From a virus, in IMG/VR virus record IMGVR_UViG_3300042301_005010, positions 3,341-67,340 of that record: 64,000 nucleotides of DNA. One strand, written 5' to 3'. This document shows positions 1 through 64,000 of this stretch, in pieces (the first letter of the stretch is position 1; each line of letters opens with the position of its first letter). The notes under the pieces were generated by a model. That model saw only the letters and a list, made by a program, of their open reading frames with translations, had not been told where the DNA came from and made no database searches. A program made the translations under genes and the position numbers.

Positions 1-116
1 CTGATCGTTGATTCGCTAGGTGGTGAGACCAGCGGCATGGGCCTGGCCGCGGCGATCGCTTTCGCCGATGTAGAGGGGGACGGGACCGCTGCTGATCTGA
101 TCGTTGATTCGCTCAT
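1..116 (-). CDS. 5' part of a leftward gene running off the window (MSESTIRSAAVPSPSTSAKAIAAARPMPLVSPPSESTI...)
   Basis: ATG at 116 follows a pyrimidine-rich leader like other genes here. The frame is open to position 1 and contains an in-frame 96-bp insertion. Confidence 0.55.
   Translation of the reverse strand, partial: MSESTIRSAAVPSPSTSAKAIAAARPMPLVSPPSESTI
18..95. repeat. Exact 78-bp copy of ERF gene segment 759-836, bracketed by a direct repeat (1-17 = 97-113)
   Basis: Base-by-base comparison. Confidence 0.95.
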
Positions 117-381
117 GGGGATGGGGATGAAAGGGGAACAGAAGGGAAGACGGGTTGTGTTGCTGCAAATGGCCTTGGTCCGGTCCAGTCGGGTGCAGTC
201 CCCCTGGAGCCAACCGGATCCCTCGATGGGGCCCGTTACCGGAGAGAGGCCAGCAGCGTCCACCGCTTGGTCCGAGCAGTGGGCTGGCGTCACCTGGGAG
301 GCCACAACACGCGCAAGCGCGGCAGCACCAGCAGCAGGGCCTAGGGGCCCCGTGCTGGGGAAAGGCTGAGGCTGGTTCCTG

Positions 382-1404
382 TCATGGCGCGTTGCCCTGT
401 GATGCGGCCGCGGCGTTCTTGGCCAGCAGCTGATCAGCGGCCAGGAGCTTCGACTCGATCTCCTGGAAGCGTTCCGGAGTGATGGCTGGATCCGTCAGTT
501 CCTGCTCGAGGGCGCGGCGATCGTCCTTGCTGATCCACCCAGGCGGTGGGCCCTGACGAACTACGGCGGCAGGACCGCGCTGGGTGGCGCTGGCTGGGCC
601 TGCAGCGGAGCGGGAAGGTGTCGTGACGGTCCGCACCGGTTGTTGCTGTGGACCGTTGCCCTGGCGCGCCTGGCGGGGCTGGCTGTCGCCTGAAGCGTTG
701 AAGTCGTCATCACGCTCAGCGGCGAGGCCTAGCACCATCTGCAGGGCCAACCGGCGGCAGGTGGTGAGACCAGCGGCATGGGCCTGGCCGCGGCGATCGC
801 TTTCGCCGATGTAGAGGGGGACGGGACCGCTGCTGACGCAACCGCCGCCGGAATGGATCAGGTAGCCAGTGACCACCGGAGTGCCGTTGTCGTCCAGCTC
901 CTGGCGGGTGACAGCGCAGAGGCCCATGGCGGCAGCGCTCTGGCCGGCGGCGATCACGCTGGCGAGATCGGCGTAGCCGTAGGAGATCGTCCCGCCTTTT
1001 TTTGTGGCGTACTCCGCCTGGCGGTTTTCGACAAGGCGCGGCTCGGTTGCGTGCCATGCTGCAAGTGCAGCAAACAGCTGCATCTGCTGTTCTGCTGTCG
1101 GTTCGTAGTTGAGGAACTCGATCAACCGCCGCCGCTGGTCGTCCTTGAAAACGTGGTCTTGGCGGCTGGTCTGGTCGTGTTGGGCCTGCGCTTCGGCCAG
1201 CACGTGGATCTCTGAGCGGAGCTGGGCGATCACGCCCTCCTGTTTGCGAATCTGCTGGTCGTGAAAGCCGATTTGCTGGTTGGCGCGGTGGGCGAAGTCT
1301 TCCAGTGCCCTGTGGGAGAGCTGTGGACTGGCCGCGGCCGGCGCCCCGGAGAAAGGCGGTGGAGGATGCGGCGATGGCGCCCCTGACTGGGTACTGGAAT
1401 CCAT
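382..1404 (-). CDS. erf: ERF-family single-strand annealing protein
   Basis: YGYADLASV, GL..T..Q, LIHSGG, AGLTTCRRLALQMVLGLAAERDDD match the ERF G..TY.RRY.L...G....DDD pattern. Confidence 0.85.
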   Translation of the reverse strand: MDSSTQSGAPSPHPPPPFSGAPAAASPQLSHRALEDFAHRANQQIGFHDQQIRKQEGVIAQLRSEIHVLAEAQAQHDQTSRQDHVFKDDQRRRLIEFLNYEPTAEQQMQLFAALAAWHATEPRLVENRQAEYATKKGGTISYGYADLASVIAAGQSAAAMGLCAVTRQELDDNGTPVVTGYLIHSGGGCVSSGPVPLYIGESDRRGQAHAAGLTTCRRLALQMVLGLAAERDDDFNASGDSQPRQARQGNGPQQQPVRTVTTPSRSAAGPASATQRGPAAVVRQGPPPGWISKDDRRALEQELTDPAITPERFQEIESKLLAADQLLAKNAAAASQGNAP

Positions 1405-1490
1405 TCGAGCCGTTGCGAGAGAGGTTGGTAGTGCATCGGTTACGCTGCACCGATCCGCCCACCGAACATTAGCACCATTGTGACTTCGTA

Positions 1491-1769
1491 ATGTCGCAGG
1501 TTCATGCCGTCGTGAATCAAGTCCCTAACGGCCCTCCTGGCTGCGTCATGGCCACCAGTAATGGCGTGCTTTCTGTCACAGTTCTTCATGCCACGGCTGC
1601 CGATTTTTTCTGGCAACAGCGGCAGGTGCTGACAGAAGCTTTCAGCTGCAGTGCTTTGCGCCTACTGATGCTGAGGCCAGAAAACAGCAGCGCTGAACCG
1701 ATCCAGATGGAATGGAGCCGACCGCCGGAGGCCAGGCCACTGAACGATCCACCGATCAGTCGACACTGA
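1491..1769 (+). CDS. Hypothetical protein
   Basis: 92-aa ORF filling the gap between two leftward genes. Confidence 0.35.
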   Translation: MSQVHAVVNQVPNGPPGCVMATSNGVLSVTVLHATAADFFWQQRQVLTEAFSCSALRLLMLRPENSSAEPIQMEWSRPPEARPLNDPPISRH

Positions 1770-2670
1770 TCGCCGTTTCCGACCCCTGCTGCTTGGCTGA
1801 GGCCTTTGCAAGCTGCTGCGCCTTTCGATCTTCCAAGCGCTGCAGCAGCACCTGGGTGGCGAGCTGCTCACCCTCTACCTGCTCAGGCCCCCAGGTTTCC
1901 GTGCCAAGCAGCACCAACCGGAGAAACTTCTGCCGCTCGGGCTCCTTGCCTGGGTAGAGCTCGACGATCTGGGCCCAGTCCTCAACGATGTCCAGGCCTG
2001 CGTCGATGGCGGCTTTGCGCAGCGTGCGGCCTGAGATGCACTCCGGAGGCCTCTCTTGCTCTGCTGCGGCCTGCTTTTTGACGAGTGGCTCTGGGGTGAG
2101 GCGACTGATGGCAATGGACAGGAGCTCCTCGGGCCCAAAAACGCCCTGCTGATCGCGCAGCACGTGCGCGCTGGCGACGCAGTCCCGGAGTCGCTGATCT
2201 GTCGGTGCCGCTTGCTTGCCAGCTTGCACGGCCGCAACCCATTCATTCAGCCGCCCAAGCTCCAAGAAGAAGGTGCTGGCGAGAGAGCGGCTTTTGCGCC
2301 GCAGAAACAGGTTGAGCCCACTCGAATGCAGGCGGCTGGTCAGGCTGACCTCCCGCCAACCGGGGACATCATCTGCAGGCTCAGAGGCTGGAGTTCCGAT
2401 CGCCTCCCAGACATGGCCGCGGTGGTTGACCCATTGCCCGGCCTGCAGAGACATTCCAGCGACCCACTCCGAGATCGGTTCCGAGGATCGCGCCAGCAGG
2501 GCCAGCTCAGCAAGTCGTGAGGTGACAGCCAGGCTCCAGCCGTTGTAGTCCAGCCACTGCTCGATCAACGAGCGCAAGACCTCACGGCCGCTCTGCTCAG
2601 TGATCAGCCAGTGGTCTCGAGCAACAGGCTCTGACCCTGGCGGCCTCGACATTTGCTGCTGCTGATCCAT
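1756..2670 (-). CDS. Putative DNA-binding/regulatory protein with an inserted CBM5/12-like module
   Basis: Divergent from the replication operon (repressor position). Helical segments flank WVAGMSLQAGQWVNHRGHVWEA...EP...W. Confidence 0.5.
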   Translation of the reverse strand: MDQQQQMSRPPGSEPVARDHWLITEQSGREVLRSLIEQWLDYNGWSLAVTSRLAELALLARSSEPISEWVAGMSLQAGQWVNHRGHVWEAIGTPASEPADDVPGWREVSLTSRLHSSGLNLFLRRKSRSLASTFFLELGRLNEWVAAVQAGKQAAPTDQRLRDCVASAHVLRDQQGVFGPEELLSIAISRLTPEPLVKKQAAAEQERPPECISGRTLRKAAIDAGLDIVEDWAQIVELYPGKEPERQKFLRLVLLGTETWGPEQVEGEQLATQVLLQRLEDRKAQQLAKASAKQQGSETAISVD

Positions 2671-2887
2671 GGGTGCTCTGAGGCGTGAGGGCCGGGATCG
2701 GGTCCATCTGGAGCCGAACATAAGTGCTAGGCGAAATCACGCCGCCACCCTACGAAGCGCACTCGCAACAACCACATAGCGCCATGCAGCAGAAGCGCGG
2801 CAACGGTGTGGAATCAGATTTGAGACAGCATGGGTCCATACCATCTCGAATCCGCTACGGTCCAGATGTGCTGGTCGGTTTCCCGCA

Positions 2888-2916
2888 AACAACAAAGGCC
2901 CCGCCGAAACGGAGCC
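2888..2916 (-). terminator. Intrinsic terminator-like hairpin on the minus strand
   Basis: Minus strand reads GGCTCCG-TTTCGG-CGGGGCC-TTTGTTGTTT. Confidence 0.55.
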
Positions 2917-3049
2917 AGTGTTGCCCTTGCGGGCTGCGACCACCGGGCACGCTCCCCAGCAGGACCAATGGTCGCAACAGGGCAATCCTACTGCAACAGC
3001 CGCGATCCGCAGGCTCCAGGGAGTGGAACCATCCATCTCAGATCCTGAC

Positions 3050-4333
3050 ATGCCAACCAAAGATTTCAGCGGTGAGTTGCACCGCGCTCTGTTTGCACAG
3101 ATTCCGCTCGACTTGCTGAGCAGCTGTGCACAGATAGGGCGCAGGAGGTTGGTATTCGTATATGCCTGGCTCTGGTTTTATGCCGGTCAAGCGGATGACG
3201 GATTCCCTTCCGTCCCTCGGCTTGCCCTGGAGTGCGGCATGAAGGAACGGGACATCAGAACGGCACTTTCGACCCTCCTCAGTGAGGGTTGGATCATCAA
3301 ATCGGGCACAGGACCCAACGGGACTAACCGGTATCGGATCCGTATGGAAACAGGCCGCAAAAAGCGAACATCGAAACCCATTGCAGTGCAACGCAAGTCA
3401 GCACACCCCCTCCCCCCAGAGGGGACCCCCCCCCAGGGCCCCCCCCCTCCCCCCAGAGGGGACTCCCCCGGAAGGGGACCCCTCCCCCCAGAGGGGACTC
3501 CCCCTGGGGGGGACCCAATCAATAAACCCTTAAACGAAGAAGAAGAAATCCAAGAAGGGTTAAATGATTACTCCACTACATATATCCACCAACGCGGCGA
3601 AAAAATCGATGCCACGGCGCCAACGGTCACGACGGCCGAGCCCGTCGCGACAGCGGTCGAGATCGTGATAGCCTCAGCTCACAACGACGCTCCCCAGCGC
3701 CATGCCCAACCGGCAACCCAGCCCCCGGCAGCCGCCTCAACCCTCCCCGACTGCGCCCACCCGCACCGCCAGCTGCTGCGCGAGTGGTGGCTCAGGCGCC
3801 GCAGCAAGCACCCCGCCGCGGCCAACGAGCTCAGCGCTGGCGACATCCAGGCCATCCAGCACGCCGACGCCCTGGGGGTCCTCCGGCCGTTTCTCGAACA
3901 CGCTGCCGCCAGCGGCTGCAAAACCCTCGTCACCGGTTACCGGCGTCGCTGTGAACAGCTCCGCGCCGGCCCTGCAGCCGCTGAGGCCTTCGACACCCTT
4001 CGCAGCGCCTACCTGGCGGCGCCCCGTCGGGTCCCCTGTCAATCTCTGCCCGCTGCCCAGAGAGAGTTTTCCGCCGTGCTGGCTGAGGGCCACACCGCCG
4101 AGCAGCTGGTAGCGGCCCTGGCCGCTGAAATCCGCGCTCAGGACCAGCAGCACGCCTCCACGGGTTTTGCCCCATCCCTGCCTGATATCGCTCGCTGGCT
4201 GAAGGAGCGCCGGTTCGCCGCCTACCTGCAGCAGAACCAGCCCGCCGCCCCCGCCGCATTTGAGGCCCCGATCGATCCAGAAACCGGCGCCCCAGACCCC
4301 TTCGCCTACCACCGTCACATCACAGGCCAATGA
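3050..4333 (+). CDS. Replication initiator (N-terminal winged HTH, lambda O-like layout)
   Basis: FPSVPRLALECGMKERDIRTALSTLLSEGWI...TNRY HTH. Internal iterons. C-terminal LPDIARWLKERRF motif typical of phage initiators. Confidence 0.8.
   Translation: MPTKDFSGELHRALFAQIPLDLLSSCAQIGRRRLVFVYAWLWFYAGQADDGFPSVPRLALECGMKERDIRTALSTLLSEGWIIKSGTGPNGTNRYRIRMETGRKKRTSKPIAVQRKSAHPLPPEGTPPQGPPPPPRGDSPGRGPLPPEGTPPGGDPINKPLNEEEEIQEGLNDYSTTYIHQRGEKIDATAPTVTTAEPVATAVEIVIASAHNDAPQRHAQPATQPPAAASTLPDCAHPHRQLLREWWLRRRSKHPAAANELSAGDIQAIQHADALGVLRPFLEHAAASGCKTLVTGYRRRCEQLRAGPAAAEAFDTLRSAYLAAPRRVPCQSLPAAQREFSAVLAEGHTAEQLVAALAAEIRAQDQQHASTGFAPSLPDIARWLKERRFAAYLQQNQPAAPAAFEAPIDPETGAPDPFAYHRHITGQ
3406..3600 (+). promoter_or_regulatory. 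Putative replication origin: iterons CCTCCCCCCAGAGGGGAC (3 copies plus variants) followed by an A-rich tract
   Basis: Direct repeats at about 3409, 3446 and 3481, then an AT-rich stretch at 3518-3600, inside the initiator gene. Confidence 0.75.
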
Positions 4334-4812
4334 CGCTCTCGCTCCCCTCAGCCCCAGCACCTGAGCCCCTAGCCCCGCACAAGCGCCGCCCAGCCGCCGG
4401 CCCCGCTTTCGTCCTGCCTGGTTTCGCGTGTTTTGCCTGCTCGGACACCGGCATCGTCGGCAACCACGACCGGGCGATCAACGAGTTCATCCCCGACTAC
4501 GACGTCCTCCCTTCCGGGGAGGTCGGTCCTGGGTCTGATCCGGCGATCATCTGCTGCTGCAATGCCGCCTACCCCAGGGAAGGCCGCGGCGGCTTTCGCG
4601 ATTCCGCCGGCCCTCGCCGTCTCGAGACCGCGGCCGGTCCTCGCATGGTGGGCTGTGAGCTGGATCAGCAGGCCATCGAGGCCATCCACCGCAATCGCCG
4701 CCAGCGCGCCCTCGCTGGTGTTCAGGCCACCGCTGAGCAGGCCCGCCAGTTGAAGGCCAACACCCAGGCCGCTGTCGCCGGCCTGTTGCCCTCCATGCCC
4801 GGGAGCCTCTGA
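4330..4812 (+). CDS. Zn-finger protein coupled to the initiator
   Basis: CFACSDTG and CCC..A motifs; ATGA overlap with the upstream gene. Confidence 0.6.
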   Translation: MTLSLPSAPAPEPLAPHKRRPAAGPAFVLPGFACFACSDTGIVGNHDRAINEFIPDYDVLPSGEVGPGSDPAIICCCNAAYPREGRGGFRDSAGPRRLETAAGPRMVGCELDQQAIEAIHRNRRQRALAGVQATAEQARQLKANTQAAVAGLLPSMPGSL

Positions 4813-5150
4813 TGGCCACCCACATCGCCCCCGCCCGCCCGCTGCCAGATATCGGCGCCGTGCTGCTATGCCTGGAGCGTGGCTCCACTGCCGCCTATCC
4901 CGTCACGGTTGATCGGCACCTGGGCCGTTACTTCTTCGCCGGAGATCACCGTTTCCACGTCTACGACGATTGGAAGGTGGGCACCACCAGGCACACCTGG
5001 CTCACGGCCGCGGCCATGGTCTGGCTTGCCAGCCCTGAGGAGCAGGTTTCCCTGGAGAACCTCCACGAGGAGCTGGCCACGGCTTCTCGGGCCCCCTGGC
5101 AGCCCCCCGCGTCACCGGTTGGCCCTCCAGAGCCCACCGAGAACTGGTAA
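4812..5150 (+). CDS. Hypothetical protein
   Basis: TGATG coupling; codon usage matches neighbours. Confidence 0.6.
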   Translation: MATHIAPARPLPDIGAVLLCLERGSTAAYPVTVDRHLGRYFFAGDHRFHVYDDWKVGTTRHTWLTAAAMVWLASPEEQVSLENLHEELATASRAPWQPPASPVGPPEPTENW

Positions 5151-5318
5151 CCCCACGCTCCCCACCCCCATGCTCATTTTCTGCAGAACCCGAGAGGTGC
5201 ACCCCTTTGGTGCCCGTTGGCGTCACAAGCTCCCCTTCGGCTGGGAGCTCCGCTGGCAGCGCCCAAACCGCCCGGTCGTTGCCGTGTGCAGCCACAGCAG
5301 CTGGAAGCACGTAAAGCC

Positions 5319-5981
5319 ATGGTGAACACCTTGTTTCGACCGGAGCCAACCACCTGGCTGCCAGCCCAGGAGCTGCCCGTTCAACCGGCCGCGGCCGGTG
5401 GCTACTTAACCCCCAGCGGAGAGGAGCTGTTCTCCGCCCGAGGCATCCTCGATCGGGTCTATCCCCCCCCTGCCCTGCAGCTGGCCCGCAACCCGGTGGT
5501 GCATCGTGCCTGCATCGCTTATGCCAACAGTCTCCACAACCCGGAGGTGAGCGGAGCGGGGCCCTGGTCGCCCGCTGTGGCGCCGTTCACCGATCAGCTC
5601 AGCACCATCGCCCCGCTTATCGGCCATCCCTTCTGGGCCAACCTGGAGGTGCTGGCAGCACCGATCCATGTGCGGCACCGCCGCCTGCCGATAGCCACCA
5701 CAGCAGAGCTGCTGGTCCGTTTCTCCAATGGCGGGGAAATCGGCATTGGCCTCTGCCAGAGCGCTGCCAGCAATCAGCTTGACCCGTTCCGCATTGCCGC
5801 CGAAGTTGGAGCAGCTATTGCCCTGCTCGGGGACAGCTGCTTCTGGTGGCCGCGGCGTGCGTTCGTCCTGTTCTGCAGTCCTGAGCGCACCACGGTGGAA
5901 ATGATCGATGTAGACACGGCCCTGGGCTGCTGGATCGATGCGATCGATGCCTACCGCTTCATGGCCAGAACCATGAACTGA
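5319..5981 (+). CDS. PD-(D/E)XK exonuclease-like protein, apparently degenerate
   Basis: Y.TPSG..LFS...IL, VH, EV....V.H....IATTAELLV resemble phage exonucleases, but there is no D-x-K. Confidence 0.45.
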   Translation: MVNTLFRPEPTTWLPAQELPVQPAAAGGYLTPSGEELFSARGILDRVYPPPALQLARNPVVHRACIAYANSLHNPEVSGAGPWSPAVAPFTDQLSTIAPLIGHPFWANLEVLAAPIHVRHRRLPIATTAELLVRFSNGGEIGIGLCQSAASNQLDPFRIAAEVGAAIALLGDSCFWWPRRAFVLFCSPERTTVEMIDVDTALGCWIDAIDAYRFMARTMN

Positions 5982-6019
5982 AAGGTGCGGTTTTGAGCCC
6001 CTCGAAGCCGCGGCCGCCC

Positions 6020-6247
6020 ATGGTGCAGGTGTGGGTCTGGTTTGTGGGCCAGGCTGAGTGGAAGCGGATGAGCATCCGGGAGAGCGATCTGCCCCTGATT
6101 GGATCGCCCACAGCACTGATCACCGTGGAGGGCGATGGGTTCCAGGCCACGCCCATGCCGGGCTGGCGAGTGACCCGGGAGCGGCCTGGCCATGGTGGCC
6201 CACCTCTCCAGGCCAGCACTTTGATGGGGAGGCCTGGAGATGGCTGA
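6020..6247 (+). CDS. Hypothetical protein
   Basis: ORF within the operon, overlapping the next start. Confidence 0.45.
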   Translation: MVQVWVWFVGQAEWKRMSIRESDLPLIGSPTALITVEGDGFQATPMPGWRVTRERPGHGGPPLQASTLMGRPGDG

Positions 6248-6539
6248 GGGAACTGTGGTTTTTCACGTCGGCACAGGCCCCGCCTGGCCGAGGCTGCAGC
6301 AGGCCAATCCGCTGGCCGCGGCCCGTGAGCAGCTGGATGCAGCGGTCGCCGGCCTTCTTGAGGCAGCCACCGCTGAGCTGAGCGGTGATGTTCTGCTCCG
6401 CAAGGCCCTGGCCGATGGCCAGCAGATGGAGCGCCATCGCGTGATGGCCCTGCTGCTAGATCGCCTGGAGCAATACCCCCGGCCCTCTGACACCCGCCGC
6501 ATGCTCCTGCTCGACCTGCTGGAGGACGTGAAGGGATGA
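6240..6539 (+). CDS. Hypothetical protein
   Basis: ATGA overlap with the next gene. Confidence 0.6.
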   Translation: MAEGTVVFHVGTGPAWPRLQQANPLAAAREQLDAAVAGLLEAATAELSGDVLLRKALADGQQMERHRVMALLLDRLEQYPRPSDTRRMLLLDLLEDVKG

Positions 6540-7024
6540 GCACCACCAAATCACTACAACCGAGGCCTGAGACCATGTTCAACTGGAGCAAAGACGACAT
6601 AGCCCTCTTTGAGGCCTACGTCACAGGAGTTAAGGGAGCCCTGCCCGGGGACACGGAAGCTCTGTTTACGCTTCGAGGACTGCGGGCCGTTGAGTACCTG
6701 GTCGCTCAGCGCATGGCCTCCCCCATTCGCGCCATGACCGCCCTGGAAGCCTGCCTGGAAGTCGTGAAAGCTGAGGTAGAGCGTGCCCAGAAGTTGCACC
6801 CCGCCTGGCCCTCTGACCCTCTCCACGCCCTTGCGATCCTCGGCGAAGAGTTTGGCGAGCTCACCCGAGCCATGGTTCAGCTGACCTACGAACGGGAGAA
6901 AGTCAGCAGCCCAGCTGGCGTGGCTGAGGAGGCCCTGAAAACCGCTGCCATGGCCCTCCGCTTGCTGCTTCACCTCAACGACTACCGCTACATCCAGCGG
7001 TTTTCGGGTAAGAGGCCGACATGA
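6536..7024 (+). CDS. MazG-like (all-alpha NTP pyrophosphatase fold) protein
   Basis: LAILGEEFGELTRA...EEALKTAAMALR pattern. Confidence 0.6.
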   Translation: MSTTKSLQPRPETMFNWSKDDIALFEAYVTGVKGALPGDTEALFTLRGLRAVEYLVAQRMASPIRAMTALEACLEVVKAEVERAQKLHPAWPSDPLHALAILGEEFGELTRAMVQLTYEREKVSSPAGVAEEALKTAAMALRLLLHLNDYRYIQRFSGKRPT

Positions 7025-7548
7025 GCACCACCACCACCCGCCTGCCCCTGGCCACCGCTGATGAAGTGGCCGCCCAGGTGCTGGAGCTGCTGAAGCCTCA
7101 TTGCGAGCGGATCGACATCGCCGGCAGCATTCGCCGCCGCCGGCCCACCATTGGCGACCTGGAGATCGTCTGCATCCCCAAGCCTTACGACGCCTCTCCC
7201 CTGTTCTGCTCTGGCATCGCCACCGTGGTGAACCAGTGGGAAAAGGGGAAAGGGGAGCTGCCCTGCCGCTACACCCAGCGAATCCTGCCGTGGCATGGGA
7301 TGAAGCTCAATCTGTTCATGCCTCACCCGGATGGCTACGGCCTCCAGCTGGCGATCAGAACCGGCTCTGCAGAATGGAGCCATCGCCTGCTGGCCGCGGC
7401 ATGGGTCCGGGCCGGCTTCACATCGAAGGACGGCCTGATGCGCCGGAGCAGCGACGGGGCCATTTGCCCCACACCCTCGGAAGAGGCCCTGTTTCGGATG
7501 CTCGGGATATCTTGGGTTGATCCCACCGCACGGGAGATCAGGGGGTGA
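7021..7548 (+). CDS. Minimal DNA polymerase X/beta-like nucleotidyltransferase
   Basis: IAGSIRRRRPTIGDLEIV, YGLQLAIRTGS and SEEALFRMLGISWVDPTAR match the PolX palm and thumb. Confidence 0.85.
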   Translation: MSTTTTRLPLATADEVAAQVLELLKPHCERIDIAGSIRRRRPTIGDLEIVCIPKPYDASPLFCSGIATVVNQWEKGKGELPCRYTQRILPWHGMKLNLFMPHPDGYGLQLAIRTGSAEWSHRLLAAAWVRAGFTSKDGLMRRSSDGAICPTPSEEALFRMLGISWVDPTAREIRG

Positions 7549-7850
7549 TCGTCAGGGTTGGAGAACTGCGCAGCTACGAGGTCGAAGGCCAACTGCGCTA
7601 CGGGGATCTTTGCACGGTGCGGGCCATCGCTGCCGTTGCCGCCATGGCCCGGGAGTTCAACATCCAGTTGAGGCATGAGCTGCACCGCGTCGACAACTTG
7701 GAAGAGATGCGCCGTGCGGAGATCCTGTCCCCGCGGCCTCTCCCGCCCCTCCTGGTGATCGATGAGGTCGGCCCCCCGCATTCCTCGGCCCCTGGCCCCA
7801 CACCACGGTTTGGGCAGCTGTCCTGCCTCCGGCGTCAGCGGTCCCGATGA
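7545..7850 (+). CDS. Hypothetical protein
   Basis: GTGA overlap with the upstream gene. Confidence 0.45.
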   Translation: MIVRVGELRSYEVEGQLRYGDLCTVRAIAAVAAMAREFNIQLRHELHRVDNLEEMRRAEILSPRPLPPLLVIDEVGPPHSSAPGPTPRFGQLSCLRRQRSR

Positions 7851-8782
7851 GCCGGGTGACTCGGGGGGAGGGAGTGACGTGGCCACAGTCCTCGATCAAC
7901 TGGGTCCTGCTGGGCATTCATAAGCAGTGGATCGACAAAGCGCCGCCCGAAAAGCTGGACTCTGACCCGTTCGCCATCCCAGACGATCTTGCGGCAGAAG
8001 TAGACGGCCACCATTCGCCACTGGTGTGAGGTGGCTCCCTCCCAGGCCCCCCAGCTGCTGAACGTCCTCCCCCAGCAGTTGCGCTCAGGGGCCAACGGCT
8101 CCCCAACCTGGTCCCAGACCAGCTGCAATCGGGCTGCCATCGTCGGATAGCCCATCCGTGGCAGGCCCGCTTCATGGAGCTCCCTCCTCAGCTTCAGGAA
8201 GTCCTCCAGCTTTTGCAGCCACTGCTGCTCCCGCTGCCGCTGCATCGGCGTGCGGTGCTCGCATAGCCGGACCAGCTCCGGCAGCCGCCGCTGCAAGGCC
8301 TCAAACACCGCCCGCTTGATGGCCGCGGCCTGCACCCAATCTCGCTTGCCGCTGGGCAGCCGGCAGGCCGGGCATGCCCAGCGATGGGGCCTGGAGCAGG
8401 CCTGTCGCCTTCGGGGTCGCTGCATCCTTCGCCCGCAGCGGCAAATCATCAGGCCATCGAACAGCTGCGGCGGACTGAATTGGTAGTTCGCTTGTATTAG
8501 CCGCTCTGCCTGTGCCAGATCAATTGGATCGGCAATGCGCCGCCCTGTCTTCTCCCACCAGTACCGGAGCTTCATGTCGGTCATGCCGAGCGCAGCTCTT
8601 GCTGCGGTCCAGTAGAAGCCAGATCGCAAAAGGGCTTCCAGCCGTTCTACTGGCCCGTATCCCTGGCCTTCAGCCAGATCGACATCACCGCAACTCAGGC
8701 GGAAAGTCATCGCAGCATCTCGCCGCATCAATAGATGAGGACGCACCTTATCCACTACGTTATGAGACAGATACGGCACCAC
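7835..8782 (-). CDS. Protein with a serine-recombinase-type zinc-ribbon and coiled-coil, no catalytic domain
   Basis: LFDGLMICRCGRRM...RWACPAC, then a helical region and KIVWDGERVRV. Start position uncertain. Confidence 0.6.
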   Translation of the reverse strand: MVPYLSHNVVDKVRPHLLMRRDAAMTFRLSCGDVDLAEGQGYGPVERLEALLRSGFYWTAARAALGMTDMKLRYWWEKTGRRIADPIDLAQAERLIQANYQFSPPQLFDGLMICRCGRRMQRPRRRQACSRPHRWACPACRLPSGKRDWVQAAAIKRAVFEALQRRLPELVRLCEHRTPMQRQREQQWLQKLEDFLKLRRELHEAGLPRMGYPTMAARLQLVWDQVGEPLAPERNCWGRTFSSWGAWEGATSHQWRMVAVYFCRKIVWDGERVRVQLFGRRFVDPLLMNAQQDPVDRGLWPRHSLPPSHPAHRDR

Positions 8783-8787
8783 AAGGC

Positions 8788-9438
8788 ATGGTCAAGCGCC
8801 GCACCCCCCTGGCAGCAGTCACCGCCCCGACCGAAACCACGCTGGAGGCACTGCTCCAAGACCCCACGAACGCCCGGCGCCGCACCCAGCGCAGCACCGG
8901 GATGATCGAGCGCTCGCTGCGCGAGTTTGGCGCTGCCCGCTCCCTGGTGGTGGATGAAACCGGCAGGATCCTCGCCGGCAATGGCACCGCCGAGGCAGCC
9001 GCCGCCATCGGCATCGAGCGGGTGCTGGTGGTCCCGGCCGATGGCCGCACCCTGATTGCCGTGCAGCGGACGGATCTTTCCCCAGCACAAAAGGCGGAAT
9101 ACGGGGTGGCGGACAACCGCTCCAGTGACACCTCGGAGTTCAACGGCGCGGCGCTGGCGGCCCTGCTGGAAGACCATGCGGAGCTGGACCTGAGCCCGTG
9201 GTTCACCGACGACGAGTTCAAGGCCCTGGTCGACGGGATCGATGAGCTTCCGGATCCACCAGCGCCCCCGGAGACCTCCCCGGGCCTGACGGTCCAGCTG
9301 GTGTTTCCTGACCAGGAGGCCCTGGTGGAGTTCCAGCAGCTGATGGGCCGCCTGGCGGAGGCGCTGCCGGAGGAGGAGAGCACCGAAGCCCGCCTGGCGC
9401 GTGCGGTGGAGGCCCTGCTAGCCCACCGGGGCCGCTGA
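8788..9438 (+). CDS. ParB/Srx N-terminal domain protein
   Basis: DPTNARR, IERSLREFG, LVVDETGRILAGNGT..AA, ADNR. Confidence 0.85.
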   Translation: MVKRRTPLAAVTAPTETTLEALLQDPTNARRRTQRSTGMIERSLREFGAARSLVVDETGRILAGNGTAEAAAAIGIERVLVVPADGRTLIAVQRTDLSPAQKAEYGVADNRSSDTSEFNGAALAALLEDHAELDLSPWFTDDEFKALVDGIDELPDPPAPPETSPGLTVQLVFPDQEALVEFQQLMGRLAEALPEEESTEARLARAVEALLAHRGR

Positions 9439-9441
9439 GCC

Positions 9442-10290
9442 GTGGCCGCCACCGCCTACCGCCCTGCTCTGCCCGCGGTGCCCCCACCTGCTTGCCGCGG
9501 CAGCGACATGAGCCTGAAGGATCATGACCGGGTCTATACCCTCCACCAGCAGGGCGTCTCAGCCCGTGAGATCGCGGACGAGCTGGGGCGGAGCCTTAGC
9601 TGCATCTACGGGAGCCTCGCCGATTCCCGCCGGAGCCGTGGGGAGGTGCTTAGGTTCCGGGGCTTCACCAACCACCTCCAGGCCGGTGGAGATGGGATCG
9701 TCACCCAGAAGCCCCGGCTTTCGGTGGCGGTGGTGGTGCACCGCTACCTGGCCGAGGAGAGCATCGAGGCCCTGGCCAGCAGCTATGAGGTGAGCCGTGC
9801 GGCGATTCGCCGCCTGCTGGTGACGGCCGGCGTCACCATCCGGGCGAAGAGGCGCAGCGTCACCGACCGCTACCGGCCGTGGACCCACGACGAGAGCGCC
9901 ACCTGCCTGCGGTTGCGGGCGCTGGGCCATGACGCCTCGCTCATCGGGCAGATGATCAATCGCAGCACCCTGGCGGTGCGCTGCTGGCTGCGGGAGCACG
10001 ATCGCCCCAACAATTCGGCCCGGATGGTCGAGAGGGCCCGCCGCCGCCGCGGTGAGCTCTTGCCGGAGGAAATGCCATCGGATGAGGTGCTTGAGCAGCT
10101 GCGCAAGGGCTGGATCGAGGGCCAGACCGTTGCCGCCATGGCCCGTGAGTTCGCCATCCCATCCGCCATCGTTTCCGGTGCCCTGAAGCGATCTGGGATC
10201 CTGGTGAAACGTGGCCCCAAACCCAACCCGGTTGCGCCAGGCCGCGGCCGCCCTGCCACCTCGCGGAATGCCGCTGTTTCAGGTTCCTAA
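9442..10290 (+). CDS. Multi-HTH DNA-binding protein
   Basis: Several HTH-like units (GVSAREIADELGRS, SIEALASSYEVSRAAIRRLL, TVAAMAREFAIP). Confidence 0.7.
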   Translation: MAATAYRPALPAVPPPACRGSDMSLKDHDRVYTLHQQGVSAREIADELGRSLSCIYGSLADSRRSRGEVLRFRGFTNHLQAGGDGIVTQKPRLSVAVVVHRYLAEESIEALASSYEVSRAAIRRLLVTAGVTIRAKRRSVTDRYRPWTHDESATCLRLRALGHDASLIGQMINRSTLAVRCWLREHDRPNNSARMVERARRRRGELLPEEMPSDEVLEQLRKGWIEGQTVAAMAREFAIPSAIVSGALKRSGILVKRGPKPNPVAPGRGRPATSRNAAVSGS

Positions 10291-10293
10291 CCT

Positions 10294-10785
10294 TTGAGCA
10301 GGAGGAACCCTGGGGTGGCAAAAAGGAAAGCCGGGGCCACCCCCCCAAAGCCACCTCAAGATCGCACCCTATCCAGGGCGGCAGAACGCAACTACCGGGT
10401 GCATGCCCTGCTGGGCATGGCGGTGAAGCAGGGCTTCGGGCCGAAGGATCTGATGGACGTGGCCATCAGGGGCTGGCGGGTCAGCCCTGCCGTTGCCTCG
10501 AAGCTGGTCGGCGAGGCCTATGAATTGGCCGTCACCAGCACCAGCCTCTACGACAAGCTGCGGATGGCCTCCATCCAGCTTTGTCGGATGGAAGACCTCC
10601 TGAAGAAGGCCATGGCCAGCAAACAGCTGGGCGTCGCCCTGGGGGTGAACCGTGAGATCAACCAGCTGATTCTCACCGTCGAGAAGTTTGAGAAGGCGCT
10701 GGAAGAGGTCGGCGACGGCGGTGCTGGGGCTGAACCCCTGACACCAGAGGAGCAGGAGGCCGAGGACCGGGCCGGTGATTTCTGA
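10294..10785 (+). CDS. Putative terminase small subunit
   Basis: Size, helical character and TGATG coupling to the large terminase. Confidence 0.55.
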   Translation: MSRRNPGVAKRKAGATPPKPPQDRTLSRAAERNYRVHALLGMAVKQGFGPKDLMDVAIRGWRVSPAVASKLVGEAYELAVTSTSLYDKLRMASIQLCRMEDLLKKAMASKQLGVALGVNREINQLILTVEKFEKALEEVGDGGAGAEPLTPEEQEAEDRAGDF

Positions 10786-12341
10786 TGGACTGGGACGACG
10801 AGGCCTGGGCTGAATACGACGCCCAGCTCCGTAGCCAGACCTCCTGTTACAGCTGGCCCCGGACGGGTCCCGCCGGCCTGCACATCCCCCGGAAGCAAGC
10901 TGTTCTTCGCCCCCTGCTGCAGTACGCCCCCCGCCGGGGGCTCTTCTCTGCGGCGCAACGTGTGCAGCCATGGGACCAGCTTCCGAAGCGCTGGCCCGAC
11001 TTCGCCGCCCGCACCTTCATCGCCTCCCAGGGCAAGTACCTCCCCTTCGTTCCCTTCGACTACCAGCTGGATCTGATCCGCACGATCAGGACCCACCAGA
11101 ACACCTACGTGCTCAAGAGCCGGCAGACCGGCGTAAGCGAGACCGTCATCTCCTACATGCTCCAGCAAGCCATCCAGCGGCCGGCGTGGACCGGGATCAT
11201 TTTTTCCAAAACGGGGGATGACGCTTCAGAGCTTGCGGCTCGAATCAAGGGCCAGGCCGCATCCCTGCGCTCCGCCTGCCCTCCCCTCCCGAAGGACAGC
11301 GCTCGGAAGCTGGTGTTTCAGGGCCGCGGCTCCCTGCACTTCCTGCCCCCCACCGAGAGGGCCGCCCGGGGCATCCCGTCAGCGTCGATGATCTTCTTCG
11401 ATGAAGGCGCCTACATCGAGAAGCTGGCCGGCATCGAGACCGGCGCGATGCCGACCCTGAAGATGCTGGGCATCAGGGCCCGTGCGGTCTGGGCCACCAC
11501 TCCAAATGGCCGAAGCGGCCGCTTCCACGAGCACTGGAGCACAAACCATGGAGAGATCCAGGTCGGCGATCAGCTAGTCAACGGCATCCCCACCCTGCAG
11601 TGCAGCCCTAACGGTGAGTTCGCCAAGGTGGCGATCCACTGGAGCCAACATCCGCTCTACGTTCTGGATCCGGATTTTGCCGAGAACACCCGCCGCAAGT
11701 ACCAGCTCACTGAGCAGCGCTACCGGCAGGAGTTCGAGCTCGACTTCGCCGCCACCGATGCGGAGGTCTACCCGCATCACTTGATCGAAGCGGCCGAGGC
11801 CATCGGCGGCCTGCAGCTGGCCACCAGGGGCCACTCTTACGTGATCGGAATCGACCCCAACGGATCCGGCGACGACGAATGGGTCACCACGGTGCTCGAC
11901 ATCACCTCCAACCCCTGGCAGGTGGTGGCCCGTTTCAACGACGCCCGCCGCAGCCGCGACTACGGCCTGCAGCGCACCGCCCGCCTCATCGACCAGTACA
12001 GCCCCGAGATGGTGGCGATCGAGAACAACGGCGTCGGGGCCAACGTGGGGGAGGCCCTGTCGATCCTCCGGCCCGGTGTGCCGATCGAGGAGTTCGCCAC
12101 CTCCAAGCCCTCGAAGCTCCGCATGACCGACAGGGTGCTGCTGCTGCTCGAGCAGGGCGAGCTGGGGATCCCCCCGGACGACATCTACGGCAAGCAGATG
12201 CGCACCTTTCGCCAAGGGGCCGACGGCACCCGCGAGGCCGCGGCCGGCTGCCAAGACGACGCGGTCATGTCCCTGGCTGCAGCTTGTGAAGCCGGCGCCA
12301 GAACGCGGCCGATGATGGCCGAATGGGTCAAGATGGTGTGA
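10785..12341 (+). CDS. terL: Terminase large subunit
   Basis: Walker A VLKSRQTGVSE, Walker B IFFDEG, TTPNG, nuclease IGIDP and QDDAVMSLA. Confidence 0.95.
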   Translation: MDWDDEAWAEYDAQLRSQTSCYSWPRTGPAGLHIPRKQAVLRPLLQYAPRRGLFSAAQRVQPWDQLPKRWPDFAARTFIASQGKYLPFVPFDYQLDLIRTIRTHQNTYVLKSRQTGVSETVISYMLQQAIQRPAWTGIIFSKTGDDASELAARIKGQAASLRSACPPLPKDSARKLVFQGRGSLHFLPPTERAARGIPSASMIFFDEGAYIEKLAGIETGAMPTLKMLGIRARAVWATTPNGRSGRFHEHWSTNHGEIQVGDQLVNGIPTLQCSPNGEFAKVAIHWSQHPLYVLDPDFAENTRRKYQLTEQRYRQEFELDFAATDAEVYPHHLIEAAEAIGGLQLATRGHSYVIGIDPNGSGDDEWVTTVLDITSNPWQVVARFNDARRSRDYGLQRTARLIDQYSPEMVAIENNGVGANVGEALSILRPGVPIEEFATSKPSKLRMTDRVLLLLEQGELGIPPDDIYGKQMRTFRQGADGTREAAAGCQDDAVMSLAAACEAGARTRPMMAEWVKMV

Positions 12342-12565
12342 ACCCAGAACATCAGTACCTGATGATGCCCCTGTCCCGCCCCACAGACTGCGCGGCAGTC
12401 GGCGGCCCCACGATCAGCCGTGTCCAAGGCTGCATCAACGACGAGATGAAGGAGTGCGTGGTTTGCGGCGATGCCGTGGTGCACGACATGACCGAAGACT
12501 CCTTCTTCGGTTTTGGCTGCTCCTGCCCCTATGGATCACCGAAAAAGGAGGAGCGCGAGCCATGA
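12338..12565 (+). CDS. Small Cys-rich hypothetical protein
   Basis: Overlapping start/stop on both sides. Confidence 0.4.
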   Translation: MNPEHQYLMMPLSRPTDCAAVGGPTISRVQGCINDEMKECVVCGDAVVHDMTEDSFFGFGCSCPYGSPKKEEREP

Positions 12566-13023
12566 CCGTCATCTTTGAGGCGCGCAACTGCGGCACTGCC
12601 AGCAACAATCACTGGAAGGTCGAGCTGCTGGACGAGCCTGGCCGGATCCCCGGCCTGATCCGGTTTCACATGCAGACGCGCATGGCCACCCGCCTCGATC
12701 AGGTCGCGCAGTGGCTGCCCGAGGGCCGCTGGGCTGCGGGCCGCTGGAGGCCCGATCCGCCGACCGTGCCGAAGTGGCTCATTGCCAGGGTTGAGGCCGC
12801 CCTGCAGCAGGGGGTGGCGTGTGACCCACCCCCACCTCGACCACGCCGAGGAAGGCGCATAACCACCCCCAACTGCTCCAACTGCTCCACCCCGGTGCAG
12901 GACCCTGCTGAAAGGTGGCCGGATGAATCCAAAGGCACGCTCTGCCAGTGCTGCTGGGAGGCCTACTCCAGCCGGCTCTGGTGGGTAGCAGTTCACCCTC
13001 TGCTGATTCTCGAAGCGCGATGA
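12562..13023 (+). CDS. Hypothetical protein with C-terminal Zn ribbon
   Basis: CSNC...CQCCWE; ATGA overlaps. Confidence 0.55.
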   Translation: MTVIFEARNCGTASNNHWKVELLDEPGRIPGLIRFHMQTRMATRLDQVAQWLPEGRWAAGRWRPDPPTVPKWLIARVEAALQQGVACDPPPPRPRRGRRITTPNCSNCSTPVQDPAERWPDESKGTLCQCCWEAYSSRLWWVAVHPLLILEAR

Positions 13024-13430
13024 CCCACCCAATCCCCTACCAGTGCGTTACGGCCGGTGAACCGTCACGGGCCAACCCGCCCCTCTCGTTACTTGTGCGT
13101 TACAGTATGGGCATCGGGGGGGGGAAGCCCCGCCACCGCCAACCCTCAGTCATGTCAATTTTTTGTGTTTACGAGCAACAAGCCGTCTGGCTTTTTGCCA
13201 GCAAAAACGAGGCTTTGGATTTTAACCGTTCCAGATCAGAGGAACACCGATGGTCCAAGGTTTCCCCGTTTGACGGTCGCCCGTTCTCTCCCAGAGATTC
13301 CAACAGGCCAACCGAGCCCGGGCCCGGCCAGGAGCGCTGTCGCAGGATCCAGCGCCACTGCCGCAAATGGTGGCAGGCATACGAAGCCTGGAACAAGGCA
13401 GGAGGGCTAAGCAGTTCTGACTTTGCCTGA
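13020..13430 (+). CDS. Hypothetical protein
   Basis: ATGA overlap; lower GC. Confidence 0.4.
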   Translation: MTHPIPYQCVTAGEPSRANPPLSLLVRYSMGIGGGKPRHRQPSVMSIFCVYEQQAVWLFASKNEALDFNRSRSEEHRWSKVSPFDGRPFSPRDSNRPTEPGPGQERCRRIQRHCRKWWQAYEAWNKAGGLSSSDFA

Positions 13431-13824
13431 CCCCCACGGGCCGCCGGGCCTGCCCCCGCCTCTCAACCAGGAGCAGCAACAGCTGCTGGATCAGTGGCAG
13501 CGAACCGCCGCTATCGAACTGAGCGAGGGCGAAGATCTCACCAACTTCAACCGCTCGGCAGCCGGCATCGCCTACATGCTCTCCAACCTCAGATCTGAGA
13601 TCACCGGTGCCTCCGGCCTGCCTCACACCCTGCTATGGGGTGAATCCCCCTCCGGCCTGGGGGCCGACACCGATCAGCTGGCGGCAGCCTTCCGCCCCTT
13701 TGGCATTGCAGCCCATCGCATTGTGGCCGTGCTTGAACGCCTAATTATTCAAGCCGAGCGAGGTAGCCCCATCGGCCGCAAGCGGCGCGCACGCCGTGCC
13801 AGAGGCCGCCGCCGCCATGCCTGA
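13423..13824 (+). CDS. Small protein carrying an in-frame 47-aa portal-derived segment
   Basis: 13528-13668 is about 90% identical to portal 16960-17100. Confidence 0.65.
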   Translation: MPDPHGPPGLPPPLNQEQQQLLDQWQRTAAIELSEGEDLTNFNRSAAGIAYMLSNLRSEITGASGLPHTLLWGESPSGLGADTDQLAAAFRPFGIAAHRIVAVLERLIIQAERGSPIGRKRRARRARGRRRHA

Positions 13825-14026
13825 CCCCAGCAAGTGGGCCCGCTACCGGGCCCGGCTGGCCGGCGCCCTCCCCCCGGTGCCGCTGTGCCCCACCTGCGGG
13901 AAGCAGATCCGTGGTGCGGGCCGTGATGGCCTCTGCTCCCGCTGCTGGGCTGTCACGCCAGACGGCCGGGAAGACCTTAGGCAGCGAGTTGCTCGCTCTC
14001 GTCGGCGAGCTGCAGGGGCGAGCTGA
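13817..14026 (+). CDS. Small Zn-finger protein
   Basis: CPTC...CSRC. Confidence 0.55.
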   Translation: MPDPSKWARYRARLAGALPPVPLCPTCGKQIRGAGRDGLCSRCWAVTPDGREDLRQRVARSRRRAAGAS

Positions 14027-14044
14027 GCAGTTTCCACCGCTTCG

Positions 14045-14350
14045 TCAGCACCACCAGCACCACCAGGGCCGCTTGCCTGCTGGACTTAGAGCGGCTGCCA
14101 CCTCCAACTCACTAATTCGCCGGGCGGCCTTCTCCACGGTCCGTTGAAGAATTGCCTCCTCCCGGGCCAGCAGCAGTGCCTGGTGCAGCACGGCCTCAGG
14201 ATTGCGCTTGAACATCTTGCGCACCTCCAGCTCCTGCACCTTGAGCCGAAACTCAACCTCCTCGGTGAGCTCAGGCACCCGCCAATGGCCCCATCCCATC
14301 TCAGGCAGCCCTCCGGCGGATTTCAGCAACTGCATCAGGGTTTTCTTCAC
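14045..14350 (-). CDS. Hypothetical coiled-coil protein
   Basis: End of the leftward operon. Confidence 0.5.
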   Translation of the reverse strand: MKKTLMQLLKSAGGLPEMGWGHWRVPELTEEVEFRLKVQELEVRKMFKRNPEAVLHQALLLAREEAILQRTVEKAARRISELEVAAALSPAGKRPWWCWWC

Positions 14351-14678
14351 GCCAGCGCTGCCAGCTTTCGTCTGTGAGCTTCAAGTTCAGCCATTCCGGC
14401 GTGTCCGGCTTCGACTTGAAGGGCGACTGTCCCGCTGTGCAGCGTTCGCACAGATTCACCCACTCTTCTTCGCCAGATGAATCTTCTCGACAGCCCATGT
14501 TCATGTGCTGATCGCAGAAGTATCGGCCGCAGCCATGCTCGTCGCCATCGTGCATCCCTCCGCAAACGTGGGAGAGCCCGCGATTGATGGGCGCTGAGCA
14601 ATCGGGATGGTCGCAGACTGATGGGACGCCATAGCCGACGTCGCGGCCTTGTGCGTTTTCGCCGACAGCCCATCCCAT
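14301..14678 (-). CDS. Cys/His-rich conserved phage protein
   Basis: MGW..G....GRDVGYGV...CDHPDC...I.RGL..VCGG...GCGRYFC; coupled to the LexA-like gene. Confidence 0.7.
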   Translation of the reverse strand: MGWAVGENAQGRDVGYGVPSVCDHPDCSAPINRGLSHVCGGMHDGDEHGCGRYFCDQHMNMGCREDSSGEEEWVNLCERCTAGQSPFKSKPDTPEWLNLKLTDESWQRWREENPDAVAEIRRRAA

Positions 14679-14965
14679 CAGACCGGCCTCCGACGCTTCG
14701 GCCGGGGCCACAGCACCCGCACGGACCGAGGCACTCCATCACGCAGCTCAATGGCTCCGGCCTGCTGGAGATGCTTGAAATGGGCCTGGATCGTGGAGGT
14801 GCTGGCCAGCTCCCGCACTTGCATGACATCTCGAAACGACGGCGGAATGCCGTGCTGATCGATGTACTGCCTCACTGCGTTCAAGGTGAGCTGCTGTGAT
14901 TCGCTCAGCCCGCGCTCGGTCTGGATCTTGCCTGCAGGGCCAGGGCCGTTGGCCGCTTCCGCCAT
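14678..14965 (-). CDS. LexA-type DNA-binding domain only (no S24 peptidase)
   Basis: LSESQQLTLNAVRQYIDQHGIPPSFRDV......STSTIQAHFKHLQQAGAI....GVPRSV. Confidence 0.88.
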   Translation of the reverse strand: MAEAANGPGPAGKIQTERGLSESQQLTLNAVRQYIDQHGIPPSFRDVMQVRELASTSTIQAHFKHLQQAGAIELRDGVPRSVRVLWPRPKRRRPV

Positions 14966-15020
14966 GGATTCACAACGTCGTTACACCGGGATGAACTTAC
15001 TCCCAACTAGCGCACCAGTG

Positions 15021-15941
15021 CTACGCGGCCAGCGGGAACAGAAGCAGCTGCTGCTCAATCTCAATCTCGATCACCAGCAGCTCCACCTGGTCCCCGCCGG
15101 GCTGGTGATCGGCGGCCATCAGGTGCTGCGCCATCGCCAGCGCTCGCTCCCACAGCCGTTCGGCGGCCAACCGGGTGATCCCCATCGCCAGGCCGGCCTC
15201 CTGGCAGGTGTGCCCGGCCAGCCGGCGCCTCATGATCTCCCGCAGATCAGGCCAGGGTTCAAGCGCCTCCAGCACTTGGGCACGCTCTGTGGTCGTAGTG
15301 TCCGCTGTTGTCGTTGGTGCCGCCACGGTGGTGATGTAGGCATCCCCTTCGCCATCGTTCATCAAGGAATCGAGCGAAACCACCTGCCGGACGGCGGCCG
15401 CCTGCCGCAGGATCCGCAGGTCGGCGGCGCTGAGCCCCATCCCCTCCATCGCCTCCTGATCCGTCGGTGAGCGACCCTCACGGGCTGTGAAGGCCTCCAC
15501 CCATTGGCGCAGCTGGTTCATCTTCGATGCCCGCTTCACTGGGAGTCGAATCGAACCGCTGGTGTGCACCATCCGGGTCATCGACTGCCGGATCCACGGA
15601 ACCGCATAGGTCGCGAAACTGAAGCCCCGCGTGGGGTCGAATTTCTCCGCCGCCCTGGTGAGCCCGATCGCACCCTCCTGGATCAGGTCCTGCGGCTCCA
15701 GGGCCACCACCGACGACACCGAGAACGAGCGGGCCTGTGTCGCCACCAGCAGCATGTTGCGAGAAACCATCTGCTCCCGCGCCCGCCGGCCGGCCCGCTG
15801 CACACCAGGCGGGGCCTCATCTGGCGCTGGATCCCAATCCAGCCACTTCCGGATGGCCCGGCCCAGCAGCACCTGCTCCTCCCTGGAGGGGATGGGCAGC
15901 TGCGCATACGCACCGAGCAGCGAATCGAGCGGGGAGCCCAA
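15021..15941 (-). CDS. Phage-encoded sigma-70 family factor (RpoD/group 2-like)
   Basis: REQMVSRNMLLV, DLIQEGAIGLTRAAEKFDPTRGFSFATYAVPWIRQSM, IRLP, VVSLD. Start could be 15941 or 16007. Confidence 0.92.
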   Translation of the reverse strand: MGSPLDSLLGAYAQLPIPSREEQVLLGRAIRKWLDWDPAPDEAPPGVQRAGRRAREQMVSRNMLLVATQARSFSVSSVVALEPQDLIQEGAIGLTRAAEKFDPTRGFSFATYAVPWIRQSMTRMVHTSGSIRLPVKRASKMNQLRQWVEAFTAREGRSPTDQEAMEGMGLSAADLRILRQAAAVRQVVSLDSLMNDGEGDAYITTVAAPTTTADTTTTERAQVLEALEPWPDLREIMRRRLAGHTCQEAGLAMGITRLAAERLWERALAMAQHLMAADHQPGGDQVELLVIEIEIEQQLLLFPLAA

Positions 15942-16014
15942 CGGACTAGGGCTGATGTTCGGCCCCAGCCTATGGCGCGTAACGTCGCTTGCCAGTGATA
16001 TAGCCAACTCGCCA

Positions 16015-16025
16015 GGCCTACCCTG
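16015..16025 (+). promoter_or_regulatory. Putative late promoter -10 (GGCC-TACCCT), one of several copies
   Basis: The same motif lies 20-28 nt before starts at 16045, 26229, 54596, 56104 and 61186. Confidence 0.45.
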
Positions 16026-16044
16026 GGCCTAAGCGCTAAGACCA

Positions 16045-18009
16045 GTGACGATCGGTTTCCTGCAAGACGCTGATTCCCGTTCTGAATGGCGGCTTGATGG
16101 CGCCCTGATCAACGTCCTCACCGGCCTGGGCACCGCAAAGGACCGAAACGAGGCGATCGGCGTCAAGGGCTCCCGGATCCTCTCTGAGTCTGCTGTCAAT
16201 GCCCTCTATGAGCAGAGCTTTCTGATCCGCCGGATCGTGGAGAAACTCCCCCAGCAGGGCACCCGCAGCGGCTGGGACCTGTCGGTGGGGGATGAAACCT
16301 CCAGCCGCATGAAGGCCCAGCTCGACGATGTCGTTGGTTGGACCGAAAAGCTCCACCTGCGCCAGGGCCTGGCCGCGGCCGCCACCTACAGCCGCCTTTA
16401 TGGCGGTGGCGCCCTGGTGGTGATCGCCGACGACCGCACGCCGATCGACAAACCTCTGAACCTCAGGCGGCTCCAGACCATCCACGGCTTCTACCCGATC
16501 GATCGTTGGCGCCTCTACCCCGCCGCCGGCTGGTCCGGCATCGGCGAGCCGGAAAACTACTGGTTCTGGACTCAGGCCGATCGGGAGCTGCAGAAGCTCA
16601 ACGATCAGGCGGGCAGCAAGGTAATGACCAGTGCTGGCCTGGGCCTCACCGAAGCCACCCAAATTGAGATCCACAGCAGCCGGGTGATCCGCATCGAGGG
16701 GCTCCCCTGCTCCTGGCGCTCCCAGCAACAGCGGCAGTGGTGGGGGCTTTCTGTGGTGGACCTGGTCTGGGATGTCTTCAAGCGGTGGGAGACCGGTCAG
16801 CAATCGGCGGCCGACATCCTCCACGACTTCGACCTGGTGGTGCACAAGCTGCCGGGCCTGGCCAACATGCTCGCCAGCGGTGGGGAGGACAAGCTCCGCC
16901 AACGGCTGCAGGCCAACGCCCTGGCCCGCAGCACCATCGGCGCCTACCTCCTGAACGACGGCGAGGAGCTCACCAACCTCAACCGCTCGGCAGCCGGCAT
17001 CGCCGACATCATCGCCAACCTCAAAAGCGAGATCACCGGCGCCTCCGGCCTGCCCCACACCCTGCTATGGGGTGAGTCCCCCTCCGGCCTGGGGGCCGAC
17101 GGTCGCAGTGAACAGGCCGCCTTTGGCAACGACGTGGCCGACTGGCAGGCCCAGCACCTCAAAGAGCCCCTGCGGCGGGTCTACGAGGTGGTGATGGCCT
17201 GCGCCGATGGCCCATGGGCAGGGAAAGCCCCCCCCGCCGACTGGGAGATCACCTTCCGGCCCACCTACACCCCCACGGAAGACGAACAGGCTGAGCTGCG
17301 GTCAAAGGTCGCGACAGCCGACGCCCAGTACATCCAAGCCGGTGTGCTGCAGCCCAACGAGGTGGCCCTGGCCCGCTTCGGGAAACCCCGCTTCAGCCTG
17401 GACACCACTCTGTTGAATCGGGAGGCCGATGGATCCATCCCCCAGCCGAAGCAGCCGGAGGCGGTGGAGTTTGGCGGCAGCCTCGAGGGCGCTCCAGCGG
17501 CGGCCCCTGATGCTGCCCCTGCAGAGGAGAATCCAGCCATCACCGGCCCCGCTATCCCCGAGGCCCCCCCCCGCGCCGATTCCGACGACGAACCCTGCTG
17601 CAGCGACTGTGAAACGCGATCGCAGGAGTTGGCAGAGAAGATCAGCAGCAACCGGGCCCGCCGCAAGCGGCGCCGGGATGAGGAGCCCCGCAACGATGCC
17701 ACCGGCCAGGTGGTGGAGATCCTGGGGGTGGCGATCCGCATGGATGGCCCCGGAATCGGCCGCCTGCTGGGCCCCTACGGGCAGACCCTGCCCTATCCCG
17801 TGGCGGTGGGTCCTGATCTGAGCGGTGTCTGGGAGGTGTTCGAGCCCAGCAGCGGCGCCTACCTGCTGGCCATGGGGCACCAGCACCAGCGGGGGATCCG
17901 TGATGCCATCGGCGCCGAGCCCACCATTCGCCGGATCAGTGCCATCGACCTGGTAGCCATGGGCGCCCTGTGTGATGCCTACCTTGCCGGAGATAGGGCA
18001 GAAGGATGA
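16045..18009 (+). CDS. Portal protein (DUF1073 type) with C-terminal extension
   Basis: N.LTGLG, LY....IRRIV, RLYGGG, IHSSRV, WGLS, SGLPHTLLWGESPSGL; lies downstream of the terminase. Confidence 0.9.
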   Translation: MTIGFLQDADSRSEWRLDGALINVLTGLGTAKDRNEAIGVKGSRILSESAVNALYEQSFLIRRIVEKLPQQGTRSGWDLSVGDETSSRMKAQLDDVVGWTEKLHLRQGLAAAATYSRLYGGGALVVIADDRTPIDKPLNLRRLQTIHGFYPIDRWRLYPAAGWSGIGEPENYWFWTQADRELQKLNDQAGSKVMTSAGLGLTEATQIEIHSSRVIRIEGLPCSWRSQQQRQWWGLSVVDLVWDVFKRWETGQQSAADILHDFDLVVHKLPGLANMLASGGEDKLRQRLQANALARSTIGAYLLNDGEELTNLNRSAAGIADIIANLKSEITGASGLPHTLLWGESPSGLGADGRSEQAAFGNDVADWQAQHLKEPLRRVYEVVMACADGPWAGKAPPADWEITFRPTYTPTEDEQAELRSKVATADAQYIQAGVLQPNEVALARFGKPRFSLDTTLLNREADGSIPQPKQPEAVEFGGSLEGAPAAAPDAAPAEENPAITGPAIPEAPPRADSDDEPCCSDCETRSQELAEKISSNRARRKRRRDEEPRNDATGQVVEILGVAIRMDGPGIGRLLGPYGQTLPYPVAVGPDLSGVWEVFEPSSGAYLLAMGHQHQRGIRDAIGAEPTIRRISAIDLVAMGALCDAYLAGDRAEG

Positions 18010-20138
18010 GCCTGGCGGTTTCGCTACAGCACCGGCTTGATGCCCTCAGGCGGAAATGCACCACCGGCTATGGGTGCGGCAGCAGTTGCATCAGCCTGCG
18101 CAAGGAATGCCGCACCAGCCCCCGCAGCGCCATCGGGAAGGAGCGGATGAAGCGGCTCCTGGAGCTCGCCGGCGGCGGGGCCTCCTCCCAGCGGGGCATT
18201 GCCCCGGTGAAGGGGAAGGAAGCCGGTGATCTTGCCGGCAGCATTGCCACCCGCCGGGGGGAAAAGGCGGGCCAACTGAAGGGCGCCCGCCAGCAGGCGG
18301 CGGCTGAGAAGGCCCAGGCAGCAGCAGAGAAGCAAGCGGTTGAGGCTGCAGCAGCCAAGGCAGCCACGCCCCCCTCCAGCACTGGCACCGGCATGGCCCC
18401 AGCCGGCACGCCCCGGGGAGAAGCCGATCGGGCAGCCAAGGAAGCGGACCCCGACTACAAATTCGCCCGGGCATCGGCCGTCGGCAACGCAGGAGAGGAC
18501 ATCGGCGACTCCGCCCGCCACAAGCGCAACGCATTCCGCACCATCGAAGAAGCCGAGGCCAGCGGCCAAGTGGAGAAGGTTCTCACCAGGGACAACCTGA
18601 TGAAAAACTTTCCCACCGACCTGATCAGCGGTGCCAGCGAAAGCAACATCCTGTCCCGCCTGGAGGCTCATTTCAGTCTCAAGGCCTTCCCCAGCCTCTC
18701 ACCCAAGGACGTGGACTCCTACGTCAAAACGCAGGAGCGCTTTCAAGACGGCGAAAGAACATATGCCGGCCGTCAAATACAAGAAGTTGATGCAAAGACC
18801 GTTCGCAAGCAATACTTCGATGCTTTCCAGTCCCTCCGCAAGGTCGTCGACGATGGCAAAGACTCAGAGCCAGGCGAGCTGAGGAAACAAGTACAAAGGA
18901 AACTATCAGACCTGATCTCAGAGATTCGAGGACAGGAAGGCACCGGATATTTCCGCACCTACAGAGACCCTTACAACCCAACCGCCAATGTACTAATCTC
19001 CATGCAAAGGCGCATGTATCAAAAAGGCACTACAAGTGTCCTTGGGCAGATGAATGCGTTTGCTGTTGCCCTGAAGAAAGAAGGGCAGATGGTCGAAGCC
19101 AGGCCAACCATGGAGCGAGCCCTGGATGCTGGCACCAAGATCATGGAGGGCTCCAGCATGGCCGCGGCCTTTGGCCAGCAAGGCAACGGCAAGTGGCGCT
19201 TCAACCCTGCCGACCACTACGTCGGTTATGCACGGCGCGAGGGTGGCCGCAATGTGGGAGGCACCCCTGACGCGGCAACCGACACGATCGTGAAAGGCCT
19301 CGGGTTCCGGGGTCTCCAGTACGGCAACTCAGTCACAGACGACGAGCGAAAGCACCACGTACAGAAGGCGGCTGAGGCCCTGGTGGACCTGGCAGATGCC
19401 ACAGGCCTGCCTGACAGCGCCATCGGTTTGAACGGAACCCTTGGCCTGGCCGTCGGCGCCAGGGGCCGCGGCGGCGCCGTTGCGCACTATGAACCAACCA
19501 TGAAGGTCATTAACCTCACCCGCAAAAAAGGCGTCGGCAGCCTGTCCCACGAATGGGGCCACGCCCTGGACAACTACGCCGCCGGCGGGGGAAGCTTTTT
19601 GTCGCAAAACAGTGGTGCGCCAGAAAAGCGTGCCGCAATGAACGAGGTGAAGAGCGCCTGGACGACAAGCGGCTTCACGCGACAGGTGTATGACTCAATT
19701 CGCGAGGTCAAAAAGGCCGGGGGCCAGCTCAGTGACGATTATTGGCTGAGTGATGTGGAAATGTTTGCCCGGTCGTTCGAGGCCCACGTCTCACTGAAGC
19801 TGGAGAAGGCTGGCAGATCCAACACCTATCTCACCAGAGAGTTTGATGACTCTGGGATGAAGAAGGGCAATGCAGCAGAGCGGCGCCTGGGTGATGGCCT
19901 GTGGCCCACCAGGAAACAGGCCGAGGCGATGGAGCCCATGTTTGATGCCCTGCTGGCCCAGATCAAGAAGGATGACTTTCCAGGAGCCAGCAACCGCCGG
20001 GACAGCCGTGAGCAGCGGATCCAGCGGCTGCTCCAGGAGGCCTACCAGGCCGCTGCCGCCGATCAGCGAGCTCATGCGAGGACGCTCCAGCAAAGGAGCG
20101 ACGCCCTGCGGGCAAGCTGCACCCCCTTGAATGGCTGA
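18006..20138 (+). CDS. Polyvalent-type protein: Cys module plus LPD1 zincin-like domain; probable internal head protein
   Basis: FRGLQYGN, LGLAVGARG.G...AHYEP...INLT, SLSHEWGHALD (HExxH), YW....EMFARSFE. Confidence 0.8.
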   Translation: MSLAVSLQHRLDALRRKCTTGYGCGSSCISLRKECRTSPRSAIGKERMKRLLELAGGGASSQRGIAPVKGKEAGDLAGSIATRRGEKAGQLKGARQQAAAEKAQAAAEKQAVEAAAAKAATPPSSTGTGMAPAGTPRGEADRAAKEADPDYKFARASAVGNAGEDIGDSARHKRNAFRTIEEAEASGQVEKVLTRDNLMKNFPTDLISGASESNILSRLEAHFSLKAFPSLSPKDVDSYVKTQERFQDGERTYAGRQIQEVDAKTVRKQYFDAFQSLRKVVDDGKDSEPGELRKQVQRKLSDLISEIRGQEGTGYFRTYRDPYNPTANVLISMQRRMYQKGTTSVLGQMNAFAVALKKEGQMVEARPTMERALDAGTKIMEGSSMAAAFGQQGNGKWRFNPADHYVGYARREGGRNVGGTPDAATDTIVKGLGFRGLQYGNSVTDDERKHHVQKAAEALVDLADATGLPDSAIGLNGTLGLAVGARGRGGAVAHYEPTMKVINLTRKKGVGSLSHEWGHALDNYAAGGGSFLSQNSGAPEKRAAMNEVKSAWTTSGFTRQVYDSIREVKKAGGQLSDDYWLSDVEMFARSFEAHVSLKLEKAGRSNTYLTREFDDSGMKKGNAAERRLGDGLWPTRKQAEAMEPMFDALLAQIKKDDFPGASNRRDSREQRIQRLLQEAYQAAAADQRAHARTLQQRSDALRASCTPLNG

Positions 20139-21519
20139 CCGCTCAATCGAGCTGATCGAGCAGCTCGACCAGGAGCTGCGGGGCCTGGAGGACCAGCAGC
20201 TGCGCAAGCTCCGGGGGATCTTCGATGAGGCCCTGCGCCGCACCATCCGCAGCCTGATGGACCGCCTGGAGCGGATCGAGGCGCAGCCCGACTACGACCC
20301 GGCCACCACCCCCGGCGCATTCCTGGGCTCCACCCCGGATGGCCAGGTGCCGATCACCCCGTTGCAGAAGAACCAGGCCAGCCTCTACCTGCAGGGCCAG
20401 CTGGCCCAGGACTTGCAGGTGATCATCAACCGCTTCCCGGCCGATCGGGCAGCCAATGCAGCACTGAACCGCGAGCTGGCGGAGCTCTACAACAAGGCCC
20501 AGGACCTGGGGACCGAGTACGCCCTCGAGCTGTCGCGGGACATGCTCCCGCCGGCCGCCGTGCTCAGCAGCCGCCACCCGTCGCTGCAGGATCCCCAGCT
20601 GCCACCGGCGGCACCACCCCCCCCCACCGACGCCCCGGCCCCGGGCAGCCCCTACCAGGAGGGGCAGAGCTTCACCAGGCTCCTGAACCTGGGGGCCGTC
20701 ATCGCCGCCTCTGAGCGGGACTTCAGGACCCTCAGCGCCAACTACCGCCGCCAGCGCAACGCCGCCACCTCCGATCGGGTCTGGGCCTCGAAGGACTACT
20801 TCTTCCGCTGGTGGAGGGACTGGGGTGATGCCGTGCAGTTCGAGACCGCCACCCAGATGGCCACGGGCGTCGACAGCCGCGCCCTGGCCCGCAACCTCAA
20901 GGCTCGCCTCCCCCACATCAACGACGCCTTCAGGAACCGGGCCGAGACCGTGGCCCGCACCGAGACCCACATTGCCGCCGGCGAGGCCAGGGAGCGGACG
21001 TTCCGCCGCGTCGGCGCCGGCTTCGTGCGGTTCGTGGCCACCGCTGACGATCGGGTCTGCGAGTTCTGCGCCCCCCGGATGGGATGCCTCTACTACGCCG
21101 GCAGCGTGAAGACCCCGATCCACCCCCGCTGCAGATGCGCCCTCTCCCCGATCACCCTGGAGTCGTTGGTGATCCAGAACCAGCTGGCGGCCAACCGTGG
21201 CGAGCGCTGGGAGGATCAGCAGCAGGCCCTGGCCGCGGCGACCCGCGAGAAGTTCGAGCAGGCCAACGGCATCAGGCCGTACCGGCCGATCGGCGGCACC
21301 GGCGAGCCCCGAGGGCCTCGGGACTACCCCCTGATGGAGCGCACCGCCCTGCCGGCCACCACCCCCAGGCTCAACACCGAGAACAATCCCGCCAACGGTG
21401 GCGCCCGGCCCTGGCCATCAGGGGATCCGGTCTGGACCCCCTCCAGGGGCTGGATCAATGCCGCCGCTCGCGAGGCCTACGAGGCCATGGTCATCGAGGT
21501 GGCTGAGCTGGAGGTGTGA
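20131..21519 (+). CDS. Minor head protein (Mu gpF/SPP1 gp7 family)
   Basis: RAETVARTE, ATADDRVCEFC, HPRCRC. Confidence 0.9.
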   Translation: MADRSIELIEQLDQELRGLEDQQLRKLRGIFDEALRRTIRSLMDRLERIEAQPDYDPATTPGAFLGSTPDGQVPITPLQKNQASLYLQGQLAQDLQVIINRFPADRAANAALNRELAELYNKAQDLGTEYALELSRDMLPPAAVLSSRHPSLQDPQLPPAAPPPPTDAPAPGSPYQEGQSFTRLLNLGAVIAASERDFRTLSANYRRQRNAATSDRVWASKDYFFRWWRDWGDAVQFETATQMATGVDSRALARNLKARLPHINDAFRNRAETVARTETHIAAGEARERTFRRVGAGFVRFVATADDRVCEFCAPRMGCLYYAGSVKTPIHPRCRCALSPITLESLVIQNQLAANRGERWEDQQQALAAATREKFEQANGIRPYRPIGGTGEPRGPRDYPLMERTALPATTPRLNTENNPANGGARPWPSGDPVWTPSRGWINAAAREAYEAMVIEVAELEV

Positions 21520-21779
21520 TCAGTCCTGATCTCAGGCATCGGGTCGAGGCCGTAGAGCTGGCGGAAGGTAAAGACAAGTCCGTCCGTTGCCTCACGATGA
21601 CTCCACAGCCAGCTTGCAACCGCGGCCGGCAGGTAGTCGGCTGACACGCTGACGCCGGGGAAATCCTTGTGGACCAACCACGCTGAGCCGAGGCCAGTGA
21701 CGTGCTGCCTAAATCCGCGGGCGATCCATTCCCCGCCCGTTGGCGGTTCATTGATCGGTTGGGCTGCATCAGTGACCAT
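21477..21779 (-). CDS. Hypothetical accessory protein
   Basis: ATG preceded by the repeated leader element. Confidence 0.55.
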   Translation of the reverse strand: MVTDAAQPINEPPTGGEWIARGFRQHVTGLGSAWLVHKDFPGVSVSADYLPAAVASWLWSHREATDGLVFTFRQLYGLDPMPEIRTDHTSSSATSMTMAS

Positions 21780-21815
21780 GGGGAGCGTGCAATGGGGGGG
21801 GAAGGGGGCCGGATG
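21777..21815 (-). repeat. Repeated gene-leader element (also 22165-22222 and, on +, 42648-42702)
   Basis: CATCCGGC-C-rich-ATTGCACGCTCCCC-ATG. Confidence 0.8.
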
Positions 21816-21816
21816 T

Positions 21817-22167
21817 TCAGCGATGCGGCGGTTTCTTTATCTCTTTCAGAGATGAGTCGAAGATGTAAGGGCTGTCGATCTTCCCAGCCTCGACGGCGGC
21901 GGCAGCGTATGCCCGGCCAAACTCAGCAAAAGCGTATTCGGCCTGCTTCATTGTCGCCAGGACCTGGTTCATCTGCTTGCCAACCGACCGAACAACTTCG
22001 GCGTAGCGCCGGATGCGTGCAGAGAACAGCTCCTCAGGCTTCGCAGGCCAGAGCTTGTCCCACTGCATCTGGCCCCAGATGGTGCCGCATCTTAAGGGGG
22101 CAGTGTTGACCCAGTGGATGCGACCGATCCGGCCTCCGGTGCTGGTGAAGGAAATGAAGGTGTCCAT
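21817..22167 (-). CDS. Hypothetical accessory protein
   Basis: ATG preceded by the repeated leader element; lower GC. Confidence 0.55.
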   Translation of the reverse strand: MDTFISFTSTGGRIGRIHWVNTAPLRCGTIWGQMQWDKLWPAKPEELFSARIRRYAEVVRSVGKQMNQVLATMKQAEYAFAEFGRAYAAAAVEAGKIDSPYIFDSSLKEIKKPPHR

Positions 22168-22222
22168 GGGGAGCGTGCAATCGGGAAGGGGTGCCGGATG
22201 GGCCCCGGCGGGCCGTGGATGA

Positions 22223-22750
22223 TCAGGCCTCGAGGGCCTTGCGGACCTGGTAGCGGGTGAGCCCCAGTGTGCCTGCAATCTCGCGCTGGCTGAGCCCCTG
22301 AGAGGCGAGGTGCCAGATCGACAGCGGGGCGACGTTGGCTGCCGTGCGGGCCGGCGGCGGGGCTGGGGCCAGCCGCTGAACGACCATCAAGTCGCACCCG
22401 GGCCGGCGCTGAACGATCGTCTGTACCGTTGCCGAGCCTTCTAGGCCTGCGAAGTCGATTCCGACGACCATGGCGGGAGCTGCCGAGGAATCCTCGGTAG
22501 CTGAACCTGTAAGCCCGGCTTTCAAGTTGCCCCCTGGCAGCCCCAGACGTGCCAGGCCGTGAAGCTGGTGCTTCTGGGCCCAGGCCACCAGCTGGTGCCA
22601 GCTCTCGCCGGCCATGAAACCCAGCGTGTAGATCAGGGCCACCACCGCACCGATGCGGCGGGCAGCGGCATGGAGCGTGGGGCCCCAGTCGGAGGAGAGC
22701 CCCCGGGTGATGGTCTTCAGATCGGGAACGGTGATGCAGATCGTGGTCAT
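22223..22750 (-). CDS. Protein with a hydrophobic segment and C-terminal HTH
   Basis: IGAVVALIYTLGFMAG; LASQGLSQREIAGTLGLTRYQVRKAL. Confidence 0.65.
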   Translation of the reverse strand: MTTICITVPDLKTITRGLSSDWGPTLHAAARRIGAVVALIYTLGFMAGESWHQLVAWAQKHQLHGLARLGLPGGNLKAGLTGSATEDSSAAPAMVVGIDFAGLEGSATVQTIVQRRPGCDLMVVQRLAPAPPPARTAANVAPLSIWHLASQGLSQREIAGTLGLTRYQVRKALEA

Positions 22751-22879
22751 CGGTCTTTCCTATGGCGATTCCGGCGGCTGCTCAGAGCCTGCGCGGGGTG
22801 GGTTGTAAGGCGGTTTCAGCAGGGCCACTCAGGGCTCTTCTGCTGACCCAAAAACCGTACCACGTTTTGCTGTGCGATG

Positions 22880-23120
22880 GGCACGGCTCAGGACAGGCAC
22901 GGATTATGCACCAGCCCCCAGACCCCTTGCTATCACTGGCTTGGCACTACGACATCCGCGAGATTGACGAGGATTTGTATCTTGCAGTTCTGGCCTATCG
23001 TCGCAGTCAAAACGCAGCCACTGACAGCGATCTGAGCGGCACGGCAGCACGGCCTTAAGGGACAGGAAGGGACAGCAAGGGACTGGAAAGACGTACGTTA
23101 TGCACGGCCCGTGCATAACT
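22880..23120. promoter_or_regulatory. Putative attP region
   Basis: Gap 5' of the integrase. Three phased 10-bp repeats AAGGGAC(A/T)G(G/C) at 23057-23086. Inverted repeat GTTATGCAC/GTGCATAAC at 23097-23119, with another TTATGCAC at 22904. Confidence 0.6.
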
Positions 23121-23158
23121 GCCAGGTCTGCTCCCCGGACGTTTCGTATTCGCCGCCC

Positions 23159-24163
23159 ATGGCATCGATCACCGCCCAAAAGGGCCGGCTCTACCTGCTG
23201 GCCAACCTGCCGCGACGCGATGGGGCTCCAGGGCTGCGGCAGTCCCGCATCGCCCTGAAGCTGGACGACACGCCGATCAACCGGCGCGCCGCCTTGAAGC
23301 AAAAGCAGACCCTGGAGCGGCAACTGGAGGAGGGCTCCTTCGCCTGGGCCTACTGGCTGGACGAGGCATCAGGGACGATCACGTGGCGCGAGGCCATTGC
23401 CAGGCTCTACCGGGCTCGGGTGGTGCTCGGCCGCACGGGGCAAAGCACGTGGGAGATCAACTATCTGGGGAGGCTGCGGCAGATCCCGCCGACCAGCGCC
23501 TGCACGACCGCCAGCATGGCCAAGGCTCTGGAGCGCTACGACCGCAGCACGTGCAGCTACAAGGAGCTGTTCTACCTTCTGCGGCATCTGGCCAGGTTGG
23601 TGGCGGTGCCGTTCCCGGAGGTGCCGTTGCCCACCTACAACCAGGCCCAGTTGGTGGCGGTGCCCACCGACGAGCAGATCATTGCGTGGGTGGAGGGGGC
23701 GCCCGATCCGGTGCGCTGGTACTGGGGAATGATGGCCACCTACGGCCTGCGGCCCCATGAGATCGAGGGGGCGGTGCTGATCAATCGCGATCTCTGCCAG
23801 GTGGCCGAGGGCACAAAGACGGGTTTCAGAACGGTTGTGCCGCTGCCCCGTGAGTGGGTCGGGCTGTTCGGGTTGCGGGATCGGCGGTTGCGGCCTCGCC
23901 TGGAGGGGAGCACCGATCGTCCGGATGCGGTCAGCAAGTGGTTGCACAAGGAGCTTCGGCGCCAAAGGCTGCCGTGGCGGCCTTACTCACTGCGCCATGC
24001 GTACGGCGGGAGGCTATGGCGAGAGGGCGGCAGCAGGCTTGACATCTACACCGCTGCTCGCCTGATGGGTCACACCCCAGGCCAGCACTCCCGGACCTAC
24101 CGCGCTCACATTCAGCCGCATCAGGTGGCAGAGGCGGCGGAAAGGGCGTTAGGGGGAGGCTGA
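23159..24163 (+). CDS. int: Tyrosine integrase
   Basis: MATYGLRPHE (R), KTG (K), YSLRHAY (xxLRH), LMGH and TY (catalytic Y). Confidence 0.92.
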   Translation: MASITAQKGRLYLLANLPRRDGAPGLRQSRIALKLDDTPINRRAALKQKQTLERQLEEGSFAWAYWLDEASGTITWREAIARLYRARVVLGRTGQSTWEINYLGRLRQIPPTSACTTASMAKALERYDRSTCSYKELFYLLRHLARLVAVPFPEVPLPTYNQAQLVAVPTDEQIIAWVEGAPDPVRWYWGMMATYGLRPHEIEGAVLINRDLCQVAEGTKTGFRTVVPLPREWVGLFGLRDRRLRPRLEGSTDRPDAVSKWLHKELRRQRLPWRPYSLRHAYGGRLWREGGSRLDIYTAARLMGHTPGQHSRTYRAHIQPHQVAEAAERALGGG

Positions 24164-24376
24164 GGGCTGCCCCACTCCCGGCGCCACCGCCGCAACATTC
24201 ACCCGCACGCAGCGCCTGCTGCTGCCCACCGGCGCCAGGTCGATCAGCTCCCGGCCCCAGCGCCAGCGGGACTTGCGGTTGGCGTCGGCTTCGTGGATGA
24301 GCCTTTTGATATGGCGTTCGGAAACCCTCAACGCCTCAGCGGCTTCCGTGACCGTCAGCAGCACGCGAGCGGCCAT
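24149..24376 (-). CDS. Excisionase-like HTH protein
   Basis: LLTVTEAAEALRVSERHIKRLI; convergent with the integrase. Confidence 0.75.
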   Translation of the reverse strand: MAARVLLTVTEAAEALRVSERHIKRLIHEADANRKSRWRWGRELIDLAPVGSSRRCVRVNVAAVAPGVGQPSASP

Positions 24377-24554
24377 CAGTGGCACTCCTCTGCGCGAGGC
24401 GGTAAAGGTGCGTTGTAGTCGAGAAACAGGACACCCCCTGCGTCGCCCTCTTGACTCCAGCAGCGCAGGGCGTAAGCCTCGGTTGGCGTTTCCGGCGTGA
24501 TCGTCAACACGCCTTTCTCGTCAACACGCCTTTCTCGTCAATTTCGGCTTTCAT
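24376..24554 (-). pseudogene. Small ORF frameshifted by a 17-bp tandem duplication (24501-24541)
   Basis: Removing one unit gives MKAEIDEKGVLTITPETPTEAYALRCW...EECH*, with an ATGA overlap to ASCH and a TGATG overlap to xis. Confidence 0.75.
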
Positions 24555-24946
24555 GACTGCACCCCCGGAACATCAAAAAAGCGGAGCTGACCCTTGAAGG
24601 GAATAAACTCCAGCGGCTTTGGACCGCTCAAGACAAACCCATAAGGGCCTTGAAACCATGGTGAATCAGACTGGTAAACGCAATCAGTAAGATTTACGCT
24701 GCCAATGATGCCGCCGCGAGGCAAGTTGCCTGGTTCAAAGGAATCAAGCAAGTGTCCAATCCTGCACAAGCCATTGGTATCGGCATAATCCATCGCATCT
24801 AGGTATTCCCTTTTTGTCATGCCTTTAGCCGCATGGATCAAGATCCGCCCTCGCACTTTTGTCTCCCATGTGCGGTTTTCGATGTTCTTGCCAGCCAGCA
24901 GGATCAAGCTGGCCCATGGCTGGCGGATGGATAGGGCAAGGGTCAT
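24551..24946 (-). CDS. ASCH domain protein
   Basis: ALSIRQPWA....GKNIENRTW....RG.ILIHA, GGIIG.V, KGQL.FF. Confidence 0.92.
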   Translation of the reverse strand: MTLALSIRQPWASLILLAGKNIENRTWETKVRGRILIHAAKGMTKREYLDAMDYADTNGLCRIGHLLDSFEPGNLPRGGIIGSVNLTDCVYQSDSPWFQGPYGFVLSGPKPLEFIPFKGQLRFFDVPGVQS

Positions 24947-25272
24947 GGCTGCCCACCCTCCCCCAGCGTTGCCAGGAAGCCGCGAACCACGGCCTTGCCC
25001 TCTGGCGTGTCCAGATCAGCGGCCCGAGCCTCAGCCAGGGTCGGCGGGAGCGGCGGGGGGCTCCAAAGGCTGTTGGCGATGGCCCGCATTTTGTATTCGA
25101 TTAAAAAGCCTTTGATAGCCGTTGACTGCGACTGGTCCATCGCCTCATGCATAAAGGCGGCGAGATACCGGCGATGCCAGCCAGGTTGGCTTGGATCAAG
25201 ATGGCGATCCGCTTCGTGCAGTGCCCTCTCGGCCTCCGGCGTCAGCGCCGGGAACACTTCGTGCGGGCTCAT
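24943..25272 (-). CDS. Hypothetical protein
   Basis: ATGA overlaps on both sides. Confidence 0.6.
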   Translation of the reverse strand: MSPHEVFPALTPEAERALHEADRHLDPSQPGWHRRYLAAFMHEAMDQSQSTAIKGFLIEYKMRAIANSLWSPPPLPPTLAEARAADLDTPEGKAVVRGFLATLGEGGQP

Positions 25273-25451
25273 GCCGCTAGCCCCTGTACGTGCAGGGCGG
25301 CGCGGATGCCCATGTCGGCGCCGAAGGCCCGGCAGATCGAACCGGCCGCGGCCCAGGCCGCAGTGCCCACGCCGGCATGGGCCGGCGCCGCATGGCAGGC
25401 GCCGAGCGTCAGCAGGGCGGTTGTGATCGCAAAGCGGAAAAACGATGTCAT
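25269..25451 (-). CDS. Small exported/membrane protein
   Basis: Signal-peptide-like MTSFFRFAITTALLTLGACHAAPAHA. Confidence 0.5.
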   Translation of the reverse strand: MTSFFRFAITTALLTLGACHAAPAHAGVGTAAWAAAGSICRAFGADMGIRAALHVQGLAA

Positions 25452-25547
25452 TGATCCGGGTCGGCTCAGTCCGGGGATGATCGGATCATACCCCCACAGT
25501 CGAACTGATGTATTGTTGTTACGCACTCACAACGTAGCGATCTCATC

Positions 25548-25796
25548 ATGCCCACACTCCTTCTCCCCGTTCTGCCAAAGCCCGCCTCTCGGCCCCCTGC
25601 GCGGGTTCTACATCCCCAATTCCGGGCCCGCCGCCCCCAACGATCAGCCCCTGCCCCTTGCTGCAATGCCGGCCTGATTGCCATCTGCCTATCTGGTGTG
25701 GTCCTGGTCGCGGCGCTGGTGGCTTTCTCGATCGTGCGGGACATGGCGGCGCTTAATGGGCCTGCACAGCCCATGGCCGCTCCGCTTCGCCCGTGA
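25548..25796 (+). CDS. Small membrane protein
   Basis: One TM segment, LIAICLSGVVLVAALVAFSIV. Confidence 0.5.
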   Translation: MPTLLLPVLPKPASRPPARVLHPQFRARRPQRSAPAPCCNAGLIAICLSGVVLVAALVAFSIVRDMAALNGPAQPMAAPLRP

Positions 25797-25897
25797 GCTG
25801 CGGCCACAATGGCAAGGCCCTGCATTGGCATTGCCAACCAGGGTCATGCCTACCGTAAGAGCGATCCACAGTCGCCATCCATCCACCGTCGCCATCC

Positions 25898-26191
25898 ATG
25901 AGCCGTAACGAATGCGCCTACGCCGCCCAGCACTTCCTGGCCTTCCTGAAGCAGGTCGGCCCGATCGAAGCGGCATGGGCCATGAACACGGCTCTCAAAA
26001 CGCTCGTGGATCTGCCTCCAGGCAATGACCACGTGGCCGCGGCGGAGAAGGCCCTTGAAGAGGCGCTGACTGAGTTTGATGAGCTGGCCCAGGATGCCAG
26101 CAGCGAGCCAGCAGACGGTGGTGGAGAAGCGCTGCTGGCTGAAGGACTCACACCAGAGCCCACCGCCAAGAAATCCGGCAAGGCCAGCTGA
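25898..26191 (+). CDS. Hypothetical protein
   Basis: Pyrimidine-rich leader; typical codon usage. Confidence 0.55.
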   Translation: MSRNECAYAAQHFLAFLKQVGPIEAAWAMNTALKTLVDLPPGNDHVAAAEKALEEALTEFDELAQDASSEPADGGGEALLAEGLTPEPTAKKSGKAS

Positions 26192-26228
26192 TTGTGAGGC
26201 CTAGCCTGACGCCAGCTGCCCGCCAGCC

Positions 26229-26582
26229 GTGACACAGCCGCAAATCCTCACGCTCAGTGCGGTCTATGAAGGCACGACGTGGGAAGGAATTAACTCGGTA
26301 ACGCTGGAGCAGCCGGTCGGGACCCCGCTGAACCTGACCAATGCGCAGCTGCGCATGGTCTACCGGCGAGTCGGTGAGAACCTGGAGAGGTTGAATCTTG
26401 TTGTTGGCGCTGGGATTCAGCTCACCAATGCGGTCGGTGGCGTCTTTCGAGTTCTCCCGCAAATCCTGCCATTGACGGCAGGAAGTTATTACTGGGAGAT
26501 CATCCTTACGCAAGCCAGCGGAACGATCATCCCGCTTTTTGCTGGCACACAGGAGATCACCAGGCTTGGGAGGGCGTCGTAA
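26229..26582 (+). CDS. Virion structural adaptor (BppU-N/Ig-like)
   Basis: G.TW, PLNLT...RM, G.YYWEI.LT...G pattern seen ahead of fibre genes. Confidence 0.55.
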   Translation: MTQPQILTLSAVYEGTTWEGINSVTLEQPVGTPLNLTNAQLRMVYRRVGENLERLNLVVGAGIQLTNAVGGVFRVLPQILPLTAGSYYWEIILTQASGTIIPLFAGTQEITRLGRAS

Positions 26583-26584
26583 CA

Positions 26585-27958
26585 GTGGATATTTCGGCAG
26601 TTGTTGTACTGGACGAAACCACCCTCCAGGCCACGGTGAACCCACCGCCTGGGGGAGGAAATGGCGAAGGTGGCGCATCTCTGAGCGATGCCACACCCCA
26701 GGCCCTGGGCCCTGCAGCCGCTGGCACCGCTTTGACAGGCAGCCGCAGCGACCACCGCCACGCCATGCCCACGGCTGCCGAAGTTGGCGCGGACGTCAGC
26801 GGGACAGCAGCGGCGGCAGTGGCGGCCCACGCCGCCGCGGCGGACCCCCACCCCAGCTACACCACCGGAGCAGAGGCAGCGGCAGCGGCCCCGGTGCAGT
26901 CGGTGTCGTTGTCAGCGCCCAGCGGCTGGAGCACCAGCTCCACCAACACGGGCGGCGGCGTCACCCTGACACTGGGCCTCCCCACGGGATTCAGCCTGCC
27001 CTCCAACACCAGCCAGGCCAACTGGAACACTGCCTTCAGCGAGCGGCTCCGCTGGGACGGCAGCAATACGGGGCTGAATGCCGCCACGGGGCGGACATCG
27101 CTCGGGCTTGGCTCAGCCTCGCAGCGCGATGCAGGCACAGCCGCCGGGAACGTCCCGGTGCTGGATGGAGCAGGCTTGGTGCCCTCGGCACTGTTGCCAG
27201 GGTTTGTTGATGATGTTCTTGAGTTTGCGAACATCGCCGCGTTTCCTGCAACGGGCGATGCCGGGAAGCTCTACATCAGCCAGGCGACCAACCGCCAGTA
27301 TCGGTGGTCTGGGTCGGTCTATACCGAGATCAACCCGTCGCCGGGCTCTACCGATGCGATCCCACAGGGATCGGTCAATCTATATTTCACAACCGCACTC
27401 GGCCAAAGCGCTGCGTTTTCCTGGTGGTCTGGCTACCGCTCAACGATTGGCGACCAACTGGCCACCGCTGCCAATGCTGCAGCAGCCCGCACAGCCATCG
27501 GCGCAGGCACCAGCAGCCTGGTCGTCAGCAGCAGTGCCCCCCAGCCCCTGGCGGCCATCGCATCGGCAGGTAGCACAGGGCAGGCGGCAGACGCAGGGCA
27601 CGTCCACCAGCGGGACACCGATGTGCTAGTGGTCAATTTAAGCGGCAGCGCCTCCGATCCAACCGCAGCAAACACGATCGAGACGTTTAGATTTACGTTC
27701 GCTGCTGAAATCCTGGCATCAGAGCTAAGCTCTGAAACCGTGGCGTCAGGATCAGCATTTCAGGTTAATGCTCGCCTAAACGCAAGCTCAATCTATAGCG
27801 TGCGACCTCAAATAGCGATTGGAAGCACAGCTGGCAGCTCGGGGACTTTGGCAATTACAGCGGCGGCGATTGGTGACGTTTTGCGATTTGATATATCTCA
27901 GGCTGGGGGCGGGTGCCGCCTAGCAAAACTATATTTAACTATAAGGAGGACCGCGTAA
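26585..27958 (+). CDS. Fibre-like structural protein
   Basis: Ala/Ser/Thr-rich; ADPHP.Y, ART.LG, VDDVLEFAN.AAFPATG..GKLY, YRWSGS.Y fibre motifs. Confidence 0.7.
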   Translation: MDISAVVVLDETTLQATVNPPPGGGNGEGGASLSDATPQALGPAAAGTALTGSRSDHRHAMPTAAEVGADVSGTAAAAVAAHAAAADPHPSYTTGAEAAAAAPVQSVSLSAPSGWSTSSTNTGGGVTLTLGLPTGFSLPSNTSQANWNTAFSERLRWDGSNTGLNAATGRTSLGLGSASQRDAGTAAGNVPVLDGAGLVPSALLPGFVDDVLEFANIAAFPATGDAGKLYISQATNRQYRWSGSVYTEINPSPGSTDAIPQGSVNLYFTTALGQSAAFSWWSGYRSTIGDQLATAANAAAARTAIGAGTSSLVVSSSAPQPLAAIASAGSTGQAADAGHVHQRDTDVLVVNLSGSASDPTAANTIETFRFTFAAEILASELSSETVASGSAFQVNARLNASSIYSVRPQIAIGSTAGSSGTLAITAAAIGDVLRFDISQAGGGCRLAKLYLTIRRTA

Positions 27959-28629
27959 TGTCTAACAACTTTGTCCTACTTGATACCACCACAGGCTTGA
28001 TCCGCGACTACCCCCGCCGGGATGATGAGCCTGTCGAGGGCCTTGATCCTCGTTACGAGGTGCTGCGGATCGTGCGCGAGCCAGCGCCTGAATACGACCC
28101 CGCAACGCACAGCCTCGGCGAAACCCGCACCATCGACCTCGAGGCCGGGGAATGGCGCTGGGGCTGGCTGGCTGCACCGCTGCCGCCGGTGGCCCCGCAG
28201 CCGGATTGGCGCATCTTCAAACGCACGCTCCTGGCCCACCCTGCGATCAATCTGCTGTTGGGTGGCAGCTTGGCAACGGCCCCGGCGGCTGGCCTGAGCC
28301 TGCCCGCCACTCTGTTGGCCGCTGCGGGCGGTGGCGATGTAGACGACTTCCGGGGCGCATGGGTGGCGCTGCGGCGCCAAGGGCTGGTGACCCCCGAGCT
28401 GCTCCAGGAGGTGCGAGGCCTGGCTCTGACGCTGCACCTCCCCGAGGCGTTCCTGGCCGCCCTCGGCGGGGCTGCCCGTCCGTCCGCGACGGCGCTGGGG
28501 CAAGAGTGGGTTGATGCCGCCGGGGATCTGTGGGTCGTCGTGCAGGCCCGCGGCGAGGATGGTCAGTTTCTGGCCGACGACCTCACCACGCCCGAGCGTG
28601 AATCGCTGGCATGGGAGAGGCAGGCATGA
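27958..28629 (+). CDS. Fibre-associated protein
   Basis: TAATG coupling; P.YDPATH.L motif. Confidence 0.55.
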   Translation: MSNNFVLLDTTTGLIRDYPRRDDEPVEGLDPRYEVLRIVREPAPEYDPATHSLGETRTIDLEAGEWRWGWLAAPLPPVAPQPDWRIFKRTLLAHPAINLLLGGSLATAPAAGLSLPATLLAAAGGGDVDDFRGAWVALRRQGLVTPELLQEVRGLALTLHLPEAFLAALGGAARPSATALGQEWVDAAGDLWVVVQARGEDGQFLADDLTTPERESLAWERQA

Positions 28630-29501
28630 GCGTTATTTGGATTAATTCCGGGAGATTTTCGGCGGCGCCAACTCTATGGACCCTCGCAGACACAGCCACT
28701 GAGCTACTGCTGCTGCCGGACGAAGAGGGGACGATTACAGCTACATCGGGAGCGGTAAGTCAGATACGGGACTTCAAGAACAACGGCCGGGTATTTAACG
28801 GAGCTGCTGGAAGTCGGCCCACTATCACGGCAAATGCGTTAAATGGTAAGGCTTGCCTTACCTTTAACGGATCGCAATGGCTTACCTTTGCAGGCTTGGC
28901 ATCAGTATTCAATATGCTACATACAGCCGCCGGAGCTGGTTCAACGGTCGTTGCCGTGTGGAGAGCTGGAACCAACAGCAACCCTAACGCTTTTTACGGC
29001 TTGTTAGGGAACAGTGCCTTTGGAACACCAAACCATGGCTTTGCCATGGGTTTTGACGACAGGCTGAGCACTATCAGAAACGACTCGGTGCTTGCCCAGA
29101 TTGTTCGCGGCGTCTCTGGCCAGCCTACAGCGCAAAACGCATTAGCGGATAATACGCACCCAGCAAATACACCTACAATAATTGTCCATACGTCTAACCC
29201 CGCTGCATCCCTTCCAGCCGATAGGTCCATACTCAGGATCAATGGCACAGAGTTCAAAAAGAATATAGCCATAGGTGCCGCATCTACGGCAAACGCTACG
29301 CATCCGCTGCAAGTCGGTGCAGCCGGCGGCAATGTATTCCCGCTTGTCGGCGATGTATTCATGCTTGGCATTTTGCCGCCTGGCACCACCCAAGACACCA
29401 TCCTGCGGGCGGAAGGCTACGCAGCCGGCCCGGTGGCCGGGTGGAACCTGCAGAGCAACCTTGCCGCAGGGCACCCCTGGAAGTCCGCCGCCCCAACGTG
29501 A
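28626..29501 (+). CDS. Beta-sandwich (LamG/ConA-like) virion protein
   Basis: VSQ.RD...NG, RPT.....NG...L.F.G, L.AGHPWKSAAP; lower GC. Confidence 0.6.
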   Translation: MSVIWINSGRFSAAPTLWTLADTATELLLLPDEEGTITATSGAVSQIRDFKNNGRVFNGAAGSRPTITANALNGKACLTFNGSQWLTFAGLASVFNMLHTAAGAGSTVVAVWRAGTNSNPNAFYGLLGNSAFGTPNHGFAMGFDDRLSTIRNDSVLAQIVRGVSGQPTAQNALADNTHPANTPTIIVHTSNPAASLPADRSILRINGTEFKKNIAIGAASTANATHPLQVGAAGGNVFPLVGDVFMLGILPPGTTQDTILRAEGYAAGPVAGWNLQSNLAAGHPWKSAAPT

Positions 29502-29580
29502 CCCCGGCGGCCAATCCTCCCTATCACCATGCCCATACTTGACTCAGAACGCTGCAGGCCCTGTGGATCGACGAACTGAA

Positions 29581-29823
29581 ATGGTGCAGCTGGCCACTGA
29601 GCTGCTGAGTGAACAGATCCGCCCGGTGCGGATCGTGTCGATCTCCGATGCCGGTGGTGAGCCCCAAGGCGAGTTCGTATCGAACCAGACGCGATTCACC
29701 TTCAAGTTCACCAAGGGCGGAATGGTGACCTACAAGCCCAAGGGCCAGGGCGGCGGCGGCCGGGAGGACAGCGATCTCCAGGCCCGGATTGAGCGCATTA
29801 AAACCCGTCTCGGAGCATCGTGA
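29581..29823 (+). CDS. Small protein paralogous to the N-domain of 30254, ending in REDSDLQARIERIK
   Basis: Pattern similarity by eye; start may be GTG 29563. Confidence 0.6.
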   Translation: MVQLATELLSEQIRPVRIVSISDAGGEPQGEFVSNQTRFTFKFTKGGMVTYKPKGQGGGGREDSDLQARIERIKTRLGAS

Positions 29824-30257
29824 TGAACTGGCTCGATGGACTGCTGGAGCCCCTGCTGGATCGCCTCGCCCTGAAGCTGGCGCTCAAGGTCCGCGCCCAG
29901 CTGGATGGTGCGATCGATGCCGCGCTAGATCGGGCGGAAGACCGGATCGACACGGCCTTTGAGGGGCTGGAGGAGCGGCTGCAGGCAGCTGCCACAAAGC
30001 CCATCGCGGAGCTGAAAGCGGCGCTGGCGCCGGTCATCACCTTGCAGCAGCAGCTCCAGGGTGATGTCTGGTCGAATGCTGCAGAGATCCAGCAGCAGGC
30101 GATTGAGGAGGCGGCCAAAGCTGCCGGGATGATCCCAGCCAAAGAAATGGAGGGCCAGATCGGCTTCGCAGTGGCCTCGGCGCGTGCTGCCGCGGTGGAT
30201 CACCTGCGCAGCCGCTTGACGCCGCCCCGGCCGTGGAAGGAGATCCCTGATCGATGA
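29820..30257 (+). CDS. Helical hypothetical protein
   Basis: Overlaps on both sides. Confidence 0.65.
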   Translation: MMNWLDGLLEPLLDRLALKLALKVRAQLDGAIDAALDRAEDRIDTAFEGLEERLQAAATKPIAELKAALAPVITLQQQLQGDVWSNAAEIQQQAIEEAAKAAGMIPAKEMEGQIGFAVASARAAAVDHLRSRLTPPRPWKEIPDR

Positions 30258-33200
30258 GTCGCCACCAGTCCCTGCTGGATCGCCTCTCGGCCATCGAGGC
30301 CCAGCTCGTCTCGACGAACCGGCAGGCCCTGCCCCGGCGGCCCATGGCCCTGCGGCATGACGCTGGCGATCGGGTCTCCCCGGTGCTGCAGCAGCTACTG
30401 GCCGAGGTGCTTCCCGGCGCCCTGGTGCTCGACTGGCGGCAGGAGGGTGCTGCCCATGCCGGGCGGATGGCCGCCGATGGCCTGGTCTTTCAATTCCGTG
30501 TCGATGCCGAAGGCGTCGGCTATCGCCCCGCTTGGGAGGGGGTGCTGCAGCGTGGCTGGGAGCTGCGATCGGATTCGTTCCTGCAGCTGCGGGCCCCCGG
30601 CTCCCGGATGGACTTCCGCCGCACCCGGGCCGGCAGTGGCCAGAAGCGGAAATGCGCCACCGGCTACGGCTGCGGCAACGCCTGCATCTCCCTCCAGAAG
30701 GAGTGCCGGATCGCCCCCCGTTCAGCGCTCGGCAAGGGCCGCCTGCGGCGCCTCCAACAGCTGGCTGCCGCCGGCGACCAGTCGGCCGGGGCCACCGCCA
30801 GCCAGGTGCAGGCCTCCCGCGGGGCGGCCGCAGCGGCCCTGCAGAAGGACCGCACCACCCAACGGGTGCAGAAGCTGCTCGAGCGGCCGGAGATTGCCGA
30901 GTTCCTGCGCACCGGCAAGCTCCCCGCCACGGCCAACAGCTCCACCGAGCCCGGGACCGTCCGGGAGATGAAGCCAGGGGAGATCGGCTTCGATCCCTCC
31001 CGGTTCCAGTACAAGCTCAACGCCACCGCCACCACCGGCGAGGTGGGCAGCCTGTCGGGGGTGCGCAAGTGGGACGCCAACCTTTCCGGCGTGATGGCTG
31101 TCTGGAAGGACCCAGGCGACGGCAAGGTCTACGTGATCAATGGCCATAACAGGCTGGCCCTGGCCAACCGCCTGGGGGCGGAGGCCGTCACGGTGCGGTT
31201 CCTCAATGCCGCCACCGCCACCGAGGCCCGGGCGATCGGGGCCCTGCAGAACATCGCCGAAGGGGCAGGCTCCCCCATGGATGCGGCCAAATTTTTCCGC
31301 GACACCGGCATCAAAAACCAGCAGGACGTGGAGGCCCGGGGCCTGCCCCTGGGCAGCGGCCAGGCCGCGAAGGGGCTGAGCCTCAGCAAGCTCCCCGGCG
31401 ACGTGTTCAACGCCGTGGTGCGCGGGGACCTGACGGAGAACCGCGGGGCGATCATCGGCGGTAGTGGCCTCGATGACACGAAGCAGCGGGAGGTGTTCAA
31501 GATGATCGGCTCCCGCAAGGCCATCACCGATCAGACCCTGCAGGAGCTGGTGGAGCATGCCGCTGCCAGCGTGCAACGCACCCAGACCACGATGAGCCTG
31601 TTCGGCGAGACCGAGGAGGCGAAAGACAACTTGATCACCCGGGCCAAGCTCTCCGCCTCCCTGAAGGCCAAGATCAGCCGCGAGAAGAGGTTGTTCGCCA
31701 CCGTCAGCAAGGCCAAGGCCGCCACCAGCCTGACCGAGAAGGGGGGGAACGTGATCAATCAGGAGCAGAGCGCCAAGGTGGCCGGCGAGGCCAGCGAGGC
31801 CCTGGGGGTGTTCGAGCGGCTGAAGAGCAGCGCCGGCCCGATCAGCTCTGCCCTCAACCGTGCCGCCGATCGGGTGGAGGCCGGCGAGGCCGAGGCCACG
31901 GTGCGGAAGGAGCTGGAGCGCGATGTCTTCGCCGCTGTCGAGCAGGAGCTGGTGTCGGTAGGGCTGCGCAAGCGGCCCCGGGCCGACAGCCTGCAGGAAC
32001 GGATCGATGCCCTCAAACGGAAATGCAGCACCGGTTACGGCTGCGGGTCGGCCTGCATCAGCCTCCGGAAGGAATGTCGCACCACTCCCCGCAGCGCCAT
32101 CGGGAAGGAGCGCATGAAGCGGCTGCTGGCCCTGGCCCAGGGCGAAATCAAGCCCAAGGGGATAGGTGTGCCTAAAGCAGCCGAAGCGGCCACCATGGCG
32201 GCTGATCTGCAGGGTCGGCGCACCGGCCAGGCTCAGGAGCTGCGATTCCAGCGCCAGGCTGCTCGTCGAGCCAAGGCTGGTCAAGAGAAACAAACCAATC
32301 CCTACCGGCCAACTCCGCAAATTAAGGAGGGCGTCACCTTAAAGCCAATGAGCATCGCTGCAGGAGGCGATACAAACTACGATCCAGCAGTAGAGAAGAG
32401 AAAAGCAGCGGGTGGCCTGAAGTATTACCGCACCCAGCGTGGAGGAGCCACCAAGCAAAACTACTTTTTCCGGGATCGCCAGGCAGCAGAGCACTGGTAC
32501 GCAGACCACAACGCTAAAAGTGACGCGGATGCCGAGGAGGGCACCCATAATCGCCGTGGCAACGAGTGGCAGGCCGAGTACAAGGCCTCCTATGTGGGCA
32601 ATCGAAACCTTCTGCGAGACACCAGCGACCGCGAAGTGCTGGAGACAGTTGAGGCCTTTGCAGCTGCCGGCACAGCAACAAGAGGGGGGACCGCAACAGA
32701 TGTGCGCATCGGTGGCAACAAGCATTCCAGGCCGATTCGAGAGGGCACGTTTGCAAATGGGAACGCATCAGAAGGCTCACCCCAGCCGGTGCTGACCAAC
32801 CCCGGCCGCCAGGATCCCGGCCTAGCCCCCAACGCCAAGCAGCCAGGCCTCAACGCCCAGGACGTGACCACCAGCAAGCAGCAGGCCGCCTTCGCCCGGC
32901 AGCAGCAGCAGGCAGCCCAGGCCGCCGGGGATCAATCCGGGGCTCAGGCCTGGCAGAAGGAGGAGCGGACGGTGGAGCGCAACCGGCTGGCCACCGCCAT
33001 CTCCAGCAGCAAGCAGAGCCAGAGCTCGCTGTTTGGGGTCACCGAATACGACGAGACCATGCCGCTGTTCAAGGGACAACCCGCCAGCACCCCCAGCACC
33101 GGCGGAAGCCTGGCCGTCCAGTCCGGCGGTGGAGCAGCCGCCCGGCCCACGGCGGCCGGCCCTGCCTCCAAACCCGGCAGCGTCTCACAAGCCCTCAAGC

Positions 33201-33688
33201 AGACCCTGGGGGCCCTCAGGGCCGCCGACGCCCGGCAGATGGGCATGATTGCTGAGCAGCTCTTCGAGGCCGGCTGGACGATCGACCGCCGCACCCGCTA
33301 CCGGGGCATGAGCAAGGATCAGGCCCGGGAGAAGTTCAAAATCGAGTTTGCCCAGAAGATGCAGGCCCAGGCCAGCTCCCCTGAAGCTGCCGCCCGATCC
33401 GCGGCAATGCGCAACCGTGCCGGCGCCTCCGGAACGGTCTCTGGTGCCCTGAAGAGCGTGCTCGAGGACATGAAGGCCCAGGACAAGCGGCTGAACGATC
33501 TCCAGAAGCAGACGATCGACCTGCGCATCCAGGCAGAGGAGCAGTTTGGTGGTGAGGAGGGCGAAGATCAATCGCTGGGTGGTGGCCGGCCGCGGCGGCG
33601 CCTCGGCGGCGGCCGCCGCCGGGATGCCGACATCCTCGAAGCCCGGATTGACGCCCTGCGGGTCCAATGCGCCACCATGAGCCGATGA
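30254..33688 (+). CDS. Large polyvalent-type protein: two Cys modules plus a ParB/Srx-like domain; probable internal head protein
   Basis: RFQYK, VYVINGHNRLALA, ALQNIAEG; two KC.TGYGCG.ACISL.KECR modules. Confidence 0.78.
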   Translation: MSRHQSLLDRLSAIEAQLVSTNRQALPRRPMALRHDAGDRVSPVLQQLLAEVLPGALVLDWRQEGAAHAGRMAADGLVFQFRVDAEGVGYRPAWEGVLQRGWELRSDSFLQLRAPGSRMDFRRTRAGSGQKRKCATGYGCGNACISLQKECRIAPRSALGKGRLRRLQQLAAAGDQSAGATASQVQASRGAAAAALQKDRTTQRVQKLLERPEIAEFLRTGKLPATANSSTEPGTVREMKPGEIGFDPSRFQYKLNATATTGEVGSLSGVRKWDANLSGVMAVWKDPGDGKVYVINGHNRLALANRLGAEAVTVRFLNAATATEARAIGALQNIAEGAGSPMDAAKFFRDTGIKNQQDVEARGLPLGSGQAAKGLSLSKLPGDVFNAVVRGDLTENRGAIIGGSGLDDTKQREVFKMIGSRKAITDQTLQELVEHAAASVQRTQTTMSLFGETEEAKDNLITRAKLSASLKAKISREKRLFATVSKAKAATSLTEKGGNVINQEQSAKVAGEASEALGVFERLKSSAGPISSALNRAADRVEAGEAEATVRKELERDVFAAVEQELVSVGLRKRPRADSLQERIDALKRKCSTGYGCGSACISLRKECRTTPRSAIGKERMKRLLALAQGEIKPKGIGVPKAAEAATMAADLQGRRTGQAQELRFQRQAARRAKAGQEKQTNPYRPTPQIKEGVTLKPMSIAAGGDTNYDPAVEKRKAAGGLKYYRTQRGGATKQNYFFRDRQAAEHWYADHNAKSDADAEEGTHNRRGNEWQAEYKASYVGNRNLLRDTSDREVLETVEAFAAAGTATRGGTATDVRIGGNKHSRPIREGTFANGNASEGSPQPVLTNPGRQDPGLAPNAKQPGLNAQDVTTSKQQAAFARQQQQAAQAAGDQSGAQAWQKEERTVERNRLATAISSSKQSQSSLFGVTEYDETMPLFKGQPASTPSTGGSLAVQSGGGAAARPTAAGPASKPGSVSQALKQTLGALRAADARQMGMIAEQLFEAGWTIDRRTRYRGMSKDQAREKFKIEFAQKMQAQASSPEAAARSAAMRNRAGASGTVSGALKSVLEDMKAQDKRLNDLQKQTIDLRIQAEEQFGGEEGEDQSLGGGRPRRRLGGGRRRDADILEARIDALRVQCATMSR

Positions 33689-33837
33689 CCAGCACCACCC
33701 CCGCCACCCCCCAGGCCCCCCGCAGCGATGGCGAGGCCATCGACTGGGCCAACGTGGCAGTGGAGACCACCGTGATGCTGCGCTTGCAGGAGGCCCCTTC
33801 AGTGGCCGCGGCGCGCAGCCAGCGCAAGCCCCGCTGA
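33685..33837 (+). CDS. 50-aa protein with an N-proximal PRSD motif
   Basis: ATGA overlap; below the ORF-track cutoff. Confidence 0.5.
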   Translation: MTSTTPATPQAPRSDGEAIDWANVAVETTVMLRLQEAPSVAAARSQRKPR

Positions 33838-34065
33838 TCAGAGCCCCAGCAGCAGGGCCGGATCGATCGCGAGCAGCAGGCAGATGGATCGCAGCTGGCC
33901 TGGGTTTGGATCGCGCTCGCCTGAACACCACCGGCTGACGGCGCTGCGGTGCACCTCCAGCTGCTCCGCCAGCTGCTGCTGGCTGACGCCCCGCTGTCGC
34001 AAGATCACGCCCAACCGTGCACCCAACAGCCGGCGGACCATCGCGTCAGGCAGGAGTGTTGCCAT
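33838..34065 (-). CDS. XRE-family HTH regulator
   Basis: RGVSQQQLAEQLEVHRSAVSRWCSGERDP. Confidence 0.88.
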   Translation of the reverse strand: MATLLPDAMVRRLLGARLGVILRQRGVSQQQLAEQLEVHRSAVSRWCSGERDPNPGQLRSICLLLAIDPALLLGL

Positions 34066-34140
34066 GGTGCGTTTATGGCATCAACCCCATAAGCATAAAG
34101 CTGGCGGCTTCATCTTTCTGGTAGCTCCTGCTATCTGCCG

Positions 34141-35463
34141 GTGCAGTTTCGTTTCGATCGCTCAAGCCTGCCCGCCAGCTTTCTGGAAACCCCAGAGGGC
34201 TATTTGCGCGTGCGTGGGACGTTCTCCCGCAGCGGCTGCCAGACCTACACCAACCCGGATGGGTCTAAGCGGGTCGAGTATCGCCCGCCGGAGGAGGTGT
34301 CCCGCCCGGATTCCCTCCTGTCGATGGGCGGCCTGCCGGTGACGCTGGAGCATCCGCCCCAGCTGCTCACGCCCGACACCGTGCGGCAACACACCCGGGG
34401 CCACAGCGGCACCCAGGTGGAGTTCACCGACGGCTTCGTGCATGGCACCGTCACCTTGACGGATCGCGAAGCCATCGAGGCCGTCAAGCGCCGCGATGCG
34501 GTGGAGCTCTCTGTGGGCTACCGCTGCGACTACGACCCCACCCCAGGCACAGCCCCCGATGGCACCCGATACGACGGGGTGCAGCGCAACATCAGCGGCA
34601 ATCACCTAGCCGTCACCCGTCAGGCCCGCGCGGGCTCCGAAGTGCGGCTGCACTTCGACTCCGCCGATGCCGACGACCCGCCGATTGTTGCCGTCTCCGC
34701 CGATCTCCTCCCTTCCCTCCCTGAGGCCACCCCCATGCCCGCCCCCGCTCAAACCTCTGACCGTGCCGACATGAAGAACCCCCCCGCCAAAGCCGACGCC
34801 AAGGCCAAGGCCAAGGCCAAGGCCGAGGAGGAGATGGACCCTGAAGCCATGGAAGGCGACGACGGCATGGCCGGTGACGACGACCAGGAGAAGGAAGACG
34901 GCTACGACATGGCCAAGGGCAAGAAGACCCGTGGCGACTCTGCCACCCCCGGCCGCAACGTGCCCTGGGAGGTTTACAAAGCCACCGTCGATGATCTGGC
35001 CGCCGCTGAGTTGCGGTTCGACAGCCTCTCCGTGCAGCTCTCTGAGCTGGAGCAGCTGGTGGCTGAGCGCACCGATTCTTCTCCCGAGCCCGATCCTGAG
35101 CTGATCCAGCAGCTGGTGGCCGAGCGGGTCGATGTGCTGGAGAAGGCCGGCATGCTCTCCGGCAAGCGGGAGCGCCATGACGGCCTCTCCAACCGCGAGG
35201 TGATGGAGCTGGCCCTCGAGGCTGCTGAGGTGCGGATCGACGGGATCGAGGACCGCAGCGACGAATACGTCGCTGCCCGTTTCGATGCCGCCTACGAGAC
35301 CGCCGCAGCGATCCCCTACTTCCCCGGTGCCGCCAACCTGCTGGCCCGCCAGCTGCAGGGCATCACCACCCCCCGCAGCGACAGCAGCGGCGACGGCATC
35401 GCTGCAGCCGCGGCGGAGCACCAGCAGGCGGTGGCGAATGCCTGGCAGGCCACGGCCGCCTGA
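34141..35463 (+). CDS. DUF2213 prohead protease-scaffold
   Basis: TPEGYL, YRPPEEV, PVTLEHP, ELSVGY, Q.NI.GNHLAV...RAG; acidic/coiled C-terminal half. Confidence 0.9.
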   Translation: MQFRFDRSSLPASFLETPEGYLRVRGTFSRSGCQTYTNPDGSKRVEYRPPEEVSRPDSLLSMGGLPVTLEHPPQLLTPDTVRQHTRGHSGTQVEFTDGFVHGTVTLTDREAIEAVKRRDAVELSVGYRCDYDPTPGTAPDGTRYDGVQRNISGNHLAVTRQARAGSEVRLHFDSADADDPPIVAVSADLLPSLPEATPMPAPAQTSDRADMKNPPAKADAKAKAKAKAEEEMDPEAMEGDDGMAGDDDQEKEDGYDMAKGKKTRGDSATPGRNVPWEVYKATVDDLAAAELRFDSLSVQLSELEQLVAERTDSSPEPDPELIQQLVAERVDVLEKAGMLSGKRERHDGLSNREVMELALEAAEVRIDGIEDRSDEYVAARFDAAYETAAAIPYFPGAANLLARQLQGITTPRSDSSGDGIAAAAAEHQQAVANAWQATAA

Positions 35464-35509
35464 TTCCGTTCCCGCCCTTCCCTGACCCCCTTTCCTTCGC
35501 ATCAGACCC

Positions 35510-36073
35510 ATGGCCCAGACCTTCACCAATAACGCCGGCACCGTTTTCGCCGGTGTTGGCCGCGACTACCCCATGCAGATGGGCATCGGCCGCATCGGTG
35601 AGCTCGCCGACATCAGCAACAGCACCATCATCAGCGGCAATAACGAAACGACCGCCCGTATCCTCTTTGGCATCCCGCTCATCCGGAACGGCTCTGGCGT
35701 CCTGCCCAACTCTGTCACCCCTGCGGTGGCCGCCTCCACGATCTTTGGCTTGAGCGTCCTGACCGACGTCCATGAGGTTTCCCACCGCCAGGCAGCGACG
35801 CCGTATCAGGAGGGCATCGAGCCCAACGATGCGGTGAACGTCCTGAAGGTCGGCGCCATCTACATCGATTGCTGGGAATCTCTCGCCCCCGGCAACGCCC
35901 TGCGCTACTTCAAGAGCGGCATCTACGCGGGCCGCTGGGGCAAAACCGCCAGCACCGGCAACAGCCTCAACTTCTCCGCCGGTGGCTGGGAGATCGAGCG
36001 TCCGGCGGCTGCTGGTGGCCTGGCCATCGTGCGCTTCAACACCCCGGCGGCTCTGGTTGTCACCGCTGACTGA
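35510..36073 (+). CDS. Head decoration/cement protein
   Basis: Lies between protease and capsid; I.FG, VNVLKVG.IY. Confidence 0.7.
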   Translation: MAQTFTNNAGTVFAGVGRDYPMQMGIGRIGELADISNSTIISGNNETTARILFGIPLIRNGSGVLPNSVTPAVAASTIFGLSVLTDVHEVSHRQAATPYQEGIEPNDAVNVLKVGAIYIDCWESLAPGNALRYFKSGIYAGRWGKTASTGNSLNFSAGGWEIERPAAAGGLAIVRFNTPAALVVTAD

Positions 36074-36128
36074 TCACTCCCCCTGACCCGATCACCATCA
36101 CCCCCTGCCCTCCTCCCGGAGACGACCC

Positions 36129-37061
36129 ATGAGCCACCGCCTGGACAACTACAACGAGGGAGCGTTCCTCGCCGATCAGCTGCAGCACATCATCCCTGGT
36201 GTGCTGCGCAAGCCCTACGCCGAGATCGTCTACCCCAAAATCTGCCCCGTCAGCTTCGAGGTGAACCCCGGCGCCACGTCGATCAAGCGCACGATCTGGG
36301 ACCGCACCGGCAACTACGACCTGATCTCCGATGCTGCCGACGACCTGCCGGTGTCCGGCGTGAAGGTCGGGGAGATCGTCAACGAGACGAGAGAATTTGG
36401 TGGATCATTCGTCTACACCCAGTCCGAGCTGCTGTCGGCAAAAATGGCCGGCGTGGCCCTCACCAGCGAGCGCGCCGATGCGGTGCGCGACGCCTACGAG
36501 CGCCGCAACAACACCACCTGCCTGTTCGGTCGGGCAGGCACCGGCCTGCGCGGCATGCTCAACCACCCCGCCATCGACCGTGTGGTGGTGACCGGAAACT
36601 CCTCTGATGCCTGGTTCAACGACCCCAACACCACGCCCCAGCAGATGCTCGATCTGCTCAACTACGGGGTCACTCAGATGCGCGCCAACTCCAAGCAGGT
36701 GGAGCAGCCCGACTCCGTGCTGATGGGTGAGTCGGACCATCGGATCGTTAGCACCACCTGCCGCTCCTCCACCGACAACACCACGGTGCTGGAGCTGTTC
36801 CTGAAGATGAACCCCAGCATCAAGTCGGTGGAGCCGATCAACGAGCTCGACCCGGCCAACTCCGGCGGCAACCTCACCGCTCGCCGGATGCTCTTCTACC
36901 GGAAGGATCCAACCAAAGGGAAGTTTCACATCCCCCTGCCCCTCACCTTTCTCCCCCCCCAGCCGAAGAACCTCAAGTTCATCGTTCCCTCGATGAGCAA
37001 GCTCGGCGGATTCATCCCCGAATTCCCCCTCGCGTTCCTCTACATCGAGGACGGCGGCTGA
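36129..37061 (+). CDS. Major capsid protein (DUF2184, encapsulin-like HK97 fold)
   Basis: FL..QL..I, ADDLP, Y...EL..A, G..GL.GMLNHP, P.TFLPPQ, GG.....P.A. Confidence 0.9.
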   Translation: MSHRLDNYNEGAFLADQLQHIIPGVLRKPYAEIVYPKICPVSFEVNPGATSIKRTIWDRTGNYDLISDAADDLPVSGVKVGEIVNETREFGGSFVYTQSELLSAKMAGVALTSERADAVRDAYERRNNTTCLFGRAGTGLRGMLNHPAIDRVVVTGNSSDAWFNDPNTTPQQMLDLLNYGVTQMRANSKQVEQPDSVLMGESDHRIVSTTCRSSTDNTTVLELFLKMNPSIKSVEPINELDPANSGGNLTARRMLFYRKDPTKGKFHIPLPLTFLPPQPKNLKFIVPSMSKLGGFIPEFPLAFLYIEDGG

Positions 37062-37113
37062 ACACGGCTGATCGGCTTCATCCCCCTGCGCACCCTTCCT
37101 CCATCCGCTCCCT

Positions 37114-37665
37114 ATGACGACGACCCATCCCCCCAAGCCCGCCACCAAGACCGAGACCGAAGCCGCACCCACCAAACCCGCACCCCAGGAGGCCATCAGC
37201 GACTCCTTGGCAGTGCCCGAGACCGAATGCGCACCCCAGGAAGCCATAACCGGGTCCTTGGCGGTGGTCTTCACCCCCGAGCTGAATGAGGCCTGCCTGC
37301 AGTCCTGCCGTGGTGGGTCACTGTCCTGGGCGTTCGGCCCGCTGAGCAATCCCACCACGCTGCGCATCAACCCGGGCCTCAATGGCCCGATCGATCGCAG
37401 CCTGTGGGAGAAAGCCAAGGAACGGCCCGACACCCAGGTGCTGATGGGGCGCGGCCTGCTTCAGGAGATCGAGCTCACCGATGGCGCCACCAACGCCGAC
37501 GGTGAGCTGACCCTTGGCGCCGTTCCGGTGCCGGTGGCAATCCGCCTGGTTTACAAGTGCCGGAACACCGAGCAGCTGGAGCAGTGGCTGCGCAAGGAGG
37601 ACCGCCAGCAGCTGCGCCAGCGGCTGGCGGAGCGGATCAAAGAGATCAACGACGGCAAGCCCTGA
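37114..37665 (+). CDS. Hypothetical head-associated protein
   Basis: Follows the capsid gene; I.PGLN; short internal duplication APQEAI..SLAV. Confidence 0.6.
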   Translation: MTTTHPPKPATKTETEAAPTKPAPQEAISDSLAVPETECAPQEAITGSLAVVFTPELNEACLQSCRGGSLSWAFGPLSNPTTLRINPGLNGPIDRSLWEKAKERPDTQVLMGRGLLQEIELTDGATNADGELTLGAVPVPVAIRLVYKCRNTEQLEQWLRKEDRQQLRQRLAERIKEINDGKP

Positions 37666-37670
37666 GCACG

Positions 37671-37979
37671 ATGGCAGTCCCCACCCTGGCTGAGTTCCTC
37701 GATCGGTTCCCCGAACTGGCTGTGCACACCCATGCCCAGCTGGAGCAGGCGCTGGCCACCGCCGGCCGCCGCTGCGACGAAACCGTGTGGGACACCCTTC
37801 ACAGCGATGGTGTTGGCCTGTTCGCTGCCCACCTCATCGCCTGCCGGGTGCGTGAAGTGGGGGCCCAGGTGGGCCAGGCCGCTCCCTCCGCCGGCAGTGG
37901 CCTCGAGGCCACCTTCTATGGGCAGCAGTTCCTGGAGCTGCAGTCCTGCCTACCGCTCACTTGTGGCTTTGCCATCTGA
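37671..37979 (+). CDS. Head-tail adaptor (DUF4054-like)
   Basis: F...FPE, L.AAHL, T.YGQQF. Confidence 0.8.
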   Translation: MAVPTLAEFLDRFPELAVHTHAQLEQALATAGRRCDETVWDTLHSDGVGLFAAHLIACRVREVGAQVGQAAPSAGSGLEATFYGQQFLELQSCLPLTCGFAI

Positions 37980-38200
37980 TGAACACAATCGCCCCCATCT
38001 CTGCAGATCCCTGGGCCAACCGCTTCGAGGGAATGCGCTGCAAGACCTGCATGTGGTTCGCCCCGAAACGAACAGCTGAGCCCGGAGTGGCAATCGACAT
38101 CGGCCGCTGCCGGCGTCACGCCCCCACCATGACCGGCTACCCGGTGGTGTTCGTGAACGACTGGTGCGGCGACCACAAGCTCAACGAGAACGCCCTCTGA
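37979..38200 (+). CDS. Small Cys-rich protein
   Basis: CKTCMWF...GRCRRHAP...YPVV...DWCG.H. Confidence 0.7.
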   Translation: MNTIAPISADPWANRFEGMRCKTCMWFAPKRTAEPGVAIDIGRCRRHAPTMTGYPVVFVNDWCGDHKLNENAL

Positions 38201-38604
38201 TGACCACCACCCCCCAGCCAGCCTCTGCCTACGGCAACCTCGCCAACGCCACCCTGGCGTTTGAGGTGGCTGGGGCTGCACTGACGGTGGATGCCGACAC
38301 CGGCAACCAGGTGGCGGCCACGGAGGTGATTACCTACTTGGCGACCCTGCGGCTCAACCGCTCCCGCTGGGAGAAGCAGGTGGGTGTGGACGAATCCACC
38401 TTCCCCTGCACCGGCCGGCTGCTCTCCCCCGCCACCCTCGATCCCCGCATCGTGAGCGGCAGCAAGGCGGTGGCGGTGATCAACGGCCGCCGGGGCCGCT
38501 TCGAGCTGCAAGAAGACCTGGGGGCTCCCGTGGGTGCCATGCCGCTGCTGCGCCAGCAGATCAACGGCACATTCAGGGTCACCGGAGGCCGCGGCGATGA
38601 ATGA
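38200..38604 (+). CDS. Putative head-closure protein
   Basis: Synteny; beta-rich. Confidence 0.5.
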   Translation: MTTTPQPASAYGNLANATLAFEVAGAALTVDADTGNQVAATEVITYLATLRLNRSRWEKQVGVDESTFPCTGRLLSPATLDPRIVSGSKAVAVINGRRGRFELQEDLGAPVGAMPLLRQQINGTFRVTGGRGDE

Positions 38605-39052
38605 GCAGCTGCTGCGCGAGGTGGTGAGCGAGGCCTGGGGGCGCTTCAGCGCCCACGTGGACTCCGAGCTGACCCGGCACATCACTGAACCGAAGTGGAA
38701 CTGGCCACGTGGGGAAAGCCCCCGGGACATCGTCGACACCGGCGACCTGCGGGCTTCGCAAACGATGACGATCGATCCCCGCCCTGGCGTGATGGTCACC
38801 AAGTACCGCTGGTCGGCTCCCTATGCCCCGGCGGTGCATGACGGTGCGGTGTTCAAGGCCACCGATGCTGAGGGCAACCCCAAGACCATGACGGCCCGGC
38901 CCTGGACCCGTGAGGTGATCAAGGACCGGGTCAAGTTGCAGCGGGTCTTCAAGTTGCACTTCACCCTGTCGGCCAAACGGCGGGGCCTCGGCGGCAACAG
39001 CGGCGGCGGGGCCCCGGCCCCGGCCATGCCGCCGGCAGGAGGTGCATCGTGA
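38597..39052 (+). CDS. Neck/tail-completion protein (HK97 gp10-like)
   Basis: RDIVDTGDLRAS, YA..VH.G, ARPW. Confidence 0.7.
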   Translation: MNEQLLREVVSEAWGRFSAHVDSELTRHITEPKWNWPRGESPRDIVDTGDLRASQTMTIDPRPGVMVTKYRWSAPYAPAVHDGAVFKATDAEGNPKTMTARPWTREVIKDRVKLQRVFKLHFTLSAKRRGLGGNSGGGAPAPAMPPAGGAS

Positions 39053-39486
39053 CCCAGACACGTTGCCAGGTGGAGCTGGGCGCCACCGTCCGCCAGGTGG
39101 CCGACAACCTGCGCGCCATGTTCGGCCCGCTTCTTGGCCTCTACAAGCGACCCGAAGGCCCACCGATTCAGGCCTTCTGGACGGTGGGTAAAGGCCAGGT
39201 GCGGCCTAGCTACACGGCCACAGGCATCGAGGCGGTGCTCACCAACGCCCCGGAGCGCGAGCTCCTCGGCCGCCCCACCCCGGTGCTGGCAACCATGCGG
39301 ACCTGGACCCTCACCTTCACCCAGTTCGACAGCAACAGCGACCTGGAAGCTGTGCGGCTGCTGGCGTTTCGCGCCTGGCCGACGGCCCAGCAACGTCATC
39401 AGCCCCAGACTGATGACACCTACGAGCGGCTCATCATCGAGCTGCCCGATCCGGTCCTGATCGCCTCGCTGGCCGCTTCCGGTTGA
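39049..39486 (+). CDS. Putative tail terminator
   Basis: Synteny, just before the tail tube gene. Confidence 0.5.
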   Translation: MTQTRCQVELGATVRQVADNLRAMFGPLLGLYKRPEGPPIQAFWTVGKGQVRPSYTATGIEAVLTNAPERELLGRPTPVLATMRTWTLTFTQFDSNSDLEAVRLLAFRAWPTAQQRHQPQTDDTYERLIIELPDPVLIASLAASG

Positions 39487-39543
39487 TCCAGCAGCCGCCT
39501 CTGTTCATCCCCTCCTGACCCCCGACATTCCAAGGACATCGAC

Positions 39544-40554
39544 ATGGCTGATTTCGCGATTGGGCAAGGTTTTGTAAAGGCACATCGCAGCATCATGCTG
39601 ATGACGCCGCTTAAGGCCCCCTGCCGGTACTTCCCCACCCGGGATAGCTCCGGCTTCGTCACCCGCCCCACCCACGACCCTGGCGACTGGGCGCGGGAGA
39701 TGCAGACCGTGAAGCAGGTCAGCTTCTCGATCGACAACAACGATCGGGAGTTCAGGCTGATCGGCGACGACGGTTGGAGCGACAGCGTGACGACCGGCTC
39801 CAAGGTCAGCGCCAGCTTCGACACGTTCTTCTCGAAGAGCATCGTGCAGGCGGCCACCGGCGTTTGCCCAGAGTTCCGCGGGGACTATGCCGAGGAGTTC
39901 GCCATCGTCGAAAAGTCTCGCTACGACACCGACTACGAAGTTTTTGTTGAGCTGTTCAAGGAGCTGGGCCGTGCAAACAACACCAGTGGCAACTTCATCT
40001 ACGACTACGCCGGGTTCAACGCCTGCTTGCGCGGCTACAAGGAAACGACAGCGGCGGAAGACCTGATCAACGTGACGTTCAACGGCATGAGCCGCGGCCG
40101 GGCCATCTTCGGGCGCTTTGATGCCGGCGCGGCACCTCTGACCACTGGTGCCGTCCAATCGGTGATCCTCGCCACGGCCCCCACCTCCGGCACCCGTCGG
40201 TATGCGGTGGTGCCCGTGGACAACGGCCAGGCGATCGTGGTCAGCGCGAACCAGACCGTCACCTACACCTCCGACGGCACGGTTGCCCTCACCCAGCTGG
40301 CCCTCGGTGCTGCCGATGGCTCCGGCTTCCGCCTCGAGCTGGCCTCCAGTGGCGTCCGCGTCCCGGCGGTGGTCACCCTGGCCGCCAACGTGGTCACGAT
40401 CAACCCGGTGGCCGACCTGGCCGCGGCGACCATTTACCGGCTGGTGGTGCGCGATGGGGCGATCACCCAGGCAGTCGACGCCAACCTGGTGGCCAGCGCC
40501 ACCGGCATCCGCCGGCCGCTGGCGGGCTTCTCCACCACCTTCCGCACCGCCTGA
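39544..40554 (+). CDS. Major tail protein with C-terminal Ig-like (Big_5) domain
   Basis: Position, terminator after it, and VTINP.ADL.....Y.L.V...I...F.T motif. Confidence 0.75.
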   Translation: MADFAIGQGFVKAHRSIMLMTPLKAPCRYFPTRDSSGFVTRPTHDPGDWAREMQTVKQVSFSIDNNDREFRLIGDDGWSDSVTTGSKVSASFDTFFSKSIVQAATGVCPEFRGDYAEEFAIVEKSRYDTDYEVFVELFKELGRANNTSGNFIYDYAGFNACLRGYKETTAAEDLINVTFNGMSRGRAIFGRFDAGAAPLTTGAVQSVILATAPTSGTRRYAVVPVDNGQAIVVSANQTVTYTSDGTVALTQLALGAADGSGFRLELASSGVRVPAVVTLAANVVTINPVADLAAATIYRLVVRDGAITQAVDANLVASATGIRRPLAGFSTTFRTA

Positions 40555-40580
40555 TCCTGATCAGGGCAGAAAGAGCACCG

Positions 40581-40601
40581 GGGGCCTGCGGGCCCCTTTT
40601 T
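40581..40601 (+). terminator. Intrinsic terminator
   Basis: GGGGCC-TGCG-GGCCCC-TTTTT. Confidence 0.85.
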
Positions 40602-40627
40602 CGTGGCGTCACGAAAATGATCTGACT

Positions 40628-41080
40628 TCATGCACCGCCACAGCCGTTCCGGCCGAGCTGGCCAAAGGCGGTCGCGCTGTTTCTATAGTTAGAAAGAAAG
40701 TAGATTTCCCCTCTACGGTCACCAAGTCGCTTGCGGGCTTCGCAGTTTTCAGGGATGTATTCCATACAGACCTTCACCTTGTCATTTGCTCGATACAGGC
40801 CTTCCGCTTCGGATCGTGAGATGGGGCTGCTCTCCGGTGAAAGCCCCCACCCTGGAGTGTTTGACATTTGCAGCTTGCGATAAAGATAGACCCCTAGCCC
40901 GTTTGTGAACTCAACAGTTGATTCATCTGCTCCGAACTCTCCATCTCTGGCTCCGAATCTAGAACTCACCTCCTTAACAAACGTGTTAGAGCACTGGCCG
41001 ACCCTGATGGGCGGTGGAGCGGCGAAGGCGGCTTGAGTGAAAATGCAGACTGCGCCGAGCAGAAGATGCGATGGCTTCAT
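40628..41080 (-). CDS. Secreted Cys-containing protein (moron)
   Basis: Signal peptide MKPSHLLLGAVCIFTQAAFA; lower GC; inverted. Confidence 0.7.
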   Translation of the reverse strand: MKPSHLLLGAVCIFTQAAFAAPPPIRVGQCSNTFVKEVSSRFGARDGEFGADESTVEFTNGLGVYLYRKLQMSNTPGWGLSPESSPISRSEAEGLYRANDKVKVCMEYIPENCEARKRLGDRRGEIYFLSNYRNSATAFGQLGRNGCGGA

Positions 41081-41113
41081 CGGAAACTGGGCAAAAGGTG
41101 TCTGGTTTGGAGA

Positions 41114-41410
41114 TCAGTAGAGGCATTTGGTCGGCACCCTGTCCCACCCTGAGCGATCTCCCCTCGCGGCGGCTTTGCGGGCCATGTCAATCCATGCAAT
41201 ACATATATCACGGTTTATGTTTATATATAGCTGGTTGGACTCTGCAGCTATCCCGTTGGACTCCATGCAACTTCCAAACGCTTCCATGCTTACTCTATAA
41301 ATCGAGCAATCTTGAATGCTCATTTGCGATTGAGCACTGAGCGGGAACCCGCTTTGGGCCAGTAGCAAGGTGGCGGTGAAGAGAGTTGGCAGGCAGCAGG
41401 GACGTTGCAT
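41114..41410 (-). CDS. Secreted Cys-containing protein (moron)
   Basis: Signal-like N-terminus ending LSAQS; low GC. Confidence 0.55.
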   Translation of the reverse strand: MQRPCCLPTLFTATLLLAQSGFPLSAQSQMSIQDCSIYRVSMEAFGSCMESNGIAAESNQLYININRDICIAWIDMARKAAARGDRSGWDRVPTKCLY

Positions 41411-41476
41411 TTGACTGGCTAAGGGGCTGGAGGGCAGGGTGTGGCCGGGATGCCCTGTGACTCCCGTAACGTGCGT

Positions 41477-41558
41477 GTGGGGTCGGCCCTACCCGCAAGG
41501 CTGGGCGCCGAGGGTGGTGCCGTAGGTCGCCACCTGGGCTCGGTATCGGAGGCCCCAC
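41477..41558 (+). ncRNA. Candidate structured RNA (three-way junction, C4-antisense-like)
   Basis: GTGGGGTC/GGCCCCAC closing stem, GCAA-loop stem, and GCCGAG-GGTGGTG/CGCCACC-CTCGGT stem. Confidence 0.5.
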
Positions 41559-41646
41559 CCATTGACAATGCCGAACAGGTGTACCCTATCAAGGCCTGGC
41601 GGCGACGTTGGGTCACCTACATGCCCGCTTCGAGCGGGAGTCTCTG

Positions 41647-42636
41647 ATGGATAGCAGCCTCACCCCCAAGGGGATGGAGTCCCGCACCTGGAATGGTGTG
41701 CAGATTCAGCGTCGGCCCTCCGACGGCTATGTGAACGCTACGGCCATGTGCAAGGCCTACGGCAAACGCTGGGAGAACTACCACCGCAACGAGCGCACCC
41801 AGCACTACATCGCCGCACTGGATCGATCCATGGCTGAGACCGGCTGCGATGCAGCCGTTACGCGAAATCGCGTAACGGGAAAACCGGATCTGATCCAGAC
41901 CATTCAGGGCGGCCTCCCTCACCTTCAAGGCACCTGGGTCCACCCCCGCATCGCGGTGGACCTGGCCCGCTGGCTCCACCCTGAGTTCGCCGTGATGATG
42001 GACGGCTGGTTTCTGGAGAGCTTTACCCCCAAGCTCGCCGCCGATCCCAACCCGGCCACGGCGGCCCTGCCACCGCAGCAGCGAAAGCTGCTGGAGTACC
42101 AGGTCGGCGGCCCTGGCATCAACGTCCTCGGCGCCACCGCCTTCTCTGAGCCGCTGACCCAGATCCTCGACGCCTACACCACCCAGACAGAAGCCGAGCA
42201 GGAGGCACTGCCCCAACCTGAGCGCTGCCGTTCCCTGCGCTTCCCCCGCTTTGCCGCCAAGCACTTCCTTGAATGGTTCGTCGCTCAGCACGGCCAGCTG
42301 GTGATCTCCCCCGCCCCTATCGGCATCCCCGTTGGTGCGGTGGCCTGCCCTCCCCGGCCACCGGCCCCGCCGGCACCCGCGCCGCAGCCCCCACGCAACG
42401 ATCAGGCCTGGGCCATACCCCATCAGCGCTTCAATCCCGGCGACCTGATCACCGGCCCTGAGCTGGCCCACCTGCTGGGCATTGATTCGCACTCCCTCAA
42501 CAAGTGGGCTGGTGCCAAGCCGATCGGAGCAGAACGCGACGGCTGGCGCCTCATCGGCCGCGGCAAGCTCTCCGCCGGAAAGCTGTGCAGCACCTATCCC
42601 CCGGGCTGTGCCAGCTGGCTGTTCATGAAGCTCTGA
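41647..42636 (+). CDS. KilA-N domain protein (antirepressor-like)
   Basis: IQRR.SDGYVNATAMCKA.GK, QGTWVHPRIAVDLARWL.PEFAV. Confidence 0.92.
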   Translation: MDSSLTPKGMESRTWNGVQIQRRPSDGYVNATAMCKAYGKRWENYHRNERTQHYIAALDRSMAETGCDAAVTRNRVTGKPDLIQTIQGGLPHLQGTWVHPRIAVDLARWLHPEFAVMMDGWFLESFTPKLAADPNPATAALPPQQRKLLEYQVGGPGINVLGATAFSEPLTQILDAYTTQTEAEQEALPQPERCRSLRFPRFAAKHFLEWFVAQHGQLVISPAPIGIPVGAVACPPRPPAPPAPAPQPPRNDQAWAIPHQRFNPGDLITGPELAHLLGIDSHSLNKWAGAKPIGAERDGWRLIGRGKLSAGKLCSTYPPGCASWLFMKL

Positions 42637-42699
42637 GCCGCACCCTCACCACGGCCCGGGCCCTGCGCCTGGGCCACCCCATCCCCTTGTACGCTCCCC

Positions 42700-43020
42700 A
42701 TGCCCGTTCTTCCCCTCTGGTCTTCCCCTCCCCCTGACAAGTGGGAGGCCACCATGCGCGCCGAGCTGAAGGTGCTCTGCTCCACCATCCTGCGGGTGGG
42801 CCTGCTGGCCTCCGGCATGGCCTGCTCCCCTGAAGAGCGGTTTCGGCTCCAGCTGCTGGCCCACCAGGATCCCCAGGGCATCACAACGGCCAACATGATG
42901 GAGCTCGACATCCAGCTGCTGCAGCTCACCCGAGACGTGGCTGTCTACGCCCAGGCGGCTGTGAGCAAGGCCGCGGCGGCTCCAGATGATCCACGCCGGC
43001 AGGAGGGAGCACAGACTTGA
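42700..43020 (+). CDS. Hypothetical protein
   Basis: Preceded by the repeated leader element. Confidence 0.55.
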   Translation: MPVLPLWSSPPPDKWEATMRAELKVLCSTILRVGLLASGMACSPEERFRLQLLAHQDPQGITTANMMELDIQLLQLTRDVAVYAQAAVSKAAAAPDDPRRQEGAQT

Positions 43021-43040
43021 GACACCACTGATCGCTAGCT

Positions 43041-43286
43041 GTGCATCACCGCCTGCTGCTTACCCCGATGCAAAACGTGGTGGCGATCGACTGCCGCGCC
43101 CCTGACGGCGGCGACGTGTCGGTGGGCATGCTGGTGATCGAAGCCGGCACCATTGATACAGAGGTACTGGTGACCCCACCAACAGGCGGTAGTGAGTTCT
43201 GGATGACCCTGCCTGAGGCTGTCCTGAATCAGGGCCAGCGCTACGTTGGGTTCAAGATCCGTGCAGCCCTTCGGCCTGTTTCATGA
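43041..43286 (+). CDS. Hypothetical tail-region protein
   Basis: ATGA overlap with the chaperone gene. Confidence 0.55.
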   Translation: MHHRLLLTPMQNVVAIDCRAPDGGDVSVGMLVIEAGTIDTEVLVTPPTGGSEFWMTLPEAVLNQGQRYVGFKIRAALRPVS

Positions 43287-43900
43287 CCTTCAGCAGCCGC
43301 CTTTTGGCGTCGTTCCGCACCGGTCACAAAATCATCGGCGGCAAGTTCCGCCTCGCGGTCTACGGCAAGGTGCTCCAGGGGGAAGCGGAGCTCCTCGAGC
43401 AGCACGATCGGGAGCGCTGCGTCAGCGTTGGCGCCTTCTATCAGCTGGCCGATGGCATCGCCAAGGACACGGGGATGCCCCTGGAGGAGGTGGACAAGCT
43501 GATCCAGAACATGACCGCAGCGGTGGACCCAGGCAACCCTGATTCCGTCAAAGGCGCGCTGCAGTCGTTTGGGCTGCTCTCCAGCGATCAGAGGCGGCTT
43601 CACAACTTCCTCGCCAGCCAGACCCTGCTGGGTGATCAGAAGAAGGCCCAGGTCCATAGGGTGCTGGTCGGCCGCGGCGAGGGGATGGACCCCGAAAGCC
43701 TGGAGTGGGTGAAGCTGGGGCCAGATCTCTGGGGTGAAGAGGACACCGCTCAGCTGCCGACCGATCTGATCAACGAGATCCAGCAGTTCCTCCTCGATGA
43801 GAAAGCGGCGATGCTGGCCGCGGGAAAGCCTCCGGCACCGGCGAAGACGCCCCGTCGAGCGCCGAAGAACTCACCCGCAGCGAGCACCGCGACCGAATAG
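43283..43900 (+). CDS. Tail assembly chaperone (gpG-like)
   Basis: Precedes the tape measure; in-frame G GGA AAG slippery site at 43822-43828. Confidence 0.8.
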   Translation: MTFSSRLLASFRTGHKIIGGKFRLAVYGKVLQGEAELLEQHDRERCVSVGAFYQLADGIAKDTGMPLEEVDKLIQNMTAAVDPGNPDSVKGALQSFGLLSSDQRRLHNFLASQTLLGDQKKAQVHRVLVGRGEGMDPESLEWVKLGPDLWGEEDTAQLPTDLINEIQQFLLDEKAAMLAAGKPPAPAKTPRRAPKNSPAASTATE

Positions 43901-44313
43901 AGGCCTACCTCAAGACACCACCAACCGACTGGGATGAGATCCAGCTGGTGCTCACCAGCGGCCTGACACTGGATCCCCGCTGGCATGCCGAGCGGCTGCC
44001 GTTTCAACCGGTGGATGCCGTGCTGAAGGCCTACCACTGGGCCCTGAAGGAGAAGGCAAAGCGCACCAACGAGATGAGCACCACCATGGCCCGGCTGGCG
44101 GAGATGGTGGAGATCGCAGCCTTCCCAGGGCTTGGAAACAAGGCCCGGGGCCAGGACGCCTTCCTGCCGTTCAAGATCATCGACGCCCCTGGCAAGAACG
44201 CCCGGATCACTGAGGAGACGGCCAAGGTGATCCGCTGGCTGATCAGCAACGGGCAGATGCCCCAGCGGGTGTTGGTGCTGGCCCTGGCGGAGCTGGATCG
44301 CAGCGGGTTCTGA
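43822..44313 (+). CDS. gpT-like extension reached by -1 frameshift (G-T fusion 43283-44313)
   Basis: The -1 frame from the slippery site is open to 44313. Confidence 0.8.
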   Translation, partial: GKASGTGEDAPSSAEELTRSEHRDRIEAYLKTPPTDWDEIQLVLTSGLTLDPRWHAERLPFQPVDAVLKAYHWALKEKAKRTNEMSTTMARLAEMVEIAAFPGLGNKARGQDAFLPFKIIDAPGKNARITEETAKVIRWLISNGQMPQRVLVLALAELDRSGF

Positions 44314-44356
44314 AGATCACGGGCCCAGACTGACCTCAAGCAGTAATGAACAGGGT

Positions 44357-47300
44357 TTGACCCAGAGCGGTGGCGGCGGCGAGTACAGCCTTGGCACAGC
44401 CACGCTGACCCTGCGCGGCGACATGCAGCCGCTGGAGCGGGACCTGGCGCGCATGCGGCAGGTGATCGCCGACATGGAGAAGCGGGGCACCAACATCCCT
44501 GCCCCCAACATTTCACCGCCATCGCCAGAGGCCCAGCGCGGTTATGAGGGGCTCCTCAAGACCCTGGAGCGGATGCGGGGCGCTGCCCAGGGCGATGGGG
44601 AAGCGTTCAAGGCGTTGCAGGAGCAGCTTCGTGGTGCGGGCCAGGCAGCTGGCGCCGCTGGTGGTGCTGGTGGCTTCGGCGGTGCTGGCGACGCCTTGGG
44701 CGGCCTGCTTGGCATGGCCGGCAAGGCCATTCCGATGCTGGGTCAGCTGGGCCTGGCCGCCGGTGGAATCCAGGCGATCTTTGGGGGGGTGACCGGGGCA
44801 ATCAATGCCGTGCTGGGCCCGCTGCAGCAGCTATCGGCAGAGGCCGGCCGGCTCAACAAGCAGGTGGCTGAGGCGGGGATCTTCGCGGCGCAGTCGTTCG
44901 CGATCCTCGGCCCGGACGGGAAGCTGGTGGAGGGCACCGCCCGCCAGATGCAGATGGTGCGCGGCGCCATCCTCAAGGAATACAAGGGGATTCAGCAGGA
45001 GGTGGCCAACATCTCCGGCGCGACAGCTGGGGAGATCTACGAGGGCTTCAACATTGTCCTGAGCAACATCAGCAGCCTCGGCGCCAAAGGCACGACGGAG
45101 AACGCCGCCAAGTTGGCCACCAGGATTGCCGCCGGAATGAACACACTTGGCGTGCCTGGTTTTCAACTGCGGCAGGAGGTGAATGCCCTGATGATGGGCA
45201 ACATCGACCGCAACGCGATGATGGCCACCAAGCTGGGCATCAGCGGGGATGACGTGCGCCAGCAGCAGGCGCAGGGCACCTACTACGACTTCCTGATGGG
45301 GAAGCTGCAGAAGCTCTACGACGGCCAGAAGGTGCTGGCGCTCTCGCTGGCCAACATGAAGTCCAACTTCGACGACGTGAACGAGGCGATCTCCTCGGAA
45401 GCGGGGCAACCGCTGGAGCGCGACACGGCGACGATGATGCAGTCGATCCTGGTCACCTTCAAAAACCTGCAGCAAAGCTTCACCGGGTTCTTCAAGTCGA
45501 TCGCGGAAGCGGTGGGGCCGGTGATCAAGCTCTTCGGGCCGGTGGTGTCGATCCTGGTGTCGATCGGTGCGGCGGCCTCCTCGATCGGGCAGGTGATCAT
45601 GGATGTGGTCGGGACGGTCACGGCCGTGGTGGGCGGTGGCCTGATGCCAATCCTCACCGCAGTGGCGCGGACAGGTGAACTGATCGCTCGCGTGGTGGGG
45701 CTGGTGGCGGAGGCCATTGGAGCCGTGATCAACCCGATCAAGGCGCTTTTTAACGTGGGAGGCGACACGCAAACCGCCGCGGTGTCGAGCTTCTTCGATC
45801 AGATGTTCACCGGTCTGGACAAGGTGAGCGGCGCCATCGATTCGTTCAACCAGAAGTGGGCGGCGATGGTGCTCAACACCAACCTGGCGGCCGTGCGGGC
45901 AAACATGAAGCTGACCGGCAAGTCCGAGGAGGAGATCCAGGCAGCCCAAGACGACATGCGGGACCGGTACAAGCTCCAGAGCGGCCTCACGGAAGAGGTG
46001 CAGCTGCGCAGCCTCCAGGTGCCGCCGAACATCGTCACCCAGATGGAGGAGATGAACAACCGGCTAGGCATTGGTGCCGAGCGCGCCCTGAACATCTCCA
46101 AGGTCTGGTCGGACATCAAACAGAAGGCTTACCAGAACGAGATCAAGGCGCTGGAGCAGGGGGTGACCCTGATGAACAAGCAGAAGGAGATCGCCGAAGC
46201 AATGGCCGCCGTGGGCAACGCTCGCCGGGCCCTGGTGGGCCGCAGCTATGAACTGGGGGTGCAGGTGGCCGCCTCCCCTGAGGCGCGAGCTGCTGCTGAG
46301 GCCCGTCTCGCTGACCTCAAACTCTCCCAGGAGAAGGAGGCGATTGCCGAGCGTCGGGGGATCCTCCAAACGGAGCGGGATCTGCAGCAGCGGCAGATGG
46401 CGATCCAGCAGACCCAGATCAAGATCCAGCAGGAGCAGTTGAAGATTCAGGTGGCCGAGGCCCAGGCTGAGCAGGTCAAGGTGAGCAACGCCACTCAGGC
46501 GGTGTTGAAAGTCCGCGGCAACATGACGCCCGGCAGCGCGGAGTACCTGACGGCCACCAGGGAGCTGAACGTGCTGGCGGCAGAGCAGACCCGCAACAAC
46601 GCCAAGCTGAACGGCTCCAGGGAGGCCCTGCGCCTGGCCTTCCAGGCCGAGGCCCAACTGGGCACCATCAACGGCCTGGAAGCCCAGCGGCTTGGCCTGC
46701 AGGAGCAGCAGCTCGACATCCAGGGCCAGTCGGCGCAGTACACCAGGGAGCAGCAGGCCCTGATGGCACAGATCAGCGCCGCAGAGCAGAAGATCACCAA
46801 CGAGCTCACCCGGGCAACCAACATCCAGAACGAGAAGAAGCAGCGGCTGGAGGCGCAAACCGAAGAGATCAACCGCCAGCTCAATCTCCAGGAACAGCAG
46901 GGCCGGCTGGAGAAGGCCCGGGCCGACCTGGCTGCCACCCGGGCCAAGGCTGAGGTGCAGGCTGCGCAGCGGCTCGAGGAGGTGCAGGCGGCGCAGGATC
47001 GCGCCCGCAATGGTGGCGGCACGGCGTCGGTGATCGAGGCCCAGATTGCGGCGGCCGCGGCCGGCGTGACGGGAATGGAGACGGCGGCCGAGGTGCAGAA
47101 GCGCCTCTATGACGCCCGTGAGCAGCAGATGCAGCGGGAGCACCAGCTGCAGACCCGCCAGCTGGAGGTGCAGCAGATGCGGGAGAAGAGCGAGGTGCGG
47201 ATCCAGGAGCTGCAGTTGCGCGGGCAGCAGGTGGCCCTGGCGATCCAGCGGGCCCAGCTGGTCGCCGATCTTGGCCGGCTGGGGCTGAGCCAGAAGCGGG

Positions 47301-49522
47301 ATGCCCTGAGCCCGCAGCTAGCGGGGGCCAGCAGTGTGCCGAGGCTGGGGGGCGTTGCACAGCTCCCGGGCTCCATCAGTGGCCGGCTGGATGCTTCCGG
47401 CCAGAATGGTGCGGACATGCCGGTAGGGTCAAACAATGAAATGCGCAGTTACCACAATGGTGTAGTTGCCGAGATAGGCAGAGCAGGCAATAACGGAAAC
47501 TATGCCGTGATCAAGTTTGTTGACGACTTGGGCAACAAACTAGAGGCTACCTATAGCCACATGGCTGCAATCGTGAAGGTCGGTCAGCAAGTAGTTGGCG
47601 GGCAGGTGCTGGGCCGTTTTGATGGATCAGGCCGCACGTTTGGCGCACATAACAGTGTTGACATCAATAGCCCTGGGACGAATGGGGCTTTGCAGCGCAA
47701 TGCAGAAACGGCAGCCGCCCGCCGCAGCGCTGACCTTCTGGTTGCAGGCAGGGTGCAGGGCCAGGTCGTTGGTTCCAGTGTCGGCGCCCCTGTGCTGCCT
47801 CCGCCAAATACGAACCCGAAGCTGCTGAAGTACATGCAGGCGGCCCGAGCGGCTGGGTTCACCGGTGAGGACCTGATCAAGATGACGGCGGTGGGGATGG
47901 CGGAGAGCACCGGCAACCCTGGCGCCATCAACAACAACCCTGCCACCGGCGACCTGAGCTATGGGGCCTGGCAGGTGAACATGATCGGCGGCATGGGCCC
48001 CCAGCGGCGCCGGCAGTTCGGCCTGGCCAACAACGACGCCCTGCTCGACCTGCCCACCAATGCCCGAGTGGCTAAGAGCATCTTCGACAGCCAGGGGATC
48101 AATGCCTGGGGTGCGTACACCGATGGCCGCTACAAGCAGTACATGGGCCAGGCCCGTGCCGTGGCCCCCTCGGTGATGAGCAGTGGAGGTGCTGCAGCTG
48201 GCGTGAGCGGCATGGTGACGAGCACGGCCAACCAGGAACAGGCCCTCAAACAGGGATTGGAGGGCCTGAACCAGCAGGAGACGCGCCTCGCCAAGGCGCT
48301 GGAAGACCTATTGGCCTGGCTGGGGAAGCTGGGTGATGCCCAGTCGCTGGAGCAGGAGAGCCTCACCGAGCAGCAGCTGGCGGAGCGGGCCCAGTTCGAG
48401 TTCGAGCAGCGCAAGGCCCTGTTGACGGCCGAGGTGATGAAGACCTCCCAGGGCCAGCTGGGGCTGGCGGCTGGCGATGCGGTGAGCGGCAGCATCAGCG
48501 GCAGCCTGTCTGGCGCGATGCAGGCCCTGCTGAACGGCGGTGACGTGAAGCAGGCGGTGTCGGGCGCTCTGGCGCAGGCCGGCCAAGGGCTGATGCAGGC
48601 CACCATGGACGCCCTGCTGAGTCCCCTGCTGGCAGAGCTGCAGAAAGGGATCTTCAAGACCGTCACCGGGGTGGATGTCGAAGCGCTGGCGTTGCAGAAG
48701 GCTGGCGGTGATCTCAGTAAGGCGGCCTGGGACCTGAGCCAGGCAGGGGTGGCGCTGGCCGGCAAAGGCGGCACCGGGGCCGCGGCGACGAGTTTCGCCT
48801 CCAACCCCTTCGCTATTGCTGGCAAGCTCCTCGGTGGTGTTGGGGGCTTTTCCGGTGCCATGGGCCTGGACTTCGGCATCCCTGCCCTGACGGGAGTCCC
48901 AGATTTCTCCAGCGCCTTCACTCCTGGCCTGGCCGGTGGTGGAAATGTGCAGTACGGCCTCGACTACCTGGTGGGTGAAAAGGGCAGCGAGATCGTGCGG
49001 TTCAACAAGGACGGCGGCCGGGTCTACAGCAACCGTGCCCTCACCCAGGCCCTTGGCGTGCCGTTCCAGCGGGCACCAGGCGGTGGTGCTGCCGTGGCCG
49101 ATGGTGGCGGCGGTGACAGCCTTGGGGTGCCGTTCATGGCCGGCAGCATGCCCCGTGCCGCCGGTGGCGGCGGTGACGGCGGTGACAGCCTTGGGGTGCC
49201 GTTCATGGCCGGCAGCATGCCCCGTGCCGCCGGTGGCGGCGGTGACGGCGGTGAAAGCCTTGGGATCCCGTTTCTCAAAACCACAGGTGGCAATGGAGGA
49301 GTCCCCGGCGCCTCTGGCGGTGCTGGTGCCGGCCCTGCGGCCATGCCTCGATCCGCCCCGATCCGCCTCAGCGTCGAAAGCCAAGTCATCAACGGCGTTG
49401 AGTACGCCACCATCGAGCAGCTGCGAGAGGCCTCGGCGGCGGCTGCCCAGGCCGGCCGGGATTCGGCCTACGACGGCATGCGCAACAACCCCTCCATTCA
49501 GCGCTCGCTGGGGATGCGCTGA
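44357..49522 (+). CDS. Tape measure protein with M23-like and lytic transglycosylase domains
   Basis: 1721 aa helical; GNY..I...YSHM...VKVGQ.V..GQ.LG....G...G.H; AES.GNP.A.N...SYG.WQVN; GG.V....YLVGEKG.E. Confidence 0.92.
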   Translation: MTQSGGGGEYSLGTATLTLRGDMQPLERDLARMRQVIADMEKRGTNIPAPNISPPSPEAQRGYEGLLKTLERMRGAAQGDGEAFKALQEQLRGAGQAAGAAGGAGGFGGAGDALGGLLGMAGKAIPMLGQLGLAAGGIQAIFGGVTGAINAVLGPLQQLSAEAGRLNKQVAEAGIFAAQSFAILGPDGKLVEGTARQMQMVRGAILKEYKGIQQEVANISGATAGEIYEGFNIVLSNISSLGAKGTTENAAKLATRIAAGMNTLGVPGFQLRQEVNALMMGNIDRNAMMATKLGISGDDVRQQQAQGTYYDFLMGKLQKLYDGQKVLALSLANMKSNFDDVNEAISSEAGQPLERDTATMMQSILVTFKNLQQSFTGFFKSIAEAVGPVIKLFGPVVSILVSIGAAASSIGQVIMDVVGTVTAVVGGGLMPILTAVARTGELIARVVGLVAEAIGAVINPIKALFNVGGDTQTAAVSSFFDQMFTGLDKVSGAIDSFNQKWAAMVLNTNLAAVRANMKLTGKSEEEIQAAQDDMRDRYKLQSGLTEEVQLRSLQVPPNIVTQMEEMNNRLGIGAERALNISKVWSDIKQKAYQNEIKALEQGVTLMNKQKEIAEAMAAVGNARRALVGRSYELGVQVAASPEARAAAEARLADLKLSQEKEAIAERRGILQTERDLQQRQMAIQQTQIKIQQEQLKIQVAEAQAEQVKVSNATQAVLKVRGNMTPGSAEYLTATRELNVLAAEQTRNNAKLNGSREALRLAFQAEAQLGTINGLEAQRLGLQEQQLDIQGQSAQYTREQQALMAQISAAEQKITNELTRATNIQNEKKQRLEAQTEEINRQLNLQEQQGRLEKARADLAATRAKAEVQAAQRLEEVQAAQDRARNGGGTASVIEAQIAAAAAGVTGMETAAEVQKRLYDAREQQMQREHQLQTRQLEVQQMREKSEVRIQELQLRGQQVALAIQRAQLVADLGRLGLSQKRDALSPQLAGASSVPRLGGVAQLPGSISGRLDASGQNGADMPVGSNNEMRSYHNGVVAEIGRAGNNGNYAVIKFVDDLGNKLEATYSHMAAIVKVGQQVVGGQVLGRFDGSGRTFGAHNSVDINSPGTNGALQRNAETAAARRSADLLVAGRVQGQVVGSSVGAPVLPPPNTNPKLLKYMQAARAAGFTGEDLIKMTAVGMAESTGNPGAINNNPATGDLSYGAWQVNMIGGMGPQRRRQFGLANNDALLDLPTNARVAKSIFDSQGINAWGAYTDGRYKQYMGQARAVAPSVMSSGGAAAGVSGMVTSTANQEQALKQGLEGLNQQETRLAKALEDLLAWLGKLGDAQSLEQESLTEQQLAERAQFEFEQRKALLTAEVMKTSQGQLGLAAGDAVSGSISGSLSGAMQALLNGGDVKQAVSGALAQAGQGLMQATMDALLSPLLAELQKGIFKTVTGVDVEALALQKAGGDLSKAAWDLSQAGVALAGKGGTGAAATSFASNPFAIAGKLLGGVGGFSGAMGLDFGIPALTGVPDFSSAFTPGLAGGGNVQYGLDYLVGEKGSEIVRFNKDGGRVYSNRALTQALGVPFQRAPGGGAAVADGGGGDSLGVPFMAGSMPRAAGGGGDGGDSLGVPFMAGSMPRAAGGGGDGGESLGIPFLKTTGGNGGVPGASGGAGAGPAAMPRSAPIRLSVESQVINGVEYATIEQLREASAAAAQAGRDSAYDGMRNNPSIQRSLGMR
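49050..49273 (+). repeat. 69-bp in-frame tandem repeat (GGDSLGVPFMAGSMPRAAGGGGD)
   Basis: Two exact units (49109, 49178) plus partial flanking units. Confidence 0.9.
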
Positions 49523-49986
49523 TGATCGCCATCTGCGCCTACATCAGCTTCCAGGCCGTCGGTGTGCCGGTGCCTGGCTACGCCTGGCAAAACCTGTTCA
49601 CCGGCCAGACCCGCACCTATGACGGCCGCTCCCACGTGTTCCAGGCCTTCAGGATCTCGGACTCGGCCGGTGCCCGCGGCGGTGACCGCTCCCAGGGCCG
49701 GCTGGTATTGAACCGCAACCAGCTGGCCCTGAACGTGCTAGCCGAGGCCCGTGCCAACCAGTGGAAGATCCGCGCCGATGTCGTCCTCTGCGATGTTGCC
49801 GTCGGCAGTGACGTGCGCCTGCTGTCGCGGCACCTATGGCGGCTGGGCCCGATCGAGCGGCGGGAGATCATCACCGTCACCCTCACCTCTCCCCTGGATG
49901 CGCTCCGCGGCGATGCGCCGCGCCGAAGGCTGACCGAGGCGCTGGTGGGGCAGGTGCCCGACACCGGCCAGATCTTCCTCACCTGA
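49522..49986 (+). CDS. Minor tail protein (gpL-like position)
   Basis: Coupled to the TMP; L.SPLDA.....PRR. Confidence 0.6.
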   Translation: MIAICAYISFQAVGVPVPGYAWQNLFTGQTRTYDGRSHVFQAFRISDSAGARGGDRSQGRLVLNRNQLALNVLAEARANQWKIRADVVLCDVAVGSDVRLLSRHLWRLGPIERREIITVTLTSPLDALRGDAPRRRLTEALVGQVPDTGQIFLT

Positions 49987-50426
49987 TGGCCATGCCGCAC
50001 GCCAACCAGAGCGCACCCTGGATCCGCTATTTGGGGTTGCCCTACCGGTGGGGGGGGGATCCGGATCGCCATGGCGGCACCGACTGCCTGCGCCTCACCG
50101 TCGCCGTGCTGAATCTCTACGACGCGCCCCGGCCGGCGCTGATCAAGTGCGAGTGGTACGAGGCCGCCGGCCGGGGCCGCTGGAAGCCGCTGCTCGAGGA
50201 GCTCGCCACCGGCAGCAGCACAGTGCCCGGAGCCATGCCGCTGGATGTGGCCCTGCTCGCCGGCGGTGGACCGATAGCCCTGGGGGTGTGCGTGGCTGGA
50301 GGGGTGCTCACCACCTGCCAGGGGCAGGGCGTTCACTGGCGGCCGCTTGCGGCCTGCCGCGTGCGCCGCTGGTTTCGCTTCCTGCCGTCAGCCGTCACCG
50401 TTCCCGCGCCCATCTTGATCCTGTGA
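49986..50426 (+). CDS. NlpC/P60 tail-tip protein (gpK-like)
   Basis: YLGLPYRWGG.....G.DC. Confidence 0.75.
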   Translation: MAMPHANQSAPWIRYLGLPYRWGGDPDRHGGTDCLRLTVAVLNLYDAPRPALIKCEWYEAAGRGRWKPLLEELATGSSTVPGAMPLDVALLAGGGPIALGVCVAGGVLTTCQGQGVHWRPLAACRVRRWFRFLPSAVTVPAPILIL

Positions 50427-53400
50427 CGCGACACCCCCGCCCCCTGCCAGGTGATGCCTACCTGGCGCAGCTGCTCGGCTGGAGCGAAGACCAGCTGCTG
50501 CACTACCAGCTGGAACGTCAGCAGGCCGCGGCATTCGAGCTGACGCGGAATCCACCGATCGCCACCTGCGATCCCGGCACCCTGGCTGCGGTCTCGCTGG
50601 CCGTCAGCATCCTGTCGGCCGGTTACACCATCGTTTCCGCCCTGCTGGCGCCCAAGGGGCAGCCCGGCCGGGTCATCAGCAGTCAGCAACAGGGCGAGAC
50701 CATCGTTGATGGCGCCCGCTATTCCCCTCGGCCTGGCTTCGATTCGCTGCAGGAGGTGGCAAGGCTTGGCAGCCTGATTCCGATCACCTTTGCCAGGCGG
50801 GAGTACCTGCCGGCCCTGAATGGCAGGCCCGAGGGTTGGTACGGCGGCTGCCGCGTCGATCTTGGCCTGGTCTGGTCTCGGATGACCAGCCTGGGTGGTT
50901 CGCAGCTGTTCAGCGGCGTTTACGTGCTCGGCGAAGGGCCGATGGCGGAAATTGATCCGGCCGGTTTTGCGCTGGGCAACAACCTCTTGCTCTCCTACGA
51001 CCTGGGCAGCGCTGCCGCCAATGAGGCCGCGGCTCGCGTCACCCTCTACAGCCGCCTGAACGGGGGACGAATTCGATCCAGCGACCGCATCGCCGGTCGC
51101 CTGGCGGCCAACGACGTCGGCAATCTGGAAAACGCTGGTGGCGCTGATGTGTTTGAGGTGCGCAGCACCGGCGGCGTCATCCGTCCCGACGCCTGTGCTG
51201 CCTCTCGGCCCAGCAACTCCACAACCTGTGGCCTCTACGCCACCATGGGCAATGGCCTGGGGTTGCGGATCAATCCACAGCTGCGCCCCACCAGGCAATT
51301 CGCCACAAAGCCCCAGGGCACCAGTGGTGCACAGCGGATCGATCCGGCAGACGATCCGGTGGCCCTTGGCGCAGTGTGGAAGGGCCGCCTCATGTGGTCG
51401 GGTCGTTGTGGCGTCGTGGCGACATCCAGTGGCAGCACACCGGGAAGCATCACTCTCAGCGCTGGCGCCACGTTTGATTATCTGCTCTCTAACAGCACGG
51501 ATGCCAACACCAAACTACGGTTTGATAACACCAACACCGACATTGGTAGTAGCAGTGCCTTTCACGTCGAAACTGGCAGCGATGTAGCCGCAACAATCAG
51601 CGGTCGCCAACGATCGATTGATGACGCTTTGGTGCTGGGTGAAATCTATAAATGTGGTAGTTGCTTGGCAGTATTGCAGCAACGCTTCCCTGCGGACGAA
51701 ACATTCTCGTCTGATGGCGACAATCAACCGGTCGGCAATGGACTGTCGATCACAGCACGCTTTCGCGTCATAAAAGCTGGTGTTGTCACTGTCTCATCAG
51801 GAGCAGAGATCAATCCATCCACGACAGGAACAACGGCCTATCCCGCCCGAGTGGATGTGTCCAATAACTGGGACTGGACTTCATCTGTGGTTGACCCTGG
51901 GCCCCGCTATCCCAGCGGCACCAGCAGGGGGCATCTCCATCGCTGCGCCGTGGCTGATTTCACGCTGAACAAGCCGGCCAGGGTGATCGAGATCGGTCTG
52001 CGCAGCACGGTGGGCATTCGAGGCAGCGGGTTTGCCAACCTCAGGCAGGCGCCAACGTTGACCGAGATCAACCGCCTGGCCGGCGGTGAACGAGAAGGGC
52101 AGACGCTTGGGTCAGGGGCGAAGATCGGTATCGCTATCTATCAGGGTGGCGCCAGAAGTTTTGTAGAAGAGCGCTATTCCTTCATTCGTATCAGCTACCG
52201 GCCCGAGGGTGCCGCCACATTTGTGGAACTGCCCTCCATCTACGGTGTGCGAGGGCTGACCCAGCAGGCGCAGTACAACAGCCTGCAGCTGGAGCTTCCT
52301 GATGGCAGCCGCTGCGCACAGGTACGGCTTGAACCGCTCAGTGGCTGGGAGATCCGCTCTGGCGCCGCTGCTGGTCAGCTGGTGGTGCTCGATAGCCGCA
52401 TGGCCAGCCTGCAGACCGTGGTGGATGGCGCCTGCACCGTTCGCTATGCCGGCGAGGCCCCCTTCACCAGATCGGCCGATCGCTTTGCTCTGAAGTCGAT
52501 TGAGCCTGAACAGGATCTCGGCCTTGGCTGGACCGATGGCACGGCAATGACCGACCCCTGGGGGAAGGTGGCGGAAGCATTTGTCTACGAGGAGATCCAG
52601 AGCACGGCCAGCCAACGGCCTGAGCACGAAATTGCCTATATCAACGTCATCCAGACCAACGCCACCGCACCCACCTACGACGGCATTGCCGGGGTGGGCA
52701 TGAACATCCGCTCAGCCCTGGAGCTTCAGAGCGTCAACCAGCTATCAGCGCAGGTGATTGGCGGCCACATTTGTTCCCGCTACATCGAGGCCAACGAAGG
52801 GCCGACCCATCTGCTGCCAGACATCTTCACCCGGCTGGCGCTGAGCCCTGTTTTTGGCGCCGGGCAGGACGTGAGCGCCGAGCAGATCAATGCCGCCAGC
52901 TTCTTGGCGTCGGCGCAGTGGTGCTTTGACCGTCGCTATTTCTTCGATGGCACCCTGCCTCAGCCGGAAAACCTGCGGCAGTGGGCGGCCGATCAGGCGG
53001 GGCAGCATCTGCTGGCCTTCTATGAGCTCAATGGGCAGTTTTATTTCAAGCCGGCGCTGAGCTTTGATCCGGTGCCGATCGTTGACCTGTTCACAGCCGC
53101 CAATATCAAGGCAGGAACCTTCCAGAGCACCACCAGCGACGACGACCAGCGCCGACCGATCCAGGTGAGCGGGCTGTATCGGGAGGAGCGCAGCAACAAC
53201 GACCTGCTTTCTCCCGGTGTGTTCTCGACCGTGCGGGAGATCACGATTCGCGAGGCCTTGGGCAGCGACAGCGATCCGGTGGAACAGCTGGACATGAAGG
53301 CCAGCTGCACCAACCGCTGGCATTTGATCGATGCGGCCAAGTACCTGATCCGCTGGCGACGGCTGGTGGGCGATCCGATCAGCTTCGAGACCACCTATGC

Positions 53401-53809
53401 CGGCATGCTGCGGCCGATTGCCCCGGAGGACCACATCGCTGTGGCCTACGACGAGACGCTGCAAGACCTCTACAGCAACGGTGCCGTGATGCCCGACGGC
53501 ACCCTGGTGGCCTCTGAACCGCTGACCGACGGCAGCTATGAGGTGCTGGCCTGGGATGGCACCACCCCGCCGGGCCCCACGATTCAGTCGCTGGTGGTCA
53601 GCGGCGGCGGCACCAGGGGCAACCTGTTGGGCTCCCAGTGGACCCGCCTTGCCGCCCCCCAGGTGCGCACCTTTCGGGTGATGCGCGTCAACCCCACCGA
53701 TGACGGCCGGCAGAAGATCGAGGCGGTGCTGATGCCAACCGCTGCAGATGGCCGCCTGCTGCTTTCCCTAGATTGGGATGAGCCCACCGCCTGGGTGATC
53801 CGCGGCTGA
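50423..53809 (+). CDS. Tail tip/central fibre protein (gpJ-like)
   Basis: Size; LG..IP..F, LGEG and FFDG motifs; synteny. Confidence 0.75.
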   Translation: MTRHPRPLPGDAYLAQLLGWSEDQLLHYQLERQQAAAFELTRNPPIATCDPGTLAAVSLAVSILSAGYTIVSALLAPKGQPGRVISSQQQGETIVDGARYSPRPGFDSLQEVARLGSLIPITFARREYLPALNGRPEGWYGGCRVDLGLVWSRMTSLGGSQLFSGVYVLGEGPMAEIDPAGFALGNNLLLSYDLGSAAANEAAARVTLYSRLNGGRIRSSDRIAGRLAANDVGNLENAGGADVFEVRSTGGVIRPDACAASRPSNSTTCGLYATMGNGLGLRINPQLRPTRQFATKPQGTSGAQRIDPADDPVALGAVWKGRLMWSGRCGVVATSSGSTPGSITLSAGATFDYLLSNSTDANTKLRFDNTNTDIGSSSAFHVETGSDVAATISGRQRSIDDALVLGEIYKCGSCLAVLQQRFPADETFSSDGDNQPVGNGLSITARFRVIKAGVVTVSSGAEINPSTTGTTAYPARVDVSNNWDWTSSVVDPGPRYPSGTSRGHLHRCAVADFTLNKPARVIEIGLRSTVGIRGSGFANLRQAPTLTEINRLAGGEREGQTLGSGAKIGIAIYQGGARSFVEERYSFIRISYRPEGAATFVELPSIYGVRGLTQQAQYNSLQLELPDGSRCAQVRLEPLSGWEIRSGAAAGQLVVLDSRMASLQTVVDGACTVRYAGEAPFTRSADRFALKSIEPEQDLGLGWTDGTAMTDPWGKVAEAFVYEEIQSTASQRPEHEIAYINVIQTNATAPTYDGIAGVGMNIRSALELQSVNQLSAQVIGGHICSRYIEANEGPTHLLPDIFTRLALSPVFGAGQDVSAEQINAASFLASAQWCFDRRYFFDGTLPQPENLRQWAADQAGQHLLAFYELNGQFYFKPALSFDPVPIVDLFTAANIKAGTFQSTTSDDDQRRPIQVSGLYREERSNNDLLSPGVFSTVREITIREALGSDSDPVEQLDMKASCTNRWHLIDAAKYLIRWRRLVGDPISFETTYAGMLRPIAPEDHIAVAYDETLQDLYSNGAVMPDGTLVASEPLTDGSYEVLAWDGTTPPGPTIQSLVVSGGGTRGNLLGSQWTRLAAPQVRTFRVMRVNPTDDGRQKIEAVLMPTAADGRLLLSLDWDEPTAWVIRG

Positions 53810-54120
53810 TGGCGATGCTCCCCAACCCTTGCAAGACGATGCCGATAGCCACGCCGAGCCGCCTGATCACGGCGATGAATATCTTGGCCGACAGTTTTTT
53901 TGACCACAGAAACAAAGGGGAAGGGATAGGTTTCACTACCCCGCTTGCCGATGGTCTGCGCCCTATCGAACTAGGCGACCATCTTCTTGTTGCTTACGAA
54001 GAAGGACTGGAGCCACAGAAATGTCGGCCTTTGCTCTATCGCACGACATTGGTGGAAATGGTTGAATACGGCATGCAACGGATCAACGCTCTCCCTGTTC
54101 CTGAATCAGCTGATACCTGA
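53809..54120 (+). CDS. Hypothetical protein inserted in the tail operon
   Basis: TGATG coupling on both sides; lower GC. Confidence 0.5.
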   Translation: MAMLPNPCKTMPIATPSRLITAMNILADSFFDHRNKGEGIGFTTPLADGLRPIELGDHLLVAYEEGLEPQKCRPLLYRTTLVEMVEYGMQRINALPVPESADT

Positions 54121-54539
54121 TGCCGATCCTCTTCCCGGCCATCGAACCCACCGCCTTTGCGTTCGTGATGCCCCGCCATCCGATTACCAGCGCGGTGTCG
54201 GAGGCCGGGATCGAGGATCAGCGTCTGTGGGGCACGGTGGCAGTCAACGGGGCCCTGGAGCTGGAGTTCGGGAACATCAGCACCTCCCAGGCAACGAAGA
54301 TCCTCTCCACCTTCCGTCAGAGCTACTCCGGCCTGCTGCCCCTGACGCTGCCAGACATCCTTTTCGCCGGAGTGACGGCGGATTACAAAGCCTTCATCGA
54401 ATCGGTCACCACCGGCGCCGGCCTGCGCTGGTTCTGGCCCCTCGGCCAGGGCGCACCCACCCCCAGGAGCTCGCTCACTTTCCGCCACCGCTGCACACTG
54501 CCGGTGCAACTGCAGGCCCGGCTGCAGAACAGTCCGTAG
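54120..54539 (+). CDS. Minor tail protein (distal-tail-like)
   Basis: FP.I.P, L.L.F.NI, W.W pattern. Confidence 0.55.
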   Translation: MPILFPAIEPTAFAFVMPRHPITSAVSEAGIEDQRLWGTVAVNGALELEFGNISTSQATKILSTFRQSYSGLLPLTLPDILFAGVTADYKAFIESVTTGAGLRWFWPLGQGAPTPRSSLTFRHRCTLPVQLQARLQNSP

Positions 54540-54595
54540 GCCCTGGGCCGATGGCCCTGCCTAGCCTCCTGATGTGGCCATGAGCTGAATCAGGG

Positions 54596-54994
54596 ATGGG
54601 CGTCCGGAATACAACCCAGAGCGACGTGTATTGGAACGGCTCGCTGGTGGGCAAGATCACGGACGTCAGTGTCTCCGTCTCCCGCGACATCCTGCCCACC
54701 ACCGGAGTGGGCCAGGTCGCCAGCACCAGCACCAAGGGCATGCGCGAATCGCAGATCAGCTGCACCCTGCTCTACGACCCGGACAACGCCCCAGCGGTGT
54801 CGATGGCGAACAGCATCTGGGACGACAGCGACGATGTCGATACCCTCCGCGTTGTCACCCGCCGGGGGTCGACCCGCGGCGACTTCACCATGAATGTCCT
54901 CAGCGCCTCCCTCGGCACCCCGGTGCGCGTGCGGGAGCTCATCTCCTGCTCGATGTCGCTGACCGTCAACGGCGATATGAGCGGCCGGTTCTGA
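54596..54994 (+). CDS. Tail-tube-fold minor protein
   Basis: Beta-rich; TT.VG, LYDP. Confidence 0.55.
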   Translation: MGVRNTTQSDVYWNGSLVGKITDVSVSVSRDILPTTGVGQVASTSTKGMRESQISCTLLYDPDNAPAVSMANSIWDDSDDVDTLRVVTRRGSTRGDFTMNVLSASLGTPVRVRELISCSMSLTVNGDMSGRF

Positions 54995-54997
54995 GCC

Positions 54998-56080
54998 ATG
55001 GCGATCGATGGCGAGATCGGCACCCTCACCCTCAGCCGCAGCTGGCCGCGGCCGGTGGTGCTCACCGATGACCTGCTTGATGCCCCCGGCAGCGTGGTGC
55101 GGCTGCGGCTAGAGGAGCCCTGCTTTCTCAACGGCGACCAGGTGCTTATCACCGCACCGCTGGGTGTGCCGTTCGATGTGCTCGGCACCGGTTACGCCAA
55201 CTGTCCCGACGGCCACAGCTTCTGGGGGGATGCCGCCTCCAGTGGGCCGGCCACCCTGCACCGCGTCGGCGCCGATCCGCCCTTTTGGGGCTCTGACGAC
55301 AACGCCACCTTCTGGGACCACCCCGGCACCGTCGGACTGAGCCAGCAGGCCACCGTCTACATCCACCAGGATGCCCTGGAGCGCGCCACCTTCTACAGCC
55401 TCGAGGTGGGTGCGGTGAACGGCGGCGAGCTCAGCCGCCTGCCCCTTCGATTGGTGGGATTCGATCGGCTCATCCTCAGCGTGGCCAGCGACCGCGCCGG
55501 CTATGCCGAGGCCCTGCTGGCCCTGGCCCTCACCATCCCCCGCCCTGAGGAGGTTGAGGCGGGGCTGGAGGACATCGTGCCGGCCCTGCCGCCGGTGATC
55601 CGGGACGCAGGGGCCGCGGCGAATGAGCGGGGCTGGAAGCGGCAGGCGGATCTCTCCAGCTGGGAGGTGGAGACCGACACCACGGCCCTCGACCAGGGGG
55701 CGATCGGCGAGGCCTTCGGAGCGGTCCTCGCCGGCCAGGTGCGAGGTGCCGGGAGCTTCTCTGGAGAGATCAGCAACACCTACCACCCTGGCGTCAGCCC
55801 CAGCTCCGCCATGCTCCGCCTCGACACGCTCACCAAGAAGGGGGGCACCGGCACCATCCGCCTGCTGGTGGCCGATGGGCCCCGGGGCCACTCAAACGGT
55901 GTGTGCTTTATCCGGGAGGAGTGCCTCTTCTATGAGATGGACATCCTCCTGACCAACGTGCGCCTTTCCACCCAGGCCGGCGAAACGAAGAAGATCCGTG
56001 GCCAGTTCGCTTCGATCGGCGACGTGCGCTTCGTCATCGCTGATCGGGAACATCCATTGGCAGCAATGAGCCAGCCCTAG
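54998..56080 (+). CDS. Structural tail protein
   Basis: C-terminal tube-like WE........D....GE.F......G.GSF. Confidence 0.55.
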   Translation: MAIDGEIGTLTLSRSWPRPVVLTDDLLDAPGSVVRLRLEEPCFLNGDQVLITAPLGVPFDVLGTGYANCPDGHSFWGDAASSGPATLHRVGADPPFWGSDDNATFWDHPGTVGLSQQATVYIHQDALERATFYSLEVGAVNGGELSRLPLRLVGFDRLILSVASDRAGYAEALLALALTIPRPEEVEAGLEDIVPALPPVIRDAGAAANERGWKRQADLSSWEVETDTTALDQGAIGEAFGAVLAGQVRGAGSFSGEISNTYHPGVSPSSAMLRLDTLTKKGGTGTIRLLVADGPRGHSNGVCFIREECLFYEMDILLTNVRLSTQAGETKKIRGQFASIGDVRFVIADREHPLAAMSQP

Positions 56081-56103
56081 CCTGACGGCAGCAGCAGCAG
56101 CAC

Positions 56104-59100
56104 ATGGCCCGGATCAGTTTTGCGAATGCCCTCGCCGGCATCCGTAACGCATTCGGACCCGGCGGGCAGCTCCGCGCCAAAGACCAGCTGGCCGCGGTGG
56201 TGGATGCCCTGCTGCAGATGGCGGGCAACGCCAACATCGCCCCGGGCAACAGCGAGCCGGCCGATCCGCTCAACAGCCCGTTCACCATCTATCTCAACCC
56301 GTACACCGGGAGTGATCGTTTCGTCGGCGGTTCTTACAACTGGTTTGAGGAACCGGGCGAGGCCAGCGATCCCTCCAAGATTGCGGCGAAGTTGAAACGC
56401 CTCGAAAACCAGCGGTTGGTTTGCGGCTACAGCAGGCAGGCGCCCTTCCGCACCATCAACCGCGCAGCGATCGAGATCGTTGCGATGACCAGCAAGAACT
56501 TCTTCACGATCAACTCAGAAGAGGCGAACGTCGATTGCCCATCGGTGGAGCTGAGCCCGGGGACGCACATTTTCTACAACGACCCTGGCAATTCCAGCTA
56601 CGCCATCCCGGTGACGGAATGGCCAGCGGCCGGCTTCGATCCGACCCCCAATCACCTGATCGCCTTCAATCCCAACAGCGGCGGCATCGTGTTGCCCCGC
56701 TACGCCACGGCGAGCGCTCCCCTCAGCCTGCGGCAAACCACTGTCAGGCCCTCATACGTGCCGGCCGCGGCGGATGAGGCCGCCGACTACAGCAACCGGG
56801 TGGCGATCCTCAAAATCACCTCAACCAGCTACGTTTACGGGTTCACATTCCGGGATCAGTTCCGTGCCAGCAGCAGTCACCACCTGCTGGACTGCTTTCA
56901 CAACGCCAGTCAGGCGGATCTGGATCAGCTATACACCAAGGTGCGCACCGCCATGGGCGGGGCCAGCAACAGCGGCAACCTCTCCAATGCTCTGGCGGTC
57001 ACCCGGCCTTCCGAATGGCAGACGGTGGGACCGATCAGCGGCAACCCATCCGAGGCCTGGGACACGGTCAAGGGAGCGAGCCCGTACATCTACAACTGCT
57101 CCCTGCGCACCGAATGGGGCATGTCGGGCGTGTTCTGGGATGGCGCACGCCTGGCTGGCCTCAAAAGCCTGGTGGCGGCCCAATTCACCGGCATCAGCCA
57201 GCAACGCGACCTGAGCTGCTGGGAGATCTACCGCTCCGGCGCCTGGCGGGCCCCGGTCAACTACCAGGAGCTGATCGACAGCGAATCCGACGACGTGCGC
57301 ATGAAGCCACGCCGGATGAGCCGACACATCAGCCTGATTAACGATGCGTTCGGCCAGTTGGTGTCGATCTTTGCCATCGGCGCCGGGCGTCACCATTTGG
57401 CGGACAGCGGCGCGCAAATGGAGTTCTCCAACTCAACCTCCAATTTCGGCGGCTGCGTTGCGGTGGCCAAGGGTTACCAGAGCGCCAGCGTGGCCCTGGA
57501 TAGCAACTGGAACCTGCGGCGCCTCAGGGTGGCCCGCAGCGTGGCCGATCAGACGGGCAACATCCGCCGCATCCCGCTGGGCCTTGTCTCGGCCATATCC
57601 GGCAGCAGCATCACCCTGCAGAATCCCCTGGCCGTGGGCGCCGATCCGGCGGTGCCGGCAGTGCTGGCGGCTGGCGGTCACAGCCTGGCCGCAGGCACCT
57701 TGATCTGGATCGAGAACCCCAACGGCGTTGATTGGAGGGCCACCCTCCAAGCAAACGCCTGGAGCAGCGTCACACCCACCGCTATTGCCATCACGGCCGC
57801 CGCCGCCCAGGCCGGCACTGGTGAAGCGATCGGAACTGATGGCGGTGTCTCTCTCGCCGTCGGCCGCAGGGTCTACGTTCGTCGGCTGATTGATACCCGC
57901 TCAAGAGCGCAGCGGCAGGTAACCCTCAAGCTGGCCAACACCACCAGCGCAAGGGTGCCGCTGCGCAATTCCATCATTCAGACCCGTCCTGGCGTTGGCG
58001 GCGGTGGCATCAGCCGCGTCCTCGCCTCCGGCGGCGCCGAGGTGCTGGCCGTCACCCAAACCAACGCCATTCCGGCGGAAGGGAGCGGGGTGGTGCTCTC
58101 GGCAGAGGTCACGCTCCGCCGTTGCTGCCCTGATGAGGTGTATGCCGCCGGGGTCTTCGTTCGCCAGGGCCAGACGGTGAAGCATGGCGGTAAGCACTAC
58201 ACCGCAAAGGGCACCTTCACAACCAGCGGAAGCGTGCCGAATGCTGACCTGTGGCAGCAGAGCTACGTCCAGCAGGAGAGCTCCTACAACGCCGAGGACC
58301 CCACCACGCTGGAAGGGCCGGTTCTGATCTTCGATACCGACACCGACGCTTCCAGCGATGTGACCGCTACCTGCGGGATCAACTGGAGCACCGTCTACAC
58401 CGCCAGCGGCAGCGTGCGCGATCAACTGCGCAGCGCCACCGACTACCGGGGCGCCCTGGCGCTGCTGCTGGCGCTGGGGTTCACCAGCACCGCGGCCCAT
58501 GCCGCCCTGGTGCCGCGCACCGAGGCAAGCCGTGATCTGGATCCAGCAAACGCCACCCATTTCCCCACGGCTCCCAGTGGTGGTGCTGCCAGCGAACGCG
58601 CCAACTGGGCGCTGGAGTTCAGGCAGCCGTCGTTCATTCAGCTGCTGGGTCAGAACCTCAACGGCGTGGGCTTCTGGAACTACTCCCGAGCCTTGCCTCG
58701 CGCTCGCCGCCCGCTCAGTCCCCTCAACGAGTTCAATGCCAACTTCGCCCCCGAGCAGGGCGGCCGGGTGGAGGTGAGGGGGATCAACAAGGATGGGTAT
58801 GAGGTCACCAACCAGGGGCTTGTCAGTACCGACACCGGAGAGGTGGTGGCGGTCGAGGGGATCGGCGCCGAAGGCGATCAATCGCTGCCAACCCAGTTCA
58901 ATGACATAGCAGTTGAAAACCTATCAATCACCGGAACCCTTGATGTCAGCGGGGTGGTTGCACTGGATGGTGGCGAGTCGATAGCGATGCAGACCAACCG
59001 CTACGGCTTTGGCACGCTGGCACCACTGACCGAGCTGTTAAAAACTGGGGCAGCCGCCCCCGTGGCCACCAGTGACGCCGCGATCAACAGCATCCCTGAG

Positions 59101-60894
59101 CTCATCACTGTTCCCGGTCTAAATGCTTGGAAGAATGCGAATCAACTAATTAGTGCGTTGACGGACGAGATTATCATCTATGTCAGCAGCACGGGAGTGG
59201 ATCGCAGTTTGTCTGATATGATAGCATCGCCGCCAACGGCAAAAGGAGCGGCGGTTAGAAGTTTTGGCGCAGCAGCGCAGTACGCTAATTACCTGCTAGC
59301 TGGCAGCGAGGGGACGGCGGTTGTTCGGACCAGTCCTGGCTATTACTACACGACTTGCCGCTGGTCATGCAACGTAAGGTTTGAGGCATGGAATAGCACT
59401 TTTACCGCAATGCCATTCCCAGGCGACAATTTTACTTCGGCTACTATCCCGAATAACTGCTACGACGGCACAGGTTACGACAACCCAAATCTGATTCCGC
59501 AACTGATCCCTTGGCGCCTTTACCTGAATGCTGCCAATGTATCTGGAACAACTCTAGTCAGTGGAGTAGCCAGAGTAAACTCACGTTTCAGCGTATTTCC
59601 TGGGGTAATGTATTTTGAAAAATCAGTTGAATATTTTGGTGGGTTTGCTTTTCTTGGGCTAGCCGAAACAATTAGATATGTTGCAATAAACCCAAGCGAG
59701 GTTGTAAGCAATGGTCAAACAAGGGCTCAGCTTTTAGTGCTTTCGGCTGAACCGGGGCTTTCAACAGCAGCGCAGATCAATGGCTTGAACTATTCAACCA
59801 ATACCTCAACAAACGTTGATCAACTTTTAAGCAGCATCAGGACAGCGACGGCTTACATAGGGTCGTTTGCGGCATTTACCGAAGGAGCCGTAATGGAAGT
59901 AAGCTCGCGGGACTTCGATTTATTCAATCTGCGGGATTGCATTTTTGGCCCTGGCCTGCCACATCACAAGGAGTCCCAGCAAATCTTTTCTTCGCCTTAC
60001 ATTGACATTCGCACCGAAGTTCCAGTTGATGTTGCAAACATATACCTAAGGGGGAATACAACCATAACAAGTGCTGGTATTGGCTGCGCAAGCCCTATTG
60101 ATTCTTCCGGTATTGCTCATTACGGAGCAGCTGTTTCCGCTCCTTGGACGCATAGGCAGTTCTATCATACTTTTATTGGCACCACTTCAACTAACAAAAT
60201 CAATATCAGGAAGTTAGGCGGTTTGGGCGAATTTACAGTACAAAGAACAGGCGCCGGGACCGTAGGGGGTTTGTTTCTTGATTACTACGCTGATCTGACG
60301 GGCAAGCTGCTGCCAAACCATATCCATCTGCTTACTAATAGCACAACGCCGACCGCTCCCAATAGTTTTACTCCAGCAGCGGGCTTGGCTTACCCTGCGG
60401 CAGGGGACAATGACAGCGGACCATTTTTGGATCAGTTCATCCATGCAAAATATGGTATAACTTTCGATTACGTCTGGTTTAATAATTATTCCCGTAACAA
60501 CGCTAGACCAGTGTGGCAGGGATTTCTGGGGCGGTTTGGTTCCAACGGCCATAATAGCGTTAAAACACGAGGCGTTTTACTGGGAAATGCTCAGGGAGAG
60601 ATAGAGGGAGGATGTGAAGTTTTAGCAGGCAACCGCTGGTGGTATGGGGACTCGCCTTTTATGAAGGCTGGCATTATAGATCCAGGTACAGGGATTTCAA
60701 AGGCTCCTTTTGTGCAGGGTTCGGCCACTTTTGGGGAAGCAAATCCTGCTGTCAAAAACAGCGGGACACGGTCTATTACGACAAGAGATAATGGGTCAAC
60801 AACGCTTGATCTGAATATGGGGCTAGTGAACTGGGTTCGGGGCAGCAGCCCTGAATACGGCACCAACATTCGTCCTAGAAATTTCGCCGCCTGA
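56104..60894 (+). CDS. Large tail fibre/tailspike
   Basis: 1596 aa; YLNPYTG.D, PF.TINRA, SPYIYNCS (beta-helix-like); low-GC C-terminal third. Confidence 0.8.
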   Translation: MARISFANALAGIRNAFGPGGQLRAKDQLAAVVDALLQMAGNANIAPGNSEPADPLNSPFTIYLNPYTGSDRFVGGSYNWFEEPGEASDPSKIAAKLKRLENQRLVCGYSRQAPFRTINRAAIEIVAMTSKNFFTINSEEANVDCPSVELSPGTHIFYNDPGNSSYAIPVTEWPAAGFDPTPNHLIAFNPNSGGIVLPRYATASAPLSLRQTTVRPSYVPAAADEAADYSNRVAILKITSTSYVYGFTFRDQFRASSSHHLLDCFHNASQADLDQLYTKVRTAMGGASNSGNLSNALAVTRPSEWQTVGPISGNPSEAWDTVKGASPYIYNCSLRTEWGMSGVFWDGARLAGLKSLVAAQFTGISQQRDLSCWEIYRSGAWRAPVNYQELIDSESDDVRMKPRRMSRHISLINDAFGQLVSIFAIGAGRHHLADSGAQMEFSNSTSNFGGCVAVAKGYQSASVALDSNWNLRRLRVARSVADQTGNIRRIPLGLVSAISGSSITLQNPLAVGADPAVPAVLAAGGHSLAAGTLIWIENPNGVDWRATLQANAWSSVTPTAIAITAAAAQAGTGEAIGTDGGVSLAVGRRVYVRRLIDTRSRAQRQVTLKLANTTSARVPLRNSIIQTRPGVGGGGISRVLASGGAEVLAVTQTNAIPAEGSGVVLSAEVTLRRCCPDEVYAAGVFVRQGQTVKHGGKHYTAKGTFTTSGSVPNADLWQQSYVQQESSYNAEDPTTLEGPVLIFDTDTDASSDVTATCGINWSTVYTASGSVRDQLRSATDYRGALALLLALGFTSTAAHAALVPRTEASRDLDPANATHFPTAPSGGAASERANWALEFRQPSFIQLLGQNLNGVGFWNYSRALPRARRPLSPLNEFNANFAPEQGGRVEVRGINKDGYEVTNQGLVSTDTGEVVAVEGIGAEGDQSLPTQFNDIAVENLSITGTLDVSGVVALDGGESIAMQTNRYGFGTLAPLTELLKTGAAAPVATSDAAINSIPELITVPGLNAWKNANQLISALTDEIIIYVSSTGVDRSLSDMIASPPTAKGAAVRSFGAAAQYANYLLAGSEGTAVVRTSPGYYYTTCRWSCNVRFEAWNSTFTAMPFPGDNFTSATIPNNCYDGTGYDNPNLIPQLIPWRLYLNAANVSGTTLVSGVARVNSRFSVFPGVMYFEKSVEYFGGFAFLGLAETIRYVAINPSEVVSNGQTRAQLLVLSAEPGLSTAAQINGLNYSTNTSTNVDQLLSSIRTATAYIGSFAAFTEGAVMEVSSRDFDLFNLRDCIFGPGLPHHKESQQIFSSPYIDIRTEVPVDVANIYLRGNTTITSAGIGCASPIDSSGIAHYGAAVSAPWTHRQFYHTFIGTTSTNKINIRKLGGLGEFTVQRTGAGTVGGLFLDYYADLTGKLLPNHIHLLTNSTTPTAPNSFTPAAGLAYPAAGDNDSGPFLDQFIHAKYGITFDYVWFNNYSRNNARPVWQGFLGRFGSNGHNSVKTRGVLLGNAQGEIEGGCEVLAGNRWWYGDSPFMKAGIIDPGTGISKAPFVQGSATFGEANPAVKNSGTRSITTRDNGSTTLDLNMGLVNWVRGSSPEYGTNIRPRNFAA

Positions 60895-60896
60895 TC

Positions 60897-61073
60897 ATGC
60901 CACTCCCGTCTGATTCTGACTACATCTGCGCTGCCCCCGAGCATGTGAGGGAACATTCCATTCTCCTTAAACAACTCCTCGCCTCTGGCACCGATCCCTA
61001 CGCCCCTCACTCCTACTCGCCTACTGTCATTTCAATGATTGAAACGAGTCTCGTGGCACCTCCCGAGCAGTAG
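60897..61073 (+). CDS. 58-aa protein after the fibre (possible chaperone)
   Basis: ATG 2 nt after the fibre stop; open to TAG 61073. Confidence 0.5.
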   Translation: MPLPSDSDYICAAPEHVREHSILLKQLLASGTDPYAPHSYSPTVISMIETSLVAPPEQ

Positions 61074-61185
61074 CCAGTCAAACTGCGCTACGACCTGCAG
61101 GACTTCTTGTCGCTGGCGCCATTTTGAAATGGATGGCTGACATTGCGGCCGGCCTAGTCTTTGGATACCCAGAACCAGAGGATCC

Positions 61186-61563
61186 GTGGGCGCATTTGAG
61201 GGGATCGGACTTGTGATTGCAGGCGCCATCCTGCAATGGATAACAGGCATGGTTGCCGAACGCGCCAAAAAAGCGGACGACATCGACAAGAACCTTGCAA
61301 CCGAAGACACCAAATTGCGCGACAAGGTTGCAGAGCTTGACAAGACCAACTCAACGGCCATCGCAACGCTGACGGTCGGCATTGAACACATTGTAGAAGG
61401 GCTGGATGGTATTCGCAGTGACATGCGAGAGCATCGCGATGTTGTATTTAGGCGCCTTGAGCACAATGAAAGCGAAATTAAAGATGTACGAAAGATGGTT
61501 TCACAGTCAGACCTTCGGCTTCAGGCTATTCAGCTACAGTTGAGCGAGGGGAAAGGTCAATGA
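61186..61563 (+). CDS. Membrane-anchored coiled-coil protein (lysis cassette)
   Basis: N-terminal TM, then heptads. Confidence 0.55.
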   Translation: MGAFEGIGLVIAGAILQWITGMVAERAKKADDIDKNLATEDTKLRDKVAELDKTNSTAIATLTVGIEHIVEGLDGIRSDMREHRDVVFRRLEHNESEIKDVRKMVSQSDLRLQAIQLQLSEGKGQ

Positions 61564-61802
61564 GCAAGATTTTTATCATCCCCACCGCCGTCTGGCTGGC
61601 CCTGGCGGGTGTGGCCTTCACCGTGCGCTGTGAGATCTCCCCATCTCTTCCTGGTGGCTGGCCCACTTGCTGGGTGATCGGCGGCAGCGTGGCCGGCGTG
61701 CAGTTTTTCAAAAGGCTGGCGGAAAAAGCCGGCTTCGTGGATGGCTACAACACCTACAACCCGGCATTGCGCCGCAAGGAGGAGGACTCAAATTCCACCT
61801 AG
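61560..61802 (+). CDS. Putative holin
   Basis: 80 aa, two hydrophobic segments, charged C-terminus, upstream of the lysin. Confidence 0.5.
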   Translation: MSKIFIIPTAVWLALAGVAFTVRCEISPSLPGGWPTCWVIGGSVAGVQFFKRLAEKAGFVDGYNTYNPALRRKEEDSNST

Positions 61803-61839
61803 GCCATCACCGCCACCAACCCCATCCTCTAATCCTCTG

Positions 61840-62142
61840 ATGATCGGAATGCTGTTTAAGCCATTGATCCCGTGGTTGTTGCGCCGTCTATTCAGCCTGC
61901 TGCTGCACGCCCTGGGCCGTGATCTGTGCCGGCGACTGCCGCAGGTGTTTGCGTTGATCGACGAGCAGATCATCTCCTCGATGCAGCGCGGCAGCCGATC
62001 CACCCACATGGTGTTTTTCACCTCGGTGCAGCGTGTTGTCCACCGGGATCCCAGCGACATGGAGCTGCGTGTTCTGCAGCTGCTGTTTGATCCATACATT
62101 GCCGCTGAGCACCAGCAACCCACCACCACCGCAGATCGATGA
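61840..62142 (+). CDS. Hypothetical protein
   Basis: ATGA overlap with the lysin. Confidence 0.55.
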   Translation: MIGMLFKPLIPWLLRRLFSLLLHALGRDLCRRLPQVFALIDEQIISSMQRGSRSTHMVFFTSVQRVVHRDPSDMELRVLQLLFDPYIAAEHQQPTTTADR

Positions 62143-62861
62143 CGCTTTCCCTCATGCGTTACGCCCTCCATACGGTGGCGGGCAATTCCAGCCATGAAGC
62201 CTTCTGGCGAGCTGTTGAGGCGATGCTCGCGCCAGAGCAGCTCCAACGGCTCGGCGATGGGGGCGACATCCGCAAGAGCACCTGGCTCAAAACCGCCTCA
62301 AGGCCAGCGACCCAGAACCCATGGGAGAGGGAGATCACGGCCTGCCGGCCTCTCCTTGACCTGATCTACCGCCACGAAGCGGGCGGCTTTGCCAGCCCCT
62401 ACGAGGCCTACAACCGTGGAGGCGCCGGCGACAGCCTCGGCAAGCCCTGGCCTGGCGGCCTCCAGAACCTCACCATCGGCCAGATCAAGATCCTGCAGCG
62501 GGACGGGAAGCTGTTTGCCGTCGGGGCCCCCCAGCTGATCCCTTCCACCCTCCTCGAGCAGCAAGCGCTGGCCGGTCTTTCAGATGCGGATCTGTTCAGT
62601 GCCGTGAACCAGGATCGGCTGACCACCGCCATCCTGCTGCGGGGCAAGCGACCCATGCTGACCCGGTTCCTCCTCCAGGGGACCAATCAGGACGCCGCGA
62701 TCGACGACCTGGCCTTCGAGTGGGCCAGCCTGCCCAACAGCCAGGGCCGGGGCTGGTATGACGGCGACGGAGGCGGGAACAAGGCCAACGGCAGCCTGGC
62801 CGCTGTGATCGGCGCGCTGCAGACCTCCAGAGCCCGGGTGGTGAGCCCAGCCAAGGCCTGA
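62139..62861 (+). CDS. Lysozyme-superfamily endolysin
   Basis: LLDLI...E, Y.AYN, AVG..Q.IP.TL, F....QD.L, LA.EWASLP. Confidence 0.85.
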   Translation: MTLSLMRYALHTVAGNSSHEAFWRAVEAMLAPEQLQRLGDGGDIRKSTWLKTASRPATQNPWEREITACRPLLDLIYRHEAGGFASPYEAYNRGGAGDSLGKPWPGGLQNLTIGQIKILQRDGKLFAVGAPQLIPSTLLEQQALAGLSDADLFSAVNQDRLTTAILLRGKRPMLTRFLLQGTNQDAAIDDLAFEWASLPNSQGRGWYDGDGGGNKANGSLAAVIGALQTSRARVVSPAKA

Positions 62862-63635
62862 TCAGTACCTCCAGAAGTCTGCGGGCCGGGCACCGGCACC
62901 CGGCACGAAGCGGCCGCCCGTGCGGCGATCCAGGTGGATGAAGCCACGATCGCGGCCGTCACCAAAGCCACCGGTCCAGCGCACGATCAGCCAGTCGTAG
63001 AGGACCTGCAGAGGCAGCCCGATCGGGTAGATGTCCATGGCTAGGCCGGACACGTGAAAGCTGTTGGGCACGCCTCCCACCTCCCTGTTGATCGGCTCCG
63101 GGCGGTAGAAGCTGGTCATCCCCAACGGGCGGCCCCAGGCCTGCCGGATCGATTGGAACTCTGCCGCCGTGCCCAGGATCCGGGGGATCACCGAGCTCTG
63201 GGCCGACGGTCGCCGCCGCCGATCAAACTGCAGCACCTCCCCCACCGTCAGGTTTGGCGTCACCAGGGCGTCGAAGTTCCCCCAGTCGATCGCCCCCGGC
63301 TGCAGGAGCAGCGCTGCTGGAGGTGCCGCCGCCGGCGCCTTGGCCTGCAACCGCCGGAAGTGGGGGGAGAACGCATGCCACTGGCCAGCACCATGGCCCA
63401 GCTCCACCAGCTCATGGGCCTGCCCAGGCAATTCTGTGAAGGCCACTACCGGCATCTGGTGCCCCGCAGGCACCATGACCTTCTGATCCTCCGGCAGATC
63501 GGCTGCGGCGGCCGTGCTCTTCTTCAGCCAGGTTTCTTGAACCGCCTGGAAGATGAAGATCACAGGCCTCTGCGGTGCCACAATCGCCTTGCCTTCAGGG
63601 GGGGCCGCAGCGGGCTTGGAGCTGGTTGGCGGCAT
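62862..63635 (-). CDS. Peptidase M15A (D-Ala-D-Ala carboxypeptidase-like)
   Basis: TSFYRP..IN..VGG..NSFH..G.A.D, GFIHLD.R. Confidence 0.9.
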   Translation of the reverse strand: MPPTSSKPAAAPPEGKAIVAPQRPVIFIFQAVQETWLKKSTAAAADLPEDQKVMVPAGHQMPVVAFTELPGQAHELVELGHGAGQWHAFSPHFRRLQAKAPAAAPPAALLLQPGAIDWGNFDALVTPNLTVGEVLQFDRRRRPSAQSSVIPRILGTAAEFQSIRQAWGRPLGMTSFYRPEPINREVGGVPNSFHVSGLAMDIYPIGLPLQVLYDWLIVRWTGGFGDGRDRGFIHLDRRTGGRFVPGAGARPADFWRY

Positions 63636-63659
63636 TGCGAGGCGAGGATGAACCTGGCT

Positions 63660-64000
63660 TCAGTGTGGGCCTGCCTGCCGTGCTACAGCCGCTTCATCGG
63701 TGAGTTGGGCGCGGAGGCGCTGGCGTTCCTCCCATCCCGCACGCGGGTCATACAGCTCGCAATCGACTGCAAAGCCGGGGTTACTGGCTTTCGCATCCGG
63801 CACCTCGTCTTTGCAGGGGTTTGATCCACCACGCCAGCGGCTGCAGTCAAAGCACGAGGGGCCGGTCCTGGCACGCTGCCGCGGGATCTCCGGCCACAGC
63901 CCGGCGTGCGTGTCGCCGCGGCGAACTGCGCACACCGCTTCATGAGAGCAGCCCAGTTGCCTGGCCAGGCTGCAGCTGCTCAACTCCGACAGCAGGATCA
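63660..64000 (-). CDS. HTH plus Cys-rich protein, 5' end outside the window
   Basis: Frame open to the window edge (LILLSELSSCSLARQLGCSHEAV...); CFDC..W...C...C..Y. Confidence 0.7.
   Translation of the reverse strand, partial: ILLSELSSCSLARQLGCSHEAVCAVRRGDTHAGLWPEIPRQRARTGPSCFDCSRWRGGSNPCKDEVPDAKASNPGFAVDCELYDPRAGWEERQRLRAQLTDEAAVARQAGPH

Follow-up and report, generated by a model that had tools for sequence, protein, structure and literature searches.

From sequence we infer both the cuts made in this phage and the bond that is broken: the DUF2213 protease probably cuts after the Asp of [RK]-x-D in its own scaffold, in the major capsid protein and in the portal protein and, with lesser confidence, in the polyvalent proteins. 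We consider this the best explanation of the data below. The preliminary description of this DNA had proposed R-x-D as the cleavage site of the protease. The enrichment of the motif, its positional conservation, its presence at N-termini and two anchors from phages TLS and T1 favor that proposal, although our analysis indicates that the motif should be refined to [RK]-x-D, with Ala, Ser or Gly as the usual next residue and the predicted cut after Asp. Lys replaces the Arg of the motif in AT-rich phages. A literature search found no published statement of a cleavage rule for DUF2213.

The window (the whole stretch of 64,000 nucleotides that was analysed) covers most of a tailed phage genome that is complete at 67 kb and has Synechococcus phage S-CBS4 as its nearest cultured relative. 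The head genes run from protease-scaffold to cement to capsid (Table 1; polyvalent proteins are referred to by the first coordinate of their genes, and a slash marks a proposed scissile bond).

Table 1. Head genes and related features in the window.
Feature	Coordinates	Strand	Basis or content
Portal protein, 654 aa	16045-18009	+	PF06381 1e-62, residues 50-427
Polyvalent head protein, 710 aa	18006-20138	+	LPD1 PF18796 2.3e-13; phrog_616/18947 polyvalent-type models
Mu F-like head morphogenesis protein	20131-21519	+	PF04233 1.6e-8
Small ORF, 80 aa	29581-29823	+	C-terminus GGGGRED/SDLQARIERI resembles junction module
Polyvalent head protein, 1144 aa	30254-33688	+	Seven R-x-D-[ASG] sites; cargo-swapping homologues
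DUF2213 protein, protease domain, residues 1-173	34141-34659	+	PF09979; phrog_530; AF2/Foldseek
DUF2213 protein, scaffold half, residues 174-440	34660-35463	+	Disordered linker + six helices, AF2
R-x-D sites of the scaffold half			RAD208, RGD264, RFD292, RTD310, RVD329, RHD345, RID365, RSD372, RFD380, RSD412
Cement/decoration protein; gene flanked by those for protease and capsid	35510-36073	+	PF22758 6.9e-17
Major capsid protein, 310 aa, HK97 fold family PF09950	36129-37061	+	PF09950 1.4e-41
Capsid leader motif MSHRLD/N	36138-36146		

The gene at 34141-35463 is, as modeled, a serine protease (N-terminal) fused to a helical scaffolding domain (C-terminal). Its product matches PF09979 over residues 16-170 (E = 8.8e-41; 140.1 bits, cut-off 22), a match that is also single in a whole-genome search, and phrog_530, 'head maturation protease', over residues 1-435 (1.5e-79). 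The AF2 model of the protease domain has pLDDT >90 over residues 14-159, and its best Foldseek match is T4 gp21 (5jbl; E = 6.4e-4, prob 1.00, TM 0.50 on the target), with the herpesvirus proteases of EBV, KSHV and HCMV next. The structural alignment with gp21 has 10-12% identity, with sequence similarity undetectable, and a PDB sequence search with the DUF2213 protein gave no match. According to the model, the fold is that of T4 gp21 and herpes assemblin, and proteolytic activity on head proteins is predicted. The candidate catalytic triad is H71, S124 and H155, with no variation at these positions among 81 sequences. R-x-D occurs in the protease domain at the N-terminus (R4-F-D6) and as RPD55, RRD117, RCD128 and RYD143. 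The sequence LHFD ends at residue 173 and leaves a scaffold half of 267 residues, which AF2 models as an acidic disordered linker (174-268) and helices at 276-312, 319-340, 351-361, 374-390, 398-409 and 419-439.

As the preliminary description had counted, 10 of the 14 arginines in the scaffold half lie in R-x-D, against 1.5 expected (binomial p = 1.5e-7). Of 1280 residue-pair/gap motifs scored there, none is more extreme than R-x-D (the runner-up has p = 0.003), and the excess stands against composition shuffling, with none of 100,000 shuffles reaching 10. Shuffling a 94%-identical scaffold (P0001) in 20-residue blocks gave a similar outcome (10 R-x-D vs 1.34, p = 5e-5). Ala, Ser or Gly follows the Asp at 7 of the 10 sites, and at 10 of the 15 R-x-D of the whole DUF2213 protein. 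The AF2 model places three of the ten scaffold sites inside helices and the other seven in disorder, in loops or at the ends of helices.

Enrichment in related DUF2213 phages, which the preliminary description had proposed to test, is present. The family is large, with 10,969 clusters (50% identity) matching at E<=0.001 and matches in 1,842 phage records, and its carriers include T1-like, Klebsiella, Pseudomonas and Vibrio phages, among them therapy and model phages. The scaffolds of 147 representatives (mutual identity <50%) contain 791 R-x-D vs 223 expected (z = 38); much of this excess lies in about 12 homologous columns, such that the sequences are non-independent events. The expected count is exceeded in 145 of the 147, and local shuffling in 20-residue blocks yields 227 +/- 15. 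Of the spacings between Arg and Asp, that of one residue alone is enriched, with gaps of 0, 2, 3 and 4 giving counts no higher than expected. For K-x-D the enrichment is 1.7-fold. Ala, Ser or Gly follows Asp in 531 of the 791 sites, and about six alignment columns retain [RK]-x-D-[ASG] with variable flanks and with Arg and Lys interchangeable.

R-x-D is not a general property of DUF2213 phages. In a survey of 14 lineages, the scaffold is enriched in five and not in nine. All five enriched lineages also have the motif at the N-termini of protease, capsid and portal; none of the nine has it at all three. One lineage without enrichment, MSW-3, still has K-F-D at the N-terminus of its protease. 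At equivalent places, A-M-D-[SAG] is found in PB1 and in Shewanella phage 1/41.

All of the R-x-D motifs listed in the preliminary description are present in the genes it named, but the bare motif fails as a flag of processed head proteins. Plain R-x-D is near chance in the portal (5 vs 3.3 expected) and in the 18006 protein (3 vs 3.6), and reaches 10 vs 5.0 in the 30254 protein (p = 0.03) and 3 vs 1.1 in the capsid. The integrase, a non-head protein, has four, and the capsid body has two beyond the one at its N-terminus. There are none in the MuF protein (2.81 expected), despite its 50 Arg and 26 Asp, and none in the cement protein (0.29 expected). With R-x-D-[ASG], a refinement made once the scaffold data were known and with its P1' preference taken from the homologues' scaffolds, the counts are 10 vs 0.83 in the DUF2213 protein and 14 vs about 3.5 in the two polyvalent proteins plus the portal. 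The four flagged proteins hold 24 vs 4.4, and the remaining 52 ORFs are at chance with 10 vs 9.55. As a control of the method, the same blind scan was applied to T4 gp22, where L-x-E ranked first ([LI]xE, 16 vs 5.8), and T4 head proteins had no enrichment of [RK]xD. Counts of [RK]xD in the DUF2213 proteins from T1, TLS and Rogue1 are 12, 14 and 16, respectively, vs 4.3-4.7 expected. In T1 (51 CDS) this protein is the sole strongly enriched one; the other 50 hold 22 [RK]xD vs 20.4.

These counts make it extremely unlikely that the pattern is a by-product of the composition of a 65% GC genome, in which Arg, Asp, Ala and Gly are abundant, with the motif picked post hoc. The genome is GC-rich, the motif was selected after looking, and its plain form is at chance in two of the flagged proteins. 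However, global and local shuffles that preserve composition never reach the observed counts, R-x-D withstands correction for the 1280 motifs, the other ORFs of the genome are at expectation, and the AT-rich T1-like phages have the motif with Lys.

The motif also opens the protease (MQFRFD, with the GTG start read as M), the capsid (MSHRLD-N) and the conserved portal body (WRLD-G), in agreement with the preliminary description. The residue after Asp is Gly in the portal (RLD/G); it is Asn in the capsid (RLD/N) and Arg in the protease (RFD/R), outside the preferred Ala, Ser or Gly, which counts against cleavage at these two sites. Conservation of R4 and D6 in the protease is 90% or higher across the 81 sequences. 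Nearly all full-length capsid homologues (from 102 matches, down to 44% identity) start M-x(2-7)-R-x-D, the exceptions being truncated gene calls and one 25%-identity match with H-F-D. Homologues of all three proteins are alike in having a variable leader and then R-x-D. At six residues, the capsid leader would be unusually short for a segment removed by processing.

Two T1-like phages, which carry the K-x-D form and are more distant than S-CBS4, provide anchors, one site each and in the capsid protein only. R4-L-D6 of the capsid aligns within one residue of K24-Q25-D26 in T1. The Edman N-terminus of the mature TLS capsid protein, given in the available text of the TLS report as ASDMGIW (PMC11447400), maps to residue 33, immediately after K30-N31-D32. 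The cryo-EM model of the T1 capsid is described, in the corresponding text for T1, as built from residue 27 (PMC11945409), directly after K24-Q25-D26, although this start could reflect disorder instead of cleavage. The available text of each paper (PMC11447400, PMC11945409) reports the N-terminus and states no motif.

R-x-D could instead be a structural or docking motif conserved for assembly (a helix cap or a salt bridge in the scaffold, or a signal through which scaffold, capsid, portal and cargo proteins dock at one common procapsid site), with any cleavage elsewhere. We find this unlikely. Helix N-caps often consist of an Asp with a small residue behind it, and several scaffold sites are at helix starts. 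Pam3 lacks the R-x-D pattern except for a conserved block, Y-V-A-A-R-F-D; because this block persists in a phage otherwise without the motif, the site may be structural. Two sites of the 30254 protein (82 and 105) are in a folded domain, and the available text on Pa193 describes a related scaffold fragment that remains bound in the mature head (PMC11456595). Against a purely structural role, the TLS N-terminus and the T1 model both start exactly behind K-x-D. In addition, leaders of variable length and without conservation adjoin the motif at the N-termini of three proteins, which fits removal better than binding, and the unrelated scaffold T4 gp22 has the motif of its own protease and no [RK]xD excess. 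Docking and cleavage are compatible roles for R-x-D.

In the portal, RLD/G (16-19) precedes the conserved body, and the C-terminal extension has RAD/S (510), RRDE (543), RND/A (549) and RMD/G (565); R-x-D-[ASG] occurs 4 times vs 0.89 expected (p = 0.013). Of 116 portal homologues, 112 have [RK]xD[ASG] at reference position 16, 107 at 549, 77 at 510 and 61 at 565, with variable flanks, and 12 representatives (60% identity) hold 65 sites vs 12.1. The 18006 protein has an N-terminal 4-Cys module, the zincin motif HEWGH and LPD1, with sites at its N- and C-terminal ends (RLD/A at 10, RRD/S at 664 and RSD/A at 697; 3 vs 1.09, p = 0.09). The 30254 protein has R-x-D-[ASG] at residues 34, 82, 105, 576, 583, 1122 and 1131 (7 vs 1.55, p = 0.0005), including a junction module at 576-600 (RAD/S-LQE-RID/A-LKRKC-x-TGYGCG) that has a truncated copy at the C-terminus. 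Its 120 homologues hold 669 sites vs 184.5 expected, and 15 representatives (60% identity) hold 77 vs 26.4. The homologues share the N-terminal ~58% and differ in their C-terminal Pfam domains; the junction module recurs between variable cargo domains, which include ADP-ribosyltransferase, Zeta-toxin-like kinase, protein kinase, LPD1, M90 peptidase and MuF. A search of the window in all six frames gave just four matches to the composite pattern R.D[SA].{2,5}R[IL][DEQ]: one in ORF 29581, two in 30254 and one in 18006. A DNA repeat (D3) links 29749-29792 in ORF 29581 with 33608-33651 in 30254. ORFs 29581 and 33685 have one R-x-D match each, too few for statistics.

The preliminary description had R-x-D marking the portal tail and the polyvalent proteins. 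The motifs are there and the homologues support them, but the plain form is near chance in two of these proteins, and several sites are in predicted folded elements. In the AF2 model of the 30254 protein, sites 34, 576 and 1122 are in linkers with pLDDT <50, sites 82 and 105 are within the confident folded N-terminal domain, and 583 and 1131 are in helices. On this model, 82, 105, 583 and 1131 may be conserved for structure and not for cleavage. Gene position among the head genes is what suggests that the polyvalent proteins are packaged in the capsid and injected.

It is also conceivable that the DUF2213 protease cuts scaffold and capsid, and that the portal tail, like the polyvalent proteins, is cut by the zincin of the 18006 protein or left uncut, with R-x-D in both belonging to a repeated structured junction domain. 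We judge this very unlikely. Zincin-like metallopeptidases have been proposed to process polyvalent proteins (Iyer et al. 2017, PMC5512222, in the available text), and the 18006 protein has both HEWGH and LPD1. The R[IL]D-A sites lie within a conserved module (helix + 4-Cys) that is repeated as a 117-nt DNA unit, and domain repetition inflates motif counts. However, the upstream R-x-D-[SA] of each junction is variably spaced and falls in linkers predicted to be disordered (34, 576 and 1122 in 30254), portal tails without the module still keep R-x-D-[ASG] at domain borders in homologues down to 38% identity, and the enrichment persists in representatives at 60% identity.

If the DUF2213 protease is responsible, we envision the following. 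After the procapsid is built, the protease would cut behind the Asp of [Arg/Lys]-x-Asp, usually before Ala, Ser or Gly. Ten sites in the 267 residues of its own scaffold would yield short peptides able to leave the shell. The protease would trim its own N-terminus, the capsid would lose its six-residue leader (MSHRLD/N), and the portal would lose about 18 residues (..WRLD/G). With lower confidence, cuts at linkers of the portal C-terminal extension and of the two polyvalent proteins might free modules inside the head.

A rule of this kind would give a widespread, uncharacterized protease family a testable recognition site. For annotators, [RK]-x-D/[ASG] would predict the mature ends of capsid, portal and scaffold. 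It would also aid the reading of cryo-EM maps with missing N-termini and make it possible to design cargo that is targeted to the capsid and set free within the head.

We speculate, tentatively, that DUF2213 proteins are Asp-specific prohead proteases whose upstream determinants depend on lineage: [RK]-x-D in the cyanophage group and T1-like phages, and A-M-D in PB1-like phages and Shewanella phages. As part of the same speculation, the cyanophage group would have a portable junction cassette (R-R-D/S ... R-I-D/A-L-K-R-K-C-x-T-G-Y-G-C-G) that separates interchangeable cargo modules, both in giant internal proteins and in the tails of portals. A single head protease could then free a changing set of injected effectors (ADP-ribosyltransferases, kinases and anti-defence domains) from a few precursor genes.

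Phages and herpesviruses have several comparable systems. T4 gp21, the best structural match, has a fold in common with the DUF2213 protease and cuts at [Leu/Ile]-x-Glu in gp22, gp23, gp24, gp67, gp68 and internal proteins. RefSeq notes for T4 also record gp22, gp23 and gp24 as cut by gp21. On the proposed reading, the two systems are alike in a three-residue rule with an acidic P1, in many sites for degradation of the scaffold core and in self-cleavage of the protease. They differ in that the proposed P1 here is Asp and not Glu, P3 is basic and not hydrophobic, and gp21 is a separate protein whereas the DUF2213 protease is fused to its scaffold. A fused layout is found in P2 gpO and herpesvirus UL26/assemblin, in which an N-terminal serine protease of assemblin fold is joined to the C-terminal scaffold that it cleaves. 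The herpes proteases cut at Ala/Ser, and the PDB sequence search detected no sequence relationship of these proteins to the DUF2213 protein.

The T1-like phages (T1, TLS and Rogue1; Drexlerviridae) have a DUF2213 protease-scaffold, cement protein and PF09950 capsid in the same order, with K-x-D-[ASG] enriched in the scaffold and a capsid cut or model start directly after K-x-D. They differ in having Lys for Arg and a capsid leader of 26-32 residues instead of 6, and they are without polyvalent proteins or portal extensions. The prohead proteases of giant phages, phiKZ gp175 and SPN3US gp245, recognize [S/A/G]-x-Glu. They are of another family, with another P1 and no protease-scaffold fusion, and are similar in that many internal proteins besides the capsid are processed at a short motif. 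The available text of the reports describes cutting of the capsid and many ejection proteins, with a short motif mapped by mass spectrometry (PMC10052503, PMC5694885, PMC7411985).

Polyvalent proteins are predicted, in the available text of PMC5512222, to be packaged in the head. The 18006 protein likewise has LPD1 and a zincin, and the homologues of the 30254 protein swap cargo domains. That text proposes self-processing by a metallopeptidase domain, with assemblin-like peptidases as rare C-terminal domains only, and describes no recurring R-x-D junction cut by a separate prohead protease. If the junction cassette functions as we speculate, it would explain how polyvalent effectors are cut into working parts, by a route that differs from the self-processing by metallopeptidase domains proposed in print.

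Ten of the 14 arginines in the 267-residue scaffold half of the DUF2213 protein (after LHFD, which ends at residue 173) lie in R-x-D, as the preliminary description had stated. The expectation is 1.5 (binomial p 1.5e-7), all of 100,000 shuffles stayed below 10, and R-x-D is the most extreme of 1280 residue-pair motifs (gaps 0-4) in this half, the runner-up having p 0.003. The description had also proposed that R-x-D flags the proteins processed inside the prohead, and the motifs that it listed in other proteins are all present in the sequence. As a head-protein flag, however, plain R-x-D fails for the portal (5 observed vs 3.3 expected), for the polyvalent head protein 18006, an ORF named by its start (3 vs 3.6), and for the Mu F-like protein, where counts are near or below expectation. 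It is also near chance in the capsid protein (3 vs 1.1) and weakly raised in the second polyvalent head protein, 30254 (10 vs 5.0). Although it contains 50 Arg and 26 Asp, the Mu F-like protein has no R-x-D, where 2.8 would be expected; the absence, not significant alone, may reflect avoidance in a protein that needs to stay intact inside the head.

Of the two motif forms, only the refined R-x-D-[ASG], with a P1' preference taken from the scaffolds of homologues, sets head proteins apart. It occurs 7 times in 30254 (1.55 expected, p 0.0005), 4 times in the portal (0.89, p 0.013) and 3 times in 18006 (1.09, p 0.09). Enrichment in head over non-head proteins holds for the four flagged proteins (24 vs 4.4 pooled), but not for the capsid, Mu F-like and cement proteins, which together are at expectation (1 vs 0.95). 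The other 52 ORFs of the window show no enrichment (10 vs 9.6).

The window spans positions 3341-67340 of a virus record 67,340 bp long, which has direct terminal repeats and is rated complete; the GC content of the window is 59-67%, and a scan of the whole window found no tRNA gene. The nearest cultured relative is the Synechococcus siphophage S-CBS4, with 45-49% protein identity in capsid and protease. Within 21519-26229, a tyrosine-integrase-like gene lies amid the structural region, flanked by about 4 kb without convincing ORFs.

Head-region features of the window (window coordinates) and the matches or motifs that identify them
Feature	Position	Matches and remarks
Portal	16045-18009	PF06381
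Polyvalent protein 18006, 710 residues	18006-20138	HEWGH zincin motif, LPD1
Mu F-like protein	20131-21519	
Tyrosine-integrase-like gene	23111-24163	phrog_1 1.5e-12
Polyvalent protein 30254, 1144 residues	30254-33688	
DUF2213 protein	34141-35463	PF09979 E 8.8e-41; phrog_530 'head maturation protease'
Cement protein	35510-36073	PF22758
Major capsid protein	36129-37061	PF09950
117-nt unit, three copies	18041-18157, 30637-30753, 32008-32124	70-72% identity
Composite junction pattern, sites		ORF 29581 C-terminus; 30254 middle and C-terminus; 18006 C-terminus

The motif is crowded in the scaffolds of a large set of DUF2213 proteins. A full-library HMMER search gave 10,969 clusters at E<=0.001, and we analysed the best 150 of these, 147 of which have 120 or more residues of scaffold. 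These 147 scaffolds contain 791 R-x-D where 223 are expected and where shuffling in 20-residue blocks gives 227 +/- 15 (maximum 263). R-x-D is their top pair motif (z=38); it exceeds expectation in 145 of them and does so at p<0.01 in 80. Arg-Asp gaps of 0, 2, 3 and 4 are at or under expectation, K-x-D is enriched 1.7-fold and D-x-R is not enriched. The residue after Asp is A, S or G at 531 of the 791 sites. Because the aligned scaffolds have common ancestry, these counts are not independent events. The bulk of the excess falls within about a dozen alignment columns; six of these are [RK]-x-D-[ASG], in which Arg and Lys replace one another and the Asp hardly changes, whereas the flanks vary. 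The informative point is that a three-residue pattern is conserved within otherwise drifting scaffold sequence. Composition and chance are ruled out as the source of the motif by the global and local shuffles and by the null result in the 52 other ORFs.

The same motif opens the protease, capsid and portal proteins. In an alignment of 81 sequences, conservation of protease R4 and D6 is 90% or higher, and most of the 150 representatives (the best 150 of 10,969) start M-x(1-7)-R-[FYILV]-D. In capsid homologues with identities as low as 44%, a leader variable in length and sequence precedes R-x-D (as in MSHRLD, MTVRMD, MPTNTDRFD and MTFDRFD), apart from truncated gene calls and one 25%-identity match with H-F-D. 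At the position of window R16-L-D-G, 112 of 116 portal homologues have [RK]-x-D-[ASG], again after variable leaders. S-CBS4 has R-Y-D just upstream of its annotated DUF2213 gene start. The RefSeq start (MTPEGYL..; S-CBS4 11977-12060) is probably too far downstream, and the upstream open frame, M-S-T-T-S-C-R-Y-D-V.., restores the conserved N-terminal R-[FY]-D.

T4 gp21 cuts after Glu in [LI]-x-E and degrades the scaffold gp22. A blind pair-motif scan of gp22 returned L-x-E as the top motif (10 vs 3.3 expected); [LI]-x-E occurs 16 times in gp22 (5.8 expected) and 7 times in gp21 itself (2.6), and none of the T4 head proteins tested shows an excess of [RK]-x-D. Motif crowding in a scaffold does reflect the specificity of its protease. 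Searching PDB sequences with the DUF2213 protease gave no match. The AF2 model of the DUF2213 protein (81-row alignment, mean pLDDT 78) has a confident beta-rich domain (14-159), a disordered acidic stretch (174-268) and six helices, and Foldseek ranks T4 gp21 (5jbl, E 6.4e-4, prob 1.00) and herpesvirus proteases at the top. H71, S124 and H155 are invariant in the 81-sequence alignment.

Experimental anchors come from T1-like coliphages, which have the same gene set of DUF2213 protein, cement protein and PF09950 capsid protein. K-x-D with A, S or G as the next residue abounds in the DUF2213 proteins of these phages, with 12 sites in T1 (4.7 expected), 14 in TLS (4.3) and 16 in Rogue1 (4.7). 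Among the 51 CDS of T1, the DUF2213 protein is the sole one strongly enriched in [RK]-x-D-[ASG] (11 vs 1.1), the remaining 50 having 22 pooled (20.4 expected). According to the TLS paper, Edman sequencing of the mature capsid protein gave ASDMGIW (PMC11447400); in the TLS record this sequence starts at residue 33, directly after K30-N31-D32. The authors of the paper surmise that 45 residues are removed (PMC11447400), which conflicts with the 32 implied by mapping the Edman sequence to the RefSeq protein (TLS 15072-16061). The T1 cryo-EM model was built for capsid residues 27 to 319 (PMC11945409), and the T1 sequence reads ..G-V-K24-Q25-D26/A27-A-A-T-M-G-I-W, the slash marking the proposed cut. 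Rogue1 reads ..D-K-A-D26/A-A-G-I-W; the accessible portion of the Rogue1 paper notes only a lack of N-terminal tryptic peptides. When the window capsid is aligned by phmmer with the T1-type PDB chain, the offset is 21, placing window D6 within one residue of T1 D26; the six-residue window leader is therefore the counterpart of the leaders of 26-32 residues in T1 and TLS.

The basic residue is restricted to some lineages. Scaffold enrichment and the protease, capsid and portal N-termini were compared in 14 lineages. Five (the window, S-CBS4, T1, TLS and Rogue1) are scaffold-enriched, all with the motif at the three N-termini. The other nine (KpV79, MSW-3, Ssp-JY39, Vibrio K172, Shewanella 1/41, Bordetella IFTN7, XapPhi1, Pam3 and PB1) have no scaffold enrichment, and none has the basic residue at all three N-termini, although MSW-3 keeps K-F-D at that of the protease. 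PB1, Pam3 and the seven others thus rule out [RK]-x-D as a universal DUF2213 rule. All nine have x-x-D/[AS] near the capsid N-terminus, and D-[ASG] is only mildly enriched in the scaffolds of motif-negative lineages. The capsid leader, portal N-terminal region and scaffold of PB1 and of Shewanella 1/41 contain A-M-D-[SAG], with 0.1-0.3 expected per protein. The PB1 sites are residues 62-65 of the capsid, 74-77 of the portal and 398-401 of the scaffold; Shewanella 1/41 has seven sites over four proteins. A-M-D-[SAG] may represent a second cleavage code that keeps Asp at P1. In the PB1 relative E217, residues 1-65 of the capsid protein cannot be seen (PMC10329688); the PB1 sequence is A-M-D64/S65. 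These comparisons suggest that Asp at P1 may hold throughout the DUF2213 family, with upstream determinants varying by lineage. Phage P1 was considered as a possible relative with known sites; its capsid is cut after Glu (E120/S121, PMC9024508), unlike the Asp rule. We do not assume that the P1 protease belongs to DUF2213, and P1 was set aside. The ICP1 scaffold self-cleaves to 23 and 17 kDa; we do not assume that it belongs to DUF2213 and do not count it as evidence.

R-x-D-[ASG] is also enriched in portal and polyvalent proteins. Twelve portal representatives at 60% identity, all above expectation, have 65 (12.1 expected), and 15 polyvalent representatives at 60% identity have 77 (26.4), 11 of them being above expectation. 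Conserved sites frame the portal C-terminal extension. One R-x-D-[SA] precedes a Cys-rich stretch. The other, an R-x-D-A, follows a basic run and immediately precedes the final domain of about 100 residues; it is kept in 107 of 116 homologues. Portal homologues at 38-50% identity have a PF20106 domain inserted in this extension, and one is named 'anti-CBASS Acb1 family' by NCBI. The window portal tail is without the insert, but the R-x-D sites that flank it are retained, as is the final domain.

Homologues of 30254 have the N-terminal ~58% in common and swap C-terminal Pfam domains (ADP-ribosyltransferase PF03496/PF01129, Zeta-toxin-like PF06414, protein kinase PF00069, LPD1, peptidase M90 and MuF). 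No Pfam domain was recognised in window 30254, but a G-H-N-R stretch in this protein may be ParB-like. Loose-threshold Pfam and NCBIfam searches of the polyvalent proteins and portal tail gave no additional domain borders. A junction recurs between modules of the homologues: R-R-D/[SA], 3-10 residues, then R-[IL]-D/A-[LA]-[KR]-[KR]-K-C-x-T-G-Y-x-C-G-x-x-C. This composite pattern occurs four times in the six frames of the window, always in head-region genes. The 117-nt unit encodes a four-Cys module, K-C-x-T-G-Y-G-C-G-x-x-C-I-S-L-x-K-E-C, and then a basic helix (phrog_33618, no assigned function), always with R-x-D-A just before. In the AF2 model of 30254 (mean pLDDT 67), sites 34, 576 and 1122 are in low-confidence linkers, 82 and 105 in the folded N-terminal domain, and 583 and 1131 in helices. 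Three of seven sites in linkers, where about 1.8 are expected (26% of residues being low-confidence), speaks for those three sites, although it is not significant as a test. From this placement in the model, the linker sites are therefore plausible cleavage points and the other four possibly structural. The polyvalent proteins could instead be processed by their own zincin peptidase domains, as Iyer et al. 2017 propose (PMC5512222); 18006 carries a zincin motif, so self-processing remains a rival for these proteins. Residues 422-643 of 18006, around HEWGH, score 93 bits against NCBIfam CLCA_X (NF041907), below the 260-bit cut-off.

We think it likely that the DUF2213 protease cuts after Asp at these motifs in the scaffold, the capsid leader and the protease itself, and the proposal that R-x-D is its cleavage site is supported for this core. 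For the portal and polyvalent proteins the same cleavage is plausible but unproven, and at best evenly balanced. Searches of open full-text literature brought up no cleavage motif named for the DUF2213 family, although one may be printed in subscription journals or supplements. In their accessible portions, the T1, TLS, Rogue1, E217 and Pa193 papers report missing or sequenced N-termini and name no rule; those on E217 and Pa193 describe N-terminal residues that are missing and a scaffold fragment that is retained, but give no motif, and that on Pam3 has nothing on processing. Prohead proteases that recognise a short motif are already well known as a kind; the Asp-directed rule with a basic P3, like the use of this rule where modules of polyvalent proteins join, would be new if true.

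Follow-up and report, generated by a model that had tools for sequence, protein, structure and literature searches.

A recurrent leader-Cys4 module precedes unrelated, exchangeable cargo segments in two proteins encoded among phage head genes

How a phage selects the proteins that it loads into its capsid and injects has been worked out closely in only a handful of cases, chiefly T4 and, partially, P1 and P22. The internal proteins of T4 carry an N-terminal capsid targeting leader of about 10 amino acids, with an L/I-x-E motif cut by the gp21 prohead protease; their cargo is unrelated from one to the next, is ejected with the DNA, and can be replaced by foreign cargo. Encapsulins likewise use a short portable tag to load diverse enzymes into an HK97-fold shell, but the tag is usually C-terminal, is uncleaved and lacks a Cys knuckle, and there is no ejection. 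In P1, the antirestriction proteins DarA, DarB, and DdrB are head-internal, processed, and injected. DdrB is described as joining a ParB-like domain and a zincin (PMC5512222), and the concept of head-packaged, processed polyvalent effectors was published in 2017 (PMC5512222; also PMC9503650). As outlined there, polyvalent proteins (Iyer, Burroughs, Anand, de Souza, and Aravind, 2017) carry several unrelated effector domains per polypeptide, including LPD1 with a zincin-like peptidase and ParB/Srx-like domains; they have portal, MuF, and capsid genes as neighbors, and are predicted to enter the head, undergo processing into units, and be injected. Other effectors in the same accounts are fused to MuF or portal proteins, entering the capsid via this head-internal structural partner (PMC5512222, PMC9503650). 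For the DUF2213 family, Pa193 gp24 (PDB 9B40) is a putative scaffolding protein; in the sections of PMC11456595 that deal with it, which make no mention of a protease, a helix-turn-helix in its C-terminal half lies beneath the capsid vertices, and the protein is found in virions by LC-MS and called “possibly cleaved.”

The window considered here is the whole stretch of 64,000 nt that was analyzed, from a cyanophage genome of 67,340 nt (IMG/VR record IMGVR_UViG_3300042301_005010, positions 3,341 to 67,340). Two of its ORFs are multi-unit proteins among head genes, with a shared tag on each unit (Table 1). They have three features of published polyvalent proteins: two unrelated effector-type domains or units apiece (a ParB-like one plus an unrelated one in the 1144-aa protein, a zincin plus LPD1 in the 710-aa protein), a signature LPD/zincin domain, and a position with late packaging and head genes (portal, MuF, DUF2213, cement, and capsid), which is the same in relatives. 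Unlike them, a leader-Cys4-basic-helix adaptor precedes every unit, and cassette exchange takes place at the adaptor, within two fixed slots; processing is proposed to occur at R-x-D by a head protease, and not by the zincin as Iyer et al. proposed. The main text of PMC5512222 mentions no Cys adaptor, the words “cysteine” and “Zn-ribbon” being absent from it.

Table 1. Features of the two cassette slots and adjoining head genes, in window coordinates. The i-E values of full modules are from a six-frame profile scan of the whole genome.
Feature	Position	Strand	Evidence
Portal protein	16045..18009	+	Phage_portal_3 E 1e-62, aa 50-427
710-aa polyvalent protein, slot 1: module A, Ala/Gly-rich linker, zincin-like LPD1 cargo	18006..20138	+	ORF
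Module A: leader SLQHRLDAL, Cys4 core, basic helix	18006..18185	+	profile match 18012-18206, i-E 1.6e-29
Cargo A: HEWGH zincin motif (aa 515-519) and LPD1 (aa 574-655)	19548..19970	+	LPD1 E 2.3e-13
Orphan leader and first Cys LQQRSDALRASC, truncated module at MuF junction, C-terminus of 710-aa protein	20076..20120	+	PSSM 14.9, null 95th percentile 12.5
MuF-like head morphogenesis protein, downstream boundary of slot 1	20131..21519	+	Phage_Mu_F E 1.6e-08; 14 PHROG head families
Two small ORFs (82 aa and 145 aa) before slot 2, overlapping stop/start codons	29575..30257	+	kept in relatives
1144-aa polyvalent protein, slot 2: N-domain, module B, ParB-like cargo, module C, cargo of no known family, orphan leader	30254..33688	+	
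Module B, without canonical leader helix; RSD and RMD upstream	30602..30781	+	i-E 1.1e-22
Cargo B, ParB/Srx-like, aa 224-542, NGHNR at aa 296	30923..31879	+	phrog_21 E 1.3e-49; Noc 7ng0 E 0.002
Module C: RADSLQERIDAL leader, Cys4 core, basic helix	31973..32152	+	i-E 1.4e-30
Cargo C, no known family, holds lower-GC stretch 32200-32800	32153..33625	+	GC profile
Orphan leader and first Cys ADILEARIDALRVQC, C-terminus of 1144-aa protein	33626..33670	+	PSSM 29.2; partial profile i-E 0.31
DUF2213 protein: putative head maturation protease (N-terminal half) and scaffold (C-terminal half), downstream boundary of slot 2	34141..35463	+	DUF2213 E 8.8e-41
Cement protein	35510-36073	+	Phage_cement E 6.9e-17
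Major capsid protein, RLD at aa 4-6	36129-37061	+	Major_capside E 1.4e-41

A profile built from 40 module instances finds exactly three full copies in the six-frame translation of the genome, and a repeat search recovers the same three as one 117-nt family (18041-18157, 30637-30753, and 32008-32124, with the first Cys codons of modules A, B, and C at 18057, 30653, and 32024). Three copies, each just after an R-x-D site, had been claimed in the first-pass annotation, and both points hold: the sites are RLD at -8 in A, RSD and RMD in B, and RAD and RID in C. The module is about 60 aa long, with a leader helix bearing R-x-D, a Cys core of the form C-x2-G-x2-CG-x2-C-x6-C, and then a strongly basic, amphipathic helix. 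In the alignment of the three copies 31 of 60 columns are invariant, and in 40 diverse instances the four Cys are conserved without exception; across its 42 aa the core has a net charge of +8 to +9. A low-confidence AF2 model (pLDDT 62.5) predicts a helix, a beta-hairpin over the Cys residues, and a second helix, and a PDB fold search with this model gave no match (best E 3.6). The four-Cys knuckle probably binds zinc. The leader-Cys4 adaptor is previously undescribed, and the module is in neither Pfam nor NCBIfam. Two of the copies had been thought nearly identical at the DNA level, which is incorrect: A and C share 83.8% identity across the 117 nt, no exact run being longer than 26 nt, and differ by a dS of 0.76 and a dN of 0.106 (dN/dS about 0.14), values that point to old paralogues kept by selection at the protein level. 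Across the between-copy comparisons dS is 0.76-0.87 and dN 0.11-0.28; the module is under purifying selection.

A helix recurring at protein termini had also been noticed, and read as a separate element framing the cargo. Part of this survives. LEARIDALR, at the end of the 1144-aa protein, scores significantly (PSSM 29.2), but LQARIERIK, in the 82-aa ORF, scores 2.6, below the null 95th percentile of 12.5; SLQHRLDALR and SLQERIDALK are real, but are the leaders of modules A and C themselves. The terminal helices are not a framing element but truncated modules at cassette junctions. Leader-only partial profile matches occur twice in the genome (window positions 20061-20123 and 33614-33676), both at ORF ends, and a leader stub ends 15 of 51 unique ORF tails. 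At the position of the 710-aa protein in relatives, the same orphan-leader ending comes after different cargos; at that of the 1144-aa protein, one relative continues into a full module and further cargo. The 710-aa protein ends in a fifth such helix, LQQRSDALR (PSSM 14.9), which had been overlooked.

In slot 1, the 710-aa ORF overlaps the portal stop with its start and the MuF start with its stop. The portal protein has a 225-aa C-terminal extension with four R-x-D sites (aa 510-567) and no Pfam match. The LPD1 match of the 710-aa protein exceeds the Pfam cut-off (50.4 vs. 27 bits), and together with HEWGH at aa 515 it confirms the LPD1 HExxH cargo named at first reading; the protein also matches phrog_616, phrog_29900, and phrog_18947 over aa 409-611, and NCBIfam CLCA_X in part, at an E of 1.8e-26 that is under the family cut-off. 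A MuF-fused effector or toxin was considered and rejected, MuF being a separate 462-aa ORF. Unlike MuF- or portal-fused effectors, the window cargos are separate ORFs beside portal and MuF, with their own adaptor; there is a likeness in the one family member that is fused to a Mu-type portal, and in the match of the ParB-like cargo to a portal-fusion PHROG.

In slot 2, neither of the two small ORFs matches anything in Pfam, PHROG, or NCBIfam. Cargo B matches the C-terminal region of phrog_21, the PHROG “portal protein” family, has no Pfam ParB match at E up to 10, and shares 34% identity with a portion of a 2563-aa ORF in Prochlorococcus podophage P-SCSP1g, which stands at the internal-core-protein position of that T7-like podophage. 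The ParB-like domain proposed earlier is thus weakly but consistently supported, by phrog_21, by the Noc ParB structure, and by NGHNR. Cargo C has no Pfam match at E up to 10. Its lower-GC block is as first described (55-61% GC across 32200-32800, vs. 64-74% to either side), as is the lack of relationship among the enclosed segments, whose best pairwise BLASTP E is 0.41. Homology to at least 12 relatives stops at 32136/32137, the 3' edge of module C, and cargo C is swapped out or deleted in relatives.

Beyond the window, the module has 112 matches among 1.84e9 representative proteins; 137 module instances were located in 106 proteins, 66 of them N-terminal and 71 internal. In Pfam scans covering 72 and 40 of the 112, a minority of proteins had Pfam families, which are diverse and effector-like: M90, LPD1, ATLF zincins, DnaJ, kinases, esterases, lipases, LRAT, PARP, GNAT, and ParB_N, plus one fusion to a Mu-type portal (Portal_Mu). 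A few distant matches have hydrophobic, signal-like N-termini before the motif, as judged by eye. In about 100 related viral contigs the module sits in two fixed slots, from portal to MuF and upstream of the DUF2213 gene. Flanking genes were compared for 121 instances from 51 sources. With both flanks in view, 40 are in the portal-to-MuF slot and 31 in the slot that runs from the small ORFs to DUF2213; another 23 show a single flank, and the remaining 27 show neither. Of the 51 sources, 47 have at least one head gene in view, and a second scan found a head-gene homologue in 51 of 55 new loci (the other four being cargo homologues only), counts that are not independent, since nearly all of these loci come from a single phage lineage, many of them overlapping on shared contigs.

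The 81 unique cargo segments fall into at least 14 families, several of which occur in both slots, and cargo identity among relatives is 44-92%, whereas portal and MuF are at 87-96%. By these family counts, and by homology breakpoints at the module edge, comparison of relatives indicates that the cargo is demonstrably swappable. In one relative (L014) the slot-1 cassette has no match to the zincin/LPD1 cargo. PaV-LD, a distant relative of different GC content, keeps the Cys and R-x-D positions; six module-bearing ORFs were found in one stretch of its structural gene cluster, two of them labeled in GenBank as “virion structural protein” and “minor virion protein.” In CL131, modules are in gp044, gp047, and gp048, between capsid and tape-measure genes.

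R-x-D lies upstream of the module in 69 of the 84 instances with 30 aa upstream, against a mean of 9.9 and a maximum of 16 in 200 control sets of random windows drawn from the same proteins. The leader form is R-[L/I/M]-D-[A/S/F], once or twice per leader, and the P1' residue is A in 97 cases, S in 29, and F in 17. In the two polyproteins the sites are placed at the borders of units: all three R-x-D of the 710-aa protein are within its first 12 or last 47 aa, with no enrichment over the whole protein (3 vs. 3.6 expected), and eight of ten in the 1144-aa protein are in the N-domain or leaders. The DUF2213 protein of the window has 15, vs. 3.1 expected (reached in 0 of 2000 shuffles), that of PaV-LD 15 vs. 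4.1, and that of S-CBS4 7 vs. 1.9, although no module was detected in S-CBS4. The capsid proteins of all three phages have R-x-D at aa 4-11. Judged by this distribution, before modules and in the DUF2213 protein of three cyanophages, R-x-D is behaving much as a recognized linear motif would. A wider comparison took in 4 of 1674 matching DUF2213 records: those of Pseudomonas phage NH-4 (1 vs. 1.7 expected) and a Rhizobium phage (1 vs. 2.1) are not enriched, and that of E. coli phage e4/1c is enriched in K-x-D instead (11 vs. 3.0), so that the motif is lineage-specific at best. Part of the R-x-D is within predicted helix, and could therefore be structural and not a cleavage site.

The DUF2213 protein itself matches phrog_530, “head maturation protease” (E 1.5e-79), and its N-terminal domain matches PDB 9b40_G, “gp24 scaffolding protein” (E 7.1e-13), with no protease match in Pfam; its fold model has a pLDDT of 41, too low to show a protease fold. 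H71, S124, and H155 are invariant in 9-10 homologues, and may be compared with the Ser-His-His triad of assemblin. The protease role is putative, and rests on the PHROG label and these three residues. By contrast with the window protein, NH-4, the one Pbunavirus relative checked, lacks R-x-D enrichment, and no Cys-tagged cargo is known with Pa193 gp24.

Taken together, it is somewhat probable, as far as sequence can indicate, that the 710-aa and 1144-aa ORFs are head-packaged polyvalent effectors with an adaptor on each unit, cut at R-x-D by the head protease. The tag itself probably marks unrelated cargos for capsid loading and for delivery into the host with the DNA. Of the earlier polyprotein and capsid-effector proposal, the multi-unit proteins among head genes, the common tag, and the swappable cargo stand, and the idea of early effectors fits the polyvalent concept as outlined in PMC5512222. 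The proteins would be made late, with the head genes, as strings of unrelated effector domains; the leader, which may resemble the R-x-D-bearing helices in the scaffold half of the DUF2213 protein, would with the adaptor carry the polyprotein into the assembling procapsid. Cleavage by the DUF2213 protease after the Asp of R-x-D would then dismantle the scaffold and split the polyprotein into single cargos, each with a basic Cys4 knuckle at its new N-terminus. The knuckle would keep the cargo on the packaged DNA, with which it would exit at infection, and the cargos (zincin/LPD1, ParB-like, and others) would act early against the host. As it is conserved at every unit boundary, the adaptor could double as a homology patch for cassette exchange, insertion, and deletion, and the truncated leader-Cys stubs at both ORF ends may be scars of exchange events. 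A stricter version can be put forward only tentatively: each unit would be a portable loading and release cassette whose leader alone docks on the DUF2213 scaffold, whose R-x-D cut frees it, whose zinc knuckle clamps the genome, and whose coding sequence is the recombination site between the two slots.

This proposal shares with T4 a short leader, a simple cleavage motif, and swappable cargo, as a functional analogy only: the T4 leader has no sequence relation to the module, no Cys knuckle, and no polyprotein, and here the portion downstream of the putative cut would remain on the cargo. A T4-type capsid targeting sequence was tried and rejected, the leader motif here being R-[LIM]-D-[ASF]. 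The likeness to the P1 Dar proteins is also functional only, because there is no sequence match to P1: the 1144-aa protein matched 21 of 50,697 phage records, none of them P1, and the Pfam scan gave neither a DarA nor a DarB domain. P1 is not reported to have a Cys module.

What the module does could be read differently. It might be a zinc knuckle that binds nucleic acid and works for the effectors once they are delivered, for instance by tethering them to host or phage DNA or RNA, with packaging set by the N-domain, the linker, or contacts with MuF or portal. The four invariant Cys with their predicted hairpin and the strong basic charge of the core would suit such a knuckle, as would the apparent working of module B without a canonical leader; and since the R-x-D site is upstream of the Cys, a cut there would leave the module on the cargo. 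This is nonetheless unlikely, as the tag is also found on esterases, lipases, LRAT, DnaJ, and kinases, with no obvious nucleic-acid role, and it would leave unexplained why the R-x-D leader is conserved and why the genes lie so strictly within head or structural clusters. That the repeats are mere recombination linkers or scars, conserved as DNA and with no function as protein, is barely credible: it would fit the way that homology breaks off at the module edge and ORFs end in leader stubs, but synonymous sites are near saturation while the protein is conserved, the longest exact run shared is just 26 nt, and the Cys and R-x-D positions are retained as far as PaV-LD.

Two further readings concern the fate of the proteins. 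They could be late cytoplasmic or assembly factors, chaperone-like or scaffold-associated and not packaged, with the Cys module an oligomerization or disulfide cross-linking element. DnaJ domains are among the cargos, disulfide links are described in the virion of cyanophage Pam3 (PMC9942802), and the signal-like N-termini of a few distant matches would also fit. Against these stand a cargo set of conflict effectors, its hypervariability amid near-identical head genes, the virion annotation of the two PaV-LD members, and the occurrence of the ParB-like cargo in a podophage ORF at the internal-core position and in a portal-fusion PHROG, all of which make this quite improbable. Alternatively, the polyproteins might be cut by their own zincin, the LPD1-associated metallopeptidase, with R-x-D either its site or no site at all. 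A metallopeptidase is proposed to cut polyvalent proteins into units in the account of Iyer et al. (PMC5512222), and slot 1 does encode HEWGH with LPD1. It is very doubtful here, however, given that R-x-D is at its most enriched in the DUF2213 scaffold protein and is present at capsid-protein N-termini, typical head-protease substrates, that the slot-1 cassette of L014 has no zincin/LPD1 match, and that S-CBS4 is enriched in R-x-D with no module detected.

A recognizable tag stands here before no fewer than 14 cargo families that are unrelated to one another, in about 100 viral contigs of related phages, and it is accompanied by a candidate cleavage motif in which the scaffold protein is enriched as well. 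Provided that the tag suffices for loading, it would be a handle for finding injected cyanophage effectors, including likely anti-defense enzymes of unknown family, would account for effector shuffling between phages, and could be a tool to package foreign proteins in phage capsids. Should the units prove to be portable cassettes, they would amount to a plug-and-play cargo system of natural origin for phage capsids with the HK97 fold. The DUF2213 head protein is widespread, and its putative cleavage motif (R-x-D, or K-x-D in the one T1-like phage checked) would also be a testable prediction; matches to the protein extend to 1674 phage records, T1-like and Klebsiella phages among them.

The 710-aa and 1144-aa ORFs belong to a known class of genes, those for the polyvalent proteins described by Iyer et al. 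(2017; PMC5512222), for which that paper predicts head packaging, processing, and injection. What is new here, as far as the literature searched extends, is an adaptor before every unit and its link to a motif in which the scaffold protein is rich. No description of the tag was found in open-access full text, and none of a unit-preceding adaptor coupled to a scaffold-enriched motif either in the literature searched or in the main text of PMC5512222. The adaptor, or module, has ~60 amino acids: a leader helix with an R-x-D site, four cysteines, and a basic helix. Copy A is in the 710-aa ORF between portal and MuF (slot 1), copies B and C in the 1144-aa ORF upstream of the DUF2213 gene (slot 2), each followed by an effector segment (cargo A, B, or C).

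The module is a real, well-delimited feature. Three copies had been noticed in the first-pass annotation, and a profile of 40 instances, run against a six-frame translation of the whole genome, finds exactly three full modules, plus two N-terminal module fragments. The consensus of these instances (hand-picked for diversity from 121 found) is R-x-D-x-L-x-x-R-x-D-A-x-K-R-K-C-x-T-G-Y-x-C-G-x-x-C-I-S-x-x-K-E-C-R-x-x-P-x-S-A-x-x-K-x-R-L-x-R-L-x-A-L-A-x-G-G, with four Cys and two Gly conserved in every instance. Two copies had been called nearly identical at the DNA level, which overstates the case: over 117 nt, identity is 83.8% for A and C, 70.1% for A and B, and 71.8% for B and C. Copies A and C have a dS of 0.76 and a dN of 0.106; their likeness has therefore been kept by selection on the protein. 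The core is strongly basic (10–11 Lys + Arg vs. 1–3 Asp + Glu). An AF2 model, with a mean pLDDT of only 62.5, has a helix at residues 6–18, a hairpin over the Cys (residues 25–32), and a second helix at 45–58; Foldseek gave no fold match for it in the PDB (best E 3.6) and no usable match in the ESM Atlas. The module is absent from Pfam and NCBIfam, and in the libraries searched it matches only PHROG 33618, labelled “unknown function.”

Features of the window. Module positions are those of the first Cys codon.
Feature	Position	Strand	Remark
Large terminase	10785-12341	+
Sigma-70-like gene	15021-16007	-	Sigma70_r2 E 3.2e-14
Portal	16045-18009	+
Portal C-terminal extension	17332-18006		225 aa
710-aa ORF	18006-20138	+	slot 1
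Module A	18057
Module fragment	20061-20123
MuF	20131-21519	+
Lysogeny-type block	21500-29500		between MuF and slot 2
HTH ORF	22223-22750	-
Integrase-like ORF	23111-24163		in lysogeny-type block
HTH_17 excisionase-like ORF	24149-24385	-
ASCH gene	24551-24946	-
Four ORFs, no known family	26229-29501		after integrase, HTH, and ASCH genes
Two small ORFs	29575-30257	+
82-aa ORF	29575-29823
1144-aa ORF	30254-33688	+	slot 2
1144-aa N-domain	30254-30601
Module B	30653
Module C	32024
Module fragment	33614-33676
XRE/Cro-type HTH gene	33838-34065	-	75 aa; HTH_31 E 1.2e-11
DUF2213 protein	34141-35463	+
Cement protein, then major capsid protein	3' of DUF2213 gene	+
1596-aa ORF	56104-60894		no Pfam match

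The window covers bases 3341–67340, nearly the whole of one 67,340-bp contig, with a GC content of ~65% and phage genes along its entire length. Among named phages, S-CBS4 of Synechococcus comes closest, its DUF2213 domain being 47.5% identical, and Cyanobium MAGs are among the related contigs. The lysogeny-type block lies inside the head gene cluster. It could be read as an inserted element that interrupts the head genes; this was rejected because the block keeps its position in three relatives (L005, L010, and L041). A sigma-70-like gene is directly upstream of the portal gene, and a gene for an XRE/Cro-type regulator lies between the 1144-aa ORF and the DUF2213 gene, an odd spot for one.

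The leader helix was said to recur at protein termini. Leaders were scored with a PSSM over the 12 residues preceding the Cys, built from 52 leaders taken from other proteins; in shuffled proteins the best score has a 95th percentile of 12.5. Modules C and A have leaders scoring 32.9 and 30.0, and the C-termini of the 1144-aa and 710-aa proteins reach 29.2 and 14.9. Recurrence holds for both of these termini and fails for the C-terminal helix of the 82-aa ORF, LQARIERIK, which at 2.6 was rejected as a module leader. Both significant terminal helices run to one Cys and then a stop; they are truncated modules (leader stubs), and in close relatives (L020 and L013) the corresponding positions continue into a full module and another cargo. 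Complete ORFs with a module yielded 51 unique tails, 15 of which end in a leader stub. The ending R-x-D-A-L-R-A-x-C-x-x-L-N-G-stop, which overlaps the MuF start by 8 nt, is found after at least four different cargos.

The R-x-D sites reported upstream of the modules are borne out: among 84 instances with 30 upstream residues, 69 have one, whereas control sets average 9.9 and never exceed 16. L, I, or M usually fills the middle position, and the Asp is followed by A (97), S (29), or F (17). Of 137 instances, 56 have the Arg at −8 relative to the first Cys and another 24 have it at −6 or −7; very distant members retain R-x-D with variable spacing. The 1144-aa protein has 10 copies of the motif vs. 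5.0 expected (reached in 44 of 2000 shuffles), and the 710-aa protein has three vs. 3.6 expected, all in its first 12 or last 47 residues. The strongest enrichment is in the DUF2213 protein of the window, with 15 vs. 3.1 expected (0/2000 shuffles). Its homologues in Planktothrix phage PaV-LD (15 vs. 4.1, 0/1000) and S-CBS4 (gp022; 7 vs. 1.9, 1/1000) are also enriched, and the capsid proteins of all three have an R-x-D inside the first 11 residues. Four of 1674 matching records were examined. Among them, the DUF2213 “head maturation protease” of Escherichia phage e4/1c (T1-like; L057, 3492–4601) is enriched not in R-x-D but in K-x-D (11 vs. 3.0, 0/1000), which suggests that a basic-x-Asp motif may be shared more widely across the family; the DUF2213 proteins of Pseudomonas NH-4 and a Rhizobium phage show no R-x-D enrichment. 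The C-terminal extension of the portal, without a Pfam family, has four R-x-D sites in aa 510–567 and a CCxxC motif, so the portal itself may be processed.

The entire DUF2213 protein aligns with PHROG 530, “head maturation protease” (E 1.5e-79), and H71, S124, and H155 are invariant among aligned homologues. Pfam at E up to 10 returns DUF2213 and no other family, and an AF2 model of the N-domain from a 10-sequence alignment (pLDDT 41.4) was unusable for fold search. A structure is available for just one relative, Pa193 gp24 (E 7.1e-13), which is described (PMC11456595) as a putative scaffolding protein, with residues 286–326 beneath the five-fold vertices, found in virions and “possibly cleaved.” A putative protease-scaffold fusion is consistent with both labels. 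Complex prediction for the module and the scaffold half (aa 255–440) scored 0.00 against a mark of 0.32, evidence neither for nor against contact.

The idea that these are capsid-targeted polyproteins cut at R-x-D is a reasonable one, to which the sequence statistics lend partial support. The polyprotein would be brought into the procapsid by its leader, cleavage at R-x-D by the head protease would follow, and each freed cargo would keep a basic Cys4 knuckle. Exchange of cassettes at the conserved adaptor would be a side effect of this arrangement.

The enclosed segments are, as first described, mutually unrelated (best E 0.41). Cargo A has an LPD1 domain and an HEWGH motif. Cargo B corresponds to the C-terminal part of PHROG 21 (E 1.3e-49); a weak Noc/ParB match (E 0.002) and an NGHNR motif are consistent with the ParB-like character proposed for it. 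No family was found for cargo C, whose reported lower-GC stretch is at 55–61%. The same ParB-like cargo is also inside a 2563-aa ORF of podophage P-SCSP1g, which by our reading of synteny probably holds the place of a T7 gp16-type internal core protein. Slots carry from one to at least four modules (L015). The 81 unique cargo segments form 14 families, at least four of which, the LPD1/zincin family included, are found in both slots. The LPD1 cargo is 44–92% identical, or missing, in relatives whose portal and MuF are 87–96% identical to those of the window. In slot 2, DNA homology of at least 12 loci breaks where module C ends on its 3' side (32136/32137) and restarts 650–1600 nt farther on. 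In slot 1 the break is 350–550 nt past the module, so the breakpoint is not always at the module edge; a blastn search with slot 1 had no match in the phage collection.

Among 1.84 billion representative proteins the module has 112 matches at E ≤1e-3, 72 of them at E ≤1e-10. A regular expression located 137 instances in 106 of these, 66 near the N-terminus and 71 internal. Most of the cargos have no Pfam family (all 112 scanned, in batches of 72 and 40), and the matches are scattered: zincins (M90, 5; LPD1, 4; ATLF, 5); DnaJ (7); protein kinase, ABC1, and LRAT (2 each); esterase, lipase, and thioesterase families; and PARP, GNAT, ParB_N, and Portal_Mu (1 each). Three short proteins with weak matches (P0082, P0094, and P0111; E 5e-8 to 1e-3) have a hydrophobic, signal-peptide-like stretch before the Cys motif; secreted bacterial proteins with no link to phage heads may therefore also carry the Cys core by itself.

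Module loci numbered 48 in IMG/VR and four in GTDB genomes, with 55 new ones from a second viral scan. The first set, with window proteins mapped onto loci and L001 and L053–L055 set aside, has 121 instances in 51 sources, 47 of which include at least one head gene. Both flanks are seen for 40 instances in the portal-to-MuF interval and for 31 in the interval from the small ORFs to DUF2213; 23 have one flank (two of these are in fact downstream of the capsid gene), and 27 are without an anchor gene. Co-occurrence with head genes extends to the second set, where 51 of 55 loci have a head-gene homologue and four only cargo homologues. Many loci are overlapping pieces of common contigs, and every locus comes from one lineage; the counts thus show consistency, not independent replication. 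The second scan was meant for a “YWAAY..RLDAR” subfamily, but with its generic pattern it brought back nothing beyond the lineage of the window. P0105, a distant member of the protein family, had no match in viral contigs.

Outside the lineage, tblastn of 50,697 phage records found only PaV-LD and Aphanizomenon phage CL131. The PaV-LD stretch examined has six separate module-bearing ORFs in the capsid-to-tape-measure interval, two of them annotated in the database as “virion structural protein” and “minor virion protein.” In CL131 the carriers are gp044, gp047, and the 1811-aa gp048; the main text of the CL131 paper makes no mention of ORF048. Some related loci (L018, at 16080, and L109–L111) have a further module-bearing gene outside both slots, which either follows the capsid gene or lies close to the terminase on another part of the contig.

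By eye, the 82-aa ORF and the 1144-aa N-domain share F-x-F...G-x-x-Y-[KR]-P, and an N-domain ending W-E-x-R-S-[DE]-x-F-L...R-x-D-F sits before the ParB-type module even in distant proteins. GC falls to 49–50% at 59000–61000, within the 1596-aa ORF; this low-GC part may be a recently acquired host-recognition segment.
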